From: Candidatus Micrarchaeota archaeon
GTDB lineage: Archaea > Iainarchaeota > Iainarchaeia > JAADDC01
Reading direction: 5' to 3'
Length of the DNA stretch: 64,000 bases
NCBI GenBank assembly: GCA_027046625.1
Contig: JALTXX010000004.1
Coordinates: 1,698 to 65,697 of the forward strand
In this document: piece by piece, positions 1 to 64,000 of the stretch
Position numbering within the stretch: the stretch's first letter is position 1
Layout of the letters: every line of letters starts with the position of its first letter
Program-made: the position numbers and the translations under genes
Notes under the pieces: model-generated
What the model was told of the DNA's origin: nothing
The model's input: only the letters and a program-made list of their open reading frames with translations
Databases searched by the model: none

Positions 1-298
1 TCTGGTATCCTTCTAAAGGCTTCCACCTCAAGGGTATTTAATCTCCAATGTATACTTCCCTCCTCTACGATATACTCAATCCTTACCCTAACAACATCCC
101 CCTTGTCCACATTTAATCTGTTTACCAATATCTCGAAGAGGATTCTGTTCAGCTCCCCAGCTGCCCGGGCAACCTCCGTGGAAGAAACATGACCAGCCTT
201 CATTTCCTCTCTTAGCTGCGCAAAAAGTGTTTTTCTAACCTTGTCAGCGTATGCACCTGCTATTACAAGACCTGTGCTGAGCTTATTTACCAGCTTCA
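1..298 (-). CDS. Partial hypothetical protein (N-terminal ~99 aa; the C-terminus runs off the window edge)
   Basis: Manual reverse-complement translation from ATG (cat at 296-298) gives MKLVNKLSTGLVIAGAYADKVRKTLFAQLREEMKAGHVSS... with no stop before position 1. It is absent from the ORF track because it is incomplete. Confidence 0.35.
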
Positions 299-321
299 TA
301 CTATGAAATGGGATACCTTCA

Positions 322-780
322 TCATTTAAGCATATCCTTTAGCTCTTGATACATCTCCTCTATGGAGAAGGAAAGTACCCTCTCTCCTCCTATTACGCTC
401 ATAAAATTATTGTCTCCCTCCCATCTTGGAACGATATGCATGTGAACGTGACTTTCCAGGCCTGCACCGGCCACCTTACCTAAGTTTATCCCTATATTAA
501 ACCCGTGGGGTGGTTTCTCCCTTTCCTTCATCCTTTTAACTACAAATGCTGCCATCTCCATCATCTCAGCCCTTTCCTCCGGCGAAAGCTCCTCGATAGA
601 AGATATGTGCCTGTACGGTACTACCATAACATGGCCATAGTTATAGGGATAGATGTTCAGCACAATAAAGGTGTGTTTACCCCTCTTTATTACCCACTCT
701 CCTGTTTTTGCTGCCTCACAGAGGAAACAACCGCCCTTCTTTGAGAGGATATACCTTTTTCTCCATGGTGCATAGAGCAC
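322..780 (-). CDS. HIT-family (histidine triad) nucleotide hydrolase
   Basis: Histidine-triad motif HVHMHIVPR near the C-terminus, a C-x2-C zinc-binding pair (CFLCE), and a 152 aa length typical of HINT proteins. Confidence 0.85.
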   Translation of the reverse strand: MLYAPWRKRYILSKKGGCFLCEAAKTGEWVIKRGKHTFIVLNIYPYNYGHVMVVPYRHISSIEELSPEERAEMMEMAAFVVKRMKEREKPPHGFNIGINLGKVAGAGLESHVHMHIVPRWEGDNNFMSVIGGERVLSFSIEEMYQELKDMLK

Positions 781-812
781 AATTTAATAGGTTTCCGCCC
801 CCTATTTAAGGC

Positions 813-1394
813 ATGTGGGTATGGGTACTGCTGGTAATAGTAGTACTAATTGTAGTATACGGGTACAACAGAATTGTGCAGCTTGAGATGAAGGCAGAAC
901 AGGCGTGGGCAGACATTGATGTACAACTAAGGAGGATCGCCGATCTGGTTCCCAACCTTATAAACGTGCTAAAGGGGTCTGCAAGGTTTGAAAAGGGTAC
1001 CCTTGAGAGTATTGCAGAGGCTCATACAAAACTAGTGGATGCTATGAGGAAGGGGAATGCAGAACAGAGGGTAAAAACAGCTTCAGAGTTTATGGGGGTT
1101 TTCATGCCTATTGTGTACCAAATCCCCCAGTATCCAGATCTAAAGACCACAGAAACCTTCAAGGAAACCCTCATGGAAATTACGCATTCGGTGGATAAAA
1201 TAGCCTATGCAAGACAGTTTTACAACCAGGCTGTTACAGAGTATAACACCTTCATCTCCATGATACCGTGGAATATCATAGCAAAACTTATGGGAAAGGA
1301 CAAGAAACCGCTCTTTGAGGTACCAGAGAGGGAGGAGATTACAAGAAGGTTAGAATCAGGAGAACTGACAAAAGGTATCTCAGAAGCGGTGTGA
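813..1394 (+). CDS. lemA: LemA-family membrane protein
   Basis: N-terminal transmembrane helix, then a LemA-like core (YNRIVQLEMKAEQAWADIDVQLRRIADLVPNLINVLKG...EAHTKL). About 190 aa, immediately followed by an M48 protease as in many LemA loci. Confidence 0.8.
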   Translation: MWVWVLLVIVVLIVVYGYNRIVQLEMKAEQAWADIDVQLRRIADLVPNLINVLKGSARFEKGTLESIAEAHTKLVDAMRKGNAEQRVKTASEFMGVFMPIVYQIPQYPDLKTTETFKETLMEITHSVDKIAYARQFYNQAVTEYNTFISMIPWNIIAKLMGKDKKPLFEVPEREEITRRLESGELTKGISEAV

Positions 1395-1398
1395 TAGC

Positions 1399-2331
1399 AT
1401 GGAGACCATCTACAGTTGGCAGAGAAAGCTAGAACAACGATCGTACATTGCAGTAGTTGTATTATTTCTTTATCTTTCCCTTGTTATATTCCTTCTCTTC
1501 CTTTATATCGTCCCCTCCGCCGATCTAACATCCCTCCTGACAACATCCGTATCCTTTGCCCTAGCACTGACGGCTTCCCAATACTACATGGCATATAGGA
1601 GGCCGGATTTAGTAGTGAATTCTGTGTTTGAGGCTGTTCCGCTGGAAGAGACCGGATATAGGAAGCTGGAGAGGGTTGTAGAAAGGATGAAGACTGCTTA
1701 TGGCATTCATAACGTAAATGTATACATCGTAAACTGGGATGTTATCAATGCGTTTGTGGTGTCTTCCCCCGAAAAACACTATCTTTACGTAACAAAGGGA
1801 GCCATTGAAAAGCTGAACGAAAGGGAGCTGGAGGCAGTGATAGCGCATGAATTTGCTCACATGGAAAACAAGGACTCTCTGTATCTAACGGTGGCGGTTA
1901 TAGTTGCCGGGTTGGCTTCAATAATCTCCTATATTTTCTTTCGGATTGCAACTTCGGGGCAAAGTGAAAGGAAAAGATCGGCTTTAGTATTCATCCTCCT
2001 AGCGCTCATTCTCTATCTTATTACTCCTATCATAACCCGCATCATCGTATCCTCTATCTCTAAACAGAGAGAATACCTTGCGGATACCAGGGCTGTAGAA
2101 GTTACAAAGTATCCGCCAGCCATGATATCAGCCCTTTACAAGGTAGGGGTAGAAAACACAAAACTTTACATGATGGAGATCAAAAAACCTACCACGATTG
2201 CTGCTCTCTTCTTTGATTACGAGGACATAGAAACCCATCCTCCCATAGAGGATCGCATAAAAAGAATATCTGAGCTCACAAGGACTCCCCTTCCTCCGGA
2301 GGTGAAGAACTTCGTTGAACACCGTTATTAG
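1399..2331 (+). CDS. htpX: M48-family zinc metalloprotease (HtpX-like), membrane
   Basis: HEXXH zinc motif (IAHEFAHMENKD) flanked by hydrophobic transmembrane segments, at a 4-nt spacing after lemA. Confidence 0.7.
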   Translation: METIYSWQRKLEQRSYIAVVVLFLYLSLVIFLLFLYIVPSADLTSLLTTSVSFALALTASQYYMAYRRPDLVVNSVFEAVPLEETGYRKLERVVERMKTAYGIHNVNVYIVNWDVINAFVVSSPEKHYLYVTKGAIEKLNERELEAVIAHEFAHMENKDSLYLTVAVIVAGLASIISYIFFRIATSGQSERKRSALVFILLALILYLITPIITRIIVSSISKQREYLADTRAVEVTKYPPAMISALYKVGVENTKLYMMEIKKPTTIAALFFDYEDIETHPPIEDRIKRISELTRTPLPPEVKNFVEHRY

Positions 2332-2989
2332 GATCTTAGAGCTGTATGGAGATAGAGAACTTCCCCTTCACGTAAGGGGGGAGCCCTGGAAGGTAGCCAT
2401 TGGTTGCATACTCTCCCAGAGAACAAAGGACGAAACTACGGATGCTGCCTTTAAGAGGCTGATAGATAGGTTTCCAACACTAAAACAGCTAGCAGAAGCC
2501 AATGTAAAGGAGGTGGAGAAACTTATCTATCCAGTAGGATTTTACAGGCAGAAAGCAAGAAGAATTGTGGAGGCGGCAAAGTATATGCTAACCCATGGGG
2601 TGGGGACATCCCTTGAGGAGCTAGTAAAGATTCCTGGTATAGGCAGAAAGTGTGCAAACATCATACTATCCTATGGATATGGCATGCCTGCAATAGCTGT
2701 GGATACTCACGTATACAGAGTTTCCAAGAGGTTAGGCATCGTAGGAGAGAATGCATCGGAAGAGGAAGTGGAAGAAGCATTGAAGGGATTGGTTCCCAGA
2801 GATAGGTGGATAGAAGTTAACAATGCACTTGTAAAGTTCGGGAAAACTGTTTGTAAGCCGCTACGCCCGCTTTGTGACATGTGTCCCGTGAGAGACGGAT
2901 GTAAATATTTTCGCAATAGAATAGAGAAGGAGAAGTATCCCGTAGCCCATGGTAGTGGCGGAAAGGAAAAGAAGGGACAGTATTTTTAG
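2315..2989 (+). CDS. nth: Endonuclease III (HhH-GPD DNA glycosylase with a 4Fe-4S cluster)
   Basis: HhH-GPD core (LVKIPGIGRKCANIIL...VDTHVYRV) and a C-terminal C-x6-C-x2-C-x5-C cluster (CKPLRPLCDMCPVRDGC). Confidence 0.9.
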   Translation: MNTVIRILELYGDRELPLHVRGEPWKVAIGCILSQRTKDETTDAAFKRLIDRFPTLKQLAEANVKEVEKLIYPVGFYRQKARRIVEAAKYMLTHGVGTSLEELVKIPGIGRKCANIILSYGYGMPAIAVDTHVYRVSKRLGIVGENASEEEVEEALKGLVPRDRWIEVNNALVKFGKTVCKPLRPLCDMCPVRDGCKYFRNRIEKEKYPVAHGSGGKEKKGQYF

Positions 2990-4522
2990 AGATATAGCTG
3001 TAAGCAACATAAATCCTCCAAATATAAGCAAAAGGCTTCCTATGTATCCGCTTGAGATGCCTTTTACCTTCCCCCCGTACAGTTTTCCATGTAGATGGAA
3101 GAGTAGGCTATCAAGCCCTTTCTTTAGCTCCACATAGGAAAATGCAAGTACAAGGGCGGATGCTGTGAACATTACAATAAACGTGATGAGTCCCACACCC
3201 ACTTCAGTTAGGAGGTATCCAGTAAAGTAAAACATAAGGTATGCCGCCAAAAAATAGGAAAGAAATCTTCTCATATGGGGAGGTATGCTTCCATAGAAGG
3301 ATATAAAGGTGGAAGTAGCTGCGGGGCGGATGAAGGCGCTCCTTTCTTTCATTAGTGCGGGGAAAAGGCGCTCAAAGATGTGTTCAATCTCCTTTTCCCT
3401 TCTTATAAGAACCCCTGCTATGAGGGTAGTTATAATAATGGCGAGAAACATACCACCCATCATGTCTGCAGCGTGGGGGAGACTGAGCTCTTGGGCTACA
3501 GCCGAGAAGAAGAGGGAGAACTCTCCCAAGGGCAGCATAAGGATCCCCAATCTAAGTGCTCTCTGGGGTTCTATACCAAGGAGAGGTCCCATAAACAATA
3601 CCACGAATACCTGAACCCATACGGCAATAGACGCAAGGATCCCAAGGGCTATGGCTAGGGGGGAGAACGATATGAGGTACTTCAACCCCAGGGAAGTAAA
3701 GAAGAACATTACAAAGAAGTGCCTGTATTGAGTCATTCTTTCATAGAGATAGGAGGATAGGTTGGTGTTTGCAAGGGCTAAACCAGCAAAGAACGCTCCC
3801 AAAACTGGAGAGATGCCCAAAAGGGAAACTCCATATGAGAAAAGGGTTATAAGCCCCAGGGCATAGAGAGGTATATACTCCTCCTTCACATACTTTCCTA
3901 ACTTTGAGAAGAGACGCCACACAAGGAGAGTACCCAACACGAACACCATAAATGCAAGGGCAAAGGTATGGAAAAAGACCTTTATTACGGGGATTTCTAC
4001 GTTTATCATGCTAAGAAGGTAGGCTATGAAGAAGATTGAGAGAATGTCTTCCAATACAAGCATGGACATGGCAACACGTGCCTCTTTTCTATTGCTCCAC
4101 CCCTTCTCCAGAATTGCATGGGATATAATGGCTGTGGAGCTGCCGGCAAGAGCTGCACCCACCACAAATGCCTCCAACATGTTAAAGCCTAGCCCCTTTG
4201 CTATAATAAAGCCAAGTAAAAACACTGCACCACTCTTTATCGGGGAAAGAAAAATGGCATAGGTTCCGGCCTCTCCAAACTTCCTAGGATCCATCTTTAG
4301 CCCTGTAAAGAAGAGAAGCAGTATAATACCTAAGGAAGCAAAGAGATCCACTATTTCAGAGCTCTTTATGAGATCCAGCCCCTGAGGGCCGAGCAGTAGA
4401 CCGGATATGAGATATCCTACAATGGAAGGTATACCTACAAACTCTACCAATGTACCCAAGAGAAGGGACAGGAAGACAATGGCACCAAACTGAAAGAGGA
4501 GGTCGTATTCTCCGAGCGCCAC
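2861..4522 (-). CDS. Cation:proton antiporter (CPA2/Kef-type Na+/H+ or K+/H+ exchanger)
   Basis: 553 aa polytopic membrane protein. N-terminal region (LISGLLLGPQGLDLI...LGIILLLFFTGLKMD) is typical of the Na+/H+ exchanger family. Confidence 0.7.
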   Translation of the reverse strand: MALGEYDLLFQFGAIVFLSLLLGTLVEFVGIPSIVGYLISGLLLGPQGLDLIKSSEIVDLFASLGIILLLFFTGLKMDPRKFGEAGTYAIFLSPIKSGAVFLLGFIIAKGLGFNMLEAFVVGAALAGSSTAIISHAILEKGWSNRKEARVAMSMLVLEDILSIFFIAYLLSMINVEIPVIKVFFHTFALAFMVFVLGTLLVWRLFSKLGKYVKEEYIPLYALGLITLFSYGVSLLGISPVLGAFFAGLALANTNLSSYLYERMTQYRHFFVMFFFTSLGLKYLISFSPLAIALGILASIAVWVQVFVVLFMGPLLGIEPQRALRLGILMLPLGEFSLFFSAVAQELSLPHAADMMGGMFLAIIITTLIAGVLIRREKEIEHIFERLFPALMKERSAFIRPAATSTFISFYGSIPPHMRRFLSYFLAAYLMFYFTGYLLTEVGVGLITFIVMFTASALVLAFSYVELKKGLDSLLFHLHGKLYGGKVKGISSGYIGSLLLIFGGFMLLTAISLKILSLLFLSATTMGYGILLLLYSIAKIFTSVSHGTHVTKRA

Positions 4523-4569
4523 ACAATATAGAGAAGGGAGAGGGATTTAATAGTTGAGGGCTGGCGTAT

Positions 4570-5181
4570 CTACTGGGAGGTGGCAGCTCTCTTAAGCTCC
4601 CTCAGGAGCTGGGCTGGTGAATGTATGGGATATGGTAGCTTTTCCACCAGCTCCTCCGCAGGCTTCCCCTCCACATCTATACCTTTTAACCTACTCTCGA
4701 GTAATTTTGGGTCAGATATGGGAAAGTCTATACCCTTTATACTTTTTAATACAAGCACTGCCCACGGAACTACCTCAAGGGCTTCAAGTATACTCTTAGA
4801 AGAGTCTATGGTTATGTGCAGGTCCTCTCCTGCCTTTAGCCTTTTCCAAGCCTCCTTTGCAAGGCCCCCAGCAATATGTTCATCGAGCTTCTCTATCTCT
4901 CCCATGATCTTTTTCATTACCGCCTCTGGATCCGCAGATAGGATTCTTTTCACAGTTTGGGTAGATATACCAAGGAAGGAAGCAATATCCTCATCAGATG
5001 CCATCTTTTTATCCCTCAATACTACTGCATAGGAAGCTGCCATAAGAGAAGGCACCCATGTAAGGTTTCTATACTCCACCAATTTTCTAGGTCCTCCCAA
5101 CAACTCTATGGACTTTAGGAATACTTTGAAGGCTAGTTCATCCACGGAGACTTCTTCCACGGGAGAGGTTATCACCCTCAT
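4570..5181 (-). CDS. HTH-domain protein, last gene of a three-gene operon with the KaiC-like ATPase
   Basis: 203 aa soluble protein with a helix-turn-helix-like segment (DEDIASFLGISTQTVKRIL). It starts 4 nt after the upstream ATPase gene. Confidence 0.5.
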   Translation of the reverse strand: MRVITSPVEEVSVDELAFKVFLKSIELLGGPRKLVEYRNLTWVPSLMAASYAVVLRDKKMASDEDIASFLGISTQTVKRILSADPEAVMKKIMGEIEKLDEHIAGGLAKEAWKRLKAGEDLHITIDSSKSILEALEVVPWAVLVLKSIKGIDFPISDPKLLESRLKGIDVEGKPAEELVEKLPYPIHSPAQLLRELKRAATSQ

Positions 5182-5185
5182 GTTC

Positions 5186-6052
5186 TCACCTCCTTATGAG
5201 CTCTGAGAGGGGAGGCCCAACTCTTACAAGACCGGTCTCCGTGATCTCAAGTAGGTGGGTTCTTGTATCATGACCACAAAGACGCATACCATCAATTCTT
5301 AGCGTTCTTAGCACATCCCCAATGGGGATATTATAGAGTTTTGACTCCCTTGGGTTTGTAATAACCTTCTTAGATAATACAATAGTTCCATCTAGGATGT
5401 GGGATACTGCATATCCCCCTGCTGCCTCCGCCGATTCTTCCTCATGAGCTGATCGTTTTTGGGATATTAGAATGCCTGTTTGTCCCCACTTCTTCAGGAA
5501 GTTAAATATTCTTCTTACAACCTGTCTTGCTAACATTTCCCTTGCCTCGAAGAGGCCTGTTATAGAATCTATCACCACATTTTTTGTATTATACTCTCGG
5601 ATGGCATAGGCGAGGGTATCCAACAATACATCAATGTCTTCCCTCAGGCGGGTAGAGGACGCTGCATCTATAAGCACAATGTTATCTTCTATGGCCGACC
5701 ATTCCACCCCCATTGCAGCCGCTCTCTGCATCAGCCCCTGGGTGAGAAAGTTTGCGGGGGTTTCCACCGTTATAAATACTGTAGGATATCCAAGAGATGC
5801 TTGTTTTACGGCAAATTGCTCTGCAAGTAGGGATTTACCTGTATCAGGAATACCTGTAATGTTTATTACCGCTCTATAAGGTACCCCGCCAAGGGGTACC
5901 CTCTTTGGTCTACCTTCCTCCATCTCTGTCACAAAGAACAGGTCATCCAAACCTTCCACTCCGGTAGGCACACCAAAGAGCTTGGGAGCCATAGAAGCTG
6001 CCTCTGATGCGGTCAAAACATAGCTTGTTTCCACATCTCTCCAGTTCTCCAT
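5186..6052 (-). CDS. RecA-superfamily ATPase, KaiC/RadA/FlaH-like
   Basis: Walker A GIPDTGKS, Walker B-like VVIDSITG, 288 aa. Domain layout resembles archaeal KaiC-like single-domain ATPases. Confidence 0.75.
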   Translation of the reverse strand: MENWRDVETSYVLTASEAASMAPKLFGVPTGVEGLDDLFFVTEMEEGRPKRVPLGGVPYRAVINITGIPDTGKSLLAEQFAVKQASLGYPTVFITVETPANFLTQGLMQRAAAMGVEWSAIEDNIVLIDAASSTRLREDIDVLLDTLAYAIREYNTKNVVIDSITGLFEAREMLARQVVRRIFNFLKKWGQTGILISQKRSAHEEESAEAAGGYAVSHILDGTIVLSKKVITNPRESKLYNIPIGDVLRTLRIDGMRLCGHDTRTHLLEITETGLVRVGPPLSELIRR

Positions 6053-6081
6053 GTAATAATTATATCCTAGTAATGTTTAAA

Positions 6082-8127
6082 TTAGAGTCTTCTCAGTTTC
6101 CAGCCTCCAAAGAAGGGAAGAAAGGGTTTTTCAAGCCTTAGAGCTATTTCACCTATTCTAGATAGCTCCTCGGCTGCCTCTCTGAAAACCCTCTCCTCCG
6201 CTCCCCTAGAGCGTGCTAGAGCATCCACATCTAGGCTTTCTCCTGGTTTTAGTTTCCTTGCACGATCTAGCAGTATTTTCATGGCTGCTTCCTTGGTATC
6301 TGGAACTGATATCTTTGCTTTTATGCGTTTTGTAGATATGTTGCGGGATACTTTTCTTGTAAGGCTTTCTATTCTCTTTATAATGGAGGTAATGTCCTTC
6401 ATTAGCTTTGTATCCTTCTTTAGCTTTGAAACACGCTTCTTTATGATGTGAGAGCCTGTTACACCTGTGTTCTCCCCTATTTTTGAAATGTGTTCCAGAA
6501 TGGTCTCTATACTCTCTACTTTCCTCTTTATAACCTCTTCCAGGGCATCTGCCACCTCCCTTGTGCTTTTGAGCGTTTTTTCTATCTCTTCCATGTGCTT
6601 TGGAATCCTAACAGTGGAAGATTCTACCTCCTTTATACTGTTTCTTAGCTTATAAGCATCCTCGAGCAGCTTTTCCATAACCTCTGGCAAACCTGCATCC
6701 TTCAGCAGACGGGCCTTTACCCTCAGCTCCTCTATATCCCTTATGATGGTTTTCAGATCCTCCTCAGTTATCACAGCACCCGCTCGTCCTATCTTTTCGT
6801 TTAGAGCCTTAAGGCTACTCTCTATCCTTCTCAAAACTTCCTTTACTCGTTCGAACTCCTCCCTAGGAATAGCATTTTCTACATCCTCCAATCTATGCTC
6901 CAACCTCTCTATGTGCTCCTTTATCTCTTTTCTATCCACAATTCCCTTCTCTGTACGTTCAGATAATACCTTTAGCTGTTCTTCCACTTCCTTTAACATG
7001 GAAATTATATCCTCCTGCTTGAGAGAGGAAACGATACCTACCACATCGTCATGAAGCTTAGAAACCTCTTCTCTTAGCTCCTCAAAGTGCTTTTCTAGGT
7101 TCTTCTCCTCCTCCCTCAGTGTTTGAAGAAGAACATCTCTAAGGGAGGAGGAGAGGGAGGATAGATTATCATCAAGTCTCTTTAGAAGTGTTTTCATGTA
7201 CTCGTTAACTTCTTTTCTTGATTGGGTTATTTCCTCCCTTGTGGAGGATATTTGCTCTTCAAGGGACCTTACTTCCTCAAGGATCTCACCAATTTGGGGG
7301 CCATACCTTTCCAGGGCTTTGCTATTCTTTGTAACTGTTGATATGATCGCCTTTAATTGCTTGCTAATTCGGTCAAGACGTTTCTCTACCTCCTCATCCA
7401 TTTCTCTATCCTTTAGCTCCCTTAGCTCATTTCTTACCTCCTCCACGAGGTGCTCTACGGCCTCAAGGTCCTTTGCCTCCATCTCCTCAAGCTTGGAGAG
7501 GGTATAAAGTATGGCATCCCTCGTATCCATAAGATCGGTATGAAGTTTTTTGATGGATTCCTTATCTTCTACCTCCTCAAATAGCTCTCTTATTCTATCT
7601 TCCAAGGATTTTAGGCGTTCTCTCAGTTCAGAAAGTGCTTCCTTTCTCCTGTCTGCGTCTGTGTCGATAATCTTATTGATGTGGACGACGATATCTCTCA
7701 GATTTCTTATCTCCTGCTCAAGTTCCTCAATCCTGCTATCCTTTATGCTTTGCTTCTCTTGGATAGATCTGAGAAGTAGTTTTATCTCCTCAAGCTGTCT
7801 GTTCTCATCCTCCCTTATCTTTCTCATGTAGTCCTTTATGGTTACCTCCAGCTCCTTTAGCCTACCCTCAATAAGAGACTCATCCTTTGTAAGAAGGTAT
7901 GTTCTAATATCATCAAGAGAGGATTTTATCTGGCTTAGAATCTCGTCTTCCTCGTCTGGTTCCTCTGCAATCTCTATAAGCTTCTCTAATAACTTTTCAA
8001 GCCGCTTTATTCTATCCTCCGAAGATTCATTTTCCTCCTCAAGGATGTTTTCTATGTCTTCTATTTGTTTATCGAGCTCTTTTCGTTTCTTTTTCTTTCG
8101 CTCCACCAGAAGCTCTTCCGCTTCCAC
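6082..8127 (-). CDS. Large cytoplasmic coiled-coil protein (681 aa, E/K/R/L-rich)
   Basis: Continuous heptad-like charged composition with no transmembrane segment. First gene of the 8127-to-4570 operon. Opposite-strand ORFs in this interval are S/L-rich mirror artefacts. Confidence 0.65.
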   Translation of the reverse strand: MEAEELLVERKKKKRKELDKQIEDIENILEEENESSEDRIKRLEKLLEKLIEIAEEPDEEDEILSQIKSSLDDIRTYLLTKDESLIEGRLKELEVTIKDYMRKIREDENRQLEEIKLLLRSIQEKQSIKDSRIEELEQEIRNLRDIVVHINKIIDTDADRRKEALSELRERLKSLEDRIRELFEEVEDKESIKKLHTDLMDTRDAILYTLSKLEEMEAKDLEAVEHLVEEVRNELRELKDREMDEEVEKRLDRISKQLKAIISTVTKNSKALERYGPQIGEILEEVRSLEEQISSTREEITQSRKEVNEYMKTLLKRLDDNLSSLSSSLRDVLLQTLREEEKNLEKHFEELREEVSKLHDDVVGIVSSLKQEDIISMLKEVEEQLKVLSERTEKGIVDRKEIKEHIERLEHRLEDVENAIPREEFERVKEVLRRIESSLKALNEKIGRAGAVITEEDLKTIIRDIEELRVKARLLKDAGLPEVMEKLLEDAYKLRNSIKEVESSTVRIPKHMEEIEKTLKSTREVADALEEVIKRKVESIETILEHISKIGENTGVTGSHIIKKRVSKLKKDTKLMKDITSIIKRIESLTRKVSRNISTKRIKAKISVPDTKEAAMKILLDRARKLKPGESLDVDALARSRGAEERVFREAAEELSRIGEIALRLEKPFLPFFGGWKLRRL

Positions 8128-8179
8128 GCAAGAGTTTATGCATGGGGGTGTTTTTAAGCAGGGAGAAAAGTTGTTATCT

Positions 8180-8830
8180 CTAAGCAGTGGTTTCGAACCT
8201 TTGGAGGAGCTCCTCGGGGGAGAGCCTCTCCGGCCTCTCTCCCAGCACTTTTTTATTCCTTTGGCTAAACACCCTCCTCAAGAAGGATAGGAACAACTCC
8301 CCCCTATCATAGTTCCTCTCCTTCTTGAGAAATGCTATTCCAATCCCCGATCTGGGAGGATATACATCCCTGTTATCCAGAGCAAAGATATCATCCACCC
8401 TGTAAAAGAGTTGAGAGACCACACTAACAGGGGAGTACTCCCGCCATCCCGGTTCTGCCTCTATCCTTATAAGAAGGGTTTCCCTCCCTACCACAACCAA
8501 TCGCTCAGGAAAAGACACAAGAGCTCTTTCAAACACATCCTTTGCCATATCAACATTTACCTCAAGATAGAGTCCATAACACCCAAAACGTCCATCCCAT
8601 ACCTTCCCATCCACACCATACTCCTTCTTCACAGCTTCCAACAATCTCTCATCTATCTCAAGGGCCATACCCTTCCCGTGCAAAAATATAAACCCTGGAA
8701 ATGCCTGAAATACACAAAAATTATCCAAATACTCCGCCGCCTCTTCAAGAAGATCTTTATTTACAAGCACTTCCTTCTTCAGAGGCGGCGGAATTTTATA
8801 CTTTCTCATAAGTTTTAGGACATCATACAT
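8180..8830 (-). CDS. Hypothetical protein (216 aa)
   Basis: Clean ORF ending 8 nt inside the DUF655 gene, co-directional with the DUF655-rpoF-L21e cluster. No recognisable motif. Confidence 0.5.
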   Translation of the reverse strand: MYDVLKLMRKYKIPPPLKKEVLVNKDLLEEAAEYLDNFCVFQAFPGFIFLHGKGMALEIDERLLEAVKKEYGVDGKVWDGRFGCYGLYLEVNVDMAKDVFERALVSFPERLVVVGRETLLIRIEAEPGWREYSPVSVVSQLFYRVDDIFALDNRDVYPPRSGIGIAFLKKERNYDRGELFLSFLRRVFSQRNKKVLGERPERLSPEELLQRFETTA

Positions 8831-9374
8831 TGGGATCCCTCGGATTTGTAAAGAGGAGGTATTTATCCCCCTCGCTAAGTTCGTGCACTATTCTTTGTAC
8901 AATCATCTCGAGGGGGTCGCCAAGCAATTTAGCTCTTGTTTTCAGATCTTCAAAGCTCTTAAAGGGTTCTTTTTCCCTCTCTTCGAGGATCTTTATGAGT
9001 TGCTTCTTCCCTATCCCGGGAAGCAGCTCAAGGGAATGAAGACGAATAGTGATGGGGCCTGCTCTGTTGAAGAAATCCAGAAATTTCTCCTTTTCCTCCT
9101 CTACAATTAGTTTTACAGCCTTTGGAAGGTTGTCCTTCGCAATGGAGGTAAGCCTCTCATAGGGTATCCTTCCCTTTATGGTTTGTATCTTTTCACGCTT
9201 CTCCTTTCCTATATAGACCTTCTCAAGGAGTTGAATGTTCACACCCCTCTTTGGAGTAGCCTCAAGAAGGGTAAAGTACTTCGTTCCCACACCCTGTACT
9301 ATTGGGGTTCCCCTCGGATCATCGGGCCTGCCGTATGGTAAATAGTCTAAAACAACCATGTACTCTTCTTTCAT
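8823..9374 (-). CDS. DUF655/COG1491-type OB-fold nucleic-acid-binding protein
   Basis: 183 aa protein with HhH-like LLPGIGKKQLIKILEER. Position directly downstream of rpoF and L21e matches the conserved archaeal L21e-Rpo4-DUF655 arrangement. Confidence 0.7.
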   Translation of the reverse strand: MKEEYMVVLDYLPYGRPDDPRGTPIVQGVGTKYFTLLEATPKRGVNIQLLEKVYIGKEKREKIQTIKGRIPYERLTSIAKDNLPKAVKLIVEEEKEKFLDFFNRAGPITIRLHSLELLPGIGKKQLIKILEEREKEPFKSFEDLKTRAKLLGDPLEMIVQRIVHELSEGDKYLLFTNPRDPNV

Positions 9375-9386
9375 GGCTATACACCT

Positions 9387-9698
9387 CTAAGAACGCAGAA
9401 TTTCAAGGATTTTCTCAAACTTATCCGCGTCTGTCTGCTCCTTTGCAAGAACTGCCTGAAGTTCAGAGGCTGTACGGGGGAAAACATTGAGTATCTTTAC
9501 CACAAGTTCTTCATCTATCCCCAACTCCATTAGCTGTTTTCTCTTTTCTTCCACCACCTTCTCATCTACCTTCTTTACTTCTCTAACATAGTCTAGTGTT
9601 GCCTTCTGTTCATAGGTGAGGTCCCCTTCCTTGGGCAGCAACTTCTCTACTTCGTATACAGTGAGTGGCTTCTTTTCCAACACTTCCTTTCCTATCAT
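9387..9698 (-). CDS. rpoF: DNA-directed RNA polymerase subunit Rpo4/F
   Basis: 103 aa. Pattern LTYEQKATLDYVREV...LMELGIDEELVVKILNVFP...ILEILRS matches archaeal Rpo4/RpoF. Gene is adjacent to L21e. Confidence 0.75.
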   Translation of the reverse strand: MIGKEVLEKKPLTVYEVEKLLPKEGDLTYEQKATLDYVREVKKVDEKVVEEKRKQLMELGIDEELVVKILNVFPRTASELQAVLAKEQTDADKFEKILEILRS

Positions 9699-9982
9699 GC
9701 CAATCGCCTCAGATGAATAGGAGCTATTATGAGTATCTTCTCCTTATCCCCATCCCTTACCTTTACACGGTAGGCAGATCCTTGCATGCCTATTACGGTT
9801 CCTACCCTTCCATTGAAGCGGTGGTGAGGCCTCCCCTCCTGTACACTGGGATGAATGTCTACCACCACCCGGTCACCTTCCTCAAACTTGGCAAGGTATC
9901 TTGTCACGGTGACGGGTGGGGTGTCCCTCCACCGCCTGAGCTTATGCCTCGTCTTTCTGTAGGGTCCCTTGCTCTTCCTCAT
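9695..9982 (-). CDS. rpl21e: 50S ribosomal protein L21e
   Basis: 95 aa basic protein (MRKSKGPYRKTRHKLRR...FEEGDRVVVDIHPSVQEGRPHHRFNGRVGTV...) matching the L21e family. Confidence 0.9.
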   Translation of the reverse strand: MRKSKGPYRKTRHKLRRWRDTPPVTVTRYLAKFEEGDRVVVDIHPSVQEGRPHHRFNGRVGTVIGMQGSAYRVKVRDGDKEKILIIAPIHLRRLA

Positions 9983-10029
9983 GGTAACCCCTTAAAAGTT
10001 AGACGAGGGAAGTCTATTTATAGATTCCC

Positions 10030-10407
10030 ATGTCCTTTGGCATAACCTACGAGATGATCATTACCATATTCATAGTAGTGTTTGGGCTGCTCTTCATTGT
10101 AATGGGGTATAACTTTCTTGCGGTTCCCTTTGTACAGCTTGCATTCCTCTTTGGGCTAATGTTCCTGCTTATAGGATGGGCTAAAAAGGATTATGATACC
10201 TTCTATGGAGGGCTTTTGCTGCTCATCATCCCCGTAATACTGCTATCCGTATTTCCGTCGGTGGGTGTATCAAAAACCCTTGTAGAAGGGGGTCTCCTAT
10301 ATGCAATTATGCCCATCATACTAGGGTTGAACTGGCTATACTCCCTCCATCCTATCGTGTTCGTCATAGTAATAACACTCCTTGCCTATGGGATCATGAG
10401 AAAATAA
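10030..10407 (+). CDS. Small integral membrane protein (hypothetical)
   Basis: 125 aa, four predicted hydrophobic helices. Followed by a GGGGAAGG..CCTTCCCC inverted repeat at about 10411-10432. Confidence 0.45.
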   Translation: MSFGITYEMIITIFIVVFGLLFIVMGYNFLAVPFVQLAFLFGLMFLLIGWAKKDYDTFYGGLLLLIIPVILLSVFPSVGVSKTLVEGGLLYAIMPIILGLNWLYSLHPIVFVIVITLLAYGIMRK

Positions 10408-10490
10408 AAATTGGGGAAGGAAGAGGCCTTCCCCGCCGCTGGGGCTGTGGTATAATATTACAAAATAGGTATTTAAATGTTGGTGGTACC

Positions 10491-10784
10491 ATGAGAATTC
10501 CAAAGATACTCTGGATCCTTGCTCTTGTAATAATCATTTGGTCTGTGCTGAACCCTCCCCAGAGCCAGGAGAAAGAAGAAAAGGTAGCAAAATCTGTAGT
10601 GATCATCTCAAAGAAGCCATACATAGTGGTTTTAGCAAAGAACTATGAGAATCCTGAATTCTATACAGAAGAGGGGAGCTGTAAAATAATAGAACAGAAT
10701 GAAGATAGGTATACACTATCCTGCAAAGGGAAATTCCTCTTCGTAAGGGAAGGAAACGAAGTTATTACGAGAAGGATAGCATAA
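10491..10784 (+). CDS. Small secreted or membrane-anchored protein (hypothetical)
   Basis: 97 aa with an N-terminal signal/transmembrane segment (MRIPKILWILALVIIIWSVL). An upstream GGTGGT Shine-Dalgarno-like motif and an AT-rich box precede it. Confidence 0.45.
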   Translation: MRIPKILWILALVIIIWSVLNPPQSQEKEEKVAKSVVIISKKPYIVVLAKNYENPEFYTEEGSCKIIEQNEDRYTLSCKGKFLFVREGNEVITRRIA

Positions 10785-10824
10785 GCCTTTTAATGGAGGA
10801 GTTCCTTCTAAGGGTGGTGATACC

Positions 10825-11262
10825 ATGAGAGGTATAAGTCCCATTGTGTCCCAGATACTAATGATAGCAATAGCGGTAGCTGCAGCAGTAATACTGTACT
10901 CCATGGTGACAGGGGCTGTATCAAAGCAGCAAGCACAGGTAGAGACAACCCAGTTTGATGCCATAACCATAACAGAGATCGGCGATGTGAATGCCGCAAC
11001 TGCAGACATAAATATCTACGTTACCAACCAGAGCAATCACACAGTAGAGCTGGCTGACGCCTATATAATCAAGGACAACGCAGTGGTATGTGGTCCAGAG
11101 ACGTTGGTAGGTATCACACCAAACACCATAGCTGCGGGAGACACTACCAAAGTAACTGTGGACTTTAACCAGTCTCTATGTACGCTAAACACAGGGCAGC
11201 AGTACTCTATAAAGATTGTTACAAAGAACGGCGCACCAGCAGAGAGACTCTTTACAACATAA
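10825..11262 (+). CDS. Archaeal type IV pilin-like protein (class III signal peptide, Pilin_N/DUF361-type)
   Basis: N-terminus MRGISPIVSQILMIAIAVAAAVILYS matches the archaeal pilin N-terminal consensus (RG|ISPI..., hydrophobic helix). 145 aa. Confidence 0.75.
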   Translation: MRGISPIVSQILMIAIAVAAAVILYSMVTGAVSKQQAQVETTQFDAITITEIGDVNAATADINIYVTNQSNHTVELADAYIIKDNAVVCGPETLVGITPNTIAAGDTTKVTVDFNQSLCTLNTGQQYSIKIVTKNGAPAERLFTT

Positions 11263-11299
11263 AGATACCACCTTCGAAGAGTATCTTTCCTTCCTTTCC

Positions 11300-11308
11300 T
11301 TTTTATAT
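11300..11308 (+). promoter_or_regulatory. Putative TATA box for the oxidoreductase operon
   Basis: TTTTATATATA lies directly upstream of ORF ATG 11311. The spacing suggests a leaderless transcript starting near the in-frame GTG at 11329. Confidence 0.3.
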
Positions 11309-11310
11309 AT

Positions 11311-12927
11311 ATGTTCTCTTCTCCCTCCGTGAGAAGATCTGTTCTCATAGGAGGTCAGGCAGGGCAGGGTGTGGCAAAGGCTGCCGAATTGTTAGGAAAA
11401 ATGTTTGTAAGGCTGGGTTACTATGTATTTAACTACAGGGATTATCCATCCCTCATCAGAGGAGGTCATAATTTCAACGTAATTACATTCTCCGACGAGA
11501 GAATATTCTCCCACGATGAGGACCCACCCATCGTGGTAGCACTAGATAAAAGGACTGTGGACACCCATAAAGCAGAGTTCTACATTACGGGCTCCTTCTA
11601 TACTCCGGACAGGGGCATACAAATAAATACAAACGAGGCTTTAAAACAGGGGATTCCCCCTGTTTCCCAAAACGTTATACTTCTGGGAGCATTGGCAAAA
11701 TATCTAGGCATCCCAAAATCGATAGGAAAGGAGGTTGTGGGGGAGTTGGGTCCTCTGAATGTAAAGGCCTTTGAATTTGGGTATGATAGAAGCGTGGATG
11801 GGGAAAGGGCTGGTAGAATTCCTAGGAAGGGGTTGTACTTCCTAACCGGTAACGAGGCCATTGCCTTGGGAGCTCTTGCTTGGGGTATAGATATGTACAT
11901 TGCCTATCCCATGACACCATCCACCCCCGTTCTTCACTTCCTTGCAAAGAGAAAAGAGGTGGTTACACTTCAATTGGAAAACGAGATAGCAGTAGTAAAT
12001 GCTGCTCTCGGTGCTTCATATGCGGGTGCAAACGTAATGGTGGGAACGAGCGGAGGCGGGTTTGCCCTCATGAACGAGGCCCTCTCCCTGCAAGGAATGA
12101 GTGAGGTTCCTCTCGTTGTGTATCTTGCCCAACGCATGGGACCGTCCACAGGTGTTCCAACGTATACTTCTCAGGGTGACATGCTATACGCACTTCATGC
12201 TGGACATGGTGAATTTCCAAGGGTTGTAGTAGCGCCTGGGGATCCTGCAGAGGCCTTTAGAATGACAATGGAGGCCTTCTATTTAGCCTATAGGTATAGG
12301 GTGCTTAGTATTATTTTGGGGGATAAACATTTGGGAGAGTCTCACTACACCATGCTAAAGGAGGAGTTTAGACCCCTTGTAAGGCCTGAAAGGTTCTATG
12401 TGTTCCCAAAGGATGGCTATAAGAGCTATGAAGACACACCAGATGGGGTATCCCCTATGGCTGTTCCCGGGTCTATACCCTTTACAGTAAGGGCAACGAG
12501 TTATGAACACGACGAGTATGGTATTACCACAGAGGAAGCCCACGAGATAGAGAAGATGGTAGAAAAGAGGCTTAGAAAGGCGGAAACGGTAGAACAGGCC
12601 GTTTCCTCCCTAAAGCCGCTAGATGTATATGGAGAGGGGGAAAAGGTAATACTGAGCTGGGGCTCCACAAAAGGTGCCATCTTGGATGCACTGAAGGGAT
12701 TAAAGGACTGGAAATTCGTAAAAATAAACTATCTAAAACCGTTCCCAAGAAGAGAGGTAATGAATGTGCTGGAGGATGCAAAAAGGATTGTGATAGTGGA
12801 AAATACATCCACAGGTCAAATAGGGAAGTTGCTTGCGATGGAAACAGGTATTATAACAGAGGATAAGATACTAAGGTATGATGCAAGGCCCTTTACGCCA
12901 GAATATATAAGGAGGCGATTAGTATGA
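11311..12927 (+). CDS. 2-oxoacid:ferredoxin oxidoreductase, fused gamma/alpha subunit
   Basis: N-terminal gamma-like IGGQAGQGVAKAAELLG, then an alpha-subunit core. Overlaps the beta-subunit gene by 4 nt. True start may be GTG at 11329. Confidence 0.85.
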   Translation: MFSSPSVRRSVLIGGQAGQGVAKAAELLGKMFVRLGYYVFNYRDYPSLIRGGHNFNVITFSDERIFSHDEDPPIVVALDKRTVDTHKAEFYITGSFYTPDRGIQINTNEALKQGIPPVSQNVILLGALAKYLGIPKSIGKEVVGELGPLNVKAFEFGYDRSVDGERAGRIPRKGLYFLTGNEAIALGALAWGIDMYIAYPMTPSTPVLHFLAKRKEVVTLQLENEIAVVNAALGASYAGANVMVGTSGGGFALMNEALSLQGMSEVPLVVYLAQRMGPSTGVPTYTSQGDMLYALHAGHGEFPRVVVAPGDPAEAFRMTMEAFYLAYRYRVLSIILGDKHLGESHYTMLKEEFRPLVRPERFYVFPKDGYKSYEDTPDGVSPMAVPGSIPFTVRATSYEHDEYGITTEEAHEIEKMVEKRLRKAETVEQAVSSLKPLDVYGEGEKVILSWGSTKGAILDALKGLKDWKFVKINYLKPFPRREVMNVLEDAKRIVIVENTSTGQIGKLLAMETGIITEDKILRYDARPFTPEYIRRRLV

Positions 12928-13796
12928 AGCTGTCCCTCGAAACAAAGGCAGAGAATACCTGGTGCCTTGGATGCGGAGACTTTGGGATACTTACCGCACT
13001 AAAGGAGGCAGTAACCCAGCTGGTAGAGGAAGGATACAAAAAAGAAGAGTTTGTGTTGGTATCTGGGATAGGGTGTCATGGAAAGATCTATGACTATGTG
13101 GATCTAAACGGGTTCTACTCTATACACGGAAGGGTATTACCTACAGCTTTGGGTATACGCATGGCCAATCCAGACCTAAAGGTATTGGGGTTTGCCGGAG
13201 ATGGAGACACCTATGCAGAAGGCATATCCCACTTTATACACGCAGCAAGGTATAACCTCGATGTTACCTTTGTAGTACATAACAATCAGGTGTTTGCTCT
13301 CACTACGGGACAGGCAACGCCCACCACCCAGAAGGGGTTCAAGGGCAAATCCACCCCAGAGGGGAAATGGGATGAACCTCTAAACCCCATCCTGCTAGCA
13401 TTGTCAGCAGGAGCAACCTTTGTGGCAAGAGGATATGCCTACGATGTTAAACACCTCACCTGGCTCATGAAGGAGGGGGTTAAGCACAAAGGGTTTGCAT
13501 TTATAGATGTCATACAACCGTGTGTTACATTTCATAATATTACACCCTATGTGAGGGAGCGAATCTACAAACTGGAGGACACAGACCACGATCCCTCAAA
13601 TTTGGAGGCTGCAATGGAAAAGGCTAGGGAGTGGAACTATGATATGGACCCTAATGCAAAAATACCCATTGGTATATTCTACAGGGCGAAGAAGGAAACT
13701 ATAGAGGAGGGATTCGGAAGAAAGGTACCTTTCTATAGGATGGAGAAGTTACCAAAACCGTGGGAAGAGGTTATTGAAGAAAAGCGGATAGTGTAA
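12924..13796 (+). CDS. 2-oxoacid:ferredoxin oxidoreductase beta subunit (TPP-binding)
   Basis: WCLGCGDFG and GDGDTYAEG thiamine-pyrophosphate motifs, 290 aa, translationally coupled to the alpha subunit. Confidence 0.9.
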   Translation: MKLSLETKAENTWCLGCGDFGILTALKEAVTQLVEEGYKKEEFVLVSGIGCHGKIYDYVDLNGFYSIHGRVLPTALGIRMANPDLKVLGFAGDGDTYAEGISHFIHAARYNLDVTFVVHNNQVFALTTGQATPTTQKGFKGKSTPEGKWDEPLNPILLALSAGATFVARGYAYDVKHLTWLMKEGVKHKGFAFIDVIQPCVTFHNITPYVRERIYKLEDTDHDPSNLEAAMEKAREWNYDMDPNAKIPIGIFYRAKKETIEEGFGRKVPFYRMEKLPKPWEEVIEEKRIV

Positions 13797-15315
13797 TCTC
13801 GAAGGCTGCTACAGGTACTTCTATGTCGAATACTTCCAACACTCTTGGGTGTATCTCCCCCACTATTCCCTCGGGGGTGGAGGCCGTTCTGCCCTCTATG
13901 AAAAGGGGGTGGGAAGAGGGTGTGAGAGACGGTTCTCTGCCAAGCTTCCGATAGAGGAAGAGGAGTGCTTGGGCTGCGGAGGTGTACGTAGAGGAGGGGG
14001 ATGCATACACATAGGCCACCCTTATCTCTCTATGAGGTGTGTACACCTCCCCTACCTCAAAGAGAGACTGTGGATAGGGGAGTGTCTTGTTATGGGAGAG
14101 GGCTCTAAGGAGATGGGGAAGAAGGGAGCTCCTTAGGTGTGAATGGGTAGAAGAAACAGGATTAGATAGCTTTACATACAGGGGAAGTGATAATCTATTG
14201 TATAGCTCTGGATCTGTAAGTGTTAGAGTATTTAATTCTTCGCCTATGGAGCTCATAATATCCCGCACTGCATTTATGAGTTCGGTTTCTTTGTGCAGAG
14301 ATCCCTTCGTATAAAAATCCGGTTGGAGGAGGGGGATTGAGTTGTAGTCTATAGAGGAGAGGAGATCCTCCAATACATCTGATTGAGAGCGTATGTCTCC
14401 TCTGTAAGGTGGGTAGTACACGGTATTCCCCTCTATACGATATCCCATCCTCCTAAGGGGTGTAAGGTCTTCGGTTCCTCCCAGTCTCTTCATATAAGAC
14501 GTGTCCACCTCAAAGGGGCGGAAAGATAGATCTGGATAGGACTTACCATTTATCTTTACTTCATATACCTCTCCGCCTCTCTCTACAAGGGCTGTAACCA
14601 TCACATTAAGGGCTGTTTCCACCCTCCTTGGATCATCACCCGTAACATCAATGAAGATGTTCTTGGTATGTTCATCAATTCTCCCTATGTCATTGGAGTT
14701 AATGATGGGAGGGAAGGTGACCACTCTACCTTTGCTATCCAAGATAATGGGGTATCCCTCCCTTACGAGATGGGCGTACTGTCTACCCTTTTCTGTGTAA
14801 TGAAGGATTTCTTCCAGCGTCATTTCTCGTTCTTCTCCCAGTGGAACAAATGAGATGTTTGGATTACCTTTTTTGTAGGTAAGAGGGAATGATATTTTGT
14901 CTGCATTTGAAGTACCAATAGCGACCCTCTTCCTATTTCTTCCATAGCTCATCATAATCTTCTCCTGAAGCTGAATAATCTGGAACAGCACCTCTTCATC
15001 CATCCGAACATTTTTAACCACAGCAGCCATGATGATGGGTCTGGAGGAGGGCCTCTCGTTCTTTATTTCGTAGGAGGAGGGGCGCACCACATACTCCGGA
15101 TGCTCCGATGTAATATAGGTTCTGACAGCTCTTCCTATGCCTTCCGAGCTCCACAAATCTGGTCTCTCAGAGTCATCTACGGATAGTTCTATTTCTTCTC
15201 CCCACACCTCCAGCTCTGTCTTGAGCATAAACAGGATACTCTCTAAGGTCTCTCTGTCCACATCCCTTCCTATGATGTCCATCAAATCTTCCCTGTTTAC
15301 CCTTATGGTGGGCAT
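13771..15315 (-). CDS. pheT: Phenylalanyl-tRNA synthetase beta subunit (archaeal type)
   Basis: 514 aa, N-terminus MPTIRVNREDLMDIIGRDV, directly downstream of pheS (2-nt gap). Confidence 0.9.
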   Translation of the reverse strand: MPTIRVNREDLMDIIGRDVDRETLESILFMLKTELEVWGEEIELSVDDSERPDLWSSEGIGRAVRTYITSEHPEYVVRPSSYEIKNERPSSRPIIMAAVVKNVRMDEEVLFQIIQLQEKIMMSYGRNRKRVAIGTSNADKISFPLTYKKGNPNISFVPLGEEREMTLEEILHYTEKGRQYAHLVREGYPIILDSKGRVVTFPPIINSNDIGRIDEHTKNIFIDVTGDDPRRVETALNVMVTALVERGGEVYEVKINGKSYPDLSFRPFEVDTSYMKRLGGTEDLTPLRRMGYRIEGNTVYYPPYRGDIRSQSDVLEDLLSSIDYNSIPLLQPDFYTKGSLHKETELINAVRDIMSSIGEELNTLTLTDPELYNRLSLPLYVKLSNPVSSTHSHLRSSLLPHLLRALSHNKTLPYPQSLFEVGEVYTPHREIRVAYVYASPSSTYTSAAQALLFLYRKLGREPSLTPSSHPLFIEGRTASTPEGIVGEIHPRVLEVFDIEVPVAAFEITLSAFLQ

Positions 15316-15316
15316 G

Positions 15317-16714
15317 CTATAACCTCCAAACCTTTGGGATGCTTCTCAATACTGAAAGATCCTCCGTAAAGAGGTGCCTTATGTCATTTATGCCATACCG
15401 TATCATGAAGAATCGCTCCAATCCCAATCCCCATGCTATGACGGGCACCTCTATGTTAAAAGGCCGAAGCAGTTCTTCCCGGAAGATGCCAGCACCACCC
15501 ACCTCTATCCATCCCAGTTCTGGATGTTTGACAAACATCTCTACAGAAGGTTCTGTAAAGGGGAAATAGCCTGATTTGAATCTTACCCTCTCCGTTCCTG
15601 TAAAAACCTTTGCAAACTCCTTTAGGAGGCCAAGGAGGTGAGAAAACGTGAGTTTTTCATCCAGCACTATCCCATCAAGCTGATTGAACTCTGGTAAATG
15701 TTTTGCGTCCACCTGCTCCGGTCTGTAGACCCTTGAAATGGTAAAGTACTTTCCTGGAATTTCTGGGCTCCTCAGGGTTAGAGCAGATAGTACAGTGGCG
15801 TGAGATCGGAGCACGGTTCGCTTCGCCACATTATGGTCCCATTTATAACCCCAAAATCTTTCATGCTCCTCTTTTACCCTTTTATAAAGATCCTCTTCCT
15901 TTACAGGAAGATACTCAGGACTCTCTACCATAAAGGTATCTGCCGCACCCAGGTCTGCCGAGGGGTGGTCCTGCGGTACAAAGAGCACTTCCAGATCCCA
16001 AAAGTGAGGAATAATGGGGGTGTGAGGTTCCATTTCTTTGAAGCCCATGGAGATAAGCTCCCTCCTTATAATATCAAGAAACTCAAGGTAAGGATGCTTT
16101 GATCCAAAAAACTTGTCCGGAACTTCCCTTACATTGTAGGAGGTGAATTTCTTCCCTTTCCAGGATTTATCCCTTAGTATTTGGGGAGTAAGCCGTTCTA
16201 TTGTATCTTCTTCCTCTGCTTCTCTAATCTTTCTAACATATATGCTACTTTCCCTCTTCCTCTCTACCAAACCTCTCTTCCTCAGGTACTCAAGGTATTC
16301 CCCCTCAAGCTGTCTCAGATCCTTTTCCCATGGTAGTTCTTCCCTATAATCAAGGAGTATTGCCTGTCCTTTCTCTATCTTTATAAGACCCTCCTTCTTT
16401 AGTACCCCCAGGGCCGGTTCCAACTCGTCCCCCATAAGCTCTTTTAGTCTTTTCAGAGGAAGGGGACCTTCCCTTAAGAGATCCATAAGTCTCCTCTCGG
16501 GGAGTGGATGGGAAATGTAATACTTTCCTCTCTCTGTCCAGGTCCATACTACTCTGCTTCTCTTCTTAATCTCCACAAACCCCTTTGATCGCAGGCGCTC
16601 CACAAGAGAGGACAAGGTGGATGGGTCCACATCTATTTTCCTCGAAAGCTGATTTAGCTCTACAAAGTGGGTAGGTATATGTTTCAGCACCTCTATCTCC
16701 TGTTTGGTGGGCAC
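15317..16714 (-). CDS. pheS: Phenylalanyl-tRNA synthetase alpha subunit
   Basis: Class II aaRS motifs (FNQLDGIV...GYFPFTEPSVEMFV, GAGIFREELL), 465 aa. Confidence 0.9.
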   Translation of the reverse strand: MPTKQEIEVLKHIPTHFVELNQLSRKIDVDPSTLSSLVERLRSKGFVEIKKRSRVVWTWTERGKYYISHPLPERRLMDLLREGPLPLKRLKELMGDELEPALGVLKKEGLIKIEKGQAILLDYREELPWEKDLRQLEGEYLEYLRKRGLVERKRESSIYVRKIREAEEEDTIERLTPQILRDKSWKGKKFTSYNVREVPDKFFGSKHPYLEFLDIIRRELISMGFKEMEPHTPIIPHFWDLEVLFVPQDHPSADLGAADTFMVESPEYLPVKEEDLYKRVKEEHERFWGYKWDHNVAKRTVLRSHATVLSALTLRSPEIPGKYFTISRVYRPEQVDAKHLPEFNQLDGIVLDEKLTFSHLLGLLKEFAKVFTGTERVRFKSGYFPFTEPSVEMFVKHPELGWIEVGGAGIFREELLRPFNIEVPVIAWGLGLERFFMIRYGINDIRHLFTEDLSVLRSIPKVWRL

Positions 16715-16721
16715 ATAAGGT

Positions 16722-17897
16722 CTATGAGGATAAATGTTTTTTACGCATTACGAAGGGGATGAGAACAGCGGTGGCAACATTGGTAAGGATAATCACAAGG
16801 GATGCCACCTGAAGGTATATCATGGCTGAGGGGAATTCCATAGAGTAGAGGAGCGATGCAACTACAGCCTCGCTCAACCCCCTTGGAATGGATATGAGCA
16901 CAACCTCTTCATCAGGAGGTGATGTCAACCTTATGCCTATGAATCTTGAAAGGAGGGCCGCCACAACGATAAGAACCGAGGATAGATATATGTTAGCCTC
17001 CTCCGGAGGTACAAAGATCACACCAAGGTATACAAAGAAGAAGACGCGGATAAAGAAGGATATCTCATCACTGAAGCGTATGAATTCTCTATTGAGCGCT
17101 GTTTCCTCCCTTATAAATAACATTTTCTTTACAGTCTCTGCATTTCCAAGCACTAGTCCAAATATAAAGGCTGCTATTGCACCTATTCCTCCCATATACT
17201 CCACCAGAGCATACAGAAGGAACATTATGCCCATACTAAGAACGGGGAAGTAGGGCCTCCTCTGGGATTTGAGGAGTACTCCCATCCAGAGTATACCACC
17301 TATAAAGCCTAATACAAGAGAAACGGAAAGAGCACTGACCACGTTGGAAAGTGCTAGCATAGGATCAAGGGGTTGATTTACGAAATCTAGAAGTGTTAGC
17401 ACAAAAAGAAGTGCATACGCATTGGTAAGAGTAGACTCTACATCGAGGATTACCTTCGTCTTTTCTGATATAGGTAATTTTTCCGAGATGGAGGCTACCA
17501 CGGCAGCCGAGGTTCCTCCTAGCATAGCTCCCAAAATCAGGGAGCGTACCGGGTCAAGGCCTAAAATCGTATATCCAACAAGGGAGATAAGAATAGTTGC
17601 AGCAGCATATGATATGGTTCCTAGGACAAAGGCCTGGCCCGATTCTTTAATGGTAGAAACAAGGTCGATATTGAGCCCCGTATCGAATAGTATGATGGCC
17701 ACTGCAATAGATGCCATAAAACCTGCAAAGGAGAGAAACACGTCGGGAGGGAGTATGCCCGTATAATGACCAAGGATCATCCCCAAAAGGATGAGTATAA
17801 GGGAGTCTGGGATAAAACTCCTCCTAGAAAATGCATCTGCAAGAAAACCAACCAGTATAATGGTCCCTACCAGGAGCATAAAATCGGTGGGTGTCAC
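16722..17897 (-). CDS. Na+/H+ exchanger family membrane protein (CPA1-like)
   Basis: 391 aa with about 11 transmembrane helices. N-terminal sodium/hydrogen exchanger-like region (LLGMILGHYTGILPPDVFLSFAGFMASIAVAIILFDTGL). Confidence 0.65.
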   Translation of the reverse strand: MTPTDFMLLVGTIILVGFLADAFSRRSFIPDSLILILLGMILGHYTGILPPDVFLSFAGFMASIAVAIILFDTGLNIDLVSTIKESGQAFVLGTISYAAATILISLVGYTILGLDPVRSLILGAMLGGTSAAVVASISEKLPISEKTKVILDVESTLTNAYALLFVLTLLDFVNQPLDPMLALSNVVSALSVSLVLGFIGGILWMGVLLKSQRRPYFPVLSMGIMFLLYALVEYMGGIGAIAAFIFGLVLGNAETVKKMLFIREETALNREFIRFSDEISFFIRVFFFVYLGVIFVPPEEANIYLSSVLIVVAALLSRFIGIRLTSPPDEEVVLISIPRGLSEAVVASLLYSMEFPSAMIYLQVASLVIILTNVATAVLIPFVMRKKHLSS

Positions 17898-17929
17898 CTA
17901 TACATTAGGCAGGGGGTATTAAAAAGTAG

Positions 17930-18002
17930 CGCCCCGGGGAGGACTCGAACCTCCGACCTCCCGGTTAACAGCCGGGCGCTCTACCAACTGAGCTACCGGG
18001 GC
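17930..18002 (-). tRNA. tRNA-Asn (anticodon GTT)
   Basis: Reverse complement GCCCCGGTAGCTCAGTTGGTAGAGCGCCCGGCTGTTAACCGGGAGGTCGGAGGTTCGAGTCCTCCCCGGGGCG folds as a cloverleaf. 7-bp acceptor, anticodon loop CTGTTAA, T-loop GGTTCGAGTCC. CCA is not encoded. Confidence 0.85.
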
Positions 18003-18041
18003 ATCTTATGTTTGGTTATGTGGAAAAGGTTTTAATGCGTA

Positions 18042-18575
18042 CTACCCCCTGCCAAGGGAGAGAAGGAGGGCGTCAAGCTCTTCAAGGTTCTTCACCGCCA
18101 CTACAGGAGAATCCTCTGGTAGAAAGTGTCTATTAGCATATGGTATAATAACCAGATCCTTCGCCGCCTCTACCTTCTCATATACGTGGGAAACACCCCC
18201 AATGCTTCCATCCTCCCCTATAACGCCAGTTGCAGGAATGGGTTTATTCCCATTTACAAGGGAAAACAGTGCTACGTAGAATGCCACATCTGCGGATCTA
18301 CCATCTATGTATTCAACGGGAGAGGAAAATCTTACTACCACACCAAAGGGTAGAGGGCCATGTCTGCTCTGAAATGCGTTATAAGCTACCTTGGCACTCT
18401 CCAAAACGGAAGGGGCCACATTTGCAGCTTCTACGTAAATGCCCCCATAGGGGATTGTGCACATCTGCGCAGGAATGAGTATGCCCTGTCCCCTATATCC
18501 TAAAAGATAAAAGTCCACACACCCCCCTTGAGGTATAAGGAAATACATGAGTAACAGCACGAGAGGCACCCACAT
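18042..18575 (-). CDS. Lon-like (S16) peptidase-domain protein, secreted
   Basis: Signal-peptide-like start MWVPLVLLLMYF. S16 proteolytic-domain signatures DGRSADVAFYVALFSL (Ser site) and TGVIGEDGSIGGVSHVYEKVEAA (Lys site). The tracked ORF extends 69 codons further into the SRP RNA, so that extension is rejected. Confidence 0.6.
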   Translation of the reverse strand: MWVPLVLLLMYFLIPQGGCVDFYLLGYRGQGILIPAQMCTIPYGGIYVEAANVAPSVLESAKVAYNAFQSRHGPLPFGVVVRFSSPVEYIDGRSADVAFYVALFSLVNGNKPIPATGVIGEDGSIGGVSHVYEKVEAAKDLVIIPYANRHFLPEDSPVVAVKNLEELDALLLSLGRG

Positions 18576-18584
18576 TGTATCACC

Positions 18585-18860
18585 GTATGGCGGGCTGCGG
18601 CGGGTGGACCTACACTCCCTACCCCGCCCCGAAGGGAGTATCTCTGGATGAGGGGAGCCGACCCGATGGACACCGGCTACGGTTGCTCCCTTTCGGGCCT
18701 GGCCGGGTTCACCGGCGCGCCACCGTCCGGCTCCTACCCATCCCTCATGGTACCCCCTTCGGGGGAAGGTAGAGAGCATAGGCCGCCCCGCCGCTTCGGC
18801 CCCGGCGTAAGCGGATTTCCGGTTACAGGGGACCGCTGGCCCCCCGGCCTGCCCGCCACT
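18585..18860 (-). ncRNA. ffs: Signal recognition particle RNA (7S/SRP RNA)
   Basis: About 275-nt GC-rich block in a lower-GC genome. The minus strand contains CCAGGCCCGAAAGGGAGCAACCGUAGCC (helix-8 AGGCCCG-GNRA-GGGAGCA core). Terminal helix GGCGGGC...GCCCGCC pairs the 5' and 3' ends. Confidence 0.7.
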
Positions 18861-18976
18861 AATATTGGGACCCTTCTACACTTAAAGCATATGCTTATAC
18901 ATAACGAGGATTCAAAATATTTTTACTAATTTATTTTTTACAAACTTTTCTACATAACCAATACCGGAACCGCAAC

Positions 18977-18987
18977 TTATATAAATA
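18977..18987 (+). promoter_or_regulatory. Putative TATA box of the ftsZ promoter
   Basis: TTATATAAATA sits about 40 nt upstream of the ftsZ ATG at 19024 within an AT-rich intergenic region. A purine-rich stretch (GATGAGGGGG) lies just before the start. Confidence 0.35.
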
Positions 18988-19023
18988 ACCTTCCCCTCAA
19001 TTCTTCGTTTAGAAAGAAGCCCG

Positions 19024-20112
19024 ATGAGGGGGCCTCGTGAGGTGGTAAACGTGGAAGCCATGGTGAGAGAGGCGTTGGGAAAAGATGCACAAACACCCAA
19101 GAAGGCCGATTTATCGGCCCAACCAAAAATTGTTGTTGTGGGCGTGGGAGGTGCAGGTAACAACATTATAAACAGGATACACCAGATGGGGGTAAAGGGA
19201 GCCCAGCTAGTAGCCATAAACACAGATAGACAACATCTAACAATTATTTCCGATGATATAACAAAGGTTTTGATAGGAGAAGGTGTTACAAGGGGGCTTG
19301 GATCTGGAGGATCTCCAGAGATTGGTAGAAAGGCTGCGGAGGTTAGCAGACAGACTCTACAGCAGATACTTGGAGGGTCTGATCTGGTATTTGTAGTAGC
19401 AGGCATGGGAGGAGGTACAGGTACGGGAGCGGCTCCTGTTGTTGCACAGATAGCAAGGGAAGCCGGTGCTCTGGTAATATCCATGGTAACCTATCCGTTC
19501 AGGCTAGAAAGGGCAAGAATGGAAAAAGCGGATCAGGGTATTATGGAACTTGCCAAGACAAGCGATACTGTTATCGTAATCGATAACAACAGGTTGGTAG
19601 AGCTTGTTCCCAATCTACCCATGCAGGATGCGTTTAGATTGGCAGATACTGTCATTGCAAGAACCATACAGGGTATTACAGAAACCATAACAGTTCCATC
19701 CCTCATAAATCTTGACTATGCAGACCTTAGGTCTATTATGACAAGCGGTGGACTGTCAGTGATATCTGTGGGAGAGGGTAGAGGTGTAAATAAGGTAAAC
19801 GATGTGGTAGAGGATGTGCTAAAGAATACATTACTTGACATCAACACAGAAGGTGCTAAAGGAGTGCTTATCCACATTACAGGAGGCCAGGATCTCACCA
19901 TAGGAGAGGCAAACGCCATAGGAGAGCTCCTCACAGAAAAGGTAGATCCCAATGCACAAGTAATACTGGGTGCTCGTATAGATCCCAACTTTGAGGACAT
20001 GGTACAGGTAATAGCCATCTTTACGGGTGTTCAGAGCCCCTACATAAAGAGCCCTGTTGCCTCCAGCCAGTACAGTGAAGTACCAAACCTAGAAATTGAC
20101 TATCTCAGATAA
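19024..20112 (+). CDS. ftsZ: Cell division GTPase FtsZ
   Basis: Tubulin/FtsZ signature GGGTGTG (AGMGGGTGTGAAPVVA), GVGGAGNN GTP-binding N-terminus, 362 aa. Confidence 0.95.
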   Translation: MRGPREVVNVEAMVREALGKDAQTPKKADLSAQPKIVVVGVGGAGNNIINRIHQMGVKGAQLVAINTDRQHLTIISDDITKVLIGEGVTRGLGSGGSPEIGRKAAEVSRQTLQQILGGSDLVFVVAGMGGGTGTGAAPVVAQIAREAGALVISMVTYPFRLERARMEKADQGIMELAKTSDTVIVIDNNRLVELVPNLPMQDAFRLADTVIARTIQGITETITVPSLINLDYADLRSIMTSGGLSVISVGEGRGVNKVNDVVEDVLKNTLLDINTEGAKGVLIHITGGQDLTIGEANAIGELLTEKVDPNAQVILGARIDPNFEDMVQVIAIFTGVQSPYIKSPVASSQYSEVPNLEIDYLR

Positions 20113-21295
20113 ACCAAGGAAGTATGTTGATTGCAAGGAGGAGTGAGGCTGCAAGCTTTAGCAACCTTGCATTTATTCTTCTTCTTTTCTCTAAATCTTC
20201 AATGGCTTGGCCTCCATCTAGTATAGAGAAGGGGAGGGCATTTACCACAGCCACCATAATATTTAAGAGGGAGAAAATTAGGAGAAACGAAAGGAGGAAC
20301 GATAGAACACTATACTCCAGAGGTGGGCTCTCTCTCCATGCTACCTGACCACCCTTAACTCCCAGATAGCCCTTGTTTTCTATGGAAAAGGATATCAATT
20401 CTCCTCCCCTCAGTACTAAGATATTTAACTCTTTAGCATCGGAGTGGAGCACCTCTATTATATCCCCTATGGTGTACACATTCTTCTCGTTGATAGATAC
20501 TATAACATCCCCGGGAGATAGCAGTCCCTTAACAAGGGAGGGGAGCGCCTTTCCATTTATTTCTATGGTATCAGGTACTTCAAGTACCTTCACTCCCAGC
20601 GCATGGTTCTGAAGTATCTTCTCCATGTATGGGGAAACCACTATTCCCATTCCTATTAGGAGGATTGTAGACAAAATGAAGGCTACAGTATTGGCAAAGG
20701 GACCCGCAGCAATAACCTTTACCCTATCCTCTGGGGATGAGGCTAGAAACTTCTTTTCATTTGGTTGAACGTATGCGGCAACAGGAATAATGCCCAAAAT
20801 TACCATGGCAGCATCCTGCAAACCCATCCCCCTTCTCAGGGCAACCACACCATGAGCACCCTCATGTATGAGAAAGATCAGAAGGATGGAGAGCCACCCC
20901 TCCACAAATGGTATGTAAAAGGGGCCCACCTCCACCCCTGGAATGACAGGGCCTACCCCAGGAAGCGGATTTCCCCCCGTAAAATAGGTATACAGAATAT
21001 TCCAAGCGGAGGATGCAAGTAGATAGAAGGCCGCGCCCATAAGCCCAAATAGAAGGGTAAGCATGGACGCTAGGGGCCCTCCTACCATTAGAAGAGAGGC
21101 GGGGATAAGAACTAGCAGACCCTTTTTTACATCTCCACCCACATACCTTCCTAGGAGCGGACCAAAAAGGAGTATAGGGCCTGCCTCCTCCATAAAAGAT
21201 ACAAACTTGCTTCTCGAAATATGTTTTAGCATGCCAATAAATCCGTTCCACCGAATAAAGAACAGCAGCAAATACTTTCTTTCCACTGATATCAT
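20105..21295 (-). CDS. Site-2 protease (M50 family) with PDZ domain
   Basis: HEGAH zinc motif in a transmembrane segment, PDZ segment (SPGDVIVSINEKNVYTIGDIIEVLH), LDGG motif near the C-terminus, 396 aa. Confidence 0.85.
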   Translation of the reverse strand: MISVERKYLLLFFIRWNGFIGMLKHISRSKFVSFMEEAGPILLFGPLLGRYVGGDVKKGLLVLIPASLLMVGGPLASMLTLLFGLMGAAFYLLASSAWNILYTYFTGGNPLPGVGPVIPGVEVGPFYIPFVEGWLSILLIFLIHEGAHGVVALRRGMGLQDAAMVILGIIPVAAYVQPNEKKFLASSPEDRVKVIAAGPFANTVAFILSTILLIGMGIVVSPYMEKILQNHALGVKVLEVPDTIEINGKALPSLVKGLLSPGDVIVSINEKNVYTIGDIIEVLHSDAKELNILVLRGGELISFSIENKGYLGVKGGQVAWRESPPLEYSVLSFLLSFLLIFSLLNIMVAVVNALPFSILDGGQAIEDLEKRRRINARLLKLAASLLLAINILPWFI

Positions 21296-21708
21296 CGTAC
21301 TCTCACCACATCACCCAGAGTGAGGGTAAAATCATTTTTATGTGGTACGTATTCTTCCTCCTCTACAATGCTTATTTCTAACACCTCCTCTAGTTTTCGG
21401 GCCTGTTCAATGGTGGGATAGATGCGTTCCTCCTCCATCCCCTTTAACACCTTTGGAGGTATACTCACAAGCTTTGAGAGCTCTTCCAAAGAGTAGCCCT
21501 TTCTTTTCCTTCCCTCTCGTATCCTCTCGCCGAACCCGATTACAAGATTCGCATAGGTTTCTTTCCTGCTACCTTCCTTTCTTTTTACGGAGGATATTAC
21601 TGTTCCCCTTTCTGCACATCGTTCACATACCGTCAATCTGGCTCCTTCCACCTCTATAAGGTAGCCTTTTTCTATGGGGGTACCGCACATCTCGCAGTAC
21701 ATGGCCAC
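21292..21708 (-). CDS. Archaeal multiprotein-bridging factor 1 homologue (aMBF1; Zn-ribbon + HTH)
   Basis: N-terminal C-x2-C...C-x2-C ribbon (CEMCG...CERCAERG) and C-terminal XRE-type HTH (YSLEELSKLVSIPPKVLKGMEEERIYPTIEQARKLEEVL). Overlaps the S2P gene by 4 nt. Confidence 0.7.
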   Translation of the reverse strand: MAMYCEMCGTPIEKGYLIEVEGARLTVCERCAERGTVISSVKRKEGSRKETYANLVIGFGERIREGRKRKGYSLEELSKLVSIPPKVLKGMEEERIYPTIEQARKLEEVLEISIVEEEEYVPHKNDFTLTLGDVVRVR

Positions 21709-21741
21709 TTTATAAATGGGTGTGGAATTAATATAGTCTTA

Positions 21742-22833
21742 ATGGATAACAACGATGTAGACGTAATATCCCGGCTCGAGGCCCAAACCTTCCACCTACA
21801 AAGGAAGTATACAGAGCTGCTCAGGGAACTCCAGAGGATAAAGCAACCTCCCCTTGTGGTAGGAACGGTAGTGGATGTTTTGGGAGACAGAGCCATTGTT
21901 AGACATCCCAACGGTAACCAGTTCCTTGTTCCTGTTATGAGGGAGCTCATACCCCACATAAGGGTTGGTCAGCGGGTAGCACTCTCCCAACAGAACCTTG
22001 CAGTGGTGGAAATACTACCTCCAGAGAGGGATGAAAGAGTACAGGCGTTTGAGGTAATAGAAAGGCCTTCCGTGAGATACGACGATGTTGGTGGTCTAAA
22101 AAAGGTAATAGAAGAGCTGAAAGAAGTTGTGGAACTTCCACTTACAAGACCAGACCTGTTTAAGGAGATGGGTATCTCCCCTCCCAAGGGAGTGCTTCTG
22201 TATGGACCTCCTGGTACTGGCAAAACATTGCTTGCAAAGGCGGTGGCAGGGGAGAGCAACGCCGCTTTTGTGCACGTGGTAGGTTCCGAACTTGTACAGA
22301 AGTACATAGGGGAAGGAGCCAAACTTGTGAGGGATCTCTTTTCCCTTGTAAGGGAAAAGGCTCCGTCCATACTTTTCATTGATGAAATAGACGCTATAGG
22401 AGGCATAAGAACGGATGCAGGATCTGGAGGGGAGAGGGAGGTCCAGAGAACACTAATGCAATTGCTGGCAGAGATGGACGGGTTCAAACCATTGGAAGGT
22501 GTTGTGGTGATGGCGGCTACCAACAGGCCGGACATCCTTGATCCCGCCCTCCTAAGGCCCGGGAGGTTTGATAGACAGATCTTTGTACCTCCTCCGGACA
22601 AGGAGGGAAGAAAGGATATCTTCAGAGTGTTACTAAAGAAGGTAAAGACAAGAAAGTTGGATCTAGATGTGCTAGCCCAGGAAACAAAAGGATTTACGGG
22701 AGCTGATATAAGAAAGGTGATCATGGACGCCGCAATGGCAGCAGTAAAGAGGGGTAGAAGCTACATTACCATGGAAGATCTACTAGGCGTAATAGAAAGA
22801 AGGAGGGAGGAGATAAGCCCTCACTTTGGGTGA
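21742..22833 (+). CDS. pan: Proteasome-activating nucleotidase-like AAA+ ATPase (PAN)
   Basis: N-terminal coiled coil, OB segment ([25 protein letters not shown]), Walker A GPPGTGKT, second region of homology [20 protein letters not shown]. The C-terminus ends PHFG with no HbYX. Confidence 0.8.
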
Positions 22834-23863
22834 TACCTTGGGTGTACCCCTCGGACCTATCCTTGAAAAGGAGGAGAAAGAGCTAGAATGGTTCAGATCT
22901 AAGTTTGTAGCTCTTGATGGATTCAACACGCTCTACCAATTCATCTCCGTTATAAGACAGCCAGATGGTACTCCTCTCATGGATAGCAGGGGTAGGATAA
23001 CATCTCATCTTTCCGGAGTATTCTACAGAACCATTAGGCTGCTAGAACACGGTATAAGGGTGGTATATGTGTTTGACGGAGAGCCACCCTCTTTCAAGAT
23101 GAAAGAGATAGAGGAGCGTCAGGAGAGAAGATTGGAGGCTGAGAGTAAGTGGGTGGAGGCTCTTAGAAAGGGTGATATAGAAGAGGCCAGAAAGTATGCA
23201 ATGCAAGCATCAAGACTAGAGAGTGGGATGGTTTCCGACGCTAAAGAACTTCTTTCCGCCATGGGGATTCCATATGTGGACGCACCCTCAGAGGGGGAGG
23301 CTCAGGCAGCCTACATGGCAAGAAAGGGAGATGTGTGGGCTGCAGCTTCTCAAGACTACGATGCGGTTCTCTTTGGAGCCCCCAGACTCGTAAGAAACCT
23401 TGCCATAACAGGTAAAAGGAAGCTACCAGGCAAAAATGTATACGTGGATGTAAAACCTGAGCTCATAGAGCTAGAAAAAGTGTTGACAAAGCTTAATCTT
23501 GATAGAAGAAGGCTAATATGGGTAGGGTTGCTACTGGGGACAGACTATAATGAAAAGGTTAAGGGTGTTGGGCCAAAAAGGGCCCTTGAGATGGTTAGAT
23601 CTTATTCCTCCGTGGAAGAGCTAGCTATAAGTGTTAACCAGGATCCCGAATTGTGGAAGAAGATAGAGGCGTTCTTCCTAGATCCTCCCCATACAGACGA
23701 TTACTCCCTCTCCTTCAAAGAACCCGATCCAGATAGAATCATTGAATTTCTCGTAGAGGAACATGACTTTAGCAGAGAGAGGGTGGAAAAAGGGGTTTCA
23801 AAGCTCCTTGAAGTGACGCCCGCAAAGGGATCCCAATCATCCTTGGAGGTGTGGCTAGGATGA
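22826..23863 (+). CDS. fen: Flap endonuclease 1 (FEN-1)
   Basis: XPG-N/XPG-I organisation ([11 protein letters not shown]...VYVFDGEPP...[18 protein letters not shown]...), 345 aa, overlapping the pan stop by 8 nt. Confidence 0.9.
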
Positions 23864-24816
23864 GGGGCTTGTACACACCTCTCATAGGATTTTTGGTGCT
23901 ATCCATCGCGGTAGTGGTAGGAGCCTTCCTCTTTTCTGGTGAAATGGATAACCTTAGCAGACTTGCTACCTACTTCAGGGATAATGCTGTGTTAACCTAT
24001 ACTGAGATTGCGTCTTCAGACATCTCCTCGGAGATGCATTCCTACATAAGGAACAGAGTGTACGAGGGAGTTGAAGGATATGAAAGGGAGGAGATAAAAA
24101 ACTGGATTAAAAACAACATAAGAACATGGATATATGACTACGCGCGTTCTTTGGAGAGGAGAGAAAACATTGAAGACGTGCGGGTGAGATTAGGGGATGT
24201 AAGGATAGTAGAGAAGGACTACGGACTGCAGATAGATCCAAACACAGAATTAGAAGTGGACTACAGAACTGATAGGGGCACGTCTACCCTTAAGATAAGG
24301 GTATCGCCCTTTTCCTTATTCCTCCCCGATAATGAAACTTTGGAAGAGAGTAGAAACGAGATATCTAGTGGTGTAGAGAAGGAGCTAGATGGTGAGGGTA
24401 TTCTAAAGCCGGACAAACTAGAAAATTTAAAAAAGAAGCTAGAGGAAAAAGGGTGGAAGAATGTGGAGATAAGGAATAAGAAGATAAAAAAGGTAAAGAT
24501 ATGCAAAAGAAATGGAGCAGAGCTGGAGGAGGCAATAATATCTTTTGAGGTGTGTGCAGGTGTAAAGGAGTGGAACCCCCCTGGCATGGAGGAGATAAAG
24601 AAAAAACCCAGAGTGTGTAAGAAATTCTCCTTTTCGGCTCCTAATGCATTGGTAAGAATAGGGGGTAAAGAGTACAAGGTAGATAGCTGTAACGAGGTGG
24701 AGTGGGAGGAAGAAGATGGGTGTATAAAGGTAAAAATAAGAGGTGAAGAAAAGGCTACTCTTTGCGTAGTGGGATCTCCCTCACATCCTCGGGAAGGTAC
24801 TTCCACAACACCCTAG
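23851..24816 (+). CDS. Membrane-anchored hypothetical protein with class III-like signal peptide and Cys-containing C-terminal half
   Basis: N-terminus MARMRG|[20 protein letters not shown] resembles prepilin-type signals. The C-terminal region has a set of conserved-looking Cys residues. Overlaps FEN-1 by 13 nt and serS (convergent) by 62 nt. Confidence 0.45.
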
Positions 24817-26104
24817 GTATTCTAACCACCTCCCCATCGAAGTGGTTCTCTAGTATGGCGGTTGCCACCCTCTGTACCGCCAAAGCTGTAGCGTTGAGTG
24901 TGTGGACAAAGTCTGTGGTGCCATCCTTCTTTCTATATCTTATGTTAAGTCTTCTTGCCTGCCAGTCGAGGCAGTTGGATCCTGATACAAGCTCTCTATA
25001 TTTACCCTGTCCAGGGAACCAGCCCTCTATGTCATACTTCCTTGCGGCTACAGGGCCAAGATCTCCTGAGGAGATGTCCACCACTCTATAGGGTATATCA
25101 AGATCCTTTAGTATTTCCTCAGCATTGGATATGAGGAATTCGTGCTCCTTCCAGGAATCCTCTGGATACACATAGGAAAATTGTTCCACCTTGTGGAATT
25201 GATGTACCCTGAAAATACCTTTTGTATCCTTCCCGTGGGAACCTGCCTCCTTCCTGAAGCAGGGGCTCCATCCTACATACCTTCTTGGAAGCTCGCCCAC
25301 CTCAAAAATTTCATCTGCATGATAGCCTGCTATGGCGTGTTCCGCTGTAGGTATGAGGTAGAGATCCTCCCCCTCTATCTTGTATATGGTATCCTCAAAG
25401 TCTGTAAAGTAGGTGGATCCCTCTTCCACAAATCTCCTCATCATGTATGGAGGTATAAGCGGTGTAAATCCTTTTCTCATCAACTTTTCAAGTGCATACA
25501 TAGACAGAGCCAGATCTAAAAATACAAGGTGATTCTTTTCATAGTAGAAACGGCTCCCTGATGTTTTTGATGCCCTCTCTGTATCTGCAATATCCAGCAT
25601 CTCCACAAGATCATAGTGATGGTAGGGTTTTTCCTCCACCAGTTCATAATCTACCTCCAACCCTCCTGTCTGTTCTTTGAACTGCTCTACATACCCCTTC
25701 CACACTTTGGGTCTGCCCCAGAATCTAACAGGTTTGTTATATGTGTCATCTGGTCCTATAGGGATGTCTGGATGTAGAAGGTTTGGAAGTAGCTTTAGTT
25801 TCTCCTCAAGCTCCTTCTTTAGGGCTTTTTCCCTCTCCTCAAGCTCCTCCACCTTCTTAGATACACGGGCTGCCTCCTCCTTGAGAGAAGATACATCCTC
25901 TCCCTGTGAGGATAGTTCGCCTATCTTCTTAGAAAGTTCATTTCTAAGTCTCCTAAGCTCGTTAAGTTCCTTTAATAGATCCCTCCACTTTATATCAAGT
26001 TCTCTTACCTCATCCACAAGGGGTATAAGATCCTCCATGTATCGCTTTTTTAGCACCTCCTTAACAAGGTCTGGATTTTCCCTTATTAGACGTATGTCCA
26101 ACAT
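24755..26104 (-). CDS. serS: Seryl-tRNA synthetase
   Basis: N-terminal coiled-coil arm (MLDIRLIRENPDL...) and class II catalytic core, 449 aa. Confidence 0.9.
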   Translation of the reverse strand: MLDIRLIRENPDLVKEVLKKRYMEDLIPLVDEVRELDIKWRDLLKELNELRRLRNELSKKIGELSSQGEDVSSLKEEAARVSKKVEELEEREKALKKELEEKLKLLPNLLHPDIPIGPDDTYNKPVRFWGRPKVWKGYVEQFKEQTGGLEVDYELVEEKPYHHYDLVEMLDIADTERASKTSGSRFYYEKNHLVFLDLALSMYALEKLMRKGFTPLIPPYMMRRFVEEGSTYFTDFEDTIYKIEGEDLYLIPTAEHAIAGYHADEIFEVGELPRRYVGWSPCFRKEAGSHGKDTKGIFRVHQFHKVEQFSYVYPEDSWKEHEFLISNAEEILKDLDIPYRVVDISSGDLGPVAARKYDIEGWFPGQGKYRELVSGSNCLDWQARRLNIRYRKKDGTTDFVHTLNATALAVQRVATAILENHFDGEVVRIPRVLWKYLPEDVREIPLRKE

Positions 26105-26109
26105 AGGTG

Positions 26110-27000
26110 TTATAGGTGCTTAGAAAAGAGTAAAAAGAGTGCTACCAAAAGGACAGCGACTGCCACAATCCACCACATACTATTCTCCTCCATCCTCTTC
26201 TCTTTATAGAAACTACAGTCTCCTACACTTCCTTCCACAACCACCGGGTTATCTGCAGAGAAAACGTAATACATTCCATCCCGTACAAACTCATACTTCC
26301 CATTTACCCTTACATTTGGCACATAGGCTGGTGCATCTCCCACATACACCACAAACTCCCCGTTTACCTTTCCCCCATCCATCACAAGATTCCTGAATTC
26401 TACTCTCACATTGCATGTACCTAGCCTCACAACCTCTGTTGATAGTTGAGGCGGAAGGATGCTCTTTACCCTGTAGGAAAGGGTTATTTCCTCATTTTTA
26501 TCCAGGGAAACCAGCCACACCACTACTGGATCAAAGTTTAGGATGGCGTGGAACGCTTGCAGATTTATCTCTCCCTTGGGCACATTCTCCTCAACATAGT
26601 ACAACCCTTTTTCCTCCGCCCTCAGGTAAATATTTACCCGGTAAAAGTTTCCTTCTCGTTCTATCTCCTTGGAAACAATGATAGTATTCTCCTCCTTTAC
26701 CACTTTTCTTGGTTCTATCCAGATAATGTTTCCTTCCCATCTACCCATCAGGTTTTCTGTCACAAAAAAGGGCTCTCCCTTGGTAAGTTTGTCCACAATA
26801 ATGTTTACCTCATCCTGATAGAGATCCAGATTTACATCTTGGGCTATAATGTTCACAAGGAGGAGCAGCCATATCACACTCCCATAACGCAGAGGAAGTA
26901 TATAAATTCGATGGGCGTCGAAGGTGGGAAATACATTTATAGGGTTTATTCCCATCGCTCCTTCCATGACACTTGTGGTACTAGTGGATGAAAATGACAA
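26110..27000 (-). CDS. Secreted hypothetical protein with C-terminal transmembrane anchor
   Basis: Internal signal-like segment RYGSVIWLLLLVNIIAQDV, beta-rich body, and C-terminal MWWIVAVAVLLVALFLLFSKHL anchor. The true start is probably downstream of 27000. Confidence 0.45.
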   Translation of the reverse strand: MSFSSTSTTSVMEGAMGINPINVFPTFDAHRIYILPLRYGSVIWLLLLVNIIAQDVNLDLYQDEVNIIVDKLTKGEPFFVTENLMGRWEGNIIWIEPRKVVKEENTIIVSKEIEREGNFYRVNIYLRAEEKGLYYVEENVPKGEINLQAFHAILNFDPVVVWLVSLDKNEEITLSYRVKSILPPQLSTEVVRLGTCNVRVEFRNLVMDGGKVNGEFVVYVGDAPAYVPNVRVNGKYEFVRDGMYYVFSADNPVVVEGSVGDCSFYKEKRMEENSMWWIVAVAVLLVALFLLFSKHL

Positions 27001-27487
27001 CCCCGTCGGTGTGATGGAAAAATTAGAGGCTCACAAAAGGGGTGGAACTCTCCATAGAGCATTCTCTGTGCTTGTGTTCAATGAAAGAGGAGATCTTATG
27101 CTTCAGTTGAGAAGTAAGAAGAAATACCATGCAGGGGGGTTGTGGACAAATACTGTATGTTCCCATCCACTACCGGGAGAGGATGTAACAAAGGCAGCAA
27201 GAAGGAGGTTGATAGAGGAAATGGGATTCACCACCGAGCTTGAAAGGATAGGCTCCTTTATCTACAGGGCAGATGTAGGTAACGGCCTAACGGAGTATGA
27301 GTATGATCATGTATTGATAGGTTACTACAATGATCCTCCTAACCCAAACCCGGAGGAAGCAGACGGATGGAAATGGATGGCTTTTCAGGATGTACTGGAT
27401 GACGTAGAGAGACATCCACATCTATACACTCCTTGGTTTAGGATACTCCTGGAAAAGTTTGGAGATGATATATTGAAAAGGTTGTAG
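26966..27487 (+). CDS. idi: Isopentenyl-diphosphate delta-isomerase, type 1 (Nudix-fold)
   Basis: Motifs RAFSVLVFN, WTNTVCSHP (IDI-1 active-site Cys), EYEYDHV. Start taken at Met15 of the tracked ORF. Confidence 0.75.
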   Translation: MTLVVLVDENDNPVGVMEKLEAHKRGGTLHRAFSVLVFNERGDLMLQLRSKKKYHAGGLWTNTVCSHPLPGEDVTKAARRRLIEEMGFTTELERIGSFIYRADVGNGLTEYEYDHVLIGYYNDPPNPNPEEADGWKWMAFQDVLDDVERHPHLYTPWFRILLEKFGDDILKRL

Positions 27488-27653
27488 CCGGCTGTCCGAG
27501 CGGGGATTCACGGTGCCGGCTTACGCACCAGCGCTCCACCCCGCGGCTCTTGCAGCCGGCAAGATAATTTTTAACTTTAGGGTTTAAATTCCTAAACCAC
27601 TAGGTAAGGAATGCTAACGGAGGAGATAAATATCATCCCCCTATTATGGGAGC

Positions 27654-27884
27654 ATGATAGCCCACTGGAAGAGGCTTCTCAAGAGGCTGGGTATAAACCA
27701 ATTACCCTCCCCATCAGGCTATGAAATCTTCAACGGAACTATAATCTTCTGGTTTGACACGCCAGAGGAGATAAGGAGGGTGCTTCACACATTTAGAGAG
27801 AAGGGTATAAATTATTCTATTGAATGGGATAGAGAAGAAGGCCTTACAGGGGTTGCCCTAAAACGAGAGCTACTATCAGAGTGA
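27654..27884 (+). CDS. Small hypothetical protein (76 aa)
   Basis: Only an intact ORF in an otherwise empty interval. No motif support. Confidence 0.3.
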   Translation: MIAHWKRLLKRLGINQLPSPSGYEIFNGTIIFWFDTPEEIRRVLHTFREKGINYSIEWDREEGLTGVALKRELLSE

Positions 27885-28701
27885 AGAGGGGCAGTGTGGC
27901 GTTGTCATCCACCCTGCTTTTATATTCCACAAAGGGTGCAACTATTCCAATAGAGAGAAGGAGAGGCCACTCATAAAAACCTCTTAGAAGAAAGACAAAC
28001 AAAACACCCCCCACAAAGCCTCCAATCAATCCATACACGCTCTTTTTCTCCGTTCTAAAGATTTTTCCTACCACATAGGATAGCGTGTCCACCGTTGCCA
28101 TTAGAATACCTACTAACGGTCCAATGCCAACCAGAGCTCCGGACAAAAGACCTATGGACAGATAAAGGGGTGCTCTGTCCCTTTCGTTCCTTGCGAAGGC
28201 GTTCCAGAGGAATGATATCATCCTTGCAACAGAAATACCAGCCAGTATTATTATAGCAATGGCAATCTGGTTCACAAACAACATAAAGAATCCTGACAGC
28301 ATTGAAACACCAAAATGAACCATCTTTCTTTCTCTATCTTTGTCCTCTATAAAGTAAAAGATAATATGGGTAAGGAACGCCGTTAATATTCCTCCTATTA
28401 CATCCACAAAGGTGTGGTAACCTTCTACAATCCTCAACAATCCAACAATAACGGCGTAAAGAATAGATAGTGGGTGAGGATAGGAGAAGATGAGGGAAGA
28501 AGCCGCAGCCGTGTGAATGGAGGGAAAGGAGAGGGGATCTATCCCTACCTCCCTTGGTACCCTAAAGACTAGCTTAAGAAGGGCTGCCATACCTCCGGAG
28601 GCGAGAAACAATCCAATCACATACTTGCCTCTACTATTATTCCTCATAAGAAGGTACAGCCCCAACAGGGGAGGGACTATTAGTAATATGTCGCTCAGCA
28701 A
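27844..28701 (-). CDS. PAP2-family membrane phosphatase-like protein
   Basis: Polytopic membrane protein with PAP2-like motifs KLVFRVPRE, SFPSIHTAAAS (PSGH-like) and VEGYHTFVDVIGG (SRx5Hx3D-like). The 5' end abuts tRNA-Cys, so the true start is likely internal. Confidence 0.5.
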   Translation of the reverse strand: MLSDILLIVPPLLGLYLLMRNNSRGKYVIGLFLASGGMAALLKLVFRVPREVGIDPLSFPSIHTAAASSLIFSYPHPLSILYAVIVGLLRIVEGYHTFVDVIGGILTAFLTHIIFYFIEDKDRERKMVHFGVSMLSGFFMLFVNQIAIAIIILAGISVARMISFLWNAFARNERDRAPLYLSIGLLSGALVGIGPLVGILMATVDTLSYVVGKIFRTEKKSVYGLIGGFVGGVLFVFLLRGFYEWPLLLSIGIVAPFVEYKSRVDDNATLPLFTLIVALVLGQPL

Positions 28702-28774
28702 AGCGGGGGGCGGGATTCGAACCCGCGTACACCGGATCTGCAGTCCGGCCCCTCAACCGCTCGGGCACCCCCGC
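28702..28774 (-). tRNA. tRNA-Cys (anticodon GCA)
   Basis: Reverse complement GCGGGGGTGCCCGAGCGGTTGAGGGGCCGGACTGCAGATCCGGTGTACGCGGGTTCGAATCCCGCCCCCCGCT. Anticodon stem CCGGA/TCCGG with loop CTGCAGA. T-loop TTCGAAT. U73 discriminator typical of tRNA-Cys. Confidence 0.8.
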
Positions 28775-28833
28775 ACCTACTTGATAAAGCCTCTGAATGT
28801 TTAAAGAATCATAACCTTTAATTTGACAAACAG

Positions 28834-29607
28834 TTGCACAGGTTCAGGGTAAATAAACCTCCTATGGACGATACTATCAAGAGGCTTGAAAATGTTTTGA
28901 AGAGCATCAAAGAGGGTAAAAAGTCTGCAAAAGATTTGCTCCCCTATCTGAGGCATCTTTCAAGTAGAGGGTTCATAGACTTTAGCAAGGAAGATCATAG
29001 AAAAATGCTCATAAAGATTCTTGAGAAAATGGATGAGCACAAGTTCTATTCAACCGCTTTTTGGAACCTAACAAAGAGGGTAGCAGCACATGGAGGACTA
29101 GAAGAGGTGTTTCATATCTTAGAAGAAGGTGTACCTAAAATCCCCGACACAAAAGAGGCGTTTGAGCTTTTGAAGGAAGTGGGCCTGGAGCACAACCTAT
29201 CAAATCCCGAAACACGGAGACTCTTCGTATCCATCCTTTACAGAATGAAGAGGTTCTGGGATGTCATGGAGAGGCTTGCCAAGTATGAAGAACACAGGGA
29301 CAAAATTATAGAGATGGTAAAGGACGTGTTGCCGAGATTGGGTGACTTGCCAAACATTCTCTCGCTCGCTGCAAAATTCTCCAAATTTGAGTTTTTGCGT
29401 CCTTACATTAGCATAAGGGAGTTATTGAAGAGGAAAGAACAAATCGAGCTATCTAATCTAGTAGAAAGCAGGAAAACGTTTCTAAGGAGGAAAATAGAGG
29501 AGCTAAGGGATTTGAGACTTAGCCCATACTCTGAAAAGATTAGGAGCACGTATACTAAGCAAATATCTAACGCAGTCATAAAAAGTTCACACAGGGTGGA
29601 TATATAG
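28834..29607 (+). CDS. Hypothetical alpha-helical protein (257 aa)
   Basis: Intact ORF with even composition, no transmembrane segment, and no recognisable motif. Confidence 0.5.
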   Translation: MHRFRVNKPPMDDTIKRLENVLKSIKEGKKSAKDLLPYLRHLSSRGFIDFSKEDHRKMLIKILEKMDEHKFYSTAFWNLTKRVAAHGGLEEVFHILEEGVPKIPDTKEAFELLKEVGLEHNLSNPETRRLFVSILYRMKRFWDVMERLAKYEEHRDKIIEMVKDVLPRLGDLPNILSLAAKFSKFEFLRPYISIRELLKRKEQIELSNLVESRKTFLRRKIEELRDLRLSPYSEKIRSTYTKQISNAVIKSSHRVDI

Positions 29608-29776
29608 ACATATTAGATGAAGAAGAGGCTCTTCTATTGAGAGAGTTCATAGAAGAGCTGACAAAGCTAGAACGGCACAAGCGCCCCCTTGTAAAGGAGT
29701 TCATAGAGAAGGTCAGGAAGCATTCGTTGTACAGAGAGGTCGCTAGAGGTACTTATACATAACAATTCCCAACCGA

Positions 29777-29790
29777 AAGGTATTTATTCA
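29777..29790 (+). promoter_or_regulatory. Putative TATA box upstream of the pilin-lectin gene
   Basis: AAAGGTATTTATTC about 25 nt upstream of ATG 29810. Short or no leader. Confidence 0.3.
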
Positions 29791-29809
29791 TCGTTTTTTT
29801 TTCGTTAGG

Positions 29810-30676
29810 ATGAGAGGTATCTCGCCCATTGTGGCAACGGTGCTGCTGATTGCCATAGTGATTGCTATTGGGGCATTACTTTATACGGGTATAGTGCAGA
29901 TGTTAGAGAGTTCTCCCAAGGAGAATCGTGTATACTCCGTCAGGCTAGAGGCATTCAAGGAAACGCCTCCACCCGAGGTGTACATTACAAGCTTTCACTA
30001 TTATATGCCGGTCTCTACGGAGATGAACTGGCCGGATGCATTTAACTATTGTAAAGAAAGGGGGATGTTTCTTGCCACACCCACAACCATGCCCCAAATA
30101 GACAAACTAAAGGATATTATACAGAAAAATGGGTGGTCAAATGCGTTTATAGGAGTTTATCAGGAGCCGGGAGCCGTAGAACCAGACAGGGGTTGGAAGT
30201 ACATTACTGGCATTGATGTGAGCCCCTTCTTCTGGAAAAGCGGCGAGCCTACCAATGGTCTTGGTGCCGAACACGTTGCAGTACAGACACTGAGTGGCTG
30301 GAACGATGTAAATGCTTTAAATGCGACTTTCTTTGTGTGTGAGAAGCTTGGTTTGGGGTTTACATTACAGAACCTTTCAAAGGAGGGTATAATACGCATA
30401 AACGAGCTCACACTGCATATATATGATGAGAAGAGTGGAGATCTTTTAGCTGCTGTATCTTTAGGACCGCTATCTCACCGTTTTAGTGTGAAAGGGCTCT
30501 CAGATACATTTGAAATACCAAAAATTATATGTGACGACTATGATATATCTCCGGGAGAAAGTACTACCTGTAGACTAATGGCCATTCCTTTCAAGCCCAA
30601 GCTGTACGAAAGTTTAGACCTGAAGCTTTGTCTTTCAGGAGAAGGAGTGTATGCCTGCGATACAATAAGCATTTAG
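29810..30676 (+). CDS. Archaeal pilin N-terminal domain fused to a C-type lectin-like domain
   Basis: MRGISPIVATVLLIAIVIAIGALLYTG (class III/Pilin_N). C-type lectin signatures follow: NWPDAFNYCKERGMFLATP (WxxAxxxCxxxGxxLA), AFIGVY (WIGL-like), WKYITGIDVSPFFWKSGEPTNG (WxWxDG...WxxGEPN-like), WNDVNA (WND), FFVCEK (FICEK). Confidence 0.7.
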   Translation: MRGISPIVATVLLIAIVIAIGALLYTGIVQMLESSPKENRVYSVRLEAFKETPPPEVYITSFHYYMPVSTEMNWPDAFNYCKERGMFLATPTTMPQIDKLKDIIQKNGWSNAFIGVYQEPGAVEPDRGWKYITGIDVSPFFWKSGEPTNGLGAEHVAVQTLSGWNDVNALNATFFVCEKLGLGFTLQNLSKEGIIRINELTLHIYDEKSGDLLAAVSLGPLSHRFSVKGLSDTFEIPKIICDDYDISPGESTTCRLMAIPFKPKLYESLDLKLCLSGEGVYACDTISI

Positions 30677-30760
30677 TGCGGGGGGTGGGATTCGAACCCA
30701 CGAAGGGACTAACCCAACGGGTCCTAAGCCCGTCCCCTTTGGCCGCTCGGGCACCCCCGC
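30677..30760 (-). tRNA. tRNA-Leu (anticodon TAG)
   Basis: Reverse complement GCGGGGGTGCCCGAGCGGCCAAAGGGGACGGGCTTAGGACCCGTTGGGTTAGTCCCTTCGTGGGTTCGAATCCCACCCCCCGCA. Anticodon stem ACGGG/CCCGT with loop CTTAGGA, a long variable arm, and T-loop TTCGAAT. Confidence 0.8.
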
Positions 30761-30827
30761 ACCTTACATGATCTAATTACACAAGGTGGTAGATATTTTA
30801 TAAATCCTAACATGATGGTATCCTTTC

Positions 30828-31619
30828 ATGGCAAGGAATAAGGAGTTTGAGTCATTTAAGAAGATGGTAATGGTGGGGTTTGGTATTCTTTTGGTGTTGC
30901 AAATACTTCAGTTTGCATACTTCTCGAATATGCTAAGCCAGGTAGGTAAGTCCTCTGCCATAAAGCTCAAAGAAATATCCCTTCCTACCTTTGACGAGTA
31001 CGATCCTAGAATAGGGGGAGGAGATACCATCCTGTTCATCGAGTTTACAGACTATGAGTGTCCGTTCTGTGCTAGACATGCAACACAGACGTTTCCGCAA
31101 ATAATGGCAAAGTATGGGGACAAAATGACGTATGCTATCATGGATCTACCTCTAACACAAATACATCCAAAGGCCATACCACTGGCTAAGCTTGTGAACT
31201 GTACCTTCAAAGAGTACGGCGGAGAGGCCGCCTTCAAACTAAAGGACTACATATTTAGCAATAGAGAGAATTGGGTGGATCTTTCCAATGAAGAAGCCAT
31301 AAATTACATAAAGAACTACCTAGCAGAGAACAACATGAACGTTGATGAGTGTGCAAATAGTACAGAGGTGGAAAGAGAGATACAGAACGATCTTGTACTG
31401 GCAGTGAGGGACTATGGATTTAATGGAACACCCAGTTTCATCATAGCCATGAAGGGTGTTACCCCAGACGAGCTTGAGGAGCTAAAGTCCACTCTTGATG
31501 ACTATGCCTTTGCAGGACTAAGATACAGACTAGTAAAGGCTGGGGATTACGTGGCGGTGATGACGTCTGGAGCGCTACCATTCCAAGTGTTTGACAACAT
31601 ACTGAAGTACGCAGGATAA
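30828..31619 (+). CDS. DsbA-like thiol:disulfide oxidoreductase (membrane-anchored)
   Basis: N-terminal transmembrane helix and a thioredoxin fold with CPFC active site (FIEFTDYECPFCARHATQTFPQI). Confidence 0.75.
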   Translation: MARNKEFESFKKMVMVGFGILLVLQILQFAYFSNMLSQVGKSSAIKLKEISLPTFDEYDPRIGGGDTILFIEFTDYECPFCARHATQTFPQIMAKYGDKMTYAIMDLPLTQIHPKAIPLAKLVNCTFKEYGGEAAFKLKDYIFSNRENWVDLSNEEAINYIKNYLAENNMNVDECANSTEVEREIQNDLVLAVRDYGFNGTPSFIIAMKGVTPDELEELKSTLDDYAFAGLRYRLVKAGDYVAVMTSGALPFQVFDNILKYAG

Positions 31620-31668
31620 CAATCGTTAACGGGAGCGTTTAAAATTACCATGCAATGGAGGGAATAGT

Positions 31669-32370
31669 ATGGCGCTGAGCGAGAACGATAAGAAGACATT
31701 AAAGGAGATGCTAAAGGTAATTGAAAGGGATGTGAAGATACTTTTCTTCCGTACGGAGAAACCCACCTGTATGTACTGTGACATCACAGAGGATTTGCTA
31801 AAGGATATTGCCTCAGTGAATGATAAGGTATCCTATGAAGTATACTGGGTGGAGAAGGACAAAGAAATGGTGGAGAAGTACGGTATAAAGGAGGCACCCG
31901 CCATACTCTTTCAGGAGTACCCAAACATTATCTATCAAGGAATACCCTCAGGGCACGAAATAATGGCATTTGTAGATGACATAAAAATGGTAGGTACTGG
32001 AAAGATGGAGTTTGAGCCTCCCGAAGAGCTAAAGAGGACGGTAAACGAGATAGATGTTCCCCTTGATATCTATGTGTTTGTAACGCCACAGTGTCCATAC
32101 TGCCCCTTTGCAGTGAAAGCATCTCATAGACTTGCATTTATGAACAAAAACATAAGGGGGTTCATGATAGAGGCATTAGAATTTCCCGAGTGGGCAGATA
32201 AATATGCAGTATCTGCTGTGCCAAAAAATGTCATAGTGGACAGAGATACAGGAAGCACATTACTTGAATGGGAAGGGTGCCCACCCGATATAGTGCAGGC
32301 TGTTGACATGTTTGCCCACTACACAGCTCATGCCGTTCTTCATAAGAAGGGGATACACCATGAGCATTGA
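31669..32370 (+). CDS. Protein disulfide oxidoreductase (PDO; two thioredoxin-fold units)
   Basis: Two CXXC sites (CMYCD in the N-terminal unit, CPYCP in the C-terminal unit), 233 aa. This is the hyperthermophile PDO architecture. Confidence 0.8.
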   Translation: MALSENDKKTLKEMLKVIERDVKILFFRTEKPTCMYCDITEDLLKDIASVNDKVSYEVYWVEKDKEMVEKYGIKEAPAILFQEYPNIIYQGIPSGHEIMAFVDDIKMVGTGKMEFEPPEELKRTVNEIDVPLDIYVFVTPQCPYCPFAVKASHRLAFMNKNIRGFMIEALEFPEWADKYAVSAVPKNVIVDRDTGSTLLEWEGCPPDIVQAVDMFAHYTAHAVLHKKGIHHEH

Positions 32371-33337
32371 GATATCCCTCTCTCTGGGAACGGTGGGCAA
32401 GAAGGAACTGGGAGAAGAATATGATGTAGTTATCATAGGAGGCGGGCCTGCAGGGTTGACAGCTGCTATTTACGCAGGTAGATCCCTCCTAAGGACAGCA
32501 GTCATATCCAAGGACTTTGGGGGGCAAGTACTTGACGCTCACCTTGTGGAAAACTATCCGGGTTTCCCCTCCATAAAGGGCTCTGAACTTATGGATAGGT
32601 TTAGAGAGCACGCTGAGAAGTTTGGAGCCGAAATGATCCAGGCAGAGGTAACAACCATAGAAAAGGAGGGAAAATGGTTCAGGATAAAAACAACCATAGG
32701 TGAGACAAGGGCAAAGGTAGTTATATACTCCACAGGCTCTGTTCACAGAAAGCTCAAGGTACCGGGTGAGGAGGAACTTCAGGGGAAGGGGGTTTCATAC
32801 TGTGCCATATGTGATGCGGCCCTCTTTAGAGGGAAAAGTGTAGCCATTGTGGGTGGAGGGAACACGGCGCTCATGGATGCAGAGCTACTCACCCAGTATG
32901 TGGAAAAACTGTACATTATACACAGAAGAAGGGAGTTTAGGGGAGAGCCCATATATGTAGAGCGTTTGAGAAAGGAGGATAAGGTAGAATTTGTGGTTCC
33001 CTACATAGTGAAAAGAATTCTTGGAAAGGAAAGGGTGGAAGGTGTAGAGATAGAGAATAGGGAAACGGGAGAGAGAAAAATACTGAAGGTGGACGGGGTG
33101 TTTATAGACATCGGCATGGAGCCCCAAACAGATCTGGTAAAACCATTAGGTGTGGAACTAAATGAGAAAGGATACATAAAGGTAAGGGAGGATATGAGCA
33201 CCAACGTGGAGGGGTTCTACGCAGCCGGGGATGTAACCACTGCTTGTAGAGGTATACACCAGATTGTTACTGCTGCTGCTCAAGGGGCTATAGCTGCTAT
33301 ATCTGCATATGAATACCTAAAGGGGTGGGAAGCATGA
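32360..33337 (+). CDS. trxB: Thioredoxin reductase (FAD/NAD(P)H, CxxC)
   Basis: GGGPAGLTAAIYAG FAD motif, CAICDA redox-active disulfide, GGGNTALMDAELL NAD(P)H motif. Start taken at MSIEIS (overlaps PDO by 11 nt). Confidence 0.85.
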   Translation: MSIEISLSLGTVGKKELGEEYDVVIIGGGPAGLTAAIYAGRSLLRTAVISKDFGGQVLDAHLVENYPGFPSIKGSELMDRFREHAEKFGAEMIQAEVTTIEKEGKWFRIKTTIGETRAKVVIYSTGSVHRKLKVPGEEELQGKGVSYCAICDAALFRGKSVAIVGGGNTALMDAELLTQYVEKLYIIHRRREFRGEPIYVERLRKEDKVEFVVPYIVKRILGKERVEGVEIENRETGERKILKVDGVFIDIGMEPQTDLVKPLGVELNEKGYIKVREDMSTNVEGFYAAGDVTTACRGIHQIVTAAAQGAIAAISAYEYLKGWEA

Positions 33338-33963
33338 GGTTGTTGGAGAAAATCTTCATAACAAGGGATTTGGTGTACCTCATCTTTGAGAAGGTGCCCT
33401 TTGAGGCTGGACATGCAATAGGGGTTAGGAAGGGAGACGTCAGGCGGTTCTACTCGCCAGCCTCCTCTCCACACGATGAGGTTACCACCCTTCTTGTAAG
33501 GTTGAAAGATGGGGGAGCTATGAGTGAGATATTCAGGAAAGCAGAACCTGGGGAGGAGTTTGAGCTGGATGGGTATGCTGGAAGGCTAGATATAAAATAC
33601 CTTGAAGGGAAAGTGGGTGTACTCTCGGCAGGCACGGGCATTGCTCCCTTCAGATCCCTGTACAGGGAGGCAAGAAGGAGAGGGATGAACCTGGATGTCA
33701 TCCACATACACTCCTCCAGATACCTGTATGAAGTACCCTTTATGGGAGAGTGGGAACGGTATGTTATCTTCATTCCCACCATTACCAGAGATGAACATTA
33801 TGAGGGGGAGAAGGGAAGAATAGATGAGGAGAAGATTAAAAAGTACATAAAAGACTTTAAGGAGAGGAGATTCCTAGTGTGTGGACCTGCAACCTTTGTG
33901 GCAAGCATGTTGAAAATGTTAAAAGGGATGGGAGTGGAGGAGGTCATTGTAGAAGGATGGTAA
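33325..33963 (+). CDS. FNR-family FAD/NAD(P)-binding oxidoreductase-like protein
   Basis: RxYS FAD motif (RRFYSPAS) and GTGIAPF NAD(P)-binding motif, 212 aa. No Fe-S cysteine cluster. Confidence 0.6.
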   Translation: MGSMRLLEKIFITRDLVYLIFEKVPFEAGHAIGVRKGDVRRFYSPASSPHDEVTTLLVRLKDGGAMSEIFRKAEPGEEFELDGYAGRLDIKYLEGKVGVLSAGTGIAPFRSLYREARRRGMNLDVIHIHSSRYLYEVPFMGEWERYVIFIPTITRDEHYEGEKGRIDEEKIKKYIKDFKERRFLVCGPATFVASMLKMLKGMGVEEVIVEGW

Positions 33964-34395
33964 TTACTCTATACCCACATCCTCAATATACTTTATGAGC
34001 TTCCTTAGGAGACGCTGTGTTTCCTCCTTCAGCTCGTTGGCATCCACCTCTAGCTTAAGAAGCTTGTTGTCAAGCTCCTTTATCTTTTTGTTATCAAGTT
34101 TTATCTTCTCCTTTAACAGGCTCTTCTTTCTTATGGTGTTTTCCAGTATCTCAATACTATTCCTTATACTTTCCATCTCAAGATAAAGGATATCAGAAAG
34201 CAAAACAAGCCTGGACCACTCCTTTCTCTGGTCAGAGGGGAGGTATGGAGCAAACCTATCAAAGTAGTAGTGTATAACGTCCACCAAATTCCCTACATAC
34301 TTCTTTACGGATCCTACCCTTTCTGGCAAATTTCCAAGGAACTTTGCCACGAGTTTATCCGCTTCCTCTTGGGGATTGGGGCGGTCCTCTGACAT
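33964..34395 (-). CDS. Hypothetical coiled-coil protein (143 aa)
   Basis: Intact ORF with heptad-like K/E/L composition. Confidence 0.4.
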   Translation of the reverse strand: MSEDRPNPQEEADKLVAKFLGNLPERVGSVKKYVGNLVDVIHYYFDRFAPYLPSDQRKEWSRLVLLSDILYLEMESIRNSIEILENTIRKKSLLKEKIKLDNKKIKELDNKLLKLEVDANELKEETQRLLRKLIKYIEDVGIE

Positions 34396-35135
34396 GTATG
34401 TTATGGATGGTAGAGGTCCGTTTAAAATGGAAACCCCTCAACATCATTATCATGGACCACCTCGGCAGGGCAAGGTTTATACTTCGATCCTACGAAAAGA
34501 AGCTATACACGCTTAACACGGTTTTAAGAGAAAGTTACAGGATAAAGGAGTTTCTTGAGAAACTCGAGGAAGACTTTGAGGCACTAAAAAAGTTTCTTGA
34601 GGAACACCCTGAGATGGACTCCATTGTTAGGGAATACGTAAAGGATCAGGAGATACTACCTGCCGTGAAGGATTTAAGGTATAAGTATACAGCTATCATG
34701 GATGTTCTTAGGGAATACAATGAAAAAATTGAAGAGATGGAGATGTTCTTTGAGAGGTATAGGAATTACAGGTACTATGTAATGGAGGAAGAGCAGATCA
34801 TTCGCCTGGTTGGAAGATTGTTCGAGGACGAGGAGAGGGTAGTATTCAGAATGGTGCTGGCAAGAAAGCCGTTCTCCGAGGAGTTTGTAAAGAAGGTAGG
34901 GGGAGAGATGGTGGACAGCTTTACCATAGAGATACCAGGAGAACTTTCTCCCCTCGCTGTGGAGAGGTTCCTTACGGAGTATCCAGATAGCGGCTTTTCT
35001 ATAGAGTCTGGAAAGTACAACGTTATATACAAACCAGAGCAGGGCATTGTAAAGGTAGAGTTTACATCCGTGGGGTATATACCCCATGTAGATAGTATCG
35101 TGAAGGGGTTGGGAGGCACCCTCCTTAACCTGTGA
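34344..35135 (+). CDS. Hypothetical protein (start probably at an internal Met near 34452)
   Basis: Intact ORF with no motif support. The N-terminal 36 codons overlap the divergent upstream gene. Confidence 0.4.
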   Translation: MPRVYPLPLGDWGGPLTCMLWMVEVRLKWKPLNIIIMDHLGRARFILRSYEKKLYTLNTVLRESYRIKEFLEKLEEDFEALKKFLEEHPEMDSIVREYVKDQEILPAVKDLRYKYTAIMDVLREYNEKIEEMEMFFERYRNYRYYVMEEEQIIRLVGRLFEDEERVVFRMVLARKPFSEEFVKKVGGEMVDSFTIEIPGELSPLAVERFLTEYPDSGFSIESGKYNVIYKPEQGIVKVEFTSVGYIPHVDSIVKGLGGTLLNL

Positions 35136-35176
35136 GTTCGACGATTGTTTTTATTAGGTTCGTCACATATCATAGC

Positions 35177-35881
35177 ATGGATAAGCTTGCCCTTATTATA
35201 GCGGGAGAAATATCTCTATCCAAGGACCCTGGCTCCTCCATGAGGAAGTGGAGAGAGCTTTTTGGCATTAGCCAGTCTGAACTCTCCCACCATCTTGGAG
35301 TTTCGGCTTCTACCATATCAGACTATGAGAGTGGCAGGAGAAAAAGCCCTGGAATAAACGTTGTGAGGAGGTTTGTACAGGCCCTTATAGACATCGACAG
35401 ATCGAGGGGAGGAAAGATAGTGAAGCATCTCGAAAGGCAGCTCATAAAAGGATACGAGGAAGCCACCTATGAGGTTCACGAGTTCTACACTGGGGTTCCT
35501 GCCTCTGAATTTATAAAGCGTATAGAGGGAAATGTTATTGTAAACGAAGAATTTGTGCCCAACACCATGATATTTGGCTATACCCTCATTGATTCTATAC
35601 GGACCATTACAGAGCTTTCCTCAAAGGAGTACATAAGATTGTTTGGATCCACTCCTCGCAGGGCCCTCATCTTTACAGGAGTAACCACAGGAAGATCTCC
35701 CATGATAGCCATTAAGATAGGTAAATTCTGTGCAGACTTCTCTCCTGAAATCGTAGTAATGACAGGTATAGAGAGGCCGGATGGCGTGGCGATAAAGATT
35801 GCGGAGAAGGAGAAGATCATACTTGTAACTACCTTCATGGAACCTAGAGACATTGTCAACTCTCTCAAGGAGTTTGAATAG
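35177..35881 (+). CDS. XRE-type HTH transcriptional regulator with C-terminal domain (COG1395-like)
   Basis: HTH segment MRKWRELFGISQSELSHHLGVSASTISDYESGRRKSP, then an approximately 150 aa domain. Start taken at MDKLAL. Confidence 0.55.
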   Translation: MDKLALIIAGEISLSKDPGSSMRKWRELFGISQSELSHHLGVSASTISDYESGRRKSPGINVVRRFVQALIDIDRSRGGKIVKHLERQLIKGYEEATYEVHEFYTGVPASEFIKRIEGNVIVNEEFVPNTMIFGYTLIDSIRTITELSSKEYIRLFGSTPRRALIFTGVTTGRSPMIAIKIGKFCADFSPEIVVMTGIERPDGVAIKIAEKEKIILVTTFMEPRDIVNSLKEFE

Positions 35882-36887
35882 ATTGGGCTATCTTCTTGAT
35901 TACATTTACGTTACCTAGTATTTTTCCATCCTTCAAAACACAGTATTGATACACATTGTTCTCATAGACTGGAGTTCCAAGCCTCTTGCACAGCTCCTCC
36001 TCCTGGGGGAACAAGCCGTTTACCTCTTGATTCTTAGAGGGGAAACCAAGCACTACCATGTTTTTGGCTATAAGGAGGGGTACAGATCCATCCCAAGATA
36101 GGTTCAGCTCTCTTACAATCCTGAAACCTTCGCTTCTGGAAACCTCCATGTAGGGTATGTTATACTCCTCTAGGTACCGCTTCAGGTTTATACAATGGGG
36201 GCAAGTGGGATCCCCTACCAACACAACATCCGATTCTGCCATCCCAAGGGATACAGAAGGCACCATGTAAAGGGCTACAAGGAAGAGGAGAAGGGAGGCA
36301 AGAAGGTGGAGATATCTTACATGTTTGTTTCTCCATTCAGCCACGCGCTCGGGATCGAGTCCTATTCCCACAAGGATGGTAATGGCTACCATGGGGAGAA
36401 CAAACACGACGTTGTATAGTAATAGGAGAGATATATCATTCATCATTCCTATTGCGGCAAGGTAGGGACCTGAAGTGCAAGGAAGAAGGAATATTGAGCA
36501 AAAAACAGCCACAGGAATGGCCGAAATCGGGTTTTTTGCTGTCTCTATAATCTTCTTTGCATATGGTCTTAAGAACATGGGCATCTCAAGGGAAGAAAAG
36601 CCAGGCTTGTAAAAGAGAAAAGCCTTTAGTTCCCAGAGTGCGAGAAGCAGTACAAGGAAGAACACTACACCTTTAAGGATAGAGTAGGTGTCAGTAACGG
36701 TAAAGAAGGTCATTAATCCCAACCCGTAAAGTGTGTACATAATAAACACGGTAGCTGTAAAGAGTATTCCTCCCAGTATAGCATTTCTTCTCCCCCCAGA
36801 GGATAGCAGCACCACAAGAAGGGCTGCCATTATGGCCAAGGTACAGGGGTTTACAGAGTCTGCCAGCGCTAGCAGAATGATCTCCAT
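35865..36887 (-). CDS. DsbD/CcdA-like transmembrane disulfide-transfer protein with C-terminal thioredoxin-like CxxC domain
   Basis: Two membrane-embedded Cys motifs (SVNPCTL and LLPCTSGPY) typical of CcdA/DsbD cores, plus C-terminal GDPTCPHCINLK. Confidence 0.65.
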   Translation of the reverse strand: MEIILLALADSVNPCTLAIMAALLVVLLSSGGRRNAILGGILFTATVFIMYTLYGLGLMTFFTVTDTYSILKGVVFFLVLLLALWELKAFLFYKPGFSSLEMPMFLRPYAKKIIETAKNPISAIPVAVFCSIFLLPCTSGPYLAAIGMMNDISLLLLYNVVFVLPMVAITILVGIGLDPERVAEWRNKHVRYLHLLASLLLFLVALYMVPSVSLGMAESDVVLVGDPTCPHCINLKRYLEEYNIPYMEVSRSEGFRIVRELNLSWDGSVPLLIAKNMVVLGFPSKNQEVNGLFPQEEELCKRLGTPVYENNVYQYCVLKDGKILGNVNVIKKIAQSIQTP

Positions 36888-36940
36888 TTTACATTACAAT
36901 CTGAGAAAGCCTTTTAGTAGCTACATAACAGTGTTAATGC

Positions 36941-37381
36941 GTGAGGATATCCCTAGGTAGAAGGGATGAAAAACTTTTTCTTATAGGAGTAGCAATAGTC
37001 CTCCTTGCATTCTACCTAGGAACTAGACAGTCCATCCTATTCTACGAGTACCTTCCACATTCCATCCCAGAAAACGGCATCCTAGTATTCTATCAACCCT
37101 CCTGTCCAAAGTGCATAGAGGAGATTCCCGTCATACAGAGACTTGTGAATGAGGGGTACAGGGTTCACACAATAGATGTGTACGAACGGCCGGATATTGC
37201 GGCTCTCTTTGGTGTGACAGTTACCCCTACTATTGTCATTCTTCCGGAGAGGACAAAATTAGAGGGGGCCGTATCTTATGATGACATTATGAGAGCCATA
37301 AAGGAAGGTGTTGAAGTAAAGGGGGAGGGCTGTGAGGTAAATATAGAAGGTGGGGGAGCTATAGCATGTGGGCTTACCTAA
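36941..37381 (+). CDS. Thioredoxin/glutaredoxin-like protein (CPKC), membrane-anchored
   Basis: N-terminal transmembrane helix and Trx-fold with FYQPSCPKCIEEIPV. Confidence 0.6.
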   Translation: MRISLGRRDEKLFLIGVAIVLLAFYLGTRQSILFYEYLPHSIPENGILVFYQPSCPKCIEEIPVIQRLVNEGYRVHTIDVYERPDIAALFGVTVTPTIVILPERTKLEGAVSYDDIMRAIKEGVEVKGEGCEVNIEGGGAIACGLT

Positions 37382-37929
37382 ATGGTATATTTGCAAGTCT
37401 TGGAGGGTGTACACTTCCGGTGCTTTCCATGCTGGTAGCAAAGGCTAAAGATAAAAATTTCAACAGAGTACGCTTTCTTTTGGAGTTTTTAGTAGTGCAA
37501 TTCCTTATATTTTCTGCCATAAACATAGGTGCTGCCTCCTTTTACGCTATATTTCGAGAGATTCAGCCAATAATGTTACTCATAGCATCTATCATAACAC
37601 TATACATAGCATTTGAGATGTACAGGGGGAGGGGTGTAAACCTCCCAGCGGTGGGTGGCATATACGGTATAGCCCTTTCTCCATGCTCCGTAGGGTTTGC
37701 GGTAGCAACGGCTGCCATGAGTATGGACGTGTATAACGCCATTCTCAATGCGTTCCTCTTCTCCCTTGGTGTTGTTACACCCCTAATAGTAGTAATGTTT
37801 ATTATACAAAGTGTGGAGCCCTTTATGAGGTACGGAGATGAAATAGAACTATTTGGATCTGTGTTACTGGTTATAGTGGCTGCGTACCTTGCATTCCTTG
37901 CAGGAAGTGGATGGAGGTGGGTGCCATGA
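37366..37929 (+). CDS. CcdA-like membrane protein (possible disulfide-transfer core)
   Basis: About six hydrophobic helices with Cys residues in helices 1 and 4 (LGGCTLPV, LSPCSVGF). Confidence 0.45.
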   Translation: MWAYLNGIFASLGGCTLPVLSMLVAKAKDKNFNRVRFLLEFLVVQFLIFSAINIGAASFYAIFREIQPIMLLIASIITLYIAFEMYRGRGVNLPAVGGIYGIALSPCSVGFAVATAAMSMDVYNAILNAFLFSLGVVTPLIVVMFIIQSVEPFMRYGDEIELFGSVLLVIVAAYLAFLAGSGWRWVP

Positions 37930-38192
37930 GTATATTTTGGTTTCATCTTATCATCCTTATAATTTTGGGCATTATCCTATTACCACCAGCCTTAAGGGGC
38001 AATAGAAGGGTTGCTATACCCATTCTAGGATTGCTGGGGCTATTTCTCTTCCACTGCATCTACTGGGGGGAAGCATGTACCCTCTGTGACATAACAAATC
38101 CTGTTTGTATGGCAGAGATTGGAGCATTCTGGCTGTTTTCCATATGGGGGATAATAGAATGGTGGCTACAATACCATACTCCCCAAAAATGA
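37911..38192 (+). CDS. Small membrane protein with a CxxC motif (93 aa)
   Basis: Two to three hydrophobic helices and a CTLCD motif in a short loop. Confidence 0.35.
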   Translation: MEVGAMSIFWFHLIILIILGIILLPPALRGNRRVAIPILGLLGLFLFHCIYWGEACTLCDITNPVCMAEIGAFWLFSIWGIIEWWLQYHTPQK

Positions 38193-38611
38193 GGGGAGAA
38201 TCTGATCAACCTCTGGAAAAACAGCTTGTAGATCTGGAGAAATTGGATGCTGAGGGGTATATGAGGGTTGTGCATCACGCAGGGGAGAGGGGTTATCATA
38301 TAAAGCTGGTTCTAAACGATAAAGAAGCTATATCTCTCTTCGTGTGGAATGAGAAGGTATTTAGGGGAGAAAATACCCTTGCAAGGAGTTATGGCATCAT
38401 ACCCATTGAAGAGATAGAGCCAGACGAGGGAGACGAAATACTAGCAGAAGGCAGGTATAAACTAAAAGATGGGATATTGGAGCTATTCTTTGAGAAGGGA
38501 AAGTATAGTGGAACCATTAAGTACAGGCTGAAACTAAAAGGTATAAAGGAGTATATATCCCAAAAGCACGGACACTCCGTAAGGCCGGAGTATTTTCTCA
38601 TAGCTCTATAA
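38105..38611 (+). CDS. Hypothetical protein (168 aa)
   Basis: Intact ORF with no motif. Start is probably an internal Met. Confidence 0.4.
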   Translation: MYGRDWSILAVFHMGDNRMVATIPYSPKMRGESDQPLEKQLVDLEKLDAEGYMRVVHHAGERGYHIKLVLNDKEAISLFVWNEKVFRGENTLARSYGIIPIEEIEPDEGDEILAEGRYKLKDGILELFFEKGKYSGTIKYRLKLKGIKEYISQKHGHSVRPEYFLIAL

Positions 38612-39860
38612 CGTCACCCATATTGGGTGCGATGCCCCTTATTCCATATCGTTCCTCTACCTCCCTTGCAAGGAGTTCCACATTTTCTGGATCTCCATGT
38701 ATAGCAATTACAACATCTGGTTGCACCTTTTCTATCATTTTGAAGAGGTCCTCCCTTCCGGCATGTGCAGAAAAATCAAAGTATTCCCTCATAATCTTAG
38801 TATCGAACACATAGTTATCAATCTCTAGTTTACCTTCTTCCAGTAGCTTTCTACCGGGAGATTCCTTTGTCTGGTAGCCTGTAAATAGAACTGCTGAGGA
38901 GGGGTCATCCTTTAGCTTAAGTAGGTAGTGTAGCACTGGTCCTCCTTGGAGCATGCCTGCGGTGGCTACTATGATAGACGGTTCATCAAGGGCGTGATCT
39001 CTCTGTCCGGAGGAGCGTATCCATATTACCTTCTTGGATGCCTTCTTGAGCCTGTGGTAGTTAGAAATGTAGTCTGGAAATCTTAGGATGATACGAGTGG
39101 CCTGTCTCGCCATACCGTCAAAGTAGATGGGATAGTTTAGATGGTAGGATGTGAGTAGATCTATTATTTCTTGAGCTCTTCCTAGGGCAAATACAGGGAT
39201 TACCACATGCCCTCCGTTATCAAGTATCTCCTTTATTTTTTCTACAAACCGTCTCTCTGTCTCTTCTCGCGGTGGGTGATCTCTATTGGCATAGGTTGAC
39301 TCTATTATGAGAATGTCTCCATCTGCATGGCTCAAATCAGCTCCTGAGTGTAGTCTCATAGGCTCTATCTTGAAATCACCCGTATAAAGAATGGTAACAT
39401 CACCTGTATCCAACCTTGTAAGTGCAGATCCTGGTATGTGCCCAGCATCAGAAAACTCCACAGATATGTCTCCCACCACAAAGGGTTGATAGTAATGGAA
39501 TGTCACGGTTCTCCTCTTTGCCTCCTTTATATGTTCCCTCCCATAAGGAGGATCTTCCCCCCTCAACTTTGCCACCTTCATGGCATCCTCCCAGAGAAGC
39601 TCAGATAGTTCAAGGGTGGGGGGTGTCATATAGAGGGTGGTGGTGAGCTGGGTGAAAAGGTGGGGCACATATCCAGAGTGATCGAGATGTGCATGGGAGA
39701 GGATCATTGCATCTATCATGCCATGAAACTCAAGGGGGTACTCCACTCTATCTGGTTCTATTTTAACCCCATAGTCCAGAAGGATCCTATCTTTTCCCGT
39801 ATCTAGGATAAAGGCTGATCTACCCACTTCATGTGCAGCACCATATACTTCAAGCTTCAT
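38598..39860 (-). CDS. Beta-CASP metallo-beta-lactamase ribonuclease (aCPSF2/RNase J-like)
   Basis: HAHLDHSG motif, followed by downstream D/H motifs and a 420 aa length consistent with archaeal beta-CASP RNases. Confidence 0.75.
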   Translation of the reverse strand: MKLEVYGAAHEVGRSAFILDTGKDRILLDYGVKIEPDRVEYPLEFHGMIDAMILSHAHLDHSGYVPHLFTQLTTTLYMTPPTLELSELLWEDAMKVAKLRGEDPPYGREHIKEAKRRTVTFHYYQPFVVGDISVEFSDAGHIPGSALTRLDTGDVTILYTGDFKIEPMRLHSGADLSHADGDILIIESTYANRDHPPREETERRFVEKIKEILDNGGHVVIPVFALGRAQEIIDLLTSYHLNYPIYFDGMARQATRIILRFPDYISNYHRLKKASKKVIWIRSSGQRDHALDEPSIIVATAGMLQGGPVLHYLLKLKDDPSSAVLFTGYQTKESPGRKLLEEGKLEIDNYVFDTKIMREYFDFSAHAGREDLFKMIEKVQPDVVIAIHGDPENVELLAREVEERYGIRGIAPNMGDVIEL

Positions 39861-40552
39861 AGTTGGAAAAATGAGAGAGCGGTCTTATAAATAATACGCG
39901 CAATTCTATCCTCGTCATCACCTTTAATGGAGGAGATTAAAGAGAGTACCTCTTTTACCCTGAGGGGATGGTTCTCCCTTCCTCCTATTCTTACGGGGTA
40001 ATCCGTCTCCGTAAGTATATTTTCAACAGGTATAACATCTATTAACGCTCTGTAGGAACTATATTTGAGAGCCGCAGGACCAAAGGAGAATAGATATCCC
40101 CTATTAACGCCTTCCAATGCGGTTTCTACATCTCCAGAGTACCAATGCATCAGCACGTTAACATCGTAGTGAGAGAGTATCTCCATAACCCTTTTGTAAC
40201 TCCTCCCAGAATGTACAACTACAGGTTTCTCATACTCTTTTGCAAGTTCTAACATCCTCCTAAAGGTTTGTTCTTGTATACGAAGTGGTATAGAATATTT
40301 TTCGTCCAATCCGATCTCCCCCACAGCTACAGCATTCTCCAAGGAAAGGGAGAAGTGTGTGTCTGCACGAGATGGGTGCACACCAACAGCTGCATATACT
40401 CCCTCTAACGATGACAGCTCCAAACACCTACGCGATGTTTCCTCGTCCTCTCCAGCCGTTATCAAAATGGTAACTCCTCCTTTTCTTGCCTCTGAGACTA
40501 TCTTCTCAGGAGAAGGAGCTTCATAAAGATGAAGATGGGCATCCACCAGCAT
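39857..40552 (-). CDS. tatD: TatD-family metal-dependent hydrolase
   Basis: N-terminal VDAHLHL metal-binding motif, 231 aa, 4-nt overlap with the beta-CASP gene. Confidence 0.8.
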   Translation of the reverse strand: MLVDAHLHLYEAPSPEKIVSEARKGGVTILITAGEDEETSRRCLELSSLEGVYAAVGVHPSRADTHFSLSLENAVAVGEIGLDEKYSIPLRIQEQTFRRMLELAKEYEKPVVVHSGRSYKRVMEILSHYDVNVLMHWYSGDVETALEGVNRGYLFSFGPAALKYSSYRALIDVIPVENILTETDYPVRIGGRENHPLRVKEVLSLISSIKGDDEDRIARIIYKTALSFFQL

Positions 40553-40668
40553 GAAAAACCCTTTCTATAGAAATATTTATTGATGATGAGGGTGACCGGG
40601 GTGAGGTATACGATGATCGGACTCGAAAGGGCTGAACCTTTATAACCATTAACACTGTTAATTCTAAC

Positions 40669-41325
40669 ATGCTGAGGGTAGAGGATCTACATGCATGGAT
40701 AGAGGGGAAGGAGATCGTAAAAGGTGTGGACTTGGAAGTAAACAAGAGAGAGATTGTAGTGGTAACAGGGCCCAACGGCAGTGGGAAGAGTACTCTTGCA
40801 AGGACTATTATGGGAGATCCAAAGGTAGAAGTTAAGGAGGGTAGCATAATATTCAAAGGAGAGGACATTACGGATCTACCCCCAGAAGAGAGGTTTGAAA
40901 GAGGCATTTTTCTCACATTTCAGGTTCCTCCTGAGTTTGAGGGAGTAAAAATAGGAGAGTTTCTCATGAAGGTAAAGGGAAGGGAGGATTTGGAAACGCT
41001 GAAGGAGCTCAAGGAGATCTTTAGAAGGGTAGGACTGAAAGAGGAGTTCCTTTTTAGGGAGCTTCATAGAGGACTTTCCGGAGGCGAGAGAAAGAGATTA
41101 GAACTGGCACAGGCACTCTTTCTGGGAAAGGATATGATTATACTGGACGAAATAGACAGCGGTGTAGATATAGAGAGTGTAGAGATGATGATCTCCATTA
41201 TAAAGGATCTTAAGAAAAGGGCAGGAATATTATACATAACACACAACCCCCTCACCCTCAAACTGTTGGAAGATGAGCGTATCATACGCATGAAGGAGGG
41301 GAGAGTAGTTGAGAACGGTAGGTAA
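40669..41325 (+). CDS. sufC: Fe-S cluster assembly ATPase SufC
   Basis: Walker A GPNGSGKST, ABC signature LSGGERKRLE, Walker B IILDEIDSG. Followed by sufB and sufD. Confidence 0.85.
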   Translation: MLRVEDLHAWIEGKEIVKGVDLEVNKREIVVVTGPNGSGKSTLARTIMGDPKVEVKEGSIIFKGEDITDLPPEERFERGIFLTFQVPPEFEGVKIGEFLMKVKGREDLETLKELKEIFRRVGLKEEFLFRELHRGLSGGERKRLELAQALFLGKDMIILDEIDSGVDIESVEMMISIIKDLKKRAGILYITHNPLTLKLLEDERIIRMKEGRVVENGR

Positions 41326-42634
41326 GGTAGAACGTTCCCTCGTGGAGGAGATTAGCAGAAAGAAGGGAGAGCCTGAGTGGATGAGACAGCTTAGACTCCA
41401 GTCTCTAGAGCTCTTCGAAAAGATGAGGGACCCCGTATGGATAAAGGGAATAGACGAGGTGGATCTGGATAAGTTAGTACTGTACGAGGATGTTGAGGTG
41501 AGAGCAGATAAATGGGAAGAGTTACCGGACGAGATTAGAAGATTCTATGAGGAACTAAACCTCCCAGAGATGGAGAAGAAGTTTTTGGCGGGGCTTTCCA
41601 CATCCTTTGACAGCGAGATTGTATATTCAAGGGCCAAGGAGATGTTAGAAGAAAGGGGAGTAATTATGCTACCCATGGAGGAGGCTGTAAGAAGATATCC
41701 TGAGATGGTGAGAAAATACTTTGGAAGGGTATTTCCACCTGCCACCCACAAGTATGCAGCCCTGCATTATGCTCTCTGGAGTGGAGGGGTATTTGTGTAC
41801 GTACCCAAGAACGTAAAGATAGAATTTCCTGTAGAAGCCTTCTTCCTTATCTCCTCTGAAATGTTTGCACAGTTTGAGCACAGCCTCATTGTAGTAGATG
41901 AGGGAGCTTCCATCCACTTTATTGAAGGTTGTTCATCTCCTCAGTTTAGGAAGTTCTCCTTCCACGATGGTGTAGTAGAAGCTTACGTACATAAAAATGC
42001 CCATCTGAAGTTTACCACCGTGCAGAACTGGAGCAGGGACATAATAAACTTTAACAACAAGAGGGCCATAGTGGAGGAAAACGGATCTGTTGAGTGGGTT
42101 GAGGGTGCCTTCGGCTCAAAGGCCTCCTTTGTATACCCATCTGTAACCCTTCAGAAAAACGCAAGAGCTAGAGTAACAAACTTTTCCATCTCTCACCAAG
42201 GAGAGTGGAAGGAGAGCGGCTCAAAGGTGTTCCATCTAGGAGAAGGATCGAGAAGCACTGTTATATCAAAGACTATATCCACAGGGGACGGAGTATCTGT
42301 TTACAGGGGGCTTCTAAGGATAAACAAGGGTGCAAAGCATGCATTTTCCGCCATCTCATGTGACTCCCTCCTCATGGATGAGGAGAGTAAGACGTTCACC
42401 TACCCCCACAATCAAATAGAGGAGGAGACCGCAAGGGTATCCTATGAGGCTACCACATCCTTTCTCACAGAGGAGCAAATGTTCTACATGAACTCGAGAG
42501 GTTTAGATGAGGATGCAGCGAAGGCCATGATAGCTCTTGGGTTCCTTTCCGATGTGGTGGCAGAGCTTCCTCCTGAGTATTCGGCTGTATTTAGGAAGGT
42601 ATTAGAATACGACTTTAGGGGGAGTGTAGGATGA
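41309..42634 (+). CDS. sufB: Fe-S cluster assembly protein SufB
   Basis: 441 aa beta-helix SufB/D-family protein, translationally coupled to sufC and sufD. Confidence 0.85.
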   Translation: MRTVGKVERSLVEEISRKKGEPEWMRQLRLQSLELFEKMRDPVWIKGIDEVDLDKLVLYEDVEVRADKWEELPDEIRRFYEELNLPEMEKKFLAGLSTSFDSEIVYSRAKEMLEERGVIMLPMEEAVRRYPEMVRKYFGRVFPPATHKYAALHYALWSGGVFVYVPKNVKIEFPVEAFFLISSEMFAQFEHSLIVVDEGASIHFIEGCSSPQFRKFSFHDGVVEAYVHKNAHLKFTTVQNWSRDIINFNNKRAIVEENGSVEWVEGAFGSKASFVYPSVTLQKNARARVTNFSISHQGEWKESGSKVFHLGEGSRSTVISKTISTGDGVSVYRGLLRINKGAKHAFSAISCDSLLMDEESKTFTYPHNQIEEETARVSYEATTSFLTEEQMFYMNSRGLDEDAAKAMIALGFLSDVVAELPPEYSAVFRKVLEYDFRGSVG

Positions 42635-43494
42635 AGGAGTATCTTCCCTATGGAGATAGTCCCACTATCAGATCCTATACAAGGTGGGAGGTATTTGAGG
42701 AAGCTGCTAAGAGGGAAGGAAGTGCAAAGGTTTCAGGGGTGGAGGAGAGCAGGGAAGATCTTCTCCCGCCACACCTCTGGTTTGACAACCTCCACAACCA
42801 GAAGGTAAGTACATTTAGAATCACAGACAACAAAGTAAGCATTGAAGGAAAGGATGGTATGTCATTTCTTCATCTTAAAGGAAGAGTTGAAGGAACTCTT
42901 CTAATAGAGGAAAAAGGAAATGTAAGCGTTACCGGGGAGTTGAAGGGAAGAGGAACAGTATTACACGTTGTCGAGGGTGGTCCACACTACTCGAGATGGA
43001 ATATCGAGGGTGATATAAACATCCGGACTCTCGTAAAAGGGGAAGATATATACCTCAGGTATGAAACAAGGGGGAACATAGACGCAAGAGGAGTTTCTCT
43101 GGAAGGAAGGAGCGATATCAACCACGAACTTCATGTGGAGAACGGTGAGGTATTCACCTCTCACCTACTCATAGGAAGGGAAGGAGACTTTCTAGTGTAC
43201 AGGCCAGTAGCAAAGGTATACAGGGGTGGCAAATCTCACCTAGAGGCTCTACTACTAAAGAGGGGAGGATTTGTGGTGGGTGTTCCCTCTGTTGAGGTAT
43301 ACACTTCAGATGTGAGGGCTGCTTCCCATTCCGTAAAGGATCTTGTCCTATCTGAGGAGCAGTTATTCTATTTAAGGAGCAGGGGATTTTCCCCGGAGGA
43401 GGCAGAGCGGTATCTAATGGATTCCTTGCTTCAGTTTCTGCTGGGGGATCTGAAGGATAGGGTTCATCTGAGTGCCCGCTCTATATCTGAGTAG
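42631..43494 (+). CDS. sufD: Fe-S cluster assembly protein SufD-like
   Basis: 287 aa SufB/D-family C-terminal core (EEQLFYLRSRGFSPEEAERYL), overlapping sufB by 4 nt. Confidence 0.7.
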   Translation: MKEYLPYGDSPTIRSYTRWEVFEEAAKREGSAKVSGVEESREDLLPPHLWFDNLHNQKVSTFRITDNKVSIEGKDGMSFLHLKGRVEGTLLIEEKGNVSVTGELKGRGTVLHVVEGGPHYSRWNIEGDINIRTLVKGEDIYLRYETRGNIDARGVSLEGRSDINHELHVENGEVFTSHLLIGREGDFLVYRPVAKVYRGGKSHLEALLLKRGGFVVGVPSVEVYTSDVRAASHSVKDLVLSEEQLFYLRSRGFSPEEAERYLMDSLLQFLLGDLKDRVHLSARSISE

Positions 43495-44639
43495 AGGAGT
43501 ACCATAGATATAGAGACAGGTATCGCAAACATGATAACAGATTGAATAAAAACAATATCTTCCGCTGAAACCATATAATAGGCAATCAATACAAGGAAAA
43601 GGGTGAGCATTCTCCCCATCGTTATGTAGAAGGAGCGCGAAAGGGCAATTATTTTCACCGTTTTTCTAGCCAGCGTGTATAGGGTGGCTGATACGGCTAC
43701 TTGAAAGGTGTTCATCACCCACCGTATAATCTCACCCAGGGAAACCCAGAGGGGATGGAGAGTAAAGCTCACAATAAGAGCGTATATTGTGCTTCCAAGG
43801 TACATAAGTTTTCCCATCCAAAAAGGTAGCTTCCTATCAAAATAATACCCTAGCAGGTGAGAAAAGAAGGCAACAAACAACCCTATGACCGTTTTTACTG
43901 CTCCAAACGCTAGTACACTACCTTGTAGCACAAGATAGAGGAGGAGAAAGCCCGGTGTTGTGAGTCCACTTAATATCCCCTCGACAAAGAAAAGACGACG
44001 AAAAGGTGCATTAATTACTTCTTCAAATGTTATAGGTACCTTGTATGTTTTCTTGAAACCTCTCACAAGGAATAGAGAAAGTATCAGCGTAAAGACAAAT
44101 ACAATCCCGTAAAAGGTATGAAACCCCAGGTAGTATATGAAGGCCGAAGCCGCTATAGGGGATAATATGGATATAAAGTTCTCTATAAATGTGAGGTCAG
44201 CCACCTCGCTTCCAAATTGCCTCTCCCTTCCAAACACACTAAAGGAAAGGTGATAAGCATCCCAATATAAGCTAAAGGAAAAGGCTTCAAGAATGGAAAA
44301 AAGCAGTATTGAGTACTCGTTTATGCCAAAAAGAAACACCAGCAAGTACATAAGTCCGCTCATGAGGATTGCCAGGAACATGGCAGTTTCTATTCCCCAT
44401 TCTCTTAGTATTATAACATTCAAAGGTCTTGAAATAAGCCGAAATAATCCATAGGAAAGGAAGAGATAGAAAAGGGTGTATCCTAACCCAAGAGTTGTGT
44501 AGATATAGAGGGGAAGAAAAAGGGCACCTACAGAGAGAAAGGCTGCCCTTATAATGGACAGCTCGTAGAAGTGTTTTATCTCCTCTGGAAGTTCATAAAA
44601 ATGGGTGAGGGGAATGTGGTGAAACAGTCTGTAAGGCAT
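43464..44639 (-). CDS. Polytopic membrane protein (hypothetical, 391 aa)
   Basis: Ten or more hydrophobic helices with no motif. Directly abuts the upstream secreted protein gene. Confidence 0.5.
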   Translation of the reverse strand: MPYRLFHHIPLTHFYELPEEIKHFYELSIIRAAFLSVGALFLPLYIYTTLGLGYTLFYLFLSYGLFRLISRPLNVIILREWGIETAMFLAILMSGLMYLLVFLFGINEYSILLFSILEAFSFSLYWDAYHLSFSVFGRERQFGSEVADLTFIENFISILSPIAASAFIYYLGFHTFYGIVFVFTLILSLFLVRGFKKTYKVPITFEEVINAPFRRLFFVEGILSGLTTPGFLLLYLVLQGSVLAFGAVKTVIGLFVAFFSHLLGYYFDRKLPFWMGKLMYLGSTIYALIVSFTLHPLWVSLGEIIRWVMNTFQVAVSATLYTLARKTVKIIALSRSFYITMGRMLTLFLVLIAYYMVSAEDIVFIQSVIMFAIPVSISMVLLYSDIERALR

Positions 44640-45293
44640 TTACCTCACCCACACAACTACATTATTTCCTCCAGCAGAAAGCTCTATGGTTTTGTCCCCC
44701 TTCCTGAGTATAATGCCTCTTGTTGTTAACACATTGGGCTCGATCCACCCCTCCTCCTTTAACCACTCCCTTAGTTGGGTGAAGTATTCCCCGTTAAACT
44801 CTCCAAACACCCTATAGATAAGCTTATTTCCCTCTACACTCTCCAACACCACCACGGAGAACATCCGCCCAAGTGCATTTCTTACATCCTCATCAACGGG
44901 AGATAGGTGAGGCGGAAGCTGTGGAGATGGATAAAGTATAACCCTCATGATATAAAGATTTTCATCCCGTGGGGTTAGATATATCTGAAAACGATAATCA
45001 CCTAGCATTCTCAGCACTATTGTGTTATCCTCCTCCCATCCATAGAAGTAGAGGTTGCATAGATCAGATGCTTCTTGAATGTAGAGCAAAAGGCTGTTTA
45101 GATCCCCTCTGTAAATGTAGTTCCACTCGTTATCCCGATAGGACGCTAGGGCGGTGTTTGGGATATCATAGAGACAGGGCGGAGAAGGGTAACCCATAGA
45201 AGCGGATGGTTGGTAGGTTGTATAACTGTAAAGTAGTAAAATAACGGCTAGCAACGCTACAGCTGCCACTATAGAGCGTCGGGGAAGTTCCAT
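44640..45293 (-). CDS. Secreted or membrane-anchored hypothetical protein
   Basis: N-terminal transmembrane/signal segment (SIVAAVALLAVILLLY) and a Y/W-rich body. Confidence 0.45.
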   Translation of the reverse strand: MELPRRSIVAAVALLAVILLLYSYTTYQPSASMGYPSPPCLYDIPNTALASYRDNEWNYIYRGDLNSLLLYIQEASDLCNLYFYGWEEDNTIVLRMLGDYRFQIYLTPRDENLYIMRVILYPSPQLPPHLSPVDEDVRNALGRMFSVVVLESVEGNKLIYRVFGEFNGEYFTQLREWLKEEGWIEPNVLTTRGIILRKGDKTIELSAGGNNVVVWVR

Positions 45294-45326
45294 GAAAAAA
45301 TGTTAGAGGGGAGGTTTATAAGCCTA

Positions 45327-45458
45327 TGGGGCCGCGGGGATTTGAACCCCGGACCTTCGGGTCTCCCCCTATTTAGACCCGAAGCTCTTCATCGGCTGTC
45401 CTCCGCGCTCCAGACAAACGTCTGGAGCCCGACGCGCTGCCAACTGCGCCACGGCCCC
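45327..45458 (-). tRNA. tRNA-Trp (anticodon CCA) with an approximately 59-nt intron
   Basis: Exons: GGGGCCGTGGCGCAGTTGGCAGCGCGTCGGGCTCCAG...ACCCGAAGGTCCGGGGTTCAAATCCCCGCGGCCCC. Intron segment GUCUGGAGCGCG is complementary to the anticodon arm (bulge-helix-bulge context). Confidence 0.8.
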
Positions 45459-45468
45459 CTCACCCATA

Positions 45469-46713
45469 CTATTTAAGGAAAGCTTTAAGATATCCTATCA
45501 TATCTTCCATGGCTATCTCTTTCTCTTCTCCACTATCCATATGTCGTATTCTTACCTTTTCTTCCTGCTCTTCCTTAGGACCTGCTATTATTACAAGAGG
45601 TATACCAAGGTTATGGGCATACTCGAGCTGTTTTCTAAGATTTCTAGCCATAACATCACTCTCAGATGGGATACCCACCTCCCTAAGTAGGGAAAGAATC
45701 CTCAAGGTATATCTTTTACCTGCGATGGATGCAACAAATACCTGTGTTACCCTCCTTCTTCTAGGCGGTGAGAGAATATCGAACAACCTATCCACTCCTA
45801 TGGAGTACCCTGTTGCAGGCACATCTCTCCCCGATAACAACCTTATGAGCTCGTCATACCTGCCTCCCGATCCTATGGATCCTAGAGAGGGATTATCATT
45901 AATGTATGTCTCGAATACAACACCTGTATAATAGTCTAATCCCCTTACCATTTTTGGGTCAAACGAGGAGGGAATCTTCATATCATCCATATACTCTTTA
46001 AAGGCTAAGAGTTCCTCTTTTGCCATTTTCAATGTTTCGTTGCTTTCTGGAAGCTCTTCCACAGATGTCTCCAGCTCCAAGAAGCTATCAAGGTACTGTT
46101 CCAGGCCTTTTTTCCTCAGTTCCTCTCTTACCCCATCCTCCCCTATCTTCATCCACTTATCCACACTTCTTACGAACTCTGAAAGCCTTTCTCCTTGCAA
46201 ACCCACACTCTCTCCCCATCCATCAATAAGTCTTCTGCTGTTGAAGAAAAGGGTAAATGAAGGCGTTCCTACCCTTTTCAGAGCTGTCACGCCTGCCCAC
46301 ACAGTTTCCGCGTCTGACAGTATATCCTTAGAACCTACTATATCTATATCTGCCTGCACAAACTCTCTATATCTACCACTTTGAGGTCTATCATATCTCC
46401 AAACCTTTCCTATGGCATACCTTCTAAATGGCAGAGGTATTTGGGGGTTTTGAGCAATTACCCTTGCAAGGGGAACTGTGTGATCGAATCTAAGGCCGAT
46501 CTCCCTCCCGCTTTTATCCTTGAAAATGTATATCTCATCCCTTATGCTCTCAGACTTCAGTAGAAGCACCTCTGCCCGTTCGAGAGCAGGTGTTTCAAGG
46601 GGTGAAAAACCAAATTCTTCATAGGTTTCCCTTATAATATCTATCATACGCTGACGAGCTATTTGATCCTCCGGGAGGAAATCCCTCGTACCCCTAACGG
46701 TGAAGGTACTCAC
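45469..46713 (-). CDS. hisS: Histidyl-tRNA synthetase
   Basis: Class II aaRS motifs (FTVRGTRDFLPED, RYDRPQSGRYREF, GGRYDEL), 414 aa. Confidence 0.9.
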   Translation of the reverse strand: MSTFTVRGTRDFLPEDQIARQRMIDIIRETYEEFGFSPLETPALERAEVLLLKSESIRDEIYIFKDKSGREIGLRFDHTVPLARVIAQNPQIPLPFRRYAIGKVWRYDRPQSGRYREFVQADIDIVGSKDILSDAETVWAGVTALKRVGTPSFTLFFNSRRLIDGWGESVGLQGERLSEFVRSVDKWMKIGEDGVREELRKKGLEQYLDSFLELETSVEELPESNETLKMAKEELLAFKEYMDDMKIPSSFDPKMVRGLDYYTGVVFETYINDNPSLGSIGSGGRYDELIRLLSGRDVPATGYSIGVDRLFDILSPPRRRRVTQVFVASIAGKRYTLRILSLLREVGIPSESDVMARNLRKQLEYAHNLGIPLVIIAGPKEEQEEKVRIRHMDSGEEKEIAMEDMIGYLKAFLK

Positions 46714-46738
46714 CCATTTTTATAACCTCCTCTTCCTA

Positions 46739-47611
46739 ATGTGCTCCGTGGACTTTAAAAGATATGAGGAGGCAGGTAATATACTTGCAAAGGTACTGAA
46801 AGGAGTTAGAATAAAGGAAGGTATGCCCCTCCTATCTCTTGCAGAGGAGATAGAGGAAATGGTTAGGAGATTGGGTGGAGAGCCTGCATTCCCTTGTAAC
46901 CTCTCAAAGGATAGAGAGGCTGCTCATAACACACCAGCTCCGAATGACAGAAGTGTTGCGGAGGGTGTGATAAAGGTTGATATGGGTGTACACGTGGATG
47001 GGTATATCGTGGATGCTGCACTCACGGTAGATCTAACAGGAGAGCACGGAAAGCTCGTAGAGGCTGCCTATGAATCCCTTTCAAACGCACTTTCAGTTAT
47101 GAGAGATGGAGTAGATGTAAAAAAGATTGGAGAGGTAGTAGATGAAACTGCAAGGAGGTATGGCTTTAGGCCTATTGAGAACCTTGGAGGGCATAGTATA
47201 GATAGATATAGGCTGCACGGAGGGCTTTATATACCAAACATTCCAAAGGGAGGAGGAGTATTAAGGGAGGGAATGGTCGTTGCAGTGGAACCTTTCATTT
47301 CTGAAGGAGAAGGAAGGGTGGTAGAGGGTAACAGGGCAGAGATCTTCCAGATCGTAAGGAATACATCCAGAAACCCCAGAGTGAGGAATATCTTGGAGAG
47401 TATGAGGAGAGCCTTTGATGGATTACCCTTTGCAAGAAGATGGGTGGAGCAAGTTGGGATCCCGTCCCAGTGGATAAGGTTTATGGTAATAGAGGGTAGT
47501 TTGAAGGACTACCCTGTGCTTCTAGACAGAAAGGGGGTTGTTGCACAGGCAGAGGCAACAGTAATTATTGAGAAGGATGGTGTGAGGGTTCTGGTGGGCC
47601 CAGATATCTAA
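46739..47611 (+). CDS. map: Methionine aminopeptidase, type 2 (archaeal)
   Basis: Pita-bread metal ligands (VDMGVHVDGYIVDAALTV, GHSIDRY, VVAVEPF). Start taken at MCSVDFKRY. Confidence 0.85.
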   Translation: MCSVDFKRYEEAGNILAKVLKGVRIKEGMPLLSLAEEIEEMVRRLGGEPAFPCNLSKDREAAHNTPAPNDRSVAEGVIKVDMGVHVDGYIVDAALTVDLTGEHGKLVEAAYESLSNALSVMRDGVDVKKIGEVVDETARRYGFRPIENLGGHSIDRYRLHGGLYIPNIPKGGGVLREGMVVAVEPFISEGEGRVVEGNRAEIFQIVRNTSRNPRVRNILESMRRAFDGLPFARRWVEQVGIPSQWIRFMVIEGSLKDYPVLLDRKGVVAQAEATVIIEKDGVRVLVGPDI

Positions 47612-47954
47612 AGGATGCGTAGAATAGGAGGAGAAGCAATAGAAATGTGCCAGCTCTAAAAAGTATATCATGGAGGAAAGGATCTCCTGTCATTAGCACG
47701 ACAAATATCCTGAAACCATTGTAGAGCTGTATAAGGGTAACTCCAAGGAGAAGAGGTAGTAGCTTGTTCTTCCTTGAGGGATATGACACAATGAATGCGA
47801 TAAAAAGAAATGTTTCGTCAAGAGCCGTGCACTCCCACACGGAGTAGAACCCCTCTGGTAGCACAAGCCACCCAGTGAGGGTTTCCCTGAGGGGAAGGAA
47901 GAGTGTCTCCAGGAGGAGGAATATCACCACTCCCTTGAGGATAAACCGTTCCAT
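47565..47954 (-). CDS. Small polytopic membrane protein (hypothetical)
   Basis: 129 aa with four hydrophobic helices, sitting between map and the pilus ATPase. Confidence 0.35.
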   Translation of the reverse strand: MERFILKGVVIFLLLETLFLPLRETLTGWLVLPEGFYSVWECTALDETFLFIAFIVSYPSRKNKLLPLLLGVTLIQLYNGFRIFVVLMTGDPFLHDILFRAGTFLLLLLLFYASFRYLGPPEPSHHPSQ

Positions 47955-47965
47955 GCAACTCTTAA

Positions 47966-50236
47966 GTGTTGGGGTGTAATAAAGTTTATGTGGTTGTGGA
48001 AGTAGAAGGTGGCAAAAGGATACTGAGAATCGATGCCAGAGACTGGCCCACGGGAGGTTCTGTTGTAGACTATCCCGAGAGCATGTTTAGGGTTGTTTCT
48101 GAACTCATGAAGGAAGATGCAGATATTGTAATTGTAACCGACGTTTATGATCATGTATACGGGGAGGACGCCGTAAATATCTTGAAGGAGATTGCAAAAG
48201 TGGGGAAAATCTTCCAATCAGAAGGATACTGGAGCTTCTCTGTAGTAGAGAAATTAGGTAGAGGGTGTGCTAATCCCCTAAAAAATGAACAGGTATGGGT
48301 TGTAAGGGTAACACACGATCTTTGGTTAAGCGATCCTGTAAGGGCTTATCTAGAGGTGCTGAGAAAAATAAAGGGTTACACATCCTTGGATGGTTATCCA
48401 GAGGCTATAAGAAGATGTATAGAGCAATACGTATCCATCCTCAAGAAGATAAAGACTCACATGGAGTCTACAAGGATTATCTCAAAGGTAAGAGAGTACA
48501 TAGCAACCCAGCGACGGGCCCCCGATAGAGGATTCTACAGAACCATCCTTCCCGTCCAAATAAAACCCGCCTTTCTTGGATCGGGTATTATAAGTGGTTT
48601 GGGAGAAGATCTCGAGCTCGTAGACTCCTACACCCTAGAGGGAGATGTGGAAGTATCCATATACAGGGATCCAAACAGTGTAGAGTATTTATACTATCTT
48701 CAAGCACCTGAATTTTCTCTGTCTCCACAACTTTACATGGTATTAGAGAAGGCAAAACAGATGGCAGCAGAGTACACCCCTTCAAGTACCCTCCTAACCT
48801 CCAGATCCTTTGCAAGGCGACAGTTTGAGGAAATGTATATGCAAACCATCATAGATGTGTCCAGACAGATGGGTATTCCTCTAGAAGAGGATGATCTAAG
48901 GCTTCTTTCCTCTATTCTTGCTAGATATACCGTGGGTTATGGTATTCTGGAGCTGTTCTTCTTGGACAGAAACCTAACAGACATATATGTGGATGCACCA
49001 CTAAGTACCAGGCCGGTATATGTACTCCACTCAAGGTACGGCCAGTGTAGAACAAACATTGTATACTCAGAGACGGAAGCAAAGAACTTCGTATCCAAGC
49101 TTAGATCTATGAGCGGAAGACCCTTTGACGAGGCCCATCCTGTTTTGGATTATGATATTCCAGATTTGCACGTAAGAGTAGCCGTTATAGGGCCACCTCT
49201 TTCCCCTGATGGCATTGCCTTCGCATTTAGACTCCACAGACCAACACCTTGGACGCTGCCCCTGTTCCTTGATGTAAATATGTTGACTCCTCTAGCCGCT
49301 GGTCTCTTATCCTTTCTTGTAGACGCCCAATCAACATTGCTCATCTCTGGAAGCAGAGGCTCTGGTAAGACATCTCTCATGACGTCCCTTATACTTGAGA
49401 TACCTCAGAACCAACGCATTCTCGTACAGGAAGACACATTGGAGATTCCCGTGGAAGCTATAAGAAAGCACGGGTATCATATCCAACGCCTAAAGACTAG
49501 GAGTCCTATCGGAGGAGGAGCCGCAGGGGAGGTTCCTCCAGAGGATGCCCTTAGAACAGCCCTCAGGTTGGGAGATTCCGCCATTGTGATAGGAGAGGTG
49601 AGATCTAGAGAGGCGAAGGTACTATACGAAGCCATGAGGGTGGGGGCAGCAGGCAGTACAGTGATGGGAACTATTCACGGTGATTCCGCATATTCTGTGT
49701 GGGATAGAGTGGTCAACGACTTGGGTGTACCCACCACCTCCTTCAAGGCAACGGATGTGGTGGTAGTGAACGCTCCTATTAGATTTGGGGGGTCCCTTAA
49801 AAGGGTAAGAAGAACCATCTCCATAACAGAAGTATTGAAGCATTGGAAGGCAGAACCTTTAGAGGAGGGTGGTTTCCTTGATATTATGAGGTATTCCGCA
49901 GATAGGGATAGATTGGAACTGCTGGAGGATAACGTAAGAAACTCCGAGCTGCTTATGAAGATCGGAAGGCTTAGAGGAATGAGTCCAGAAATGATATGGG
50001 AAGAAATTAGGGCAAGGGGGGAAGAAAAGGCCCTTGTTGCAAGGTTGAGTAGAGAATACAAGGTAAGGGAACTTATGGAAGCGGAGCACTATTCAATTAT
50101 ACATAACAAGTTCCTCCTCCTAAAGGAGCAACAACTGGAAGAGCATGGAGAAGTAGACTACCCCTCCCTCCTCAAGGATCTTGAAAATTGGATAAAGAAC
50201 ACGCTTGTGAGGGAGATCCTTGCCAGGAGAGGCTGA
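47966..50236 (+). CDS. FlaI/GspE-family secretion ATPase with an N-terminal extension of about 200 aa
   Basis: Walker A LISGSRGSGKTS, Asp/His boxes, Walker B region VIGEVRSREA. At 756 aa it is longer than typical FlaI proteins (about 550 aa). Confidence 0.85.
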   Translation: MLGCNKVYVVVEVEGGKRILRIDARDWPTGGSVVDYPESMFRVVSELMKEDADIVIVTDVYDHVYGEDAVNILKEIAKVGKIFQSEGYWSFSVVEKLGRGCANPLKNEQVWVVRVTHDLWLSDPVRAYLEVLRKIKGYTSLDGYPEAIRRCIEQYVSILKKIKTHMESTRIISKVREYIATQRRAPDRGFYRTILPVQIKPAFLGSGIISGLGEDLELVDSYTLEGDVEVSIYRDPNSVEYLYYLQAPEFSLSPQLYMVLEKAKQMAAEYTPSSTLLTSRSFARRQFEEMYMQTIIDVSRQMGIPLEEDDLRLLSSILARYTVGYGILELFFLDRNLTDIYVDAPLSTRPVYVLHSRYGQCRTNIVYSETEAKNFVSKLRSMSGRPFDEAHPVLDYDIPDLHVRVAVIGPPLSPDGIAFAFRLHRPTPWTLPLFLDVNMLTPLAAGLLSFLVDAQSTLLISGSRGSGKTSLMTSLILEIPQNQRILVQEDTLEIPVEAIRKHGYHIQRLKTRSPIGGGAAGEVPPEDALRTALRLGDSAIVIGEVRSREAKVLYEAMRVGAAGSTVMGTIHGDSAYSVWDRVVNDLGVPTTSFKATDVVVVNAPIRFGGSLKRVRRTISITEVLKHWKAEPLEEGGFLDIMRYSADRDRLELLEDNVRNSELLMKIGRLRGMSPEMIWEEIRARGEEKALVARLSREYKVRELMEAEHYSIIHNKFLLLKEQQLEEHGEVDYPSLLKDLENWIKNTLVREILARRG

Positions 50237-52241
50237 ACTGTATAAAAAGCTGTGCACATCAAAGGCCCCAGTTCCCGTCGAGGTAAGGGAGGCTGTAGAG
50301 TTTCTTGAGTGGAAGATTGACCCAGAATGTGTCGGCGGGGCTGCCAGAAAGGGAGCTATCTACGGTTTTCTAGCAGGGCTGGTATTTGTTGTCCTCTACA
50401 TACTTACGTACGCCATGAATTTCGGCTTCGGAGCATTTTTAGAAGCTCTTGTATTTGATATAGCCACGTTAAACCCGTTTACACTGCTTGTATTATTCCT
50501 TCCTATCATTTTAGCATTCATAGCCTACTTTATGCTGCTCTACTATCCCGTCATGAAAAAGGAAGAGGAAATGGGCCAGATTCTCCTTGAACTACCAGAG
50601 GTCATGGGATATGTTGTTCTTTCCCTTAAACTATCTCCCAACCTGGAGAGGGCCCTGTCTTTTGCGGCAGATAACTCTGAGGGAGTTCTAGCAAACCGTA
50701 TAAAGAAGCTTATATGGGAGATGCGCATGGGTGTGTATGCCTCTGCGGAGGAGGCCCTAGATCACCTTATTTACAGGGTAGGAGCCAACATACCGGAACT
50801 AAAACACGCCCTCATGCAAATCAGAGCCTCAACCCTCGAACCCGATGATGCAAGGAGAAACTTCAGGCTGGACAGAGCACTGGATGATATTATAACCTCC
50901 GTAAGGAATAGGTTAGAAGAAAGGGCTTCAAGCATGTACATGCCGTCCATTCAGCTCTTCTACCTTGGTGTATTTTTACCTCTGCTTCTCTTTGTCATCC
51001 TCCCCGTAGCCTCCGCCTTCTCGGATCTACCGCTTGCTACCCTGCCCTCCTTGGTAGCCATTTATATAATAGGGTTGCCCCTCATTATATACATCTTTTC
51101 GCGCTCTATTCTCTCAAAGAGGCCAAACATATACAAACCGCCGGTTCCCCCAAAGGAGAAGGATAGAAAGCATCTATACATAGCGATAGCAGCCGCCATT
51201 GTAGTACTATCAATCTCCTACATCCTACATCTTCAGCTAGATATCACATACGAAAGGGCTGAAGCACTATATTGTGGATATGAAGGATGCCTAAGGGAAA
51301 AATATGGGTTTACTAGCTGGGAAGATGCAAAATACATAGATGAGGTTTCTCAGATACTATCCTCGTATGATACCACCCCATACTGGCTTATATTTGGCGC
51401 GTTGCTCGCTCCCGTGGTTGCAATATCCATATACTTTTTCCTTTCAGAGCGAGCACGCGCCAAAAGAAAGGAAGAGATCATGGAGATGGAAGGAGAGTTT
51501 AAGGACGTCGTATATCTTATGGCTTCCAAAATGGGAGAAGGCAAACCGCTAGAGGGGGCTCTTGAGAGCGTTATAAATCTCATGCCTAATTCCAAGCTTG
51601 TAAGGGAGGTTTTTTCCAAGATACTCTATAACATAAGGGTGATGGGTCTTTCCCTGGGAGATGCTGTATTTCATCCTCTCTTTGGAGCATTAAGGCATAT
51701 TCCTAGTCACTTTCTCAAAAAAGCAACATCTACTGTGGTTAAGTCTGTAGAGCTGGGAACCGAACTAGCTGCAAGAGCACTCATAGCTTTTTCTGACCAG
51801 CTAAGAAAGGAGGAAGAGATTATAAGGATGTTAAGATCTAAAATGGGAGAGATTTATATTATGATTACCTCTATGGTGCTCTTCGTTTCCCCCATCGTGT
51901 TGGGTATTACAGTAGCCCTTCAACAGGTAATTGTAAGCTCTCTCTACTCTGTTGAGGCACCCGAAGTACCCGAAGAGTATGTTTATCAGCTGAACATATC
52001 TGTTCCAAAAATCAATGAGTTGGAAGGTAAGGTGGCGTCCCCGGCGGAATTCCTCACCATAGCGTTCCTTTATAACATCATACTAACCTTTCTCCTCACC
52101 ATCTACTCCGTAAAACTCTACGAAGGGGAGGATCCCATAGCTGTAAGAAGAGCTTTAGCAAGAAATCTTCTCATCTCTTCCCTTCTGTTCATTCTGTCTA
52201 CGTGGGTGTCCCTTTCTATCATAAGAGGTGTAATAGTATGA
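50220..52241 (+). CDS. FlaJ/TadC-like polytopic membrane platform protein (two T2SS-F-like halves)
   Basis: 673 aa with two cytoplasmic helical domains, each followed by transmembrane triplets. Overlaps the ATPase gene by 17 nt. Confidence 0.75.
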   Translation: MPGEAELYKKLCTSKAPVPVEVREAVEFLEWKIDPECVGGAARKGAIYGFLAGLVFVVLYILTYAMNFGFGAFLEALVFDIATLNPFTLLVLFLPIILAFIAYFMLLYYPVMKKEEEMGQILLELPEVMGYVVLSLKLSPNLERALSFAADNSEGVLANRIKKLIWEMRMGVYASAEEALDHLIYRVGANIPELKHALMQIRASTLEPDDARRNFRLDRALDDIITSVRNRLEERASSMYMPSIQLFYLGVFLPLLLFVILPVASAFSDLPLATLPSLVAIYIIGLPLIIYIFSRSILSKRPNIYKPPVPPKEKDRKHLYIAIAAAIVVLSISYILHLQLDITYERAEALYCGYEGCLREKYGFTSWEDAKYIDEVSQILSSYDTTPYWLIFGALLAPVVAISIYFFLSERARAKRKEEIMEMEGEFKDVVYLMASKMGEGKPLEGALESVINLMPNSKLVREVFSKILYNIRVMGLSLGDAVFHPLFGALRHIPSHFLKKATSTVVKSVELGTELAARALIAFSDQLRKEEEIIRMLRSKMGEIYIMITSMVLFVSPIVLGITVALQQVIVSSLYSVEAPEVPEEYVYQLNISVPKINELEGKVASPAEFLTIAFLYNIILTFLLTIYSVKLYEGEDPIAVRRALARNLLISSLLFILSTWVSLSIIRGVIV

Positions 52242-52606
52242 AAGGCCAAGCGTACACACTGTTCAACTACCTCGCATGGGCTGCCTTTTTTGTAGCTGCA
52301 ATAGGGGTTGTGTACATCGTATTCAACAACTCCATAAGACAGGCAACTCCTGTTCCCATCGAAACGATAAACGATGTCCTCCGCAGCGCGGCAGAGCAAA
52401 GAAAGGTAGGTATAGACACCCCTGTATGTGCAGATCTCTACGTTAGCGGTGAAATAACCATTACTAAGGATATTGTGGGAAGATATGGTCTAAATTTGGA
52501 CCTAAAGTGTGAAAACGTAACTTGCAGAGAAGAGGAGGATGGTATAACCATATGGGGCAGTGGGAGATTATGTGTAGAAGGTGGAGTTCTCGTGTGGAAG
52601 CGTTAA
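52238..52606 (+). CDS. Pilin-like protein with class III signal peptide
   Basis: MKG|QAYTLFNYLAWAAFFVAAIGVVYIVF. The ATG overlaps the flaJ-like stop (ATGA). Confidence 0.55.
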   Translation: MKGQAYTLFNYLAWAAFFVAAIGVVYIVFNNSIRQATPVPIETINDVLRSAAEQRKVGIDTPVCADLYVSGEITITKDIVGRYGLNLDLKCENVTCREEEDGITIWGSGRLCVEGGVLVWKR

Positions 52607-52636
52607 TATTTTATATCTCCATCATCTAATAGTGGC

Positions 52637-53050
52637 ATGAAGGGCCAAGCCTTTGAGGTATTCAGGCTTCTCATTGCAGCAGTAATTGGGGGGGCTATCC
52701 TTATGGTATTGTTAGGCATACTTCAGGGCATCATATCACCTACTACAGATCCTCAAACTGCCACAGCCCAGCTTGTAAAGAAAAACTCCAAGTTTGGTGG
52801 TATAGGAACCACAGACGTGATAACTTTCAGAAAGGACATGTACATAGATCTGAGAGCAGTCGCAAGGGAGGCATACCTTGACACGGAATGTGTAAAAGTT
52901 GGAGATGTATTAGAGGGTTTTGAAAAAAAAGATGATAAAGTAATAAGATACGCAGGGACCGGTACAAGGGCAAAGATAATGGTGGAATGCACCGAAAGTG
53001 AAAATAAAAAATGTCCCATCGAGTGTACGGTTTCCATCATCCGTCCTTAA
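52637..53050 (+). CDS. Pilin-like protein with class III signal peptide
   Basis: MKG|QAFEVFRLLIAAVIGGAILMVLLGIL (Glu at +4, as in type IV pilins). Confidence 0.6.
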   Translation: MKGQAFEVFRLLIAAVIGGAILMVLLGILQGIISPTTDPQTATAQLVKKNSKFGGIGTTDVITFRKDMYIDLRAVAREAYLDTECVKVGDVLEGFEKKDDKVIRYAGTGTRAKIMVECTESENKKCPIECTVSIIRP

Positions 53051-53190
53051 AAGGGATGAACGTTTAATATTAGCATGAGAGCAGGTGGAGACTGGAATGT
53101 TATATACCTCCTTGTGGTAGCTATTGTGGCAGCCCTGCTTATTTTCGGGGTGATAAAGCCATCCATGGCTAAAGGGTACAGGGTGGTCAA

Positions 53191-53694
53191 ATGAGGGGTG
53201 TGGAGGCACCCTTCCAATTGGTAGTATCTGTTGTAACCATCCTGTTTGTGCTATACCTTTCCTACATGGTTATATCCAATGCCATACGGGAGGATTGTTC
53301 CAAGAAGATAGATATCCAGCTTAGGAACATTGCAACCACCGTTTCCACAGCTGTGTATTCATCTCCTCCCACTAAACTCATGGAAAGGTTCGACTTTAGG
53401 TGTGGGGGGATGGTAGGGGACTACTATGTTAGTGTTAAGGGTTCTTCCAACGAAACCGAATGTCTTAGAGTGTGCGGATATTCATATAGTGGGCAATGTG
53501 TATATCTTATCCTTGAGGTAAGGAGGGGAGAGGAGGTTCTAAATAGATCCTATGCCTGTATAGAGGGAGCGGTACCCTCCCACAACATAACAATAAATGG
53601 CGGTAAAGATAAAGTAAAGGTGTCTCCACCCTATGGGAGTGTAGAAATAGAAAAAACAGAGGATGGGATTACCTTGCGGTGGAACAGAAGGTGA
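53191..53694 (+). CDS. Pilin-like protein (class III-like signal)
   Basis: MRG|VEAPFQLVVSVVTILFVLYLSYMV, 167 aa. Confidence 0.5.
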   Translation: MRGVEAPFQLVVSVVTILFVLYLSYMVISNAIREDCSKKIDIQLRNIATTVSTAVYSSPPTKLMERFDFRCGGMVGDYYVSVKGSSNETECLRVCGYSYSGQCVYLILEVRRGEEVLNRSYACIEGAVPSHNITINGGKDKVKVSPPYGSVEIEKTEDGITLRWNRR

Positions 53695-53698
53695 AAGA

Positions 53699-54181
53699 AT
53701 GTTAGATTACATACTCTCAAGGCTGATGCTCCTTATATTTCTTCTCCTCATTGTGGGTACCATTGTTTCTTACAAAGACTTCCTTGGGGATATGTTTGCC
53801 TCTGCAGGAGCCAAATCCTTGGTGCTAAAGGTAGGAGAGAAGATTAGAAGCATTGCTCTAAGCCTTACTGTTACCAGCGCTGAGGAAGCCATCAGATTGC
53901 CGTCCTATATAAGATCTGGGCCTGTAAGGCTGGATTACAATATGGTATTTGGGTGTAACGGTAGTGAACTAGGCATAGGAGTAAAATCCACCAGAGGAAA
54001 CCTTCTATACTTCAAAACATGGAACCTAAAACCCTCTGATAGAGGCATAAAGATCCGGATTCCAAAAAACGACGTAGAGGCGGGGGATATTCTTTATATT
54101 AAGAAATCTTCCACCCTAAGTGAGGTAACCCTCACCATAAAGCCAAGGAATGGGGAAGTGAGAACATGCCAAGCCTCATAG
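53699..54181 (+). CDS. Small N-terminally anchored protein (possible minor pilin)
   Basis: MLDYILSRLMLLIFLLLIVGTIVSY, then a beta-rich body. Start taken at an internal Met. Confidence 0.4.
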   Translation: MLDYILSRLMLLIFLLLIVGTIVSYKDFLGDMFASAGAKSLVLKVGEKIRSIALSLTVTSAEEAIRLPSYIRSGPVRLDYNMVFGCNGSELGIGVKSTRGNLLYFKTWNLKPSDRGIKIRIPKNDVEAGDILYIKKSSTLSEVTLTIKPRNGEVRTCQAS

Positions 54182-54543
54182 ATATGGGTGCCATTATACC
54201 CATTGTAATGGCCCTTCTACTTTTCTTCGGAACGCTAGTGTATACCATAAATACGATAGAGGAGAAAAACAAGAAAATGGAGCTACTATTTGCCCTCTTC
54301 GAGGTATCCAACATGCTAACAGAGAAGGGTGTGGTTACAGACGAATGGATTGAAAAGGTTAAGGAAACGTTAGAAAATGATGATTACGAGTTTTGTATAG
54401 AGAAGAGAGGAGAAAACACATGCGAAGCACGGTCGCCCACCTATATAAGCCTTGAGTTTCCTGTTTCCTTCCAAACAAATAAAGATGGAATTCCATTCAA
54501 TGAGATAAGAGTCCTAAAGGTGGTAGTATGGCCAAAGGTATAG
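54166..54543 (+). CDS. Small N-terminally anchored protein (possible minor pilin)
   Basis: MPSLIDMGAIIPIVMALLLFFGTLVYT, 125 aa. Confidence 0.4.
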   Translation: MPSLIDMGAIIPIVMALLLFFGTLVYTINTIEEKNKKMELLFALFEVSNMLTEKGVVTDEWIEKVKETLENDDYEFCIEKRGENTCEARSPTYISLEFPVSFQTNKDGIPFNEIRVLKVVVWPKV

Positions 54544-55046
54544 CTGCAGTGTTTGATGCGGTATTCCTCCTCATTATTGCTTCCATAGCCTCCGGCATAC
54601 TACTTTCTGTAACATACGGATATGGGTCTTCCTTTGAAAGACATGCAAAGGGTGTACTCATGAATTACTATGCTAAACAGGTGGTAAAGGCCCTTGTAAC
54701 GGCCTCTATAGAAAGAGACGGAGTTCCAGACTACCTCCTGTCCTACCTCAAGGAAAGTATAGAGGCTGGGAGAGATATGACAGAATTGGAGAATATGCTG
54801 AAAGATATTGTTACAAAGGCTATGGAGCCTGTAAGAGATAGATATGACTATGTGGTATCTCTGAAAACAGAGAATGGCAGCATATTCATCTGCAACGACA
54901 ACATTATTGAAAACGACCCCTTGGATAACTACTTCGGCCCAAGGTACAGCTCCAGTACAAAGATATACATGGATATAAAAGGAAGGTACGTTCCCATTAC
55001 CATTACGGTTACCCTCACTCCTCGAGGGATTTTAGAATGTCCATAA
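54528..55046 (+). CDS. Pilin-like protein with class III signal peptide
   Basis: MAKG|IAAVFDAVFLLIIASIASGILLSV, 172 aa. Confidence 0.5.
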   Translation: MAKGIAAVFDAVFLLIIASIASGILLSVTYGYGSSFERHAKGVLMNYYAKQVVKALVTASIERDGVPDYLLSYLKESIEAGRDMTELENMLKDIVTKAMEPVRDRYDYVVSLKTENGSIFICNDNIIENDPLDNYFGPRYSSSTKIYMDIKGRYVPITITVTLTPRGILECP

Positions 55047-55875
55047 CGTCTTCTTCCTTCTTTTCTTCCCCCTCCTCCTCAAGCAGAGATAGAAGGTCGT
55101 CTTCCTTCTTCTTTTTGGCTCCTTCCTTCCTCTCCTCCTTATTCTCTACCATAACACTCCCGAAGATTTCTGGAAATATGTCATCTGCCACCTTAGAAAT
55201 ATAATCTTCCCTTCTAGGATCCCTTCCATCCTTTATTTCATGCATAAAGAAGTCTACTATTACCTCTGCATGTTCTTTCATATAGCTTCTTACCTTCCTT
55301 CTGGACATAGCAAGCTCTTTGAAGCTTATTCTACCCTCTTCTCTCATCTTTTCCTCCACCCTCTTCATGAGCTCTCTCTCTAGATGGGAATACGCCACCT
55401 TTACCATCTTCTCTATCTCCGCCTTGGAAAGGGGTCGTTTTTTTGGAACCTCCTTCGTTTTTTCCTTCTGTTCTTCCTTCTTTTCCTTTTCCTCTTCTCT
55501 CTTTTCTTCTCTACCACTTGCCTCTTTTTCCCCCGTAGTTTCTTGCTGCTTCTCATCCTCTTTCTTTTCTCCCCCTTTCTCACCTCCGGCCTCCTTCTTT
55601 CTCTCCAAAACAACTTCCTCTCTCCTCTCCTTCTTATCCTCTACAGGAGGCAGAGACGCATACTCCCTTAGATTATTTACCACCTCCATAAACAACCTTA
55701 TCTCATCCAACTCATCTGTCTCCTTAACTTTTGCAACCCTTTCCCTCCTCTCCTGCTTCACCTTCTGGGATCCAAAGCTAAACTCTTCCACCTGAATAGC
55801 TTTGTCCTTCTTCACCTCCTTCCTAGGTTCCTTCTTACCTCTCCCAAAGAGGGATAGCAAACGCTGCAGCATCAT
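55015..55875 (-). CDS. E/K-rich low-complexity protein (hypothetical)
   Basis: 286 aa with a long KE/EK repeat core and ordered termini. Convergent 32-nt overlap with the last pilin-like gene. Confidence 0.45.
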   Translation of the reverse strand: MMLQRLLSLFGRGKKEPRKEVKKDKAIQVEEFSFGSQKVKQERRERVAKVKETDELDEIRLFMEVVNNLREYASLPPVEDKKERREEVVLERKKEAGGEKGGEKKEDEKQQETTGEKEASGREEKREEEKEKKEEQKEKTKEVPKKRPLSKAEIEKMVKVAYSHLERELMKRVEEKMREEGRISFKELAMSRRKVRSYMKEHAEVIVDFFMHEIKDGRDPRREDYISKVADDIFPEIFGSVMVENKEERKEGAKKKKEDDLLSLLEEEGEEKKEEDVMDILKSLEE

Positions 55876-55906
55876 CCTTTAACACGTTCTCCTCCTATAA
55901 ATACTT

Positions 55907-56305
55907 ATGGATCTCCTTTCACCCATCATTCCATCCATTATCCTTGGAACCATCTTCTATATTTTCAAAAACCATACACCATACCTTATTCCTATAGCAA
56001 TCTCAATAATCTGGTTCTTCTATATCATATACGGATTTGGAGCGTGTCCTTTGCCGCCGCCCCATATAGAACTAACATGCAATTTTGATATAAGCATACT
56101 TTATGGGGCGGCGGCATCCTCAGCAGCAGTGGGCATCATCTCTTTTGTGTTTACAGCCGTGGGCGTGGGGATTTTTAGGTGGATAAAGGTGAAGAACCTG
56201 TGGGTAAGATATGTGGTGAGCACTTATATTACACTTCTACTCTTACAGTTATGGGTGGTGGTGTTTCCATGGACCATAGAACTCTTGTATGGATTCTTCT
56301 CATAG
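55907..56305 (+). CDS. Small polytopic membrane protein (hypothetical)
   Basis: 132 aa with four hydrophobic helices, immediately upstream of the giant surface protein. Confidence 0.35.
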   Translation: MDLLSPIIPSIILGTIFYIFKNHTPYLIPIAISIIWFFYIIYGFGACPLPPPHIELTCNFDISILYGAAASSAAVGIISFVFTAVGVGIFRWIKVKNLWVRYVVSTYITLLLLQLWVVVFPWTIELLYGFFS

Positions 56306-59300
56306 GAAGCATGGCCTACGGAAACATAATGTGTGAAGTGGTAGAGGATGGAGATATTTCAAAGCTCATAATCAACACTGTATACAGAGAGGACGGTATA
56401 CATCCCTTCTCCTCCATTACTACAAATTCCCAGGAGGGAGAACAGATAGATGTGGATTCCATGGTATTGGTAGATGGTGAGGGAAGGGCATATGATGTGG
56501 AAGTGGGCAAGGAGGCAGCCCCCGTGGAGAATACCATCCTGGGAGGAAGTTACTATGAGGGCCCCTTTGTGGTGACCTATCTTCTTTCTGACACCCTTCG
56601 CATCGCGAAGGTCGGTGTCCACTCCTACGGAGAGGGTGCCCTTCTTAGGGAGCGTTTTGAAGGCACTTATGGGATATCCCTCTATGAAACACTAAAAAAC
56701 ATCGCAAAGAACATCAAGGAGTTCGTATTCTTTGTGAATGAACAAACACCTCCCATAAATAACGTTATAAACGCCGAGAACTTTTCTGCAAGTGTTGTAT
56801 GTGCATCATCTTCCTGTAAAAAAGAGCTGTACTCATTGCTTACTAAGTATATGAATCTGGGGGCGTCCTCCGAGATGGCCGTGGAGTTTCTAAACTTTAA
56901 GTTTGTGATAGGTCCTGCAAAGAGGGCAGCTGAAGGTGCATTAGCCTTAGGGAAGATTTCAGTTCCCGAATCCAAGTTTGTAGAAGGGTTGAAGAACAAG
57001 CTTAGAGCTCTGAACTTTTTTGGGAGAAAACAGTTAGAGGAGGCAAAAAACCTGTTCAAGGGACTATCTGACGGTGAGAAAGAGGCCATAAAAGGTATTT
57101 TAGATTCGCCTTCTGAATGGTACGCGCACACCGGAAAGCTTTCCCTTCAAGGAAAGACAGCAGCCTACATATTTACAAAGGAGCTCAAGAACGTAAAGTT
57201 CGAGAAGCTTATCGTAGAGGAGGGAGGAAAGAAGTACCTACTTGTAAACAAATTGGAGGAAGCTATAAAGAATATGGAGGAGTTCGGAAAGAAGGTAGGC
57301 GATATACAGAGTTTGACGGGATCTGAAAGACTAAAGGAGATGAAGCAGCTGGCAGATAGTGTAAAGAAAACGCTTGAACAGATAAAAAACAATGTAAAAA
57401 ATAAGAATATAGAAAAAATACCGTTAAAGGAGCTTGCAAGCCAGCTCAAAGGAAAGGTAAAACTAGAGGATCTAGAGAAGATAAAACAACTGAGAGAAAT
57501 GCTGGATGACTACAGCAGCATTGTAAGAAACTTGGAAGACAAGGTACCCCTTGTTCTATCTCAAGCGGATCTCATAGGCGATGAGATGGAGAGGATGCTA
57601 TCAAAAGAATCTGGGAGCAGAACAGGCAGGGCTCTTGTTGCCAAGGGCGTTGCCACACCCCTTATGTTCTATCTTACAAGAACCACCCCCCTCCCCCCTG
57701 ATGTCACCTTTGAGGGTATTAACTCTAACCTCTCAAAAATCTTTCCCGTAAAGAGGGCGTACCAGATACCAAGCAGCTGGACTACCATGGATTTGAAACC
57801 TTCTAACATGGAAGGGGTATTTATGGATGTCCTCATAGGGCATGGAAGCGATCCTGGAAACATATTTAGGAGCATCCTTACCATCTTACCAATAGGGCTC
57901 ATCGACAGGGTTATAACGAGTGTTACAGGCTCTAATCCCCTCGATATTGTAGATATGATACCCGATCCTGAGGATGAAGAACTATACAGGATGAAAGATG
58001 CTGTGGTAATGCTGGCAACCACCAACAACTGCCAAACATGTTACATAGAGGACGGGAAAAGCTTCTCAGGTCCAAAGCTCTTCCTCTCTCTAACAGAGAA
58101 CCAGAGAGAAAAATCTACCCTTATAACCTTCTTTAGAAGGATGGACCTTATCGCAGATGGAAAGAGGCTCATTGATACGAGTAACAGCGAAAACTTATGC
58201 TCCCAGAAATGTTTTCTTGTAAGAAATATGACAGAGGCCTCCGGCAAGGAACCATTTGCTGCCCTTTTCTTGCACGGATTACTCATAGGATATGTGGTAC
58301 CGTCCTTTGGCGGTTTAACGCTCACCCTTATCATATCTGCGGCTACCTCTCCCGTCTTTGCAGATTGTTTCACATGCACAGATACCACATTTGGATACTA
58401 TCTTCATGTATTGAGTTTCTCGCCTCCCAAAGAAGAGGAACCCATGCCTGTAGACAAGGTAAAGGCCGCGGTAGAACAATTGGGTGTAGATATTAAGCAG
58501 GTTGAGGAGTGGATTTCCAGTTACAAGAAAGGGGAAATAGAGAAGCAAAGATCTATGTTGTATTCCACACTCACCAACGCCAAAGGTAAGATGGAGGGAC
58601 TTGTTATCAGTATATGGACAAAACCGTCCTTTTCTATGCCCACAAGATTCAAAGGTGGGGTAGAACTCTCCACAGAGGATGGAGAAAAGCTTCGTATCGA
58701 TGAAACCACGGTAACATCCAAGGATGGTTCTGTTACAGCTCCCGGGGCCGGCATATCAACGGTAGAAACGGAAATACCAGGTATGATCGTGCCTACAAAC
58801 CTCTCCCGAGTAAATCTATCCTCTATTTCCCTGGAGGTAACATCCCAGGAGAATTATATTATTGGGGAGGCGCTTCAGCAGTGTTTAAGCGTTGAGCCTG
58901 GTAGAATAAAGCTCGTAAAAGCAGAAAAGGGAAGTATAAAGGTAGAAGAGGATGGTTTGTACGTTACAAGTGATGATTATGTAGGGCCTGCAAGCAAGAT
59001 AACAGTGGAGAATGGAATTGTTAGGGCAACAGTAACTGACATAACACCAGAAGGAATAACACAGAAGGACATAGAGCTCGGAAAGCTTATTTCAATAGTA
59101 TTTGAGAGGGTATCTGTTGTTTCAAAGGGTGACAGTGCCTATGTATGGAACAAAGGCGACTCCGTTCCCCAAGAAAGTGTGGAAGATGCTGATTTGGAAA
59201 CAGATGGAGAAAGCGTCTCCCTCAGTATAACTCCATCTTCAGATGCAACGAGGGAGGAGGTAAAGACCATAGATAAGGGAGAGGAGATGTTAGATGATAT

Positions 59301-59832
59301 TCAGGCTATCGATGCATCAAAAACCACCGTAGCAATAAGGGAAGGAAAGGACGGAGAACAGTACTTAACTATCTACAACAAGGAAGATGGTTCTGTTACC
59401 AACGAGAAGATTGTGGACATGAAATCCGAAAATGGAGAGCTCGTTGTTACAACCGTGGATGAGAAAGGTAATGAAAAAGTACACAGAATAAGACTTGAAG
59501 TAACATCGGATGGTACACCTACCCTCAAGGTGGACGGAAAGGATGGAGGTATTGTCAAGACAGTTCAGTCCAAGGAGGGCTTCATGTGGTACAACCCAAA
59601 AACGGGTGAGTGGAATTTTGTAAATGGTGTACTTGCACCCCTGTCTGAGGCATTTAAGGAAGGTATGAAGATCGCCTTTGAAGGAGGTAAGGCGGTGGCA
59701 AAACCATCAGGCAACATCATTGTAAATGCTCCGCCCTCTCAGGGCATGTCTCTCCCATCCCTTGGAGAGTGGATACTGCCCCTACTAGCAATAGTTATCC
59801 TACTAATGCTCTATCAAGGATCACGACAGTGA
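56269..59832 (+). CDS. Large secreted surface protein (about 1187 aa) with C-terminal transmembrane anchor. Possible adhesin or S-layer-like
   Basis: Signal-peptide-like MDHRTLVWILLIGSMAYG|N, a long T/V/E/K/G-rich beta-type body, and C-terminal SLGEWILPLLAIVILLMLYQGSRQ. The ORF-track start at 56179 is probably an upstream extension. Confidence 0.65.
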   Translation: MDHRTLVWILLIGSMAYGNIMCEVVEDGDISKLIINTVYREDGIHPFSSITTNSQEGEQIDVDSMVLVDGEGRAYDVEVGKEAAPVENTILGGSYYEGPFVVTYLLSDTLRIAKVGVHSYGEGALLRERFEGTYGISLYETLKNIAKNIKEFVFFVNEQTPPINNVINAENFSASVVCASSSCKKELYSLLTKYMNLGASSEMAVEFLNFKFVIGPAKRAAEGALALGKISVPESKFVEGLKNKLRALNFFGRKQLEEAKNLFKGLSDGEKEAIKGILDSPSEWYAHTGKLSLQGKTAAYIFTKELKNVKFEKLIVEEGGKKYLLVNKLEEAIKNMEEFGKKVGDIQSLTGSERLKEMKQLADSVKKTLEQIKNNVKNKNIEKIPLKELASQLKGKVKLEDLEKIKQLREMLDDYSSIVRNLEDKVPLVLSQADLIGDEMERMLSKESGSRTGRALVAKGVATPLMFYLTRTTPLPPDVTFEGINSNLSKIFPVKRAYQIPSSWTTMDLKPSNMEGVFMDVLIGHGSDPGNIFRSILTILPIGLIDRVITSVTGSNPLDIVDMIPDPEDEELYRMKDAVVMLATTNNCQTCYIEDGKSFSGPKLFLSLTENQREKSTLITFFRRMDLIADGKRLIDTSNSENLCSQKCFLVRNMTEASGKEPFAALFLHGLLIGYVVPSFGGLTLTLIISAATSPVFADCFTCTDTTFGYYLHVLSFSPPKEEEPMPVDKVKAAVEQLGVDIKQVEEWISSYKKGEIEKQRSMLYSTLTNAKGKMEGLVISIWTKPSFSMPTRFKGGVELSTEDGEKLRIDETTVTSKDGSVTAPGAGISTVETEIPGMIVPTNLSRVNLSSISLEVTSQENYIIGEALQQCLSVEPGRIKLVKAEKGSIKVEEDGLYVTSDDYVGPASKITVENGIVRATVTDITPEGITQKDIELGKLISIVFERVSVVSKGDSAYVWNKGDSVPQESVEDADLETDGESVSLSITPSSDATREEVKTIDKGEEMLDDIQAIDASKTTVAIREGKDGEQYLTIYNKEDGSVTNEKIVDMKSENGELVVTTVDEKGNEKVHRIRLEVTSDGTPTLKVDGKDGGIVKTVQSKEGFMWYNPKTGEWNFVNGVLAPLSEAFKEGMKIAFEGGKAVAKPSGNIIVNAPPSQGMSLPSLGEWILPLLAIVILLMLYQGSRQ

Positions 59833-60181
59833 CTGCAGGTCTCTCCTCTTCTATCTCCTTCACTCGTCCGAAGGAGACAAACTTTACCTTTACCCTTGCA
59901 CGCTGTACCTCCACCTCATCTATATGATCAATATTTACCCTTGAGGGGGCTATTCTTACCTCCAACACCTCTCCCACAATACCCTCTGTGTGGGTATCCA
60001 ACTCCTCATATACATCCTCCGTAAGGAATACTCTGTCTCCCTTCTCTAGGAGAGATGCCGTTCTTACGTTCACGAAGGAGAGAAACTCTAACACTATCAC
60101 TCCTTTTCTTGTAAGCCTCTCAAGACTTTCCTTTTTTATTCCAGTAAAGGCCAGCATATTCTCACCCATACATGGACACAT
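59795..60181 (-). CDS. Hypothetical protein (about 120 aa)
   Basis: Intact ORF downstream of the PAC2-like gene with no motif. Confidence 0.35.
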   Translation of the reverse strand: MCPCMGENMLAFTGIKKESLERLTRKGVIVLEFLSFVNVRTASLLEKGDRVFLTEDVYEELDTHTEGIVGEVLEVRIAPSRVNIDHIDEVEVQRARVKVKFVSFGRVKEIEEERPAVTVVILDRALVG

Positions 60182-60806
60182 CCAAATGATCTTCCTCGGG
60201 GGGAGACAGTACGAGGTCGTCTACATCTACCTCTATACCGGTAATCCTTCCGACCTCAGAGACAAGGCGAGGAGCGGCACTGATATCCTTCCTTCCCGAT
60301 GTAGGTCCCAGCAGCAGCAATACAGGTACGTTTCTTTCTCTGCCGAGAAGGAGTAGTGAAGCTGTTACACCTGTAACCACTCCATTTTCTATGGGTCTAA
60401 GATGACCTGCAAACTTTCTGGCAGATTCATTAGATGCTATCACATAAACATCCTCCGAGGAGGGGGATAACACACCGCTTAAAACTACCACTAGCTTGGC
60501 CCCATCTTTCCATGCCTTTTCCATAATGGTATGGGCTACCTCCCAGGATAGATCCTCGGGGATGGGAACATCGGAGAGAATGGCATGTACATTGGAGCGA
60601 GAAAACACGTTTATAGGATAGTATATTCTACCCTTCTTCACCCTTCCTATGGGAGGTAGTCTACGCGAGAAGAGGTACCCTGTCCATTTGAAGCCTCCTC
60701 TTTCTACGTAATATCTTAGGGATATGTTTCCCACCAGTCCCAATCCAGGAAATGAGATGAGAAGTATGCCATCACGAAAGCTTGCTCCAGTTCTTAGCTG
60801 TACCAT
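60162..60806 (-). CDS. PAC2-family (proteasome assembly chaperone-like) protein
   Basis: N-terminal ILLISFPGLGLVGNISLRYYVE and C-terminal ASLLLLGRERNVPVLLLLGPTSG resemble PAC2/PbaB-family signatures. 214 aa. Confidence 0.55.
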   Translation of the reverse strand: MVQLRTGASFRDGILLISFPGLGLVGNISLRYYVERGGFKWTGYLFSRRLPPIGRVKKGRIYYPINVFSRSNVHAILSDVPIPEDLSWEVAHTIMEKAWKDGAKLVVVLSGVLSPSSEDVYVIASNESARKFAGHLRPIENGVVTGVTASLLLLGRERNVPVLLLLGPTSGRKDISAAPRLVSEVGRITGIEVDVDDLVLSPPEEDHLDVSMYG

Positions 60807-61552
60807 ACTATCACCATATACACACCCATAGCTACAAGGCTTCCCACAAGGATATAGACGGGTATGTTTTTAGGCTTCCTCTCCAAAGCTCCTACAAAGA
60901 AACCACTAATAGATACTAACAGAAGCAAATACACCAACACCACCTCTCCAATCGACCCTCCCATCCTCTCTACTAACTTCGTTACAAACCCTAGCACAAT
61001 GGGAACCAAAAGGAAAGAGGAAAGAAGGATGGAATATCTCTGAAGGGATAGGGTAGATAACTTTTCCCTTTCCGTCTCGCCTACCACGTAAAGCTCCTCT
61101 GAAAGGTTTTTCAGAAGTTGAGGAGCAGTACCTGCTCTAAAGGCTTCTATAATACTTGTTATAGCCCTTTCTATGAGAGAAGAATCCCATCTCTCGTATA
61201 GTGTCCTCAAAGCCCTAAGAGGTGGGATACCCTTCTCTACCATCCTCTCTACAGATTCAAGCTCCTTTGAGAGCTCTCCGAATCCTTTTCTTCCCAAGGA
61301 TATAAGCGCTTTTGGAGTAATAGAAGGGTACGTAGCTGCTGTGTGCACCCATCTGGGGAGTTCTTCCTCTATACGTTGCTTCTTCCTTTCATAGAAGTAC
61401 ACTATAGAGATAAAGGACAATATAGGAACTAGAATAGCATAAAACCCGAACAAAAGATACGTAGAAGCAGTTAGCAGTATAATTACTGCAACAACATTCC
61501 TTTCATCCCACCCAAGAGTATCCAGCATCTTCATACTACCACTTCCTAGCAA
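60794..61552 (-). CDS. TadC/TadB-like T2SS-F-domain membrane protein
   Basis: 252 aa with an N-terminal transmembrane helix, a cytoplasmic helical domain, and two C-terminal transmembrane helices. Overlaps neighbours by 13 to 17 nt. Confidence 0.6.
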   Translation of the reverse strand: MLGSGSMKMLDTLGWDERNVVAVIILLTASTYLLFGFYAILVPILSFISIVYFYERKKQRIEEELPRWVHTAATYPSITPKALISLGRKGFGELSKELESVERMVEKGIPPLRALRTLYERWDSSLIERAITSIIEAFRAGTAPQLLKNLSEELYVVGETEREKLSTLSLQRYSILLSSFLLVPIVLGFVTKLVERMGGSIGEVVLVYLLLLVSISGFFVGALERKPKNIPVYILVGSLVAMGVYMVIVWYS

Positions 61553-62300
61553 TGTATACCAACATCACCACCGTGGCCATGGGGAGCACGATATAAAGGG
61601 TAAAATAAAGTATTCTCACATCCTGGGGCGTACCAAAAACGATAGGAAGTATGTGGGTATAGATGATTAGTATAGAGGGAACAAGAGCTGTTAATGCAAT
61701 AAACATAAGCGTATAAAGTGATAGTTTAGAGCTAAATTCTCTTATCTCAAGCTTTTTAGTCATTAAAAGGGAGTCTGCGTATCTCTCGAGTGCTTCCCAC
61801 CCTGTACCTCCCTCTATCACTTCCGATAGCATTTCTAGGGTCTTTCTAACACTATCAGACGTGTATGTAGAGGCTTCTCCTTCCAAGGCCCTTTTTAGAG
61901 GCAGCCCTCCTTTATGTAGGGAGAGGATTCTCTTCATGCTGTTTTCTATGTATTTTCTTCCCTTAGATGCTATTTCCATCCCCCTTATAGGATCAATGCC
62001 AGACCTTACGAGCGTGGAAAGGGATTTTAGGAAGAAGGGAAGCTCCCACTCTGCTACTCTGCCTCTAATATGGGAAAGAAGGATGGGCAGGTAAAGGGAT
62101 ATGCTAAATATGGATAGGGACAGCATAATCGCAAGGATAGGATCTACGAACACAAGAAGGAGGGGAAGAATGGAGAGAATAAAAGCATAGCCTAGATAGT
62201 CTTCCGGTGAAATAGAAATATCTGCGTTTCTTAGGTGTCTTCCTATTCTTCTTTTCATATCCTCGCTGAAGAGTGCTCCTATTCTCCACATCTCCAACAT
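61536..62300 (-). CDS. TadB/TadC-like T2SS-F-domain membrane protein
   Basis: 254 aa with the same topology as its neighbour. This split arrangement is the bacterial Tad pattern. Confidence 0.6.
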   Translation of the reverse strand: MLEMWRIGALFSEDMKRRIGRHLRNADISISPEDYLGYAFILSILPLLLVFVDPILAIMLSLSIFSISLYLPILLSHIRGRVAEWELPFFLKSLSTLVRSGIDPIRGMEIASKGRKYIENSMKRILSLHKGGLPLKRALEGEASTYTSDSVRKTLEMLSEVIEGGTGWEALERYADSLLMTKKLEIREFSSKLSLYTLMFIALTALVPSILIIYTHILPIVFGTPQDVRILYFTLYIVLPMATVVMLVYIARKW

Positions 62301-63769
62301 GTATAACGCCTCGCAAAAGTCTCAAGATCGTAAACGGGATTGTTTTTGAGGAATGTTACTCTCTCTTCAACATCGTCAAGGGACTCATTGGATACAAGCT
62401 CTACCACCCTTCTTACAATCCTTCCACCTTCTCCCCACCTTCTTACAACCACAACCACATCTATAGAGTCGAGATCTTCCTTTCTTACGCCCATACTTAC
62501 AAGCCTCGAAAGTACCTCCTTTACGGATCTTCCATGCATGGTAGTGTAGCTGCCCCTCCCCTGACCCGCAAGAACGGTATCCATATAGGCCTCTGCCTCC
62601 TCATCCTTTCTTATCTCTCCCACAATAACCCTATCTGGTCTCATACGAAGGGTATCCCTTATAAGATCCTTCATGCTAACACCAGAAACCACCATCCTGA
62701 CAAAATGGGGGTGTGGAATGTTTATCTCCGGCACCTCCTCCACCGCAATAACCCTTTCATCTAGGGGAACAAATCCCATAAGGGCATTGAGAAGTGTTGT
62801 CTTGCCGGATCCTGTATTGCCTGCAATAAGTATATTTAGCTCCCTCTCTATGGCAGCCCATAGAGTGGCTGCCTGCCCATAGGAGATGGATCCGCTCTCT
62901 ATAAGGGAAGATATGGTTAGGGGAGATTCTCTAAACCTTCTTACTGTAATAGAATGCACATTAGAGATAGGCGGTATAACTGCATGTATACGCGAGCCGT
63001 CCTCCAATATTGCATGCATTCTAGGTTCTTTTATGCTAATAAGCCTTCCCATCTTTTCTCCTGCTCTGTTTACAAGGTTCAGGAAGTACTCCTCCGTCCA
63101 TATGTAGATGTTTGTTTCTCTCCATCCCTTTCCTCTTTCATACACCATTACCGGTCTTTTTAGACCTACCACAACAATCTCCTCTATATTGTCCCCTTTT
63201 ATAAGGTTTAGAGGCCCCAGAGGGCTTAATGTGATATCCACTATCCACTCTACCCTTTCCTTAGTCCTCTCTGGTATGGAGAGCTCCTCTGAGAGGTCAT
63301 CTAATATTTCTTCGATGGAGTATTCTCCCTTCGTTCTCTGATAAATGTCTATTACTTTCCTTGCCACCCTTGCTTCCCAGGGAAGAATAGGCATCTCACT
63401 TACAATTCCATTATCCGTCAAAACCCATCCAATTTCATTTCCCACCTCCTCCATGTCTTTTTCCTCCAAAATAACTGTTATCTCGTCTCCACCCCTCTCC
63501 TTGCATATGGGATAACCTCTTTCTACACACATATCACACTTATACAGCCCATCCCTCCAAAACAGAGCATTATATGGACATAAAACAACATCATCGGGGT
63601 TTCCACCTTCTGCGCACAGAACCCCCTTTACACACTCAAATATCCCATCACTTCTGGCACAGGGAGCTTCAGGTGGATCACAGTGGATGCATCTTATCAC
63701 TCTTTCATCATGATAGGGGCATACCCTCCTGATGATATTCTTCCCCTCTTCTGTAGCCTCTATCCTCAT
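62279..63769 (-). CDS. VirB11/TadA/FlaI-family secretion ATPase with N-terminal cysteine-rich domain
   Basis: Walker A IAGNTGSGKTT, Asp/His boxes, Walker B RVIVGEIR. The N-terminal 100 aa carry 10 Cys (CPYHDERVIRCIHCDPPEAPC...CVKGVLC...CPYN...CDMCVERGYPIC). Confidence 0.8.
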   Translation of the reverse strand: MRIEATEEGKNIIRRVCPYHDERVIRCIHCDPPEAPCARSDGIFECVKGVLCAEGGNPDDVVLCPYNALFWRDGLYKCDMCVERGYPICKERGGDEITVILEEKDMEEVGNEIGWVLTDNGIVSEMPILPWEARVARKVIDIYQRTKGEYSIEEILDDLSEELSIPERTKERVEWIVDITLSPLGPLNLIKGDNIEEIVVVGLKRPVMVYERGKGWRETNIYIWTEEYFLNLVNRAGEKMGRLISIKEPRMHAILEDGSRIHAVIPPISNVHSITVRRFRESPLTISSLIESGSISYGQAATLWAAIERELNILIAGNTGSGKTTLLNALMGFVPLDERVIAVEEVPEINIPHPHFVRMVVSGVSMKDLIRDTLRMRPDRVIVGEIRKDEEAEAYMDTVLAGQGRGSYTTMHGRSVKEVLSRLVSMGVRKEDLDSIDVVVVVRRWGEGGRIVRRVVELVSNESLDDVEERVTFLKNNPVYDLETFARRYTCWRCGE

Positions 63770-64000
63770 TGGATGGCCACCTCGTCCCCCACCTCAACAG
63801 GACATTCTCTTCTTCCATCCATCTCTATGATAATATCACCCTCAAGAGTTACTACACTCCATGGCTCTACCACCCTTTTACATGTAACTTTTCCCTCCTT
63901 CACACAAAGAAATAGGATGGGGAACCTGCAGAAAAACGTATGAAATGAGGTTTTTCCCTTTGTTGGAAATAGGAGACATCCGTCATAGGAGAATCTAAAC
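63766..64000 (-). CDS. Partial CDS (C-terminal 77 aa of an upstream gene in the Tad-like operon)
   Basis: Manual translation gives ...EGKVTCKRVVEPWSVVTLEGDIIIEMDGRRECPVEVGDEVAIQ* with its TGA overlapping the ATG of the ATPase gene (ATGA). No stop before the window edge. Confidence 0.4.
   Translation of the reverse strand, partial: FRFSYDGCLLFPTKGKTSFHTFFCRFPILFLCVKEGKVTCKRVVEPWSVVTLEGDIIIEMDGRRECPVEVGDEVAIQ

What the first reader, a model, noticed from the sequence alone, without database searches (positions are those of the whole stretch)
47966..64000. A roughly 16-kb cell-surface appendage island combining two filament machineries, an E/K-rich protein and a PAC2-like protein
Read as one unit, the interval encodes an Ups/Aap-like pilus module, a KE-repeat protein (55015..55875), a small membrane protein, the giant anchored surface protein, a PAC2-like chaperone-family protein and a second Tad-like module. 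Two different type IV filament ATPases flanking one giant surface protein is not a textbook arrangement. It could be a composite adhesion or biofilm system. The PAC2-like gene would then be an unexpected accessory, since PAC2 proteins are usually tied to the proteasome.
Basis: inference. Interest (0 to 1): 0.7.

Follow-up and report, generated by a model that had tools for sequence, protein, structure and literature searches.

The report
DPANN pilus locus beside PbaA operon
The interval is not one composite appendage island: it holds a type IV pilus-like gene cluster with a giant surface protein that is shared among DPANN archaea, and next to it a separate second pilus-motor operon that ends in the already known PbaA/PF0014 (PAC2 + DUF473) gene pair.

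Summary
Three relevant genes were missed: a mini archaeosortase-family gene (47565-47954, -), DUF473 (59795-60169, -) and DUF192 just past the window end.

The block is not a mobile island. GC and codon usage match the rest of the window. In relatives the gene order also extends into housekeeping genes on both sides.

I read it as two units.

Unit A is archaeosortase-like, a 756-aa ATPase, a two-domain TadC, six prepilin-like genes, a K/E-rich protein, a 4-TM protein and the giant protein. Its core recurs in distant DPANN genomes (ATPase 51-53% identical) whose flanking genes differ. There the K/E and 4-TM genes match by position and composition only. This unit is probably functional.

Unit B is DUF192, a 496-aa ATPase, TadB, TadC, PAC2 and DUF473. 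I could show it next to unit A only in a lineage where gene order is conserved throughout.

The PAC2 gene is not an orphan accessory. It is PbaA-type, keeps a C-terminal HbYX motif, and sits beside DUF473. I infer that DUF473 is the published PbaA partner PF0014. Thermococcus has the same pair with no pilus genes nearby.

The giant protein has no recognisable domains. The "Ups/Aap-like" label has no support.

The parts
47565..47954 (-). Mini exosortase/archaeosortase-family membrane protein (129 aa), divergent from ATPase1. Part of unit A.
   Evidence: It matches TIGR04178 at 37.2 bits against a cutoff of 23. Cys42, Arg82 and His95 are invariant across five orthologues, including the Pfam Exosortase_EpsH protein of L018. 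It is syntenic in L012, L013 and L014, and lies nearby in L015 and L018. It fits no named subfamily: ArtE scores 10.9 bits against a cutoff of 95.
47966..50236 (+). ATPase1, a 756-aa (annotated 748-aa) FlaI/TadA/GspE2-type secretion ATPase with extra N-terminal (about 1-200) and C-terminal helical (about 660-755) regions. Motor of unit A.
   Evidence: T2SSE at 71 bits. The best PDB sequence match is 2OAP, E 1.5e-33. The AF2 model has pLDDT 81, and Foldseek ranks GspE2, then FlaI, then CpaF. The 120 best homologues listed are 46-74% identical, most about 740-810 aa long, and the named ones are DPANN MAGs.
50220..52241 (+). TadC1, a 673-aa FlaJ/TadC-like platform protein with two T2SSF domains and about 9 TM segments.
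   Evidence: PF00482 matches residues 434-564 and 140-262. Orthologues follow ATPase1 in L012-L015 and L018.
52238..55046 (+). Six prepilin-like genes, tightly packed or overlapping: pil1 52238-52606, pil2 52637-53050, pil3 53191-53694, pil4 53699-54181, pil5 54166-54543, pil6 54528-55046.
   Evidence: N-termini are MKG|QAY, MKG|QAF, MRG|VEA and MAKG|IAA followed by a hydrophobic helix. Orthologues in L015 and L018 show a clear [KR]G|Q motif. One-to-one orthologues in the same order occur in L012, L013 and L014. pil2, pil3, pil5 and pil6 are also detected in L015 and L018. No Pfam pilin model matches.
55015..55875 (-). K/E-rich soluble protein (286 aa), convergent with pil6 and divergent from the 4-TM gene.
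   Evidence: It is 38% K+E, has no TM segment and no domain hit. Homologues sit at the same position in L009, L012 and L014, and the N-terminus is similar in L003. In L015 and L018 highly charged proteins occupy the same position, but similarity is not significant (BLASTP E 8.9 against L015; no phmmer hit in either).
55907..56305 (+). 4-TM membrane protein (132 aa) whose 3' end overlaps the start of the giant gene.
   Evidence: TM segments are. Homologues lie immediately upstream of the giant gene in L003, L009 and L012, and in L014 by profile search. In L015 and L018 a positional counterpart shares a C-terminal (F)PW motif, but the BLASTP match to L018 is only E 0.056.
56269..59832 (+). Giant surface protein. 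It is 1187 aa from the ATG at 56269; the ORF opens at 56179.
   Evidence: Architecture: a Sec-type signal peptide; a helix-rich N-terminal half that includes a K/E/L-rich 230-470 segment; a conserved internal hydrophobic stretch (about 662-700) flanked by paired Cys; a beta-rich C-terminal third; then a conserved GxxLP motif and a C-terminal TM helix.

Only one non-identical homologue turned up in the 5.8-billion-protein search (33% identity). Others were found in L009, L010, L012, L014 and L017. The N-terminus matches the 1468- and 1533-aa proteins of L015 and L018 (hmmsearch E 8e-9 and 7e-8).

There are no Pfam, NCBIfam or PDB matches. The AF2 model failed (pLDDT 30).
59795..60169 (-). DUF473 protein (124 aa), the inferred counterpart of PF0014, the partner of PbaA. 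Last gene of unit B.
   Evidence: PF04322 at 76 bits. It is a small archaeal family: 21 clusters at 50% identity in 1.8 billion representatives, including Thermococcus and Methanocaldococcus. In T. gammatolerans it lies directly after a PAC2 gene. The PbaA/PF0014 pair is described in PMC6992696.
60162..60806 (-). PAC2-family protein of the PbaA type (214 aa) with a C-terminal HbYX motif (MYG).
   Evidence: PF09754 at 89.6 bits and TIGR00161 at 86 bits. PDB matches: PbaA 3WZ2 at E 7.6e-16, against PbaB 3VR0 at 5.6e-4. The C-terminus is M/I-Y-G in L003, L009 and L010 and T-Y-G in L017.
60794..62300 (-). TadC2 (60794-61552) and TadB2 (61536-62300), two single-domain T2SSF platform proteins of unit B.
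   Evidence: PF00482 at 28.4 and 39.7 bits. Orthologues occur in L010 and L017.
62279..63769 (-). ATPase2, a 496-aa FlaI/TadA/GspE2-type ATPase with a Cys-rich N-terminal domain. It is preceded by DUF192 just outside the window.
   Evidence: T2SSE at 119 bits. The best PDB match is 2OAP, E 1.4e-44. Ten N-terminal Cys are conserved with the L010 orthologue. DUF192 overlaps its start in L001 and L017, and is also present in L010.

Best explanation
The interval holds two separate units that lie side by side in a thermophilic DPANN lineage. Relatives are labelled Iainarchaeota, Diapherotrites or Micrarchaeota.

**Unit A (47.6-59.8 kb)** is a type IV pilus-like cluster found across DPANN genomes. 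Its parts are a mini archaeosortase-family protein, a 756-aa ATPase, a two-domain TadC/FlaJ platform, six single-copy prepilin-like proteins, a K/E-rich cytoplasmic protein, a small 4-TM protein and a giant membrane-anchored surface protein.

Inferred mechanism for unit A:
- A prepilin peptidase encoded elsewhere cleaves the prepilins after [KR]G.
- The ATPase and platform assemble them into a short pilus or pseudopilus-like fibre made of several different subunits.
- The giant protein is exported by Sec.
- It is held at the cell surface by its C-terminal helix. The neighbouring archaeosortase may process it at the conserved GxxLP motif.
- It works with the fibre in attachment to surfaces or to host cells.

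**Unit B (59.8-64.1 kb)** is the operon DUF192, ATPase2, TadB2, TadC2, PbaA, DUF473. Its first four genes form a pilin-less motor/platform module. I infer that this module assembles the PilA-type pilins encoded elsewhere, at 10825-11262 and 29810-30676. Its last two genes are the archaeal PbaA/PF0014 pair. In this compact genome the pair has probably become co-transcribed with the pilus module without belonging to it.

**Shown:** gene content, domain assignments, synteny, the lack of a compositional shift, and the PbaA affinity of the PAC2 gene.
**Inferred:** the DUF473 = PF0014 equation, filament assembly, the function of the giant protein, archaeosortase processing, and the use of pilins in trans.
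For: **Domains**
- Assignments for all genes.
- ATPase folds and PDB matches.
- Class III-like signals and one-to-one pilin orthology.

**Unit A beyond the collinear lineage**
- L018 (ATPase1 51% identical) and L015 (53%) have different flanking genes.
- Both still carry an exosortase-family gene, ATPase1, TadC1 and seven pilin-like genes.
- Both then carry one or two highly charged proteins on the opposite strand, a small polytopic membrane protein and a 1468- or 1533-aa protein.
- The N-terminus of that large protein matches the giant profile at E 8e-9 and 7e-8.
- Cys, Arg and His are invariant in the archaeosortase-like protein.
- GxxLP plus a TM helix is conserved at the giant C-terminus in four lineages.

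**Unit B**
- The operon is conserved in L001, L010 and L017.
- Pilin-less ATPase/TadC modules that act on PilA pilins in trans are documented.
- PilA-type pilins are present in the window.

**PbaA/PF0014**
- The PAC2 gene matches PbaA more closely than PbaB.
- The HbYX motif is conserved.
- T. gammatolerans has PAC2 followed by DUF473 with no T2SSE or T2SSF gene nearby.
- Published work reports co-transcription and a 10:10 complex.

**Gene packing**
- The window is 93% coding.
- 27 of 43 same-strand neighbours overlap or lie within 10 nt. Overlap alone therefore does not show shared function.
Against: - No prepilin peptidase lies in the window.
- No Pfam pilin model matches pil1-6.
- pil4 and pil5 lack a clear [KR]G site.
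- The K/E protein and the 4-TM protein have only positional, not significant sequence, counterparts in L015 and L018.
- I could not read what lies downstream of the giant gene in L015 and L018. Linkage of unit B to unit A in distant lineages is therefore neither shown nor excluded.
- PbaA-DUF473 overlaps TadC2 in at least five species-level genomes. Some functional coupling cannot be ruled out.
- L014 has PAC2 directly after the giant gene, with no DUF473 between them.
- The giant protein has no fold assignment.
- That PF0014 is a DUF473 protein rests on the Thermococcus orthologous context and the published phyletic pattern. I did not compare the PF0014 sequence directly.
Confidence: 0.6

Rival explanations
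1. One composite appendage system. Both ATPase modules, the giant protein and PAC2 work together, for example as assembly and retraction motors or as two filaments anchored on one adhesin.
For: Unit B lies tail to tail with the giant gene in every recovered relative of the lineage: L003, L009, L010, L014 (PAC2 only) and L017.
Against: - Housekeeping genes on both sides are just as collinear in these genomes. Adjacency there is therefore uninformative.
- The two units are convergent, separate transcription units.
- ATPase1 and ATPase2 are only about 27% identical.
- ATPase/TadC-only modules are known to serve pilins in trans.
- PbaA-DUF473 stands alone in Thermococcus.
Confidence: 0.15
2. A horizontally acquired genomic island, integrated near tRNA-Trp.
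For: tRNA-Trp lies about 2 kb upstream, at 45327-45458. The giant protein is almost an orphan.
Against: - There is no GC, GC3 or codon-usage shift.
- hisS and map separate the tRNA from the block.
- No integrase or mobile-element genes are present.
- The block and its flanks are collinear in relatives whose GC ranges from 41% to 60%.
Confidence: 0.03
3. The giant protein is simply the S-layer or cell-envelope protein of these archaea. Its position next to pilus genes reflects shared surface biogenesis, including archaeosortase anchoring, rather than a role in the pilus.
For: - It has a signal peptide, a large ectodomain and a C-terminal TM helix preceded by a conserved short motif.
- An archaeosortase-family gene is in the cluster.
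- S-layer-like proteins are recurrent members of archaeal T4P loci.
Against: - It has only 5 N-glycosylation sequons in 1187 aa.
- The N-terminal half is helix-rich and there is a conserved internal hydrophobic segment.
- No S-layer domain matches.
- It diverges very fast: 25-37% identity where ATPase1 is 64-71%.
Confidence: 0.2
4. PbaA/DUF473 is a true accessory of the unit B pilus machine, for example a cage-like chaperone or quality-control device for pilins or platform subunits.
For: - PAC2 overlaps the TadC2 stop and DUF473 overlaps PAC2.
- The six-gene operon is conserved in L001, L010 and L017, and partly in L003 and L009.
- The physiological role of PbaA/PF0014 is unknown and reported as proteasome-independent.
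Against: - The pair occurs without any T2SSE or T2SSF neighbour in T. gammatolerans.
- Distant PAC2 homologues sit among housekeeping genes.
- Gene overlap is the norm in this genome.
- The HbYX motif points to the proteasome, and a PAN-like ATPase is encoded in the window.
Confidence: 0.1

Closest known systems
Type IV pili 'dark-matter' loci of DPANN genomes (Makarova, Wolf & Koonin 2019, PMC6393860, Fig. 2A) and the archaeal T4P census (Makarova, Koonin & Albers 2016, PMC4858521)
   Same: They contain a FlaI-like ATPase, TadC, several unannotated proteins with signal peptides read as divergent pilins, and associated surface proteins. Cytoplasmic coiled-coil or Zn-ribbon proteins and S-layer-like or adhesin proteins recur in archaeal T4P loci.
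   Different: - I did not place ATPase1 in their clade scheme.
- I did not find the mini archaeosortase gene, the 4-TM protein or this giant protein family mentioned in the parts of those papers I read.
Pilin-less ATPase/TadC modules of Euryarchaeota (Haloferax volcanii PilB3 locus; two ATPases in one Aciduliprofundum boonei locus)
   Same: Unit B has an ATPase and two TadB/TadC-like genes but no pilin gene. PilA-type pilins (Pilin_N) are encoded elsewhere in the window.
   Different: - ATPase2 has a Cys-rich N-terminal domain.
- The operon begins with DUF192 and ends with PbaA-DUF473.
- Clade membership was not tested.
Epd pili of Methanococcus maripaludis (clade 1 of Makarova 2016)
   Same: Both have many minor-pilin-like genes in the locus and large putative adhesins. 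From my own knowledge, EppA-type prepilins have Gln at +1, as pil1, pil2 and the L015/L018 orthologues do.
   Different: - Unit A has one fused TadC rather than two TadC genes.
- It has no DUF2341 adhesin, no EppA and no FleN gene in the cluster.
- No phylogeny was done.
PbaA/PF0014 complex of Pyrococcus furiosus (Yagi-Utsumi et al. 2020, PMC6992696; PbaA structure 3WZ2)
   Same: The PAC2 protein is closest to PbaA. It has a C-terminal HbYX-like motif and is followed by a small co-directional partner gene of about 120-130 aa. That paper reports the pair as co-transcribed in Pyrococcus, Archaeoglobus, Methanococcus and Methanocaldococcus.
   Different: Here the pair sits at the end of a Tad-like operon in a DPANN lineage. 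The protein is shorter than P. furiosus PbaA (214 aa; the 3WZ2 chain is 245 residues). Complex formation was not tested. The equation of PF0014 with DUF473 is inferred from the Thermococcus context.
Archaeosortase A / PGF-CTERM anchoring of the Haloferax volcanii S-layer glycoprotein
   Same: An exosortase/archaeosortase-family membrane protein with conserved Cys, Arg and His lies near a large secreted protein. That protein ends in a short conserved motif plus a TM helix.
   Different: - The enzyme is only 129 aa and fits none of the Art or Xrt subfamily models.
- The motif (GxxLP) is not a described CTERM signal.
- The basic tail is weak or absent.
- Processing is purely hypothetical.

Membership tests
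Archaeal type IV pilus / Tad-like (TFF) machinery, unit A | Secretion ATPase of the FlaI/TadA/GspE2 (T2SSE) family | tested here: met
   PF00437 at 71 bits. 2OAP at E 1.5e-33. Foldseek top hits are GspE2, FlaI and CpaF.
Archaeal type IV pilus / Tad-like (TFF) machinery, unit A | Polytopic platform protein with T2SSF domains (FlaJ/TadC) | tested here: met
   Two PF00482 matches in the 673-aa protein. About 9 TM segments.
Archaeal type IV pilus / Tad-like (TFF) machinery, unit A | Prepilins with a class III signal peptide (short charged leader, [KR]G cleavage site, hydrophobic helix) | tested here: met
   This was judged by inspection. It is clear in 4 of the 6 window proteins and in their L015 and L018 orthologues, which show [KR]G|Q. 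No Pfam pilin profile matched.
Archaeal type IV pilus / Tad-like (TFF) machinery, unit A | Prepilin peptidase (PibD/EppA/FlaK, Peptidase_A24) | tested here: inconclusive
   I recognised none among the window ORFs I read or scanned. It may be encoded elsewhere in the genome.
Archaeal type IV pilus / Tad-like (TFF) machinery, unit A | A filament is actually assembled | not testable with these tools
   Needs microscopy or proteomics.
   - No Ups- or Aap-specific model was available.
- The best NCBIfam hits are generic (FlaI, TadA and BasE) and far below their cutoffs.
- The homologues are DPANN proteins.
- No phylogeny against reference sequences was possible.
Archaellum | Archaellins (PF01917) plus FlaF/G/H/X accessory genes | tested here: not met
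   No such Pfam hits in the block. The FlaI equivalog model scores 137 and 181 bits against a cutoff of 550.
PbaA/PF0014 pair (PAC2 + DUF473) | PAC2-family protein closer to PbaA than to PbaB | tested here: met
   PF09754 at 89.6 bits. 3WZ2 at E 7.6e-16, against 3VR0 at 5.6e-4.
PbaA/PF0014 pair (PAC2 + DUF473) | C-terminal HbYX-type motif | tested here: met
   The protein ends in ...SMYG. Orthologues end in PMYG, PMYG, PIYG and PTYG. T. gammatolerans PbaA ends in SIYL.
PbaA/PF0014 pair (PAC2 + DUF473) | Small partner gene immediately downstream in the same transcription unit | tested here: met
   DUF473 overlaps the PAC2 stop. The same order is seen in T. gammatolerans. The PF0014 sequence itself was not compared.
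PbaA/PF0014 pair (PAC2 + DUF473) | Formation of the 10:10 tholos-like complex | not testable with these tools
   Needs biochemistry or multimer modelling.
Exosortase/archaeosortase | Signature domain with conserved Cys, Arg and His | tested here: met
   TIGR04178 at 37.2 bits against a cutoff of 23. C42, R82 and H95 are invariant.
Exosortase/archaeosortase | Membership of a named subfamily (ArtA-E, XrtA-Y) | tested here: not met
   All subfamily models score far below their cutoffs: XrtH 26.7 against 86, ArtE 10.9 against 95.
Exosortase/archaeosortase | Cognate substrates with a motif + TM + basic-tail C-terminal signal | tested here: inconclusive
   The giant protein has a conserved GxxLP motif plus a TM helix, but the basic tail is weak. 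No known CTERM model matched. It is the only such candidate in the block.
Horizontally acquired genomic island | Compositional shift, mobility genes, patchy distribution | tested here: not met
   Searches show no shift. Searches show no integrase. Searches show collinearity in relatives, including the flanks.

The most novel reading that the evidence does not exclude
The enigmatic PbaA/PF0014 (PAC2/DUF473) cage is a working part of a Tad-like pilus machine in this DPANN lineage. It could act as a chaperone or quality-control chamber for pilins or platform subunits. The six-gene operon DUF192-ATPase2-TadB2-TadC2-PbaA-DUF473 would then be the first genomic clue to the physiological role of PbaA. 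Together with the neighbouring unit A (archaeosortase, pilus, giant protein), the two machines would form one host-attachment apparatus.
Probability: 0.1. Interest if true: 0.75.

Novelty: new member of a known kind. Interest (0 to 1): 0.35.

Why it matters
**DPANN attachment.** Most cultivated DPANN archaea live attached to host cells, and how they attach is largely unknown. This analysis defines a gene cluster with a very well conserved 756-aa ATPase. The 120 best homologues listed are at least 46% identical, and the named ones are DPANN MAGs. The cluster also has six to seven orthologous pilin-like subunits, a mini archaeosortase and a fast-evolving giant surface protein. That makes it a concrete candidate for attachment studies in culturable DPANN systems.

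**Annotation.** PAC2 next to DUF473 should be read as the PbaA/PF0014 pair. Synteny within a lineage where gene order is conserved throughout should not be read as evidence of function.

**The finding as submitted.** A composite two-motor island with an odd proteasome-chaperone accessory turns out to be mostly ordinary.

Tried and rejected
- **AF2 model of the giant protein.** A two-sequence alignment gave mean pLDDT 30, which is unusable, so I ran no fold search on it.
- **Domain searches on the giant protein.** Profile and sequence searches of the whole protein and its four segments against Pfam, NCBIfam and PDB gave only coiled-coil noise.
- **Pilin-like proteins.** Pfam at E up to 10 gave nothing for the pilin-like proteins or their distant orthologues.
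- **Metagenome scans.** Scans with the giant alignment and the ATPase2 alignment found no relatives.
- **Genome scan.** A three-sequence alignment returned only three short contigs.
- **PAC2 homologue search.** The word-indexed search found only four proteins.
- **Promoter and terminator scans.** The bacterial-type scans showed no enrichment and are not applicable to archaea.
- **K/E protein homology.** I checked the K/E protein against the charged protein of L015, and BLASTP was not significant (E 8.9); phmmer found no match in L015 or L018. I therefore treat those proteins as positional analogues only.
- **Literature.** I found no paper mentioning DUF473 and nothing relevant on DUF192.
- **Rejected readings.** Archaellum: no archaellins or Fla accessory genes. 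Mobile island: no compositional or mobility signal.

Full report
**What is in the sequence**

On the + strand, 47966-55046 carries eight tightly packed or overlapping genes.
- A 756-aa T2SSE-family ATPase (PF00437, 71 bits).
- A 673-aa membrane protein with two T2SSF domains.
- Six small proteins of 122-172 aa, each starting with a hydrophobic helix.
  - Four have class III-like leaders: MKG|QAY, MKG|QAF, MRG|VEA and MAKG|IAA.

The remaining genes run as follows.
- A 286-aa protein with 38% K+E lies on the - strand at 55015-55875.
- At 55907 a 4-TM protein is followed by the giant ORF, and the two overlap.
- The giant ORF most likely starts at the ATG at 56269, giving 1187 aa. It has a Sec-type signal peptide and a C-terminal TM helix.
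- Converging on it from the - strand is the operon ATPase2 (496 aa, T2SSE 119 bits), two single-domain T2SSF genes, PAC2 (PF09754, 89.6 bits) and DUF473 (PF04322, 76 bits).

The source contigs show a DUF192 gene overlapping the ATPase2 start just beyond the window. After it come HAD, ThiI, LigT and other housekeeping genes on the other strand.

**Not an island**

- GC is flat across the borders.
- GC3 is 0.453 in the block and 0.469 in the rest.
- Codon frequencies correlate at r = 0.97. A control comparing the two halves of the rest gives 0.964.
- No integrase or mobile-element gene is present.
- The window is about 93% coding.
- 27 of 43 same-strand neighbours overlap or lie within 10 nt. 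Overlapping genes are the rule here and do not indicate shared function.

**Whose genome**

The window matches MAG contigs from hydrothermal samples (GCA_015521515.1). Relatives are labelled Candidatus Iainarchaeum, Micrarchaeota or Diapherotrites, all of them DPANN.

**Synteny in close relatives**

| Locus | ATPase1 identity | GC | Gene order recovered |
|---|---|---|---|
| L012 | 71% | 58% | hisS, map, archaeosortase-like, ATPase1, TadC1, pil1-6, K/E protein, 4-TM protein, giant, in the window's order |
| L014 | 64% | 41% | map, then the same order through to the giant gene, with PAC2 converging directly on it |
| L010 | not on the contig | 58% | DUF192, ATPase2, TadB2, TadC2, PAC2, DUF473, then the giant gene tail to tail |
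| L017 | not in the fetched stretch | not computed | eIF5A ... ParA, LSM ... ThiI, HAD, DUF192, ATPase2, TadB2, TadC2, PAC2, DUF473, then a partial 778-residue ORF converging tail to tail where the giant gene lies (identity not checked) |
| L003, L009 | not on the contig | 57-60% | the middle part of the block |

However, the collinearity runs well into housekeeping genes on both sides. Within this lineage it carries little functional information.

**Synteny in distant genomes**

Two genomes with ATPase1 only 53% (L015) and 51% (L018) identical have different flanking genes. They still show the following, in order:
- an exosortase-family gene nearby (Pfam Exosortase_EpsH in L018);
- ATPase1;
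- TadC1;
- seven pilin-like genes with clear [KR]G|Q leaders, including detectable orthologues of pil2, pil3, pil5 and pil6;
- one or two highly charged proteins on the opposite strand;
- a small polytopic membrane protein;
- a 1468- or 1533-aa protein whose N-terminus matches a profile of the giant family (E 8e-9 and 7e-8 in a 65-sequence search).

The archaeosortase-like proteins share invariant Cys, Arg and His.

Two links are weaker.
- The charged proteins are positional analogues only (BLASTP E 8.9 against L015; no phmmer hit in either genome).
- The small membrane proteins match weakly (E 0.056), though they share a C-terminal (F)PW motif.

I conclude that unit A is a real conserved DPANN cluster. 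Linkage of unit B to it is shown only where everything is collinear.

**ATPase1 family**

- The 120 best homologues listed are 46-74% identical, and most are about 740-810 aa long.
- The few that carry names are DPANN MAGs.
- The AF2 model (pLDDT 81) has a GspE2/FlaI/CpaF-like core plus an extra N-terminal region and a C-terminal helical extension.
- Both ATPases are closest to Archaeoglobus GspE2, then CpaF, then FlaI.
- Neither reaches any equivalog cutoff.
- I found no evidence for the "Ups/Aap-like" label and could not run a clade phylogeny.

**The PAC2 question**

- The PAC2 protein matches P. furiosus PbaA (3WZ2, E 7.6e-16) far better than PbaB (3VR0, E 5.6e-4).
- It ends in MYG, an HbYX-type motif. 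Its orthologues keep this as PMYG, PMYG and PIYG, with PTYG in L017.
- Yagi-Utsumi et al. 2020 (PMC6992696) showed that PbaA forms a 10:10 "tholos" complex with PF0014. They state that the two genes share a transcription unit in Pyrococcus, Archaeoglobus, Methanococcus and Methanocaldococcus.
- DUF473 is a small archaeal family, with 21 clusters at 50% identity. Its members include Thermococcus and Methanocaldococcus proteins.
- In Thermococcus gammatolerans a PAC2 gene is followed directly by DUF473, beside NucS, RadA, Cdc6 and PolD. No T2SSE or T2SSF gene is in the 12-kb stretch fetched around it.
- Distant PAC2 homologues also sit among housekeeping genes.
- The window encodes a PAN-like proteasomal ATPase.

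PAC2 plus DUF473 here is therefore the known PbaA/PF0014-type pair. What is specific to this lineage is that the pair is appended to the Tad-like operon.

**Unit B and its likely pilins**

Makarova et al. 2016 document several relevant precedents.
- ATPase/TadC modules without pilin genes that act on PilA pilins encoded elsewhere.
- Duplicated modules.
- Two ATPases in one locus in Aciduliprofundum boonei.

The window has PilA-type prepilins at 10825-11262 and 29810-30676. The second is fused to a C-type lectin domain. That these are the substrates of unit B is my inference.

**The giant protein**

- Only one non-identical homologue appeared in the 5.8-billion-protein search. Others came from the relatives' contigs.
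- The family evolves fast, at 25-37% identity, yet aligns over its full length.
- Conserved features:
  - paired Cys (CxxxxC, CxxC, CxxxC, CxxC);
  - an internal hydrophobic stretch;
  - a beta-rich C-terminal third;
  - a GxxLP motif just before the C-terminal TM helix.
- No domain or structure match was found, and AF2 failed.
- Adhesin, S-layer-like protein and archaeosortase substrate all remain open possibilities.

**Verdict**

| Item | Verdict |
|---|---|
| Observation | Largely right |
| One composite island with an odd PAC2 accessory | Only partly supported |
| Unit A | Uncharacterised member of the known class of archaeal/DPANN type IV pilus loci with associated surface proteins |
| Unit B | Ordinary pilin-less Tad-like module joined to the known PbaA/PF0014-type pair |
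| Interest | Moderate to low |

The main value is a defined candidate attachment cluster for DPANN biology and a corrected reading of PAC2.

Noticed in passing
window 29810-30676 (+): A 288-aa PilA-type prepilin (MRG|ISPIV..., weak Pilin_N match) is fused to a C-type lectin domain (PF00059, 31 bits). A lectin-bearing pilin is an obvious candidate adhesin.
   Followed up: partly
window 10825-11262 (+): A stand-alone PilA-type pilin (PF07790, 25.4 bits). It is a possible trans-encoded substrate of the pilin-less ATPase2/TadB2/TadC2 module.
   Followed up: partly
window 5186-6052 (-) and 6082-8127 (-): A KaiC-family ATPase (PF06745, 195 bits) sits next to a 681-aa coiled-coil protein. KaiC-like ATPases have been proposed as regulators of archaeal T4P.
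   Followed up: no
window 63485-63769 (-), residues 1-95 of ATPase2: This is a Cys-rich N-terminal domain with the pattern CPY...CxxCx6C...CPY...CxxCx7C. All ten Cys are conserved in the L010 orthologue. It could be an Fe-S or zinc domain on a pilus ATPase. Pfam gives only Fer4_11 at E 1.6.
   Followed up: partly
window 45327-45458 (-): tRNA-Trp (anticodon CCA) with an intron of about 60 nt. Rfam found it at 58 bits. ARAGORN missed it.
   Followed up: yes
L001 5987-6313; also L010 and L017, just beyond window base 64000: A DUF192 gene overlaps the ATPase2 start and is conserved in that position in three lineages. I know of no described link between DUF192 and pilus ATPases.
   Followed up: partly
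proteins P0104 and P0116 (ATPase1 homologues, 1273 aa): Some members of the DPANN ATPase1 family carry intein and LAGLIDADG domains (PF14528, PF14890).
   Followed up: no
L012 171-7151; L015 1-5345; L018 1-6697: Further giant proteins of 2326-3444 aa lie just upstream of unit A in relatives. They carry CarboxypepD_reg, Big_1 or SpaA, cupredoxin and amidase domains. In L015 and L018 they sit directly beside the exosortase-family gene. The window has no counterpart.
   Followed up: no
L013 5867-10835: In this relative a 672-aa ORF, an AP endonuclease and a DEAD-box helicase are inserted within the pilin operon, around pil1.
   Followed up: no
window 18042-18779 (-): This 245-aa ORF overlaps the archaeal SRP RNA gene (18587-18859, Rfam 104.6 bits). 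It is probably not a real gene.
   Followed up: no
window 23851-24816 (+): A 321-aa protein with a class III-like N-terminus (MARMRG|[11 protein letters not shown]...) and no Pfam match. It may be another pilin-like surface protein.
   Followed up: no
L014 13411-13475: In this relative PAC2 converges directly on the giant gene and no DUF473 lies between them. The PbaA partner gene has been lost or moved in that lineage.
   Followed up: no

Follow-up and report, generated by a model that had tools for sequence, protein, structure and literature searches.

Among the closest described counterparts of the protein reported here is the S-layer glycoprotein of Haloferax volcanii, with its PGF-CTERM tail and the archaeosortase ArtA. 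Descriptions of archaeosortases are limited to some of the Euryarchaeota, the Sulfolobales lacking them (PMC6098224), and the source organism of our sequence is a DPANN archaeon. For DPANN envelope proteins we found experimental work on one alone, SLP_Mh of Micrarchaeum harzensis (bioRxiv 10.1101/2021.04.28.441871). Among archaeal filament systems, TFF system 1 is characterized by its split platform (bioRxiv 10.64898/2026.04.22.720090; PMC4858521). We analyzed a stretch of 64,000 nucleotides (the window), together with 21 fetched loci, in which a gene for a giant surface protein lies between two filament loci.

The giant protein and its family

The giant gene is one unbroken ORF on the + strand, occupying 56179..59832 when counted from the first GTG; an ATG at 56269, with a Shine-Dalgarno-like run (GGTGGTGGTG) upstream, gives a product of 1,187 aa (56269..59832). 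At about 1,200 codons in DNA of 45% GC, the ORF cannot be a product of chance; the gene is real, and full-length orthologues (1,160-1,355 aa, 23-36% identity) are present in at least 10 assemblies besides the source. The family, sampled as 107 representatives, is one of DPANN archaea of the Iainarchaeota type. Pfam, NCBIfam and PDB sequence searches with the giant protein gave no match (the Pfam and NCBIfam searches showed neither a known S-layer domain nor PilY1/DUF2341), and Foldseek with its structural model returned nothing at E<=1e-3. We conclude that a tiny DPANN archaeon does carry this giant protein at its cell surface, and that the family to which it belongs lacks detectable relatives.

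The earlier note had read this gene as encoding a secreted, C-terminally anchored surface protein of about 1,190 residues, and this reading holds. The peptides it quoted (TVENGIVRATVTD, TSDGTPTLKVDGKDGGIV and LLAIVILLMLYQGSRQ) are all found in the protein, a signal-peptide-like hydrophobic segment is present at the N terminus as claimed, and the single C-terminal hydrophobic helix with a short polar tail corresponds to a segment spanning about 1167-1186 followed by GSRQ. Secretion and anchoring of the C terminus at the cell surface are supported. Directly after the signal peptide stands Cys22, invariant in alignment A7, and in homologues, too, a conserved Cys comes after A-x-A-like sites. This N terminus is of the Sec type and does not represent a class III (prepilin) signal.

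In the AlphaFold2 (AF2) model (ma4c76a7ceb4d, built with 53 homologues; mean pLDDT 81.4, pTM 0.77), the ectodomain, about 1,140 residues long, is predicted to run from a beta-rich region (22-190) through a variable helical stalk (191-470, K/L/E-rich) and a Cys-rich alpha/beta domain (495-720) to an all-beta region (762-1146), this last a membrane-proximal stretch of about 390 residues followed by a flexible linker and the TM helix. The alpha/beta domain carries the motifs D520, GSDPG526-530, C588xxC591, C644, C703-D705, GYY709-711 and H713, and includes a moderately hydrophobic helical hairpin (662-702). The T/V/G/E/K-rich body that had been described fits the C-terminal third only, not the helical stalk or the alpha/beta domain, and the repeated beta-like segments hold for the predicted structure, where beta-hairpins abound in 762-1146, but not for the sequence, where profile-profile comparison of the beta segments gave no significant repeat (best probability 25%). 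The supposedly numerous N-x-S/T sequons number 5, against 7.0 expected from composition, and the median observed/expected ratio over 78 homologues is 0.985; because sequons are at chance level, the glycosylation argument fails.

Gene order around the giant gene

As the earlier note had stated, the giant gene lies between two filament loci, one with T2SSE, T2SSF and pilin-like genes (47966..55046, +) and one with T2SSE and two T2SSF genes (60794..63769, -). Members of the family always sit in one cluster of about 16 kb, in which genes for an ATPase, a platform protein and six pilin-like proteins precede those for the small membrane protein and the giant, with DUF473, PAC2, the split platform and a further ATPase behind (Table 1). 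This order is kept in at least nine loci, even where the giant protein is just 23-25% identical; loci with conserved cluster order are L003, L004, L007, L008, L011-L014, L020 and L021. It persists in a distant lineage with different outside flanks; in closer relatives the outside flanks are conserved as well, and the generally conserved synteny of these small genomes could partly explain the order. These data support a real and deep genomic link of the giant gene to both filament loci.

Table 1. Features of the cluster in the window, with coordinates, strand and basis of assignment
Feature	Coordinates	Strand	Basis
Mini exosortase/archaeosortase-family membrane protein, 129 aa, ~4 TM; proposed giant-processing enzyme	47565..47954	-	TIGR04178 match
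Type IV filament ATPase 1, 756 aa	47966..50236	+	Pfam T2SSE 7e-20; FlaI/TadA-like NCBIfam matches below equivalog cutoffs
Polytopic platform protein 1, 673 aa, T2SSF/TadC-like	50220..52241	+	Pfam T2SSF 9.9e-7, two stretches
Six small pilin-like genes (overall 52202..55046)	52202-52606, 52637-53050, 53191-53694, 53663-54181, 54166-54543, 54528-55046	+	
K/E-rich protein, 286 aa, presumably cytoplasmic	55015..55875	-	ORF; opposite strand
Small 4-TM membrane protein, 132 aa	55907..56305	+	Four hydrophobic segments; overlaps giant start by 37 nt
Giant: Sec-type signal peptide, residues 1-21	56269..56331	+	Hydrophobic residues 6-25; helix 3-16 in model; A-x-A-like sites in homologues
Giant: ectodomain, residues 22-1149	56332..59715	+	AF2 model, conserved columns, per-domain identity
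Giant: pre-anchor motif S-L-P-S-L-G-E, residues 1161-1167; proposed archaeosortase recognition motif	59749..59769	+	Family column counts
Giant: C-terminal TM helix ~1169-1186, tail GSRQ, stop	59773..59832	+	Kyte-Doolittle maximum 2.08; model helix 1169-1186
DUF473 gene	59795-60181	-	Pfam DUF473 2.5e-21
PAC2-family gene	60162-60806	-	Pfam PAC2 3.3e-25
Two T2SSF-type half-platform genes; split TadB/TadC-like platform, system/clade 1 type	60794..62300	-	Pfam T2SSF 1.8e-6, 5.6e-10
Type IV filament ATPase 2, 496 aa, Cys-rich N-terminal extension	62279..63769	-	Pfam T2SSE 1.9e-34; FlaI/TadA-like NCBIfam matches

Across syntenic loci ATPase 1 shows 50-71% identity and ATPase 2 41-61%, platform protein 1 is syntenic in L003, L007, L011-L014 and L020, and pilin-like orthologues occur in the same order at other loci. 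None of the six pilin-like genes has a Pfam family; their N termini (MKG|QAYTLF, MKG|QAFEVF, MRG|VEAPFQ, MAKG|IAAVFD, then a hydrophobic helix) resemble class III signal peptides. DUF473 and PAC2 (59795..60806), whose start and stop codons overlap, are the final two genes of the ATPase 2 operon and converge on and overlap the giant 3' end; the pair adjoins the giant gene in L001, L003, L006, L008, L011-L014 and L020, with PAC2 only in L007. On the other side, a small polytopic membrane ORF stands immediately upstream of the giant gene on the same strand in L001, L003, L006, L007, L020 and L021. The window copy, which matches no family in Pfam or NCBIfam, encodes a probable co-translated partner of the giant protein. 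The K/E-rich protein likewise has no Pfam or NCBIfam family; counterparts, 38-40% identical, are confined to L003 and L006, and it is uncertain whether this protein belongs to the system.

A candidate sorting signal and its possible enzyme

The earlier note saw no obvious sortase motif, which is correct for the single sequence, but comparison of the family shows a conserved LP-S-L-P-E before the TM helix. The consensus is (N)-L-P-S-L-P-E, immediately preceding the helix, and among 84 homologues sharing just ~20% identity overall, the columns hold L/I in 80/83, P in 81/83, S in 56, L in 49, P in 66/83 and E in 53/83. In A7 just 17 columns are invariant, and Pro1163 is among them. The motif sits in the low-pLDDT linker of the AF2 model (1151-1165), and linker plus motif form the best-conserved segment of the giant protein, at 28.9% against 15.9-27.9% elsewhere (all 84 aligned homologues). 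It matches none of the described CTERM models, and in the window and all 21 fetched loci it occurs on the giant protein only. The C-terminal TM helix is conserved in every member and is followed in most by an R/K-rich tail. In the window protein Gly replaces the second Pro (LPSLGE) and one Arg only follows the helix, and its closest relatives (P0002, P0005) stop directly behind the helix and lack a basic residue there, so that the tripartite signal is weakest in the clade where the archaeosortase gene was seen. A distant group of giants of about 1,500 aa carries the canonical NLPSLPE, TM helix and R/K signal. Judged from these sequences, the family tail looks like a new sorting signal.

Both this motif and an exosortase/archaeosortase-family gene at the cluster head are absent from the earlier note. 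The product of that gene matches the TIGR04178 exo_archaeo signature (E=2.8e-9, 37.2 bits, cutoff 23), as do its orthologues in L003 (42.3 bits), L019/P0120 (32.9 bits) and L020 (23.9 bits), which keep the same divergent place upstream of ATPase 1. The gene is found in 4/4 loci that reach this position; the fetched loci of the ~1,500-aa group end before it and are outside this count. Cys42 (WECT), Arg82 (NxxRI) and His95 (LHD) are invariant among three aligned orthologues, with the same motifs readable in the L020 copy, and no named exosortase or archaeosortase subfamily model reaches its cutoff. The gene lies 8.3 kb from the giant gene, and the two do not share an operon.

We give an even chance to the reading that the giant protein is a substrate dedicated to the archaeosortase and, anchored by lipid, acts in the envelope or in adhesion beside two filament machines, not as a filament subunit. 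Points against this reading are the weak signal in the window clade, the mismatch to CTERM models, the distance between the two genes and the possible share of general synteny in the conserved gene order. The protein would first be exported by Sec and then retained by its TM helix; the cluster-encoded mini-archaeosortase would recognize the LPSLPE-type motif and remove the helix, and the new C terminus would be passed to a membrane lipid, on the model of ArtA and the PGF-CTERM of the Haloferax S-layer glycoprotein. We infer that such cleavage and lipidation may occur. The outcome would be a lipid-anchored surface protein whose most conserved part, beta domain 1011-1148, adjoins the membrane while the fast-evolving helical stalk and distal domains face outward, and which could be the principal anchored protein for the envelope or for adhesion, working beside the cluster's two filament machines.

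The giant protein could instead be a plain surface protein with the C-terminal helix as a permanent anchor, LPSLPE being a structural hinge close to the membrane or a contact site for a partner such as the small 4-TM protein, and the mini-archaeosortase acting on proteins encoded elsewhere. The lack of a clear basic tail in the window protein and its closest relatives and the mismatch to every known CTERM model are consistent with this, as is the small membrane-protein gene that always stands immediately upstream and overlaps the giant start, whose product could bind the anchor region; with 64 kb of genome visible, other archaeosortase substrates are possible. We nevertheless find a permanent anchor doubtful. 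A near-invariant Pro within a conserved L-P-x-L-P-E, placed in an otherwise disordered linker right before a TM helix and basic tail, shows the arrangement that typifies signals for sortases, exosortases and archaeosortases, which argues against it, as do the archaeosortase gene accompanying the cluster in every testable locus and the restriction of such a tail to this one protein in the window and each fetched locus.

The earlier note had suggested a cargo, tip adhesin or sheath component of one of the two filament systems, which would imply export or assembly by that type IV machinery, and the deeply conserved location between two TFF loci would suit this, as would the large adhesin-like proteins known from archaeal clade-1 T4P loci (PMC4858521). 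The proposal is nonetheless unsupported and, in our view, highly improbable: the N terminus has a Sec-type signal with A-x-A-like sites and no class III signal peptide, Pfam searches of 33 members gave neither a DUF2341/PilY1 domain nor any other match, and the giant gene has its own transcription, separate from the two ATPase operons, one of which it faces convergently. Because every family member keeps the C-terminal membrane anchor, the usual polymerization into, or release by, a type IV filament machine is ruled out. Many DPANN archaea live attached to a host (PMC5498576), and a further proposal is that the helical bundle with its glycine-rich hydrophobic hairpin (662-702) inserts into a host cell membrane in a pore- or fusion-like manner, which would help the DPANN cell link up with its host. 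The hairpin is hydrophobic amid an otherwise soluble ectodomain (Kyte-Doolittle maximum 1.97), the distal regions evolve fast, and Foldseek gave a weak match to the soluble form of AhlC, an alpha-pore-forming toxin component (prob 0.80, E=1.3e-2). With a TM-score of 0.21 and an rmsd of 27 A, however, this match falls short of significance, and long helices alone could account for it; archaeal fusexins and viral fusion proteins were unmatched in Foldseek. Family-wide, hairpin hydrophobicity is moderate (median 19-residue Kyte-Doolittle maximum 1.375; above 1.6 in 18/82), and its conserved E and Q fit a buried helical hairpin. We regard membrane insertion as improbable.

Comparison with known systems

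SLP_Mh is, like the giant protein, large with an N-terminal signal, but it combines TIGR01564/TIGR01567 S-layer domains with numerous sites for glycosylation, and no C-terminal TM helix is described for it (bioRxiv 10.1101/2021.04.28.441871); the giant protein has neither of these domains and has sequons at chance level. SlaB, the Sulfolobales S-layer stalk, shares a C-terminal TM anchor and the pairing of beta domains and an extended helical or coiled-coil stretch (PMC6098224). The domain order differs, since in the giant protein the helical segment is distal and the beta domain lies next to the membrane, and sequence or Foldseek similarity to SlaB is absent. The 'S-layer-like' proteins of T4P loci (Makarova, Koonin and Albers 2016, PMC4858521) are likewise large and secreted, have conserved cysteines and a TM helix at the C terminus, and are encoded within a T4P neighborhood beside ATPase, TadC-like and pilin genes. 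Their sources are Thermoproteales and Halobacteria and their families are different ones, the giant protein showing no sequence relationship to arCOG-derived Pfam/NCBIfam families, and the passages on them propose no archaeosortase link.

With the Haloferax S-layer glycoprotein, PGF-CTERM and ArtA, the system shares a large Sec-exported surface protein, a tail of short motif, TM helix and basic residues, and the presence in both genomes of a gene for a polytopic enzyme of the exosortase/archaeosortase family that bears Cys, Arg and His residues (PMC6098224). The motif is PGF there and (N)LPSLPE here, the latter fitting no CTERM model, and the giant protein, without a known S-layer domain or enrichment in sequons, is apparently the single dedicated substrate within a TFF supercluster. 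ArtA is roughly 300 aa long, against 129 aa for the mini-archaeosortase, whose L003 copy scores 16.2 bits against the ArtA cutoff of 75. Closer in size are XrtH, XrtX, XrtY, XrtM, ArtD and ArtE, miniature enzymes on the TIGR04178 core (NCBIfam models of 150-168 positions), and XrtH, XrtX and XrtY are the best partial matches of the window enzyme. The mini-archaeosortases are shorter still (129-138 aa), score 24-38 bits against cutoffs of 86-170, and go with a cognate motif unlike those described. In Haft's work, small dedicated exosortase/archaeosortase systems are reported typically to act on a single target, or on a few, whose genes lie close by.

The giant gene, its family and its predicted structure

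The giant gene is real, forming a single unbroken forward frame from 56179 (GTG) to 59832, and initiation at the ATG at 56269, which is preceded by a GGTGGTGGTG run, gives a product of 1,187 aa in which all three peptides quoted in the earlier note are found. Its hydropathy profile has three hydrophobic regions: one at the N terminus (residues 6-25), one internal (662-701), and a C-terminal helix with a GSRQ tail. The T/V/G/E/K-rich composition attributed to the body holds for the C-terminal third and not elsewhere (residues 231-450 are 16% K, 14% L, and 12% E). N-x-S/T sequons had been described as abundant; there are 5 sites versus 7.0 expected, with a family median observed/expected ratio of 0.985, and we therefore dropped glycosylation enrichment. 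The window carries an archaeal SRP RNA and is thus archaeal, and its housekeeping content (tRNA synthetases, POR, Suf proteins, and Na+/H+ exchangers) and even GC (42-49%) identify it as ordinary chromosome. Elsewhere in it, a tRNA match on the reverse strand (45327-45458) extends over 132 nt against 71 positions of the Rfam model and so contains a long insertion, presumably an intron, and a large uncharacterized protein of 681 aa (6082-8127, reverse strand) has only subthreshold matches to coiled-coil-type Pfam families (Baculo_PEP_C, Prominin, ATG17_like, and DUF948).

A word-indexed homologue search returned just 2 clusters, even with a 12-sequence profile (the one other cluster at 33% identity), and an exhaustive HMMER search was therefore required. 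This search yielded 107 representatives, each a cluster at 50% identity, including ∼12 full-length relatives of 1,160-1,355 aa and ∼80 members of 1,450-1,730 aa, in which the last 150-250 residues are shared along with several further stretches. One member is named '[Candidatus ainarchaeum sp.]', and the GTDB-representative genomes with the gene are Candidatus Iainarchaeum or Micrarchaeota MAGs; in the NCBI taxonomy, Iainarchaeum belongs to phylum Iainarchaeota of kingdom Nanobdellati (DPANN). Searches of Pfam, NCBIfam, and PDB sequences with the giant protein gave nothing except a meaningless 19.7-bit match to SA0570; neither DUF2341/PilY1 nor any other Pfam domain was found in it, no Pfam match recurred among 33 family members, and a 53-member family profile had no sequence relatives in the PDB. 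A first genome scan with the giant protein produced no match, and neither it nor the mini-archaeosortase (a 129-aa ORF described below) matched anything in metagenome and viral contig scans. Neither the giant family nor the small archaeosortase-like ORFs had received a functional name from the source, or a precomputed Pfam domain, in the protein collections that we searched, and the sole named giant-family member is labeled 'hypothetical protein'. We also checked the arCOG01314/arCOG02884 'novel secretion system' (PMC5898192), which is unrelated.

Structure prediction by AF2 with 53 homologues gave a mean pLDDT of 81.4 and a pTM of 0.77; with 4 sequences only, the pLDDT was 29.5 and the model unusable. 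The all-beta region in this model agrees, in structure only, with the repeated beta-like segments of the earlier note; no sequence repeats were detected within the beta region, and the idea of internal repeats was dropped. Foldseek searches with the model found no match in the PDB or BFVD at E ≤ 1e-3, and its weak matches, to beta-propellers, OspA-like sheets, and AhlC (a ClyA-family alpha-pore-forming toxin component), all had very poor TM-scores. Residues conserved across the family include C22, R111, Y188/S189, D520, G526-S-D-x-G530, C588xxC591, E610, C644, C703/D705, G709-Y-Y, H713, and C872, and the last beta domain has several conserved Gly, Pro, and Trp. By segment, conservation is highest in the membrane-proximal beta domain (1011-1148) and the motif-bearing linker and lowest in the helical region.

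Predicted segments of the giant protein (residues) and neighboring genes (window positions)
Feature	Position	Strand	Remark
Signal helix	residues 3-16		AF2
Beta-rich domain	residues 23-190		AF2
Long helices, low to medium confidence	residues 190-470		AF2
Alpha/beta domain	residues 498-720		AF2; much of domain with pLDDT above 90; two helices, 662-702, inside
Helices	residues 728-760		AF2
All-beta region	residues 762-1146		AF2; pLDDT 91-98
Low-confidence linker	residues 1151-1165		AF2
TM helix	residues 1169-1186		AF2
T2SSE ATPase1	47966-50236	+	
T2SSF-like platform	50220-52241	+	
K/E-rich ORF, 286 aa	55015-55875	-	between pilin-like genes and giant-gene unit
4-TM ORF	55907-56305	+	overlaps giant-gene start by 37 nt
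ATPase2	62279-63769	-	first gene of downstream operon

Terminal signals of the giant protein

Across the homologues, the N terminus is hydrophobic with A-x-A-like cleavage sites, corresponding to a Sec-type signal peptide and ruling out a class III (prepilin) signal. A lipobox at Cys22 was ruled out because in most members the preceding residues do not conform to [LVI][ASTVI][GAS]C.

The earlier note had seen no sorting motif at the C terminus, and here the family comparison corrects it. Nearly all of the 53 homologues share one C-terminal layout, in which (F/L)-N-L-P-S-L-P-E-(N)-x-x is followed by a hydrophobic helix and an R/K-rich tail, so that a conserved (N)LPSLPE stands immediately before the TM helix. 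Column by column, among 84 aligned sequences, the motif consists of L/I (80/83), P (81/83), S (56), L (49), P (66), and E (53), and Pro1163, which sits in a linker modeled by AF2 as disordered, is among only 17 invariant columns at ∼20% overall identity. The window protein itself terminates in SLPSLGE-W-ILPLLAIVILLMLY-QGSRQ, and in it and its nearest relatives the motif and tail are degenerate. Basic residues follow the TM helix in most of the distant ∼1,500-aa members, are reduced to a single Arg in the window protein, and are absent from the homologues P0002 and P0005. The CTERM models in NCBIfam matched neither the full protein nor eight isolated C-termini at E ≤ 10, and the signal fits none of the described models (PGF-, PEF-, PEP-, VPXXXP-CTERM, LPXTG, and others). 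In the window and all fetched loci, the motif is confined to the giant protein. Signals for sortases, exosortases, and archaeosortases have a tripartite layout (PMC6098224), and, as judged from the alignment, the C terminus of the giant protein is sorting-signal-like with this same layout. One other C-terminally anchored ORF is present in the window (26110-27000, reverse strand; 296 aa, a single C-terminal TM helix, no Pfam match); it is without LPxLxE and thus not an obvious second archaeosortase substrate.

The conserved gene neighborhood and a small archaeosortase-family gene

T2SSE, T2SSF, and pilin-like genes lie upstream of the giant gene, and T2SSE and a split T2SSF lie downstream; because filament genes flank it on both sides, the earlier note was right about its position, as it was about surface anchoring and linkage to the filament loci. 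Six small forward-strand ORFs follow the upstream platform, four of which have K/R-G class III-like N termini (MKG/QA..., MKG/QA..., MRG/VE..., and MAKG/IA...). The downstream reverse-strand operon, with overlapping starts and stops, encodes ATPase2, two half-platform T2SSF proteins, a PAC2-family protein, and DUF473, and the last part of this operon overlaps the giant gene at its 3' end. A split platform is a mark of archaeal TFF 'system/clade 1' according to two sources (bioRxiv 10.64898/2026.04.22.720090; PMC4858521).

We assessed synteny by tblastn with all 18 genes of the window as queries against the loci fetched, together with called genes. The order ATPase1, platform1, pilin-like genes, a variable reverse-strand gene, small membrane ORF, giant gene, DUF473, PAC2, two T2SSF, and ATPase2 is kept in L003, L004, L008, L011-L014, and L020, wherever the contig is long enough. 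It is also kept in the distant locus L007, where the giant protein is 25% identical, DUF473 is absent, an inserted riboflavin kinase gene interrupts the series, and the sequences flanking the cluster are different. Across syntenic loci, identity is 50-71% for ATPase1 versus 23-36% for the giant protein, which therefore evolves much faster than the motors. This ∼16-kb supercluster, including an archaeosortase-family gene, is deeply conserved.

Several of its smaller components have features of their own. A 4-5 TM ORF with no family match always immediately precedes the giant gene in the same orientation, mostly overlapping its start (L003 9618-10034; L006 331-741; L020 9558-10037; L021 9449-9988; L007 9540-10130), and close relatives have a common C-terminal LQLWVxVFPWT motif. 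In L007, the database start of the homologue P0019 is probably mis-called (10001-10204): a proper signal peptide (MNKNFAQKFSVLLVLFLLLNSSFAFA) begins ∼68 codons downstream, and a 5-TM ORF read in another frame overlaps the stretch upstream of it. Since this ORF is directly upstream of the re-placed start, the pair of small polytopic membrane protein and giant protein is present in L007 as well. Recognizable conservation of the K/E-rich protein is limited to the closest relatives (38-40% identity), the slot being filled by different reverse-strand genes in other loci. In the window, a TATAAATA box (55896-55903) lies within the 31 nt that separate the divergent starts at 55875 (reverse) and 55907 (forward), with good spacing for the K/E-rich gene and too near the annotated forward ATG. 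PAC2 (proteasome-assembly-chaperone-like) and DUF473 (59795-60806, reverse strand) close the ATPase2/split-platform operon and adjoin the TFF system in L003, L006, L008, L011-L014, and L020, with PAC2 also in L007, a hint that the two proteins, both cytoplasmic, may be accessory to the filament machine. ATPase2, of the system-1 type, has a Cys-rich extension in its N-terminal ∼100 residues, and its orthologues in L008 (16278-17825) and L020 (16595-18130) match the 4Fe-4S ferredoxin families Fer4, Fer4_7, and Fer4_11. Fusion of an Fe-S domain to the ATPase of a type IV filament system is, to our knowledge, unusual.

Oriented divergently upstream of ATPase1, ORF 47565..47954 (reverse strand) encodes a 129-aa membrane protein that has no Pfam match and scores 37.2 bits (E = 2.8e-9) on the NCBIfam model TIGR04178, above its curated cutoff of 23. 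Same-position orthologues in L003, L019, and L020 reach 42.3, 32.9, and 23.9 bits, so an exosortase/archaeosortase-family gene occupies this position in all four loci extending that far (the window and these three), including L020, whose giant protein is only ∼28% identical to that of the window. The motifs WEC42T, NxxR82I, and LH95D are invariant in a three-sequence alignment and readable in the L020 copy; we take C42, R82, and H95 to be the proposed catalytic Cys, Arg, and His positions. Such positions in the archaeosortase catalytic center are also supported by PMC6098224. None of the named subfamily models (ArtA, ArtD, ArtE, XrtF, G, H, M, X, Y, and heimdallarchaeosortase) came near its cutoff (XrtX, 24-38 versus 170; ArtD, 8.6-21.8 versus 125; ArtA, 16.2 versus 75). 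Having passed TIGR04178 and failed every named subfamily model, this mini-archaeosortase is, by profile matching, an unclassified and unusually small member of the exosortase/archaeosortase superfamily. The distant loci L007, L008, and L011, which end before the expected position, contained no archaeosortase-like ORF in the parts available. Just outside the supercluster, a giant surface-type protein of 2,507 aa (Big_1/CarboxypepD_reg) adjoins the archaeosortase gene in L020 (contig JBMYCP010000005.1, 1-17 and upstream), and another of >1,340 aa follows HisRS in L019 (8513-12535, reverse strand).

Proposed function and relation to known systems

The giant protein is a Sec-targeted, C-terminally anchored ectodomain protein without detectable relatives. 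We give roughly even weight to the proposal, argued by analogy, that the mini-archaeosortase processes the LPSLPE-type signal and lipid-anchors this envelope or adhesion protein alongside the two filament machines. The enzyme would recognize the signal and remove the TM helix, and the protein would then be lipid-anchored, as is the Haloferax S-layer glycoprotein by ArtA (PMC6098224). The conserved beta domain would be held at the membrane with the variable stalk and distal domains directed outward, and the anchored protein would coexist with both machines as an envelope or adhesion component.

The degenerate motif and tail of the window protein and its nearest relatives weigh against this proposal. 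That the TM helix is instead a permanent anchor, with the motif serving another role, seems doubtful to us: the lack of a clear basic tail in the window protein and its closest relatives speaks for it, whereas the conserved motif and helix together reproduce the layout of sorting signals. We consider it unlikely that the giant protein is membrane-active in host contact through the hairpin at 662-702. Across the family, the hydrophobicity of this hairpin is moderate (median maximum 1.375) and its E and Q residues are conserved, which makes genuine TM segments improbable and a buried, non-membrane-spanning hairpin more likely. Least probable, and very much so, is the suggestion of the earlier note that the protein is a cargo, tip-adhesin, or sheath component of a filament system; the Sec-type signal peptide and the conserved anchor speak against it, as does the absence of features typical of pilins or PilY1.

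Returning to archaeosortase processing, we regard it as possible, if somewhat short of probable, that Iainarchaeota-type DPANN possess a new sorting system in which a ∼130-aa archaeosortase subfamily and an 'LPSLPE-CTERM' signal serve one giant envelope protein with its 4-TM partner in a conserved supercluster. The genomes of DPANN cells are tiny, and contact with hosts is ascribed to their surface machinery. If the sorting-system reading is correct, the supercluster would be the core cell-surface apparatus of the lineage, possibly its host-contact apparatus. The giant protein, lineage-wide, always between two filament machines, and lacking Pfam or PDB relatives, is an obvious candidate for a key envelope or contact component.

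By 2018, archaeosortases had been catalogued in a subset of Euryarchaeota alone, and experiments on archaeosortase-dependent anchoring concerned only ArtA in Haloferax (review, PMC6098224); we found no link between archaeosortases and DPANN lineages in the literature searched. What is new here, as far as sequences and predicted folds indicate, is an archaeosortase subfamily and signal in DPANN, on a giant family without detectable sequence or fold relatives. If this holds, a DPANN mini-archaeosortase with a new signal would carry the archaeosortase system into a different archaeal superphylum, and one ∼130-aa enzyme with one substrate would offer a minimal model of it.

The Micrarchaeum-type S-layer protein has TIGR01564/01567 domains (bioRxiv 10.1101/2021.04.28.441871), whereas the giant protein is of a different type, with no Pfam or NCBIfam match to these or to the Pfam S-layer families. 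It bears no S-layer hallmark among those that sequence can reveal. The 'S-layer-like' proteins of other archaeal T4P loci, as described by Makarova et al. (PMC4858521), have a similar C-terminal TM helix and no sequence relation to it. While lying outside every named enzyme subfamily and signal, the giant-protein system resembles, in its proposed working, ArtA/PGF-CTERM and the small dedicated exosortase systems.

What the first reader, a model, noticed from the sequence alone, without database searches (positions are those of the whole stretch)
60794..64000. Bacterial-style Tad-like module in an archaeal context, with a 10-cysteine N-terminal domain on the ATPase
Two separate TadB/TadC-like membrane proteins of about 250 aa sit beside a VirB11/TadA-type ATPase. 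Archaea normally carry a single fused FlaJ-like platform instead. The ATPase begins with a roughly 100-aa domain holding 10 Cys in ferredoxin-like or zinc-ribbon-like spacing (C-x8-C-x2-C-x7-C ... C-x5-C ... C-x13-C-x2-C-x7-C). A metal-binding or redox-sensing N-domain on a secretion ATPase is unusual. A partial gene upstream is translationally coupled to the ATPase (ATGA overlap) and continues beyond the window.
Basis: partly seen in the sequence, partly recalled or inferred. Interest (0 to 1): 0.65.

Follow-up and report, generated by a model that had tools for sequence, protein, structure and literature searches.

The report
Pilus motor ATPase with iron-sulfur domain
A tiny-celled (DPANN) archaeon carries a pilus-type motor whose ATPase begins with a worn-down ferredoxin domain that still keeps the cysteines for two of four ancestral iron-sulfur clusters. 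This fusion is rare and I found no paper describing it, and it may link pilus assembly to the cell's redox state.

Summary
On the minus strand there is an overlapping gene string: DUF192 (cut by the window end), a 496-aa T2SSE ATPase, two ~250-aa T2SSF platform genes, PAC2 and DUF473. The ATPase starts with 10 Cys in 89 residues (P about 5e-11).

Split platforms are already known in archaeal Epd-like pili, from which bacterial Tad systems derive. This ATPase belongs to a DPANN-specific clade (100% bootstrap), not to bacterial Tad. Orthologous Micrarchaeota modules have the platform fused.

The Cys-rich region is not a zinc ribbon. It is a degenerate DmsB/NrfC/HycB-type four-cluster ferredoxin domain:
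- Relatives carry 16, 12, 10 or 8 Cys.
- Profile-profile homology is 99.4% (E 1e-21).
- Across 61 relatives, cysteines are lost as complete four-ligand sets.

The window protein keeps exactly two complete sets. From recalled NarH and FdnH structures, these are the two central clusters.

The domain sits where CpaF has its variable NTD0, so it is most likely a redox or iron-sulfur-dependent regulatory or structural module. About 30 clusters (50% identity) among 1.8 billion representatives carry the fusion, and I found no paper on it.

DUF192 also follows tadZABC in 11 of 80 fetched loci, all bacterial.

The parts
63766..64000 (-). 3' part (77 codons + stop) of a 108-aa DUF192 (PF02643) gene. Its stop overlaps the ATPase start (ATGA). 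The full gene would start about 92 nt past the window end.
   Evidence: reading frame and overlap. (identical longer contigs L001/L002 give the whole gene). (PF02643, 32 bits against a cutoff of 27). A DUF192 gene lies upstream of and near the ATPase in 11 of the 13 DPANN loci examined, and directly adjacent in most. None was called in L007 or in the P0061 locus.
62279..63769 (-). 496-aa secretion/pilus-type hexameric ATPase (T2SSE superfamily). Layout: Fe-S domain, 3-helix motif, NTD2, then CTD with Walker A GNTGSGKTT, Walker B/Glu and His box.
   Evidence: PF00437, 1.9e-34. (invariant G317, S321-G322-K323-T324, E385, H412). (PDB sequence hits: afGspE 156 bits, CpaF 142, FlaI 128). (AF2 pLDDT 91.7). 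(Foldseek: afGspE, CpaF and FlaI at E 1e-27 to 1e-24).
63470..63769 (-). N-terminal Cys-rich domain (about aa 1-100). It is a degenerate DmsB/NrfC/HycB-type ferredoxin domain that keeps two complete Cys4 ligand sets: C78, C81, C89 + C17 and C27, C30, C37 + C64. C46 and C52 are extra.
   Evidence: alignment series of 16, 12, 10 and 8 Cys. (these 8 Cys invariant or at least 90% conserved in 34 sequences). (hhalign 99.4%, E 1.2e-21 against 16-Cys relatives). (family profile hits MvhB, HycB, NrfC, FdnH, NarH). (Foldseek best hit HycB3, 7qv7_A, prob 0.90). (all-or-none ligand sets in 61 sequences).
61536..62300 (-). 254-aa single-domain T2SSF platform protein. It corresponds to the N-half of the fused platform in orthologous modules. 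It overlaps the ATPase 3' end by 22 nt.
   Evidence: PF00482, 5.6e-10. (aligns to aa 14-239 of the 580-aa fused L010 platform, E 4e-14).
60794..61534 (-). 246-aa single-domain T2SSF platform protein (252 aa if the TTG at 61552 is used). It corresponds to the C-half of the fused platform and is a paralogue of the preceding gene.
   Evidence: PF00482, 1.8e-6. (aligns to aa 323-560 of L010, E 5e-26). (24% identity to gene 1, E 5e-5). (gene call of 246 aa).
60162..60806 (-). 214-aa PAC2-family protein, overlapping the platform gene by 13 nt. It lies downstream of the platform gene(s) in most DPANN loci. Whether it belongs to the machine functionally is unproven.
   Evidence: PF09754, 3.3e-25. (a PAC2 gene downstream of the platform genes in 10 of the 13 loci, several kb away in L008). 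None was called in L007 or in the P0061 locus.
59795..60181 (-). DUF473 protein (124-128 aa), last gene of the overlapping string. Present in the closer relatives only.
   Evidence: PF04322, 2.5e-21..

Best explanation
This is the DPANN-archaeal version of a Tad/Epd-like type IV filament motor. Its parts are a small cytoplasmic DUF192 protein, a hexameric T2SSE ATPase, and a membrane platform split into two single-domain T2SSF proteins. All are encoded in one overlapping gene string that continues into PAC2 and DUF473.

The ATPase carries a discrete N-terminal module in front of a conserved 'LGW' motif, in the position of CpaF's variable NTD0. This module descends from a DmsB/NrfC/HycB-type four-[4Fe-4S] ferredoxin. 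In the window's lineage it has lost two whole clusters. It retains complete ligand sets for two: C17 + C78/C81/C89, and C27/C30/C37 + C64. By recalled analogy with NarH and FdnH, these are the two central clusters of the ancestral wire.

Shown here:
- gene identities and conserved synteny;
- homology of the Cys domain to four-cluster ferredoxins;
- all-or-none loss of ligand sets;
- intact ATPase motifs.

Inferred:
- The two sites still bind [4Fe-4S] clusters.
- With both terminal clusters gone, the domain no longer relays electrons. It acts instead as a cluster-dependent structural or regulatory cap, sensing redox state, O2 or Fe-S status, and tunes hexamer activity and hence filament assembly.
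- Pilins and the prepilin peptidase are supplied in trans, for example from the canonical type IV pilus locus 8 kb away in the same window.
For: Gene identities.

Conserved module: a T2SSE ATPase followed by platform gene(s) in all 13 DPANN loci spanning 33-100% ATPase identity. A DUF192 gene lies upstream nearby in 11 of the 13 and a PAC2 gene downstream in 10 of the 13.

Ferredoxin origin:
- Relatives at 35-45% identity carry Pfam Fer4 domains, including PF13247.
- The N-domain profile hits solved polyferredoxin MvhB (2e-26), HycB, NrfC, EbdB, FdnH and NarH.
- hhalign of the 8-10-Cys group against the 16-Cys group gives 99.4%, E 1.2e-21, over the whole domain.
- The family hallmarks C-x-H-C and K-C-D-x-C are kept in the window protein.
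- The AF2 N-domain model has pLDDT 94.4, and its best PDB fold match is HycB3.

Real cluster ligation:
- The 8 retained Cys are invariant or at least 90% conserved in 34 sequences.
- In 61 N-domains the four ligand sets are almost always 4/4 or 0/4: set A 31 vs 24, B 57 vs 0, C 53 vs 2, D 46 vs 11.
- Whole-set losses recur in differing combinations in P0057, P0144, P0138, P0108 and P0149, which suggests separate loss events.
- Outside the domain these proteins are almost Cys-free.

Stepwise reduction: the 12-Cys plus 8/10-Cys proteins form a clade (98% bootstrap), and the 8/10-Cys proteins form a clade (100%).

NTD0 position:
- Non-Fe-S relatives start at or just before the LGW motif.
- CpaF's NTD0 is variable and has been proposed as regulatory (PMC11300603).

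ATPase competence: Walker A, Walker B and His-box residues are invariant.
Against: - No metal or cofactor can be shown from sequence.
- The window's own N-domain matches no Pfam or NCBIfam model. Its Foldseek match to HycB3 is weak (E 0.13, TM 0.51).
- I could not read model coordinates to check the Cys geometry.
- The 'central clusters' assignment rests on my recollection of the NarH and FdnH structures. One search supports only the layout of two domains with two clusters each.
- No pilin, prepilin peptidase or TadZ/FlaH-like gene is adjacent, so a filament-assembly role is inferred from homology alone.
- The deep placement relative to Tad and FlaI is unresolved (25% bootstrap).
- PAC2 and DUF473 may be neighbours only through conserved synteny.
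- The regulatory role of the Fe-S domain is speculation.
Confidence: 0.6

Rival explanations
1. The two remaining Cys4 sites no longer hold Fe-S clusters. They bind Zn, or form disulfides, and act as purely structural knuckles. On this view the domain is a fossil that only stabilises the N-terminus or a protein-protein contact.
For: The window protein and its 8-10-Cys relatives fail every Fer4 Pfam model. Both presumed terminal clusters are gone, so electron relay is unlikely. T2SS/T4P ATPases such as GspE and PilB are known to use a structural tetracysteine Zn site (my own knowledge, not tested here).
Against: The retained ligands keep the ferredoxin cross-motif pattern: CxxCx6-7C plus a distant Cys-Pro from the other motif. 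They do not form two CxxC knuckles. Both Cys-Pro dipeptides are conserved. The all-or-none behaviour of the sets matches cubane ligation across the family. The predicted fold still matches HycB3 over 118 columns.
Confidence: 0.2
2. The Fe-S domain is a working electron-transfer wire. It couples the motor to a redox partner, for example by receiving electrons from ferredoxin or hydrogenase, or by passing them to the filament.
For: The ancestral 16-Cys forms have all four ligand sets of a DmsB/HycB-type wire. JGI annotates them as hydrogenase component 2-like.
Against: In the window's lineage both presumed end clusters, which exchange electrons with partners, have been lost. Other lineages lose different clusters. 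No redox enzyme is conserved in the neighbourhood. No T2SSE ATPase is known to need electrons (my own knowledge).
Confidence: 0.07
3. One reading: a bacterial Tad module acquired by an archaeon, which explains the split TadB/TadC.
For: The core ATPase is 31-36% identical to bacterial CpaF/TadA proteins. NCBI names relatives 'CpaF family' or 'TadA'. DUF192 also occurs in bacterial tad operons.
Against: The DPANN clade (Fe-S and non-Fe-S members) is monophyletic at 100% and separate from bacterial Tad at 98%. The module sits in conserved archaeal synteny (UppS/GGR or HAD upstream, PAC2 downstream) across Iainarchaeota-like and Micrarchaeota genomes. Micrarchaeota orthologues have a fused platform. 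The literature places the direction of transfer from archaea to bacteria (PMC6668835).
Confidence: 0.05
4. The two platform genes are an assembly or sequencing artefact: one frameshifted flaJ-like gene.
For: The two genes abut, with a 1-nt gap or a 17-nt overlap in different frames. They are collinear with the halves of a fused orthologue.
Against: The same split, with similar sizes, is seen in ten separate loci down to 35% ATPase identity.
Confidence: 0.01

Closest known systems
CpaF/TadA, motor ATPase of the bacterial Tad (type IVc) pilus (PDB 8rkd, 8rjf, 9e24)
   Same: T2SSE fold with a 3-helix NTD1, NTD2 and CTD. 142-bit sequence match and Foldseek E about 4e-26. Works with two single-domain T2SSF platform proteins. 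A variable N-terminal extension (NTD0) precedes the 3-helix motif (PMC11300603). DUF192 genes accompany some tad operons.
   Different: CpaF's NTD0 is disordered and Cys-free, whereas here it is a folded Fe-S-type domain. The window ATPase lies in a separate DPANN clade and scores below the TadA-family NCBIfam cutoff (174 against 373). There is no adjacent TadZ, Flp pilin, TadV or secretin.
Epd (EppA-dependent) pili of Methanococcus maripaludis and other archaeal T4P loci with two tadC-like genes
   Same: An archaeal system with the platform split into two single-T2SSF genes beside the ATPase. This is the archaeal relative of Tad (PMC6668835; PMC4858521).
   Different: Epd loci carry pilins and FlaH-like or other accessory genes. 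None is adjacent here. No Fe-S domain is described on EpdL or any archaeal T4P ATPase in the papers searched. I did not compare sequences with EpdJ, EpdK or EpdL directly.
Archaeoglobus fulgidus GspE2 (PDB 2oap) and Sulfolobus FlaI (PDB 4ii7, 4ihq)
   Same: Best (afGspE, 156 bits) and third-best (FlaI, 128 bits) solved sequence relatives. Same two-domain ATPase core.
   Different: They form their own clade (98% bootstrap). Neither has an Fe-S domain. The FlaI NCBIfam score is 181 against a cutoff of 550, and there are no archaellum genes nearby.
DmsB/NrfC/HybA/HycB-type four-cluster ferredoxin subunits (Pfam PF13247 Fer4_11; PDB 7qv7 HycB, 2vpw NrfC, 1kqf FdnH, 1q16 NarH)
   Same: Source of the N-domain. 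Relatives have the four Cys groups, with the C-x-H-C...C-x3-C-P and K-C-D-x-C signatures. The window domain is homologous by profile-profile comparison and by fold.
   Different: These are electron-transfer subunits of oxidoreductases. Here the domain is fused to a motor ATPase, and in the window only two of four ligand sets survive.
ABCE1/RLI (from my own knowledge; not tested here)
   Same: An archaeal and eukaryotic ATPase with an N-terminal ferredoxin-like domain holding two [4Fe-4S] clusters. The domain has a structural or mechanical role rather than a redox-catalytic one. It is a precedent for how an Fe-S cap on an NTPase can work.
   Different: It has an unrelated ATPase fold (ABC) and an unrelated process (ribosome recycling). 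There is no homology claim.

Membership tests
T2SSE / PilT-VirB11-like secretion ATPase superfamily (PF00437) | Pfam domain above gathering score; Walker A, Walker B/catalytic Glu and His box present | tested here: met
   119 bits against a cutoff of 24.9. GNTGSGKTT, E385 and H412 are invariant across 34 relatives. Fold matches to afGspE, CpaF, FlaI and VirB11.
Bacterial TadA/CpaF family | Scores above the family model cutoff and groups with bacterial Tad ATPases | tested here: not met
   TIGR03819 scores 173.7 bits against a cutoff of 373. In the NJ tree, bacterial Tad/CpaF is a separate clade (98%) from the DPANN clade (100%).
Tad/Epd-like type IV filament system | Platform encoded as two adjacent single-T2SSF genes next to the ATPase | tested here: met
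   Collinear with the halves of a fused orthologue. The split is conserved in 10 loci.
Tad/Epd-like type IV filament system | Short Flp-like pilins, a prepilin peptidase and a TadZ/FlaH-type second ATPase in the locus | tested here: not met
   None of these lies in 59795..64000 or just upstream on L001. Small ORFs after the platform genes in L007 and L008 are not pilin-like. A ParA/MinD-like gene lies about 3.4 kb upstream, outside the window. Pilins exist in a separate locus at 52202..55046.
Archaellum motor FlaI/ArlI | Equivalog score and neighbouring arl/fla genes | tested here: not met
   NF058587 scores 181 bits against a cutoff of 550. FlaI groups with afGspE away from this clade. There are no archaellin or Arl accessory genes nearby.
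DmsB/NrfC/HycB-type four-cluster ferredoxin (PF13247 and related Fer4 models) | Four Cys groups giving four complete [4Fe-4S] ligand sets | tested here: not met
   The window has only sets B and C (A0 B4 C4 D0). Thirty-one of 61 relatives have all four.
DmsB/NrfC/HycB-type four-cluster ferredoxin (PF13247 and related Fer4 models) | Detectable homology to the family (model hit or profile-profile) | tested here: met
   There is no direct Pfam hit for the window domain. However, hhalign gives 99.4%, E 1.2e-21, to the 16-Cys relatives, which hit PF13247 and PF00037 and the solved HycB, NrfC, FdnH and NarH. The C-x-H-C and K-C-D-x-C signatures are kept.
[4Fe-4S]-binding protein | Actual cluster occupancy | not testable with these tools
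   Needs metal analysis and spectroscopy.
DUF192 (PF02643) | Pfam domain above gathering score | tested here: met
   The full-length gene from the identical contig L001 scores 32 bits against a cutoff of 27. Only its last 77 codons lie in the window.

The most novel reading that the evidence does not exclude
DPANN archaea of the Iainarchaeota/Micrarchaeota group gate a Tad/Epd-like surface-filament motor through an Fe-S sensor domain fused to the ATPase. Pilus extension or retraction, and so attachment to a host or surface, would respond directly to redox state, oxygen or Fe-S supply. This would be the first redox-gated type IV filament motor. In addition, DUF192 would be a previously unrecognised, cross-domain cytoplasmic accessory subunit of Tad-type motors.
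Probability: 0.25. Interest if true: 0.75.

Novelty: new variant of a known kind. Interest (0 to 1): 0.55.

Why it matters
Type IV filament motors are known to be controlled through N-terminal add-ons, such as c-di-GMP-binding MshEN domains and CpaF's NTD0. An iron-sulfur module in that position has not been described in any paper I could find.

DPANN archaea are thought to depend on cell-cell contact, so a redox- or Fe-S-dependent switch on an attachment machine would be a concrete, testable regulatory link.

The family also offers a clean natural series (16, 12, 10 and 8 Cys) showing how a four-cluster ferredoxin decays by whole clusters. That series is useful for annotating degenerate Fe-S domains that Pfam models miss.

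The recurring DUF192 partner gives a functional lead for a widespread family of unknown function.

Tried and rejected
1. Pfam and NCBIfam on the isolated N-domain gave no hit. Homology had to be shown through relatives.
It returned generic T2SSE loci (31-39% identity, N-domain never matched) and not the orthologues, so it gave no taxonomy for the source organism. It was still useful for the DUF192 survey and for tree references.
3. BLASTP of the two platform proteins against the window's own 673-aa FlaJ-like protein showed no significant similarity. They belong to different systems.
5. A PDB sequence search with DUF192 found nothing.
6. PADLOC defence models gave only trivial P-loop hits.
7. 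Cluster-member look-ups gave no organism names.
9. I looked for Flp-like pilins after the platform genes in L007 and L008. Those ORFs are a basic protein and a plain membrane protein.
10. The C-terminal CWRC in the window ATPase is not conserved, so I dismissed it as part of the feature.
11. Literature searches for Fe-S or ferredoxin fusions to T4P, CpaF or FlaI ATPases found nothing relevant.

Full report
WHAT IS THERE. On the minus strand of 59795..64000 lies one string of overlapping genes:
- the 3' end of an ORF that runs off the window (63766..64000);
- a 496-aa ATPase (62279..63769; PF00437 T2SSE, E 1.9e-34);
- a 254-aa T2SSF protein (61536..62300; PF00482, 5.6e-10);
- a second T2SSF protein (60794..61534 from ATG, or ..61552 from TTG; PF00482, 1.8e-6);
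- a PAC2-family protein (60162..60806);
- a DUF473 protein (59795..60181).

The junctions are an ATGA overlap, then overlaps of 22 nt, 1 nt gap (or 17 nt overlap), 13 nt and 20 nt. This pattern suggests a single transcription unit.

The window is archaeal. It contains an archaeal SRP RNA, and the nearest named homologues of the ATPase come from 'Candidatus Diapherotrites' (Iainarchaeota) and Micrarchaeota MAGs.

Two longer public contigs that carry the identical ATPase (L001, L002) extend the locus. They show that the cut upstream ORF is a 108-aa DUF192 protein (PF02643, 32 bits against a cutoff of 27). A divergently transcribed HAD hydrolase lies only 5 nt away from it.

THE CYSTEINES. The ATPase starts with 10 Cys in its first 89 residues, at positions 17, 27, 30, 37, 46, 52, 64, 78, 81 and 89. 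Long ORFs of the window contain 0.52% Cys, so this is not chance (binomial P = 5e-11). The other 407 residues hold two Cys, in a non-conserved C-terminal CWRC.

WHAT THE CYS DOMAIN IS. The isolated domain hits no Pfam or NCBIfam model, but its relatives explain it. Full-length homologues at 35-45% identity carry Fer4 Pfam domains (PF00037, PF12837, PF12838, PF13247) in front of T2SSE. JGI annotates some of them as 'CpaF family ATPase / Fe-S-cluster-containing hydrogenase component 2'.

Aligned N-termini form a series:
- Proteins with 16-18 Cys have four canonical groups: G1 CxxCxxCxxxCP, G2 CxHCx4-6CxxxC, G3 CxxCxxCxxxCP, G4 KCDLCxnCxxxC(P).
- Proteins with 12 Cys lack G1 a-c and G4 d.
- The window protein and its closest relatives (8 or 10 Cys) additionally lack G3 a-c and G2 d.

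The C-x-H-C and K-C-D-x-C signatures are typical of the DmsB/NrfC/HycB class, and both survive in the window protein (C27-I-H-C30; K77-C78-D-M-C81).

Four results establish the homology:
- A profile of the N-domains hits solved polyferredoxin MvhB (2e-26), HycB, NrfC, ethylbenzene dehydrogenase beta, FdnH and NarH.
- A profile-profile comparison of the N-domains alone (8-10-Cys group against 16-Cys group) gives 99.4% probability, E 1.2e-21, over 116 columns.
- The AF2 model of residues 1-115 is confident (pLDDT 94.4).
- Its best PDB fold match is HycB3 of the hydrogen-dependent CO2 reductase (7qv7_A; prob 0.90, TM 0.51, 118 columns). That match is weak (E 0.13).

DO THE REMAINING CYS STILL FORM CLUSTER SITES? 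In ferredoxin-type proteins each cubane is held by three Cys of one motif plus the fourth Cys of the partner motif. I scored the 16 canonical positions in 61 N-domains. The four ligand sets behave almost all-or-none:

| Set | Ligands | Complete (4/4) | Empty (0/4) |
|---|---|---|---|
| A | G1abc + G4d | 31 | 24 |
| B | G4abc + G1d | 57 | 0 |
| C | G2abc + G3d | 53 | 2 |
| D | G3abc + G2d | 46 | 11 |

Most of the few partial cases are truncated gene calls. Whole sets are also missing in differing combinations elsewhere in the family: P0057 lost D, P0144 lost C, P0138 lost A and C, P0108 lost A, and P0149 lost A and D. I read these differing combinations as separate loss events, although I did not place those five proteins on the tree.

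The window protein scores A0 B4 C4 D0. Its eight ligands (C17, C27, C30, C37, C64, C78, C81, C89) are exactly the Cys that are invariant or at least 90% conserved across 34 aligned family members. C46 and C52 occur only in the 10-Cys subgroup.

This pattern is what selection on real cubane sites would produce, and it is hard to explain otherwise. It is still indirect: no tool here can show metal occupancy, and I could not read model coordinates.

From my recollection of the NarGHI and Fdn-N structures, the cluster order along the wire is A-B-C-D. On that basis the window keeps the two central clusters and has lost both ends. (PMC8301774) confirms only that NarH has two domains with two clusters each.

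THE ATPASE AND ITS PLACE.
- All catalytic motifs are intact and invariant.
- The full-length AF2 model is confident (pLDDT 91.7). It shows the Fe-S domain, a linker helix ending in the conserved G114-W115, three helices (130-181), a beta-rich NTD2 and the CTD.
- CpaF has the same layout: NTD0, a 3-helix NTD1, NTD2 and CTD. Its NTD0 is variable, dispensable for extension, and has been proposed to modulate the active site (PMC11300603).
- Non-Fe-S relatives begin at or shortly before the LGW motif. The Fe-S domain is therefore a discrete module in the NTD0 position.
- By sequence and by fold, the solved relatives afGspE, CpaF and FlaI are nearly equidistant. Neither the FlaI nor the TadA NCBIfam cutoff is reached.

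I built an NJ tree of 266 core columns with 100 bootstraps. It gives these clades:
- a DPANN clade containing both Fe-S and non-Fe-S proteins (100%);
- bacterial Tad/CpaF (98%);
- FlaI plus afGspE (98%);
- 12-Cys plus 8/10-Cys proteins (98%);
- 8/10-Cys proteins (100%).

The relations among the big clades are unresolved (25%). In this simple NJ tree, 16-Cys and Cys-free proteins interleave within the DPANN clade. That suggests the domain is old in the clade and was lost several times, but I did not test this rigorously.

THE PLATFORM. The two membrane proteins are paralogues (24% identity, E 5e-5). In two orthologous Micrarchaeota modules the platform is a single protein of 550-580 aa. The window's first gene aligns to residues 14-239 of that protein (E 4e-14), and the second aligns to residues 323-560 (E 5e-26).

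The split form is found in ten loci: the window, L003 to L009, L092 and the P0061 locus. L092 and the P0061 locus have no Fe-S domain on the ATPase. The split is therefore real and tracks lineage rather than the Fe-S domain. It is a fission, or the fused form is a fusion, within a DPANN module.

Split platforms in archaea are already documented: Epd-like pili, 'two tadC-like genes' in many euryarchaeal loci, and the proposal that bacterial Tad derives from such archaeal systems (PMC6668835; PMC4858521). Hence 'bacterial-style' is not the right reading. I did not test whether the DPANN fission is the same event as the Tad/Epd fission.

CONSERVED NEIGHBOURHOOD. Thirteen DPANN loci spanning 33-100% ATPase identity all have the ATPase followed by the platform gene(s). 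A DUF192 gene lies upstream nearby in 11 of them, and a PAC2 gene lies downstream in 10 of them, several kb away in L008. The exceptions are L007 and the P0061 locus, which show neither, and L005, whose 107-aa upstream ORF has no Pfam hit on record but was matched by my DUF192 HMM. HAD or UppS/GGR genes often lie upstream. In the Iainarchaeota-like genomes a convergent surface protein of 1200-1500 aa often lies downstream.

No pilin, prepilin peptidase or TadZ/FlaH-like gene is adjacent. A ParA/MinD-like gene lies about 3.4 kb upstream, outside the window.

The same window holds a separate, canonical archaeal T4P locus at 47966..55046. It has a 756-aa ATPase, a fused 673-aa platform and at least five ORFs with MKGQA/MRGVEA class-III signal peptides. 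That locus could supply pilins in trans, but this is speculation.

DUF192. An HMM built from nine DPANN DUF192 proteins also found ORFs in 11 of the 80 loci fetched, all of them bacterial. In most of them the ORF sits about 2 kb downstream of the ATPase on the same strand. Pfam scans of two of these loci (Clostridiales L041 and Terriglobales L079) confirm the order TadZ-like, T2SSE, T2SSF, T2SSF, DUF192.

Neither the bacterial nor the DPANN copies have an obvious signal peptide. One 2025 paper notes a DUF192 gene at the end of the tad operon of Bulleidia and a few relatives (PMC12786226). I found no broader statement. DUF192 thus looks like a recurrent cytoplasmic accessory of Tad-type motors in both domains. 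This supports calling the DPANN module 'Tad/Epd-like' in function.

HOW IT PROBABLY WORKS. The motor logic is inferred from homology. The hexameric ATPase docks under a heterodimeric platform and drives insertion, and perhaps extraction, of pilin-like subunits. DUF192 is a small cytoplasmic partner, translationally coupled to the ATPase.

The Fe-S module sits where other motors carry regulatory extensions. In the window lineage it keeps two Cys4 sites but not the terminal ones. I therefore favour a cluster-dependent structural or regulatory cap, sensitive to redox state, O2 or Fe-S supply, over an electron wire. ABCE1 is a precedent for an Fe-S cap on an NTPase that has a mechanical rather than a redox role (my own knowledge). 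A Zn-binding or purely structural fossil cannot be excluded.

HOW RARE, HOW NEW. A profile search of 1.84 billion 50%-identity representatives found 6088 T2SSE relatives at E<=1e-30. Among the best 150, only about 30 clusters also cover the N-domain.

Six full-text searches and two key reviews turned up no description of an Fe-S or ferredoxin domain on a T4P, Tad or archaellum ATPase. Automated annotations do recognise the canonical fusions. They do not recognise the degenerate form in this window.

I rate this a new variant of a known kind. The module type is known. The Fe-S NTD0 and its stepwise decay are not described, and their function is open.

LIMITS.
- The trees are simple NJ trees.
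- The taxonomy of the source organism is inferred from the names of homologues.
- The 'central clusters' statement is from memory.
- Cluster binding and any regulatory role are untested.

Noticed in passing
window 47966..55046 (+): A second, canonical archaeal type IV pilus locus. It has a 756-aa T2SSE ATPase (47966..50236), a fused two-domain 673-aa T2SSF platform (50220..52241) and at least five small ORFs with class-III signal peptides (MKGQAY..., MKGQAF..., MRGVEAPF...). None of the pilin-like ORFs hits Pfam.
   Followed up: partly
window 56179..59832 (+): A 1217-aa protein with no Pfam domain, a hydrophobic N-terminal stretch and a C-terminal membrane anchor. It is convergent on the module. 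A homologue (26% identity end to end, E 7e-59) sits in the same position in L003, and similarly large no-Pfam proteins sit there in L004-L007 and L009. It may be an S-layer or surface protein; any link to the motor is unknown.
   Followed up: partly
L041 7056..7421, L079 7040..7435, and 9 further loci fetched: In two bacterial loci checked with Pfam, a DUF192 gene lies directly after tadZ-tadA-tadB-tadC (Clostridiales, Terriglobales). The other nine HMM hits lie in loci titled Bacillota, Firmicutes, Bacilli, Clostridiaceae, Pelotomaculum, Acidobacteriaceae, Alcaligenaceae, Solirubrobacterales and one uncultured bacterium. That makes 11 of 80 fetched loci. The copies show no obvious signal peptide. 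The link has only anecdotal mention in the literature (PMC12786226).
   Followed up: partly
window 60162..60806 (-) and relatives: A PAC2-family gene (proteasome-assembly-chaperone-like) lies downstream of the platform gene(s) in 10 of the 13 DPANN loci examined, in both Fe-S and non-Fe-S lineages. In the window it overlaps the platform gene by 13 nt. This could be functional coupling or just deep synteny.
   Followed up: no
window 45327..45458 (-): Rfam finds a tRNA spanning 132 nt that ARAGORN did not report. It is probably an intron-containing archaeal tRNA. An archaeal SRP RNA lies at 18587..18859 (-).
   Followed up: no
window 62279..62300 (ATPase residues 491-494): The window's ATPase ends in C-W-R-C. 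This CxxC is absent from all 33 aligned relatives.
   Followed up: yes
L004 428..5038: In one 12-Cys relative the module is preceded by SufB/SufD/SufC Fe-S assembly genes and two CbiA/ParA-type ATPases, one of them fused to Fer4 domains. This may be coincidental synteny.
   Followed up: no
L009 1158..6564: In a 16-Cys relative, a complete second pilus gene set lies immediately upstream of DUF192 and the Fe-S ATPase. It comprises a prepilin peptidase (Peptidase_A24/Arc_PepC_II), an 802-aa T2SSE and two T2SSF genes.
   Followed up: no
window 55015..55875 (-): A 286-aa, extremely Glu/Lys-rich ORF lies between the pilin cluster and the large surface protein. It was not analysed.
   Followed up: no
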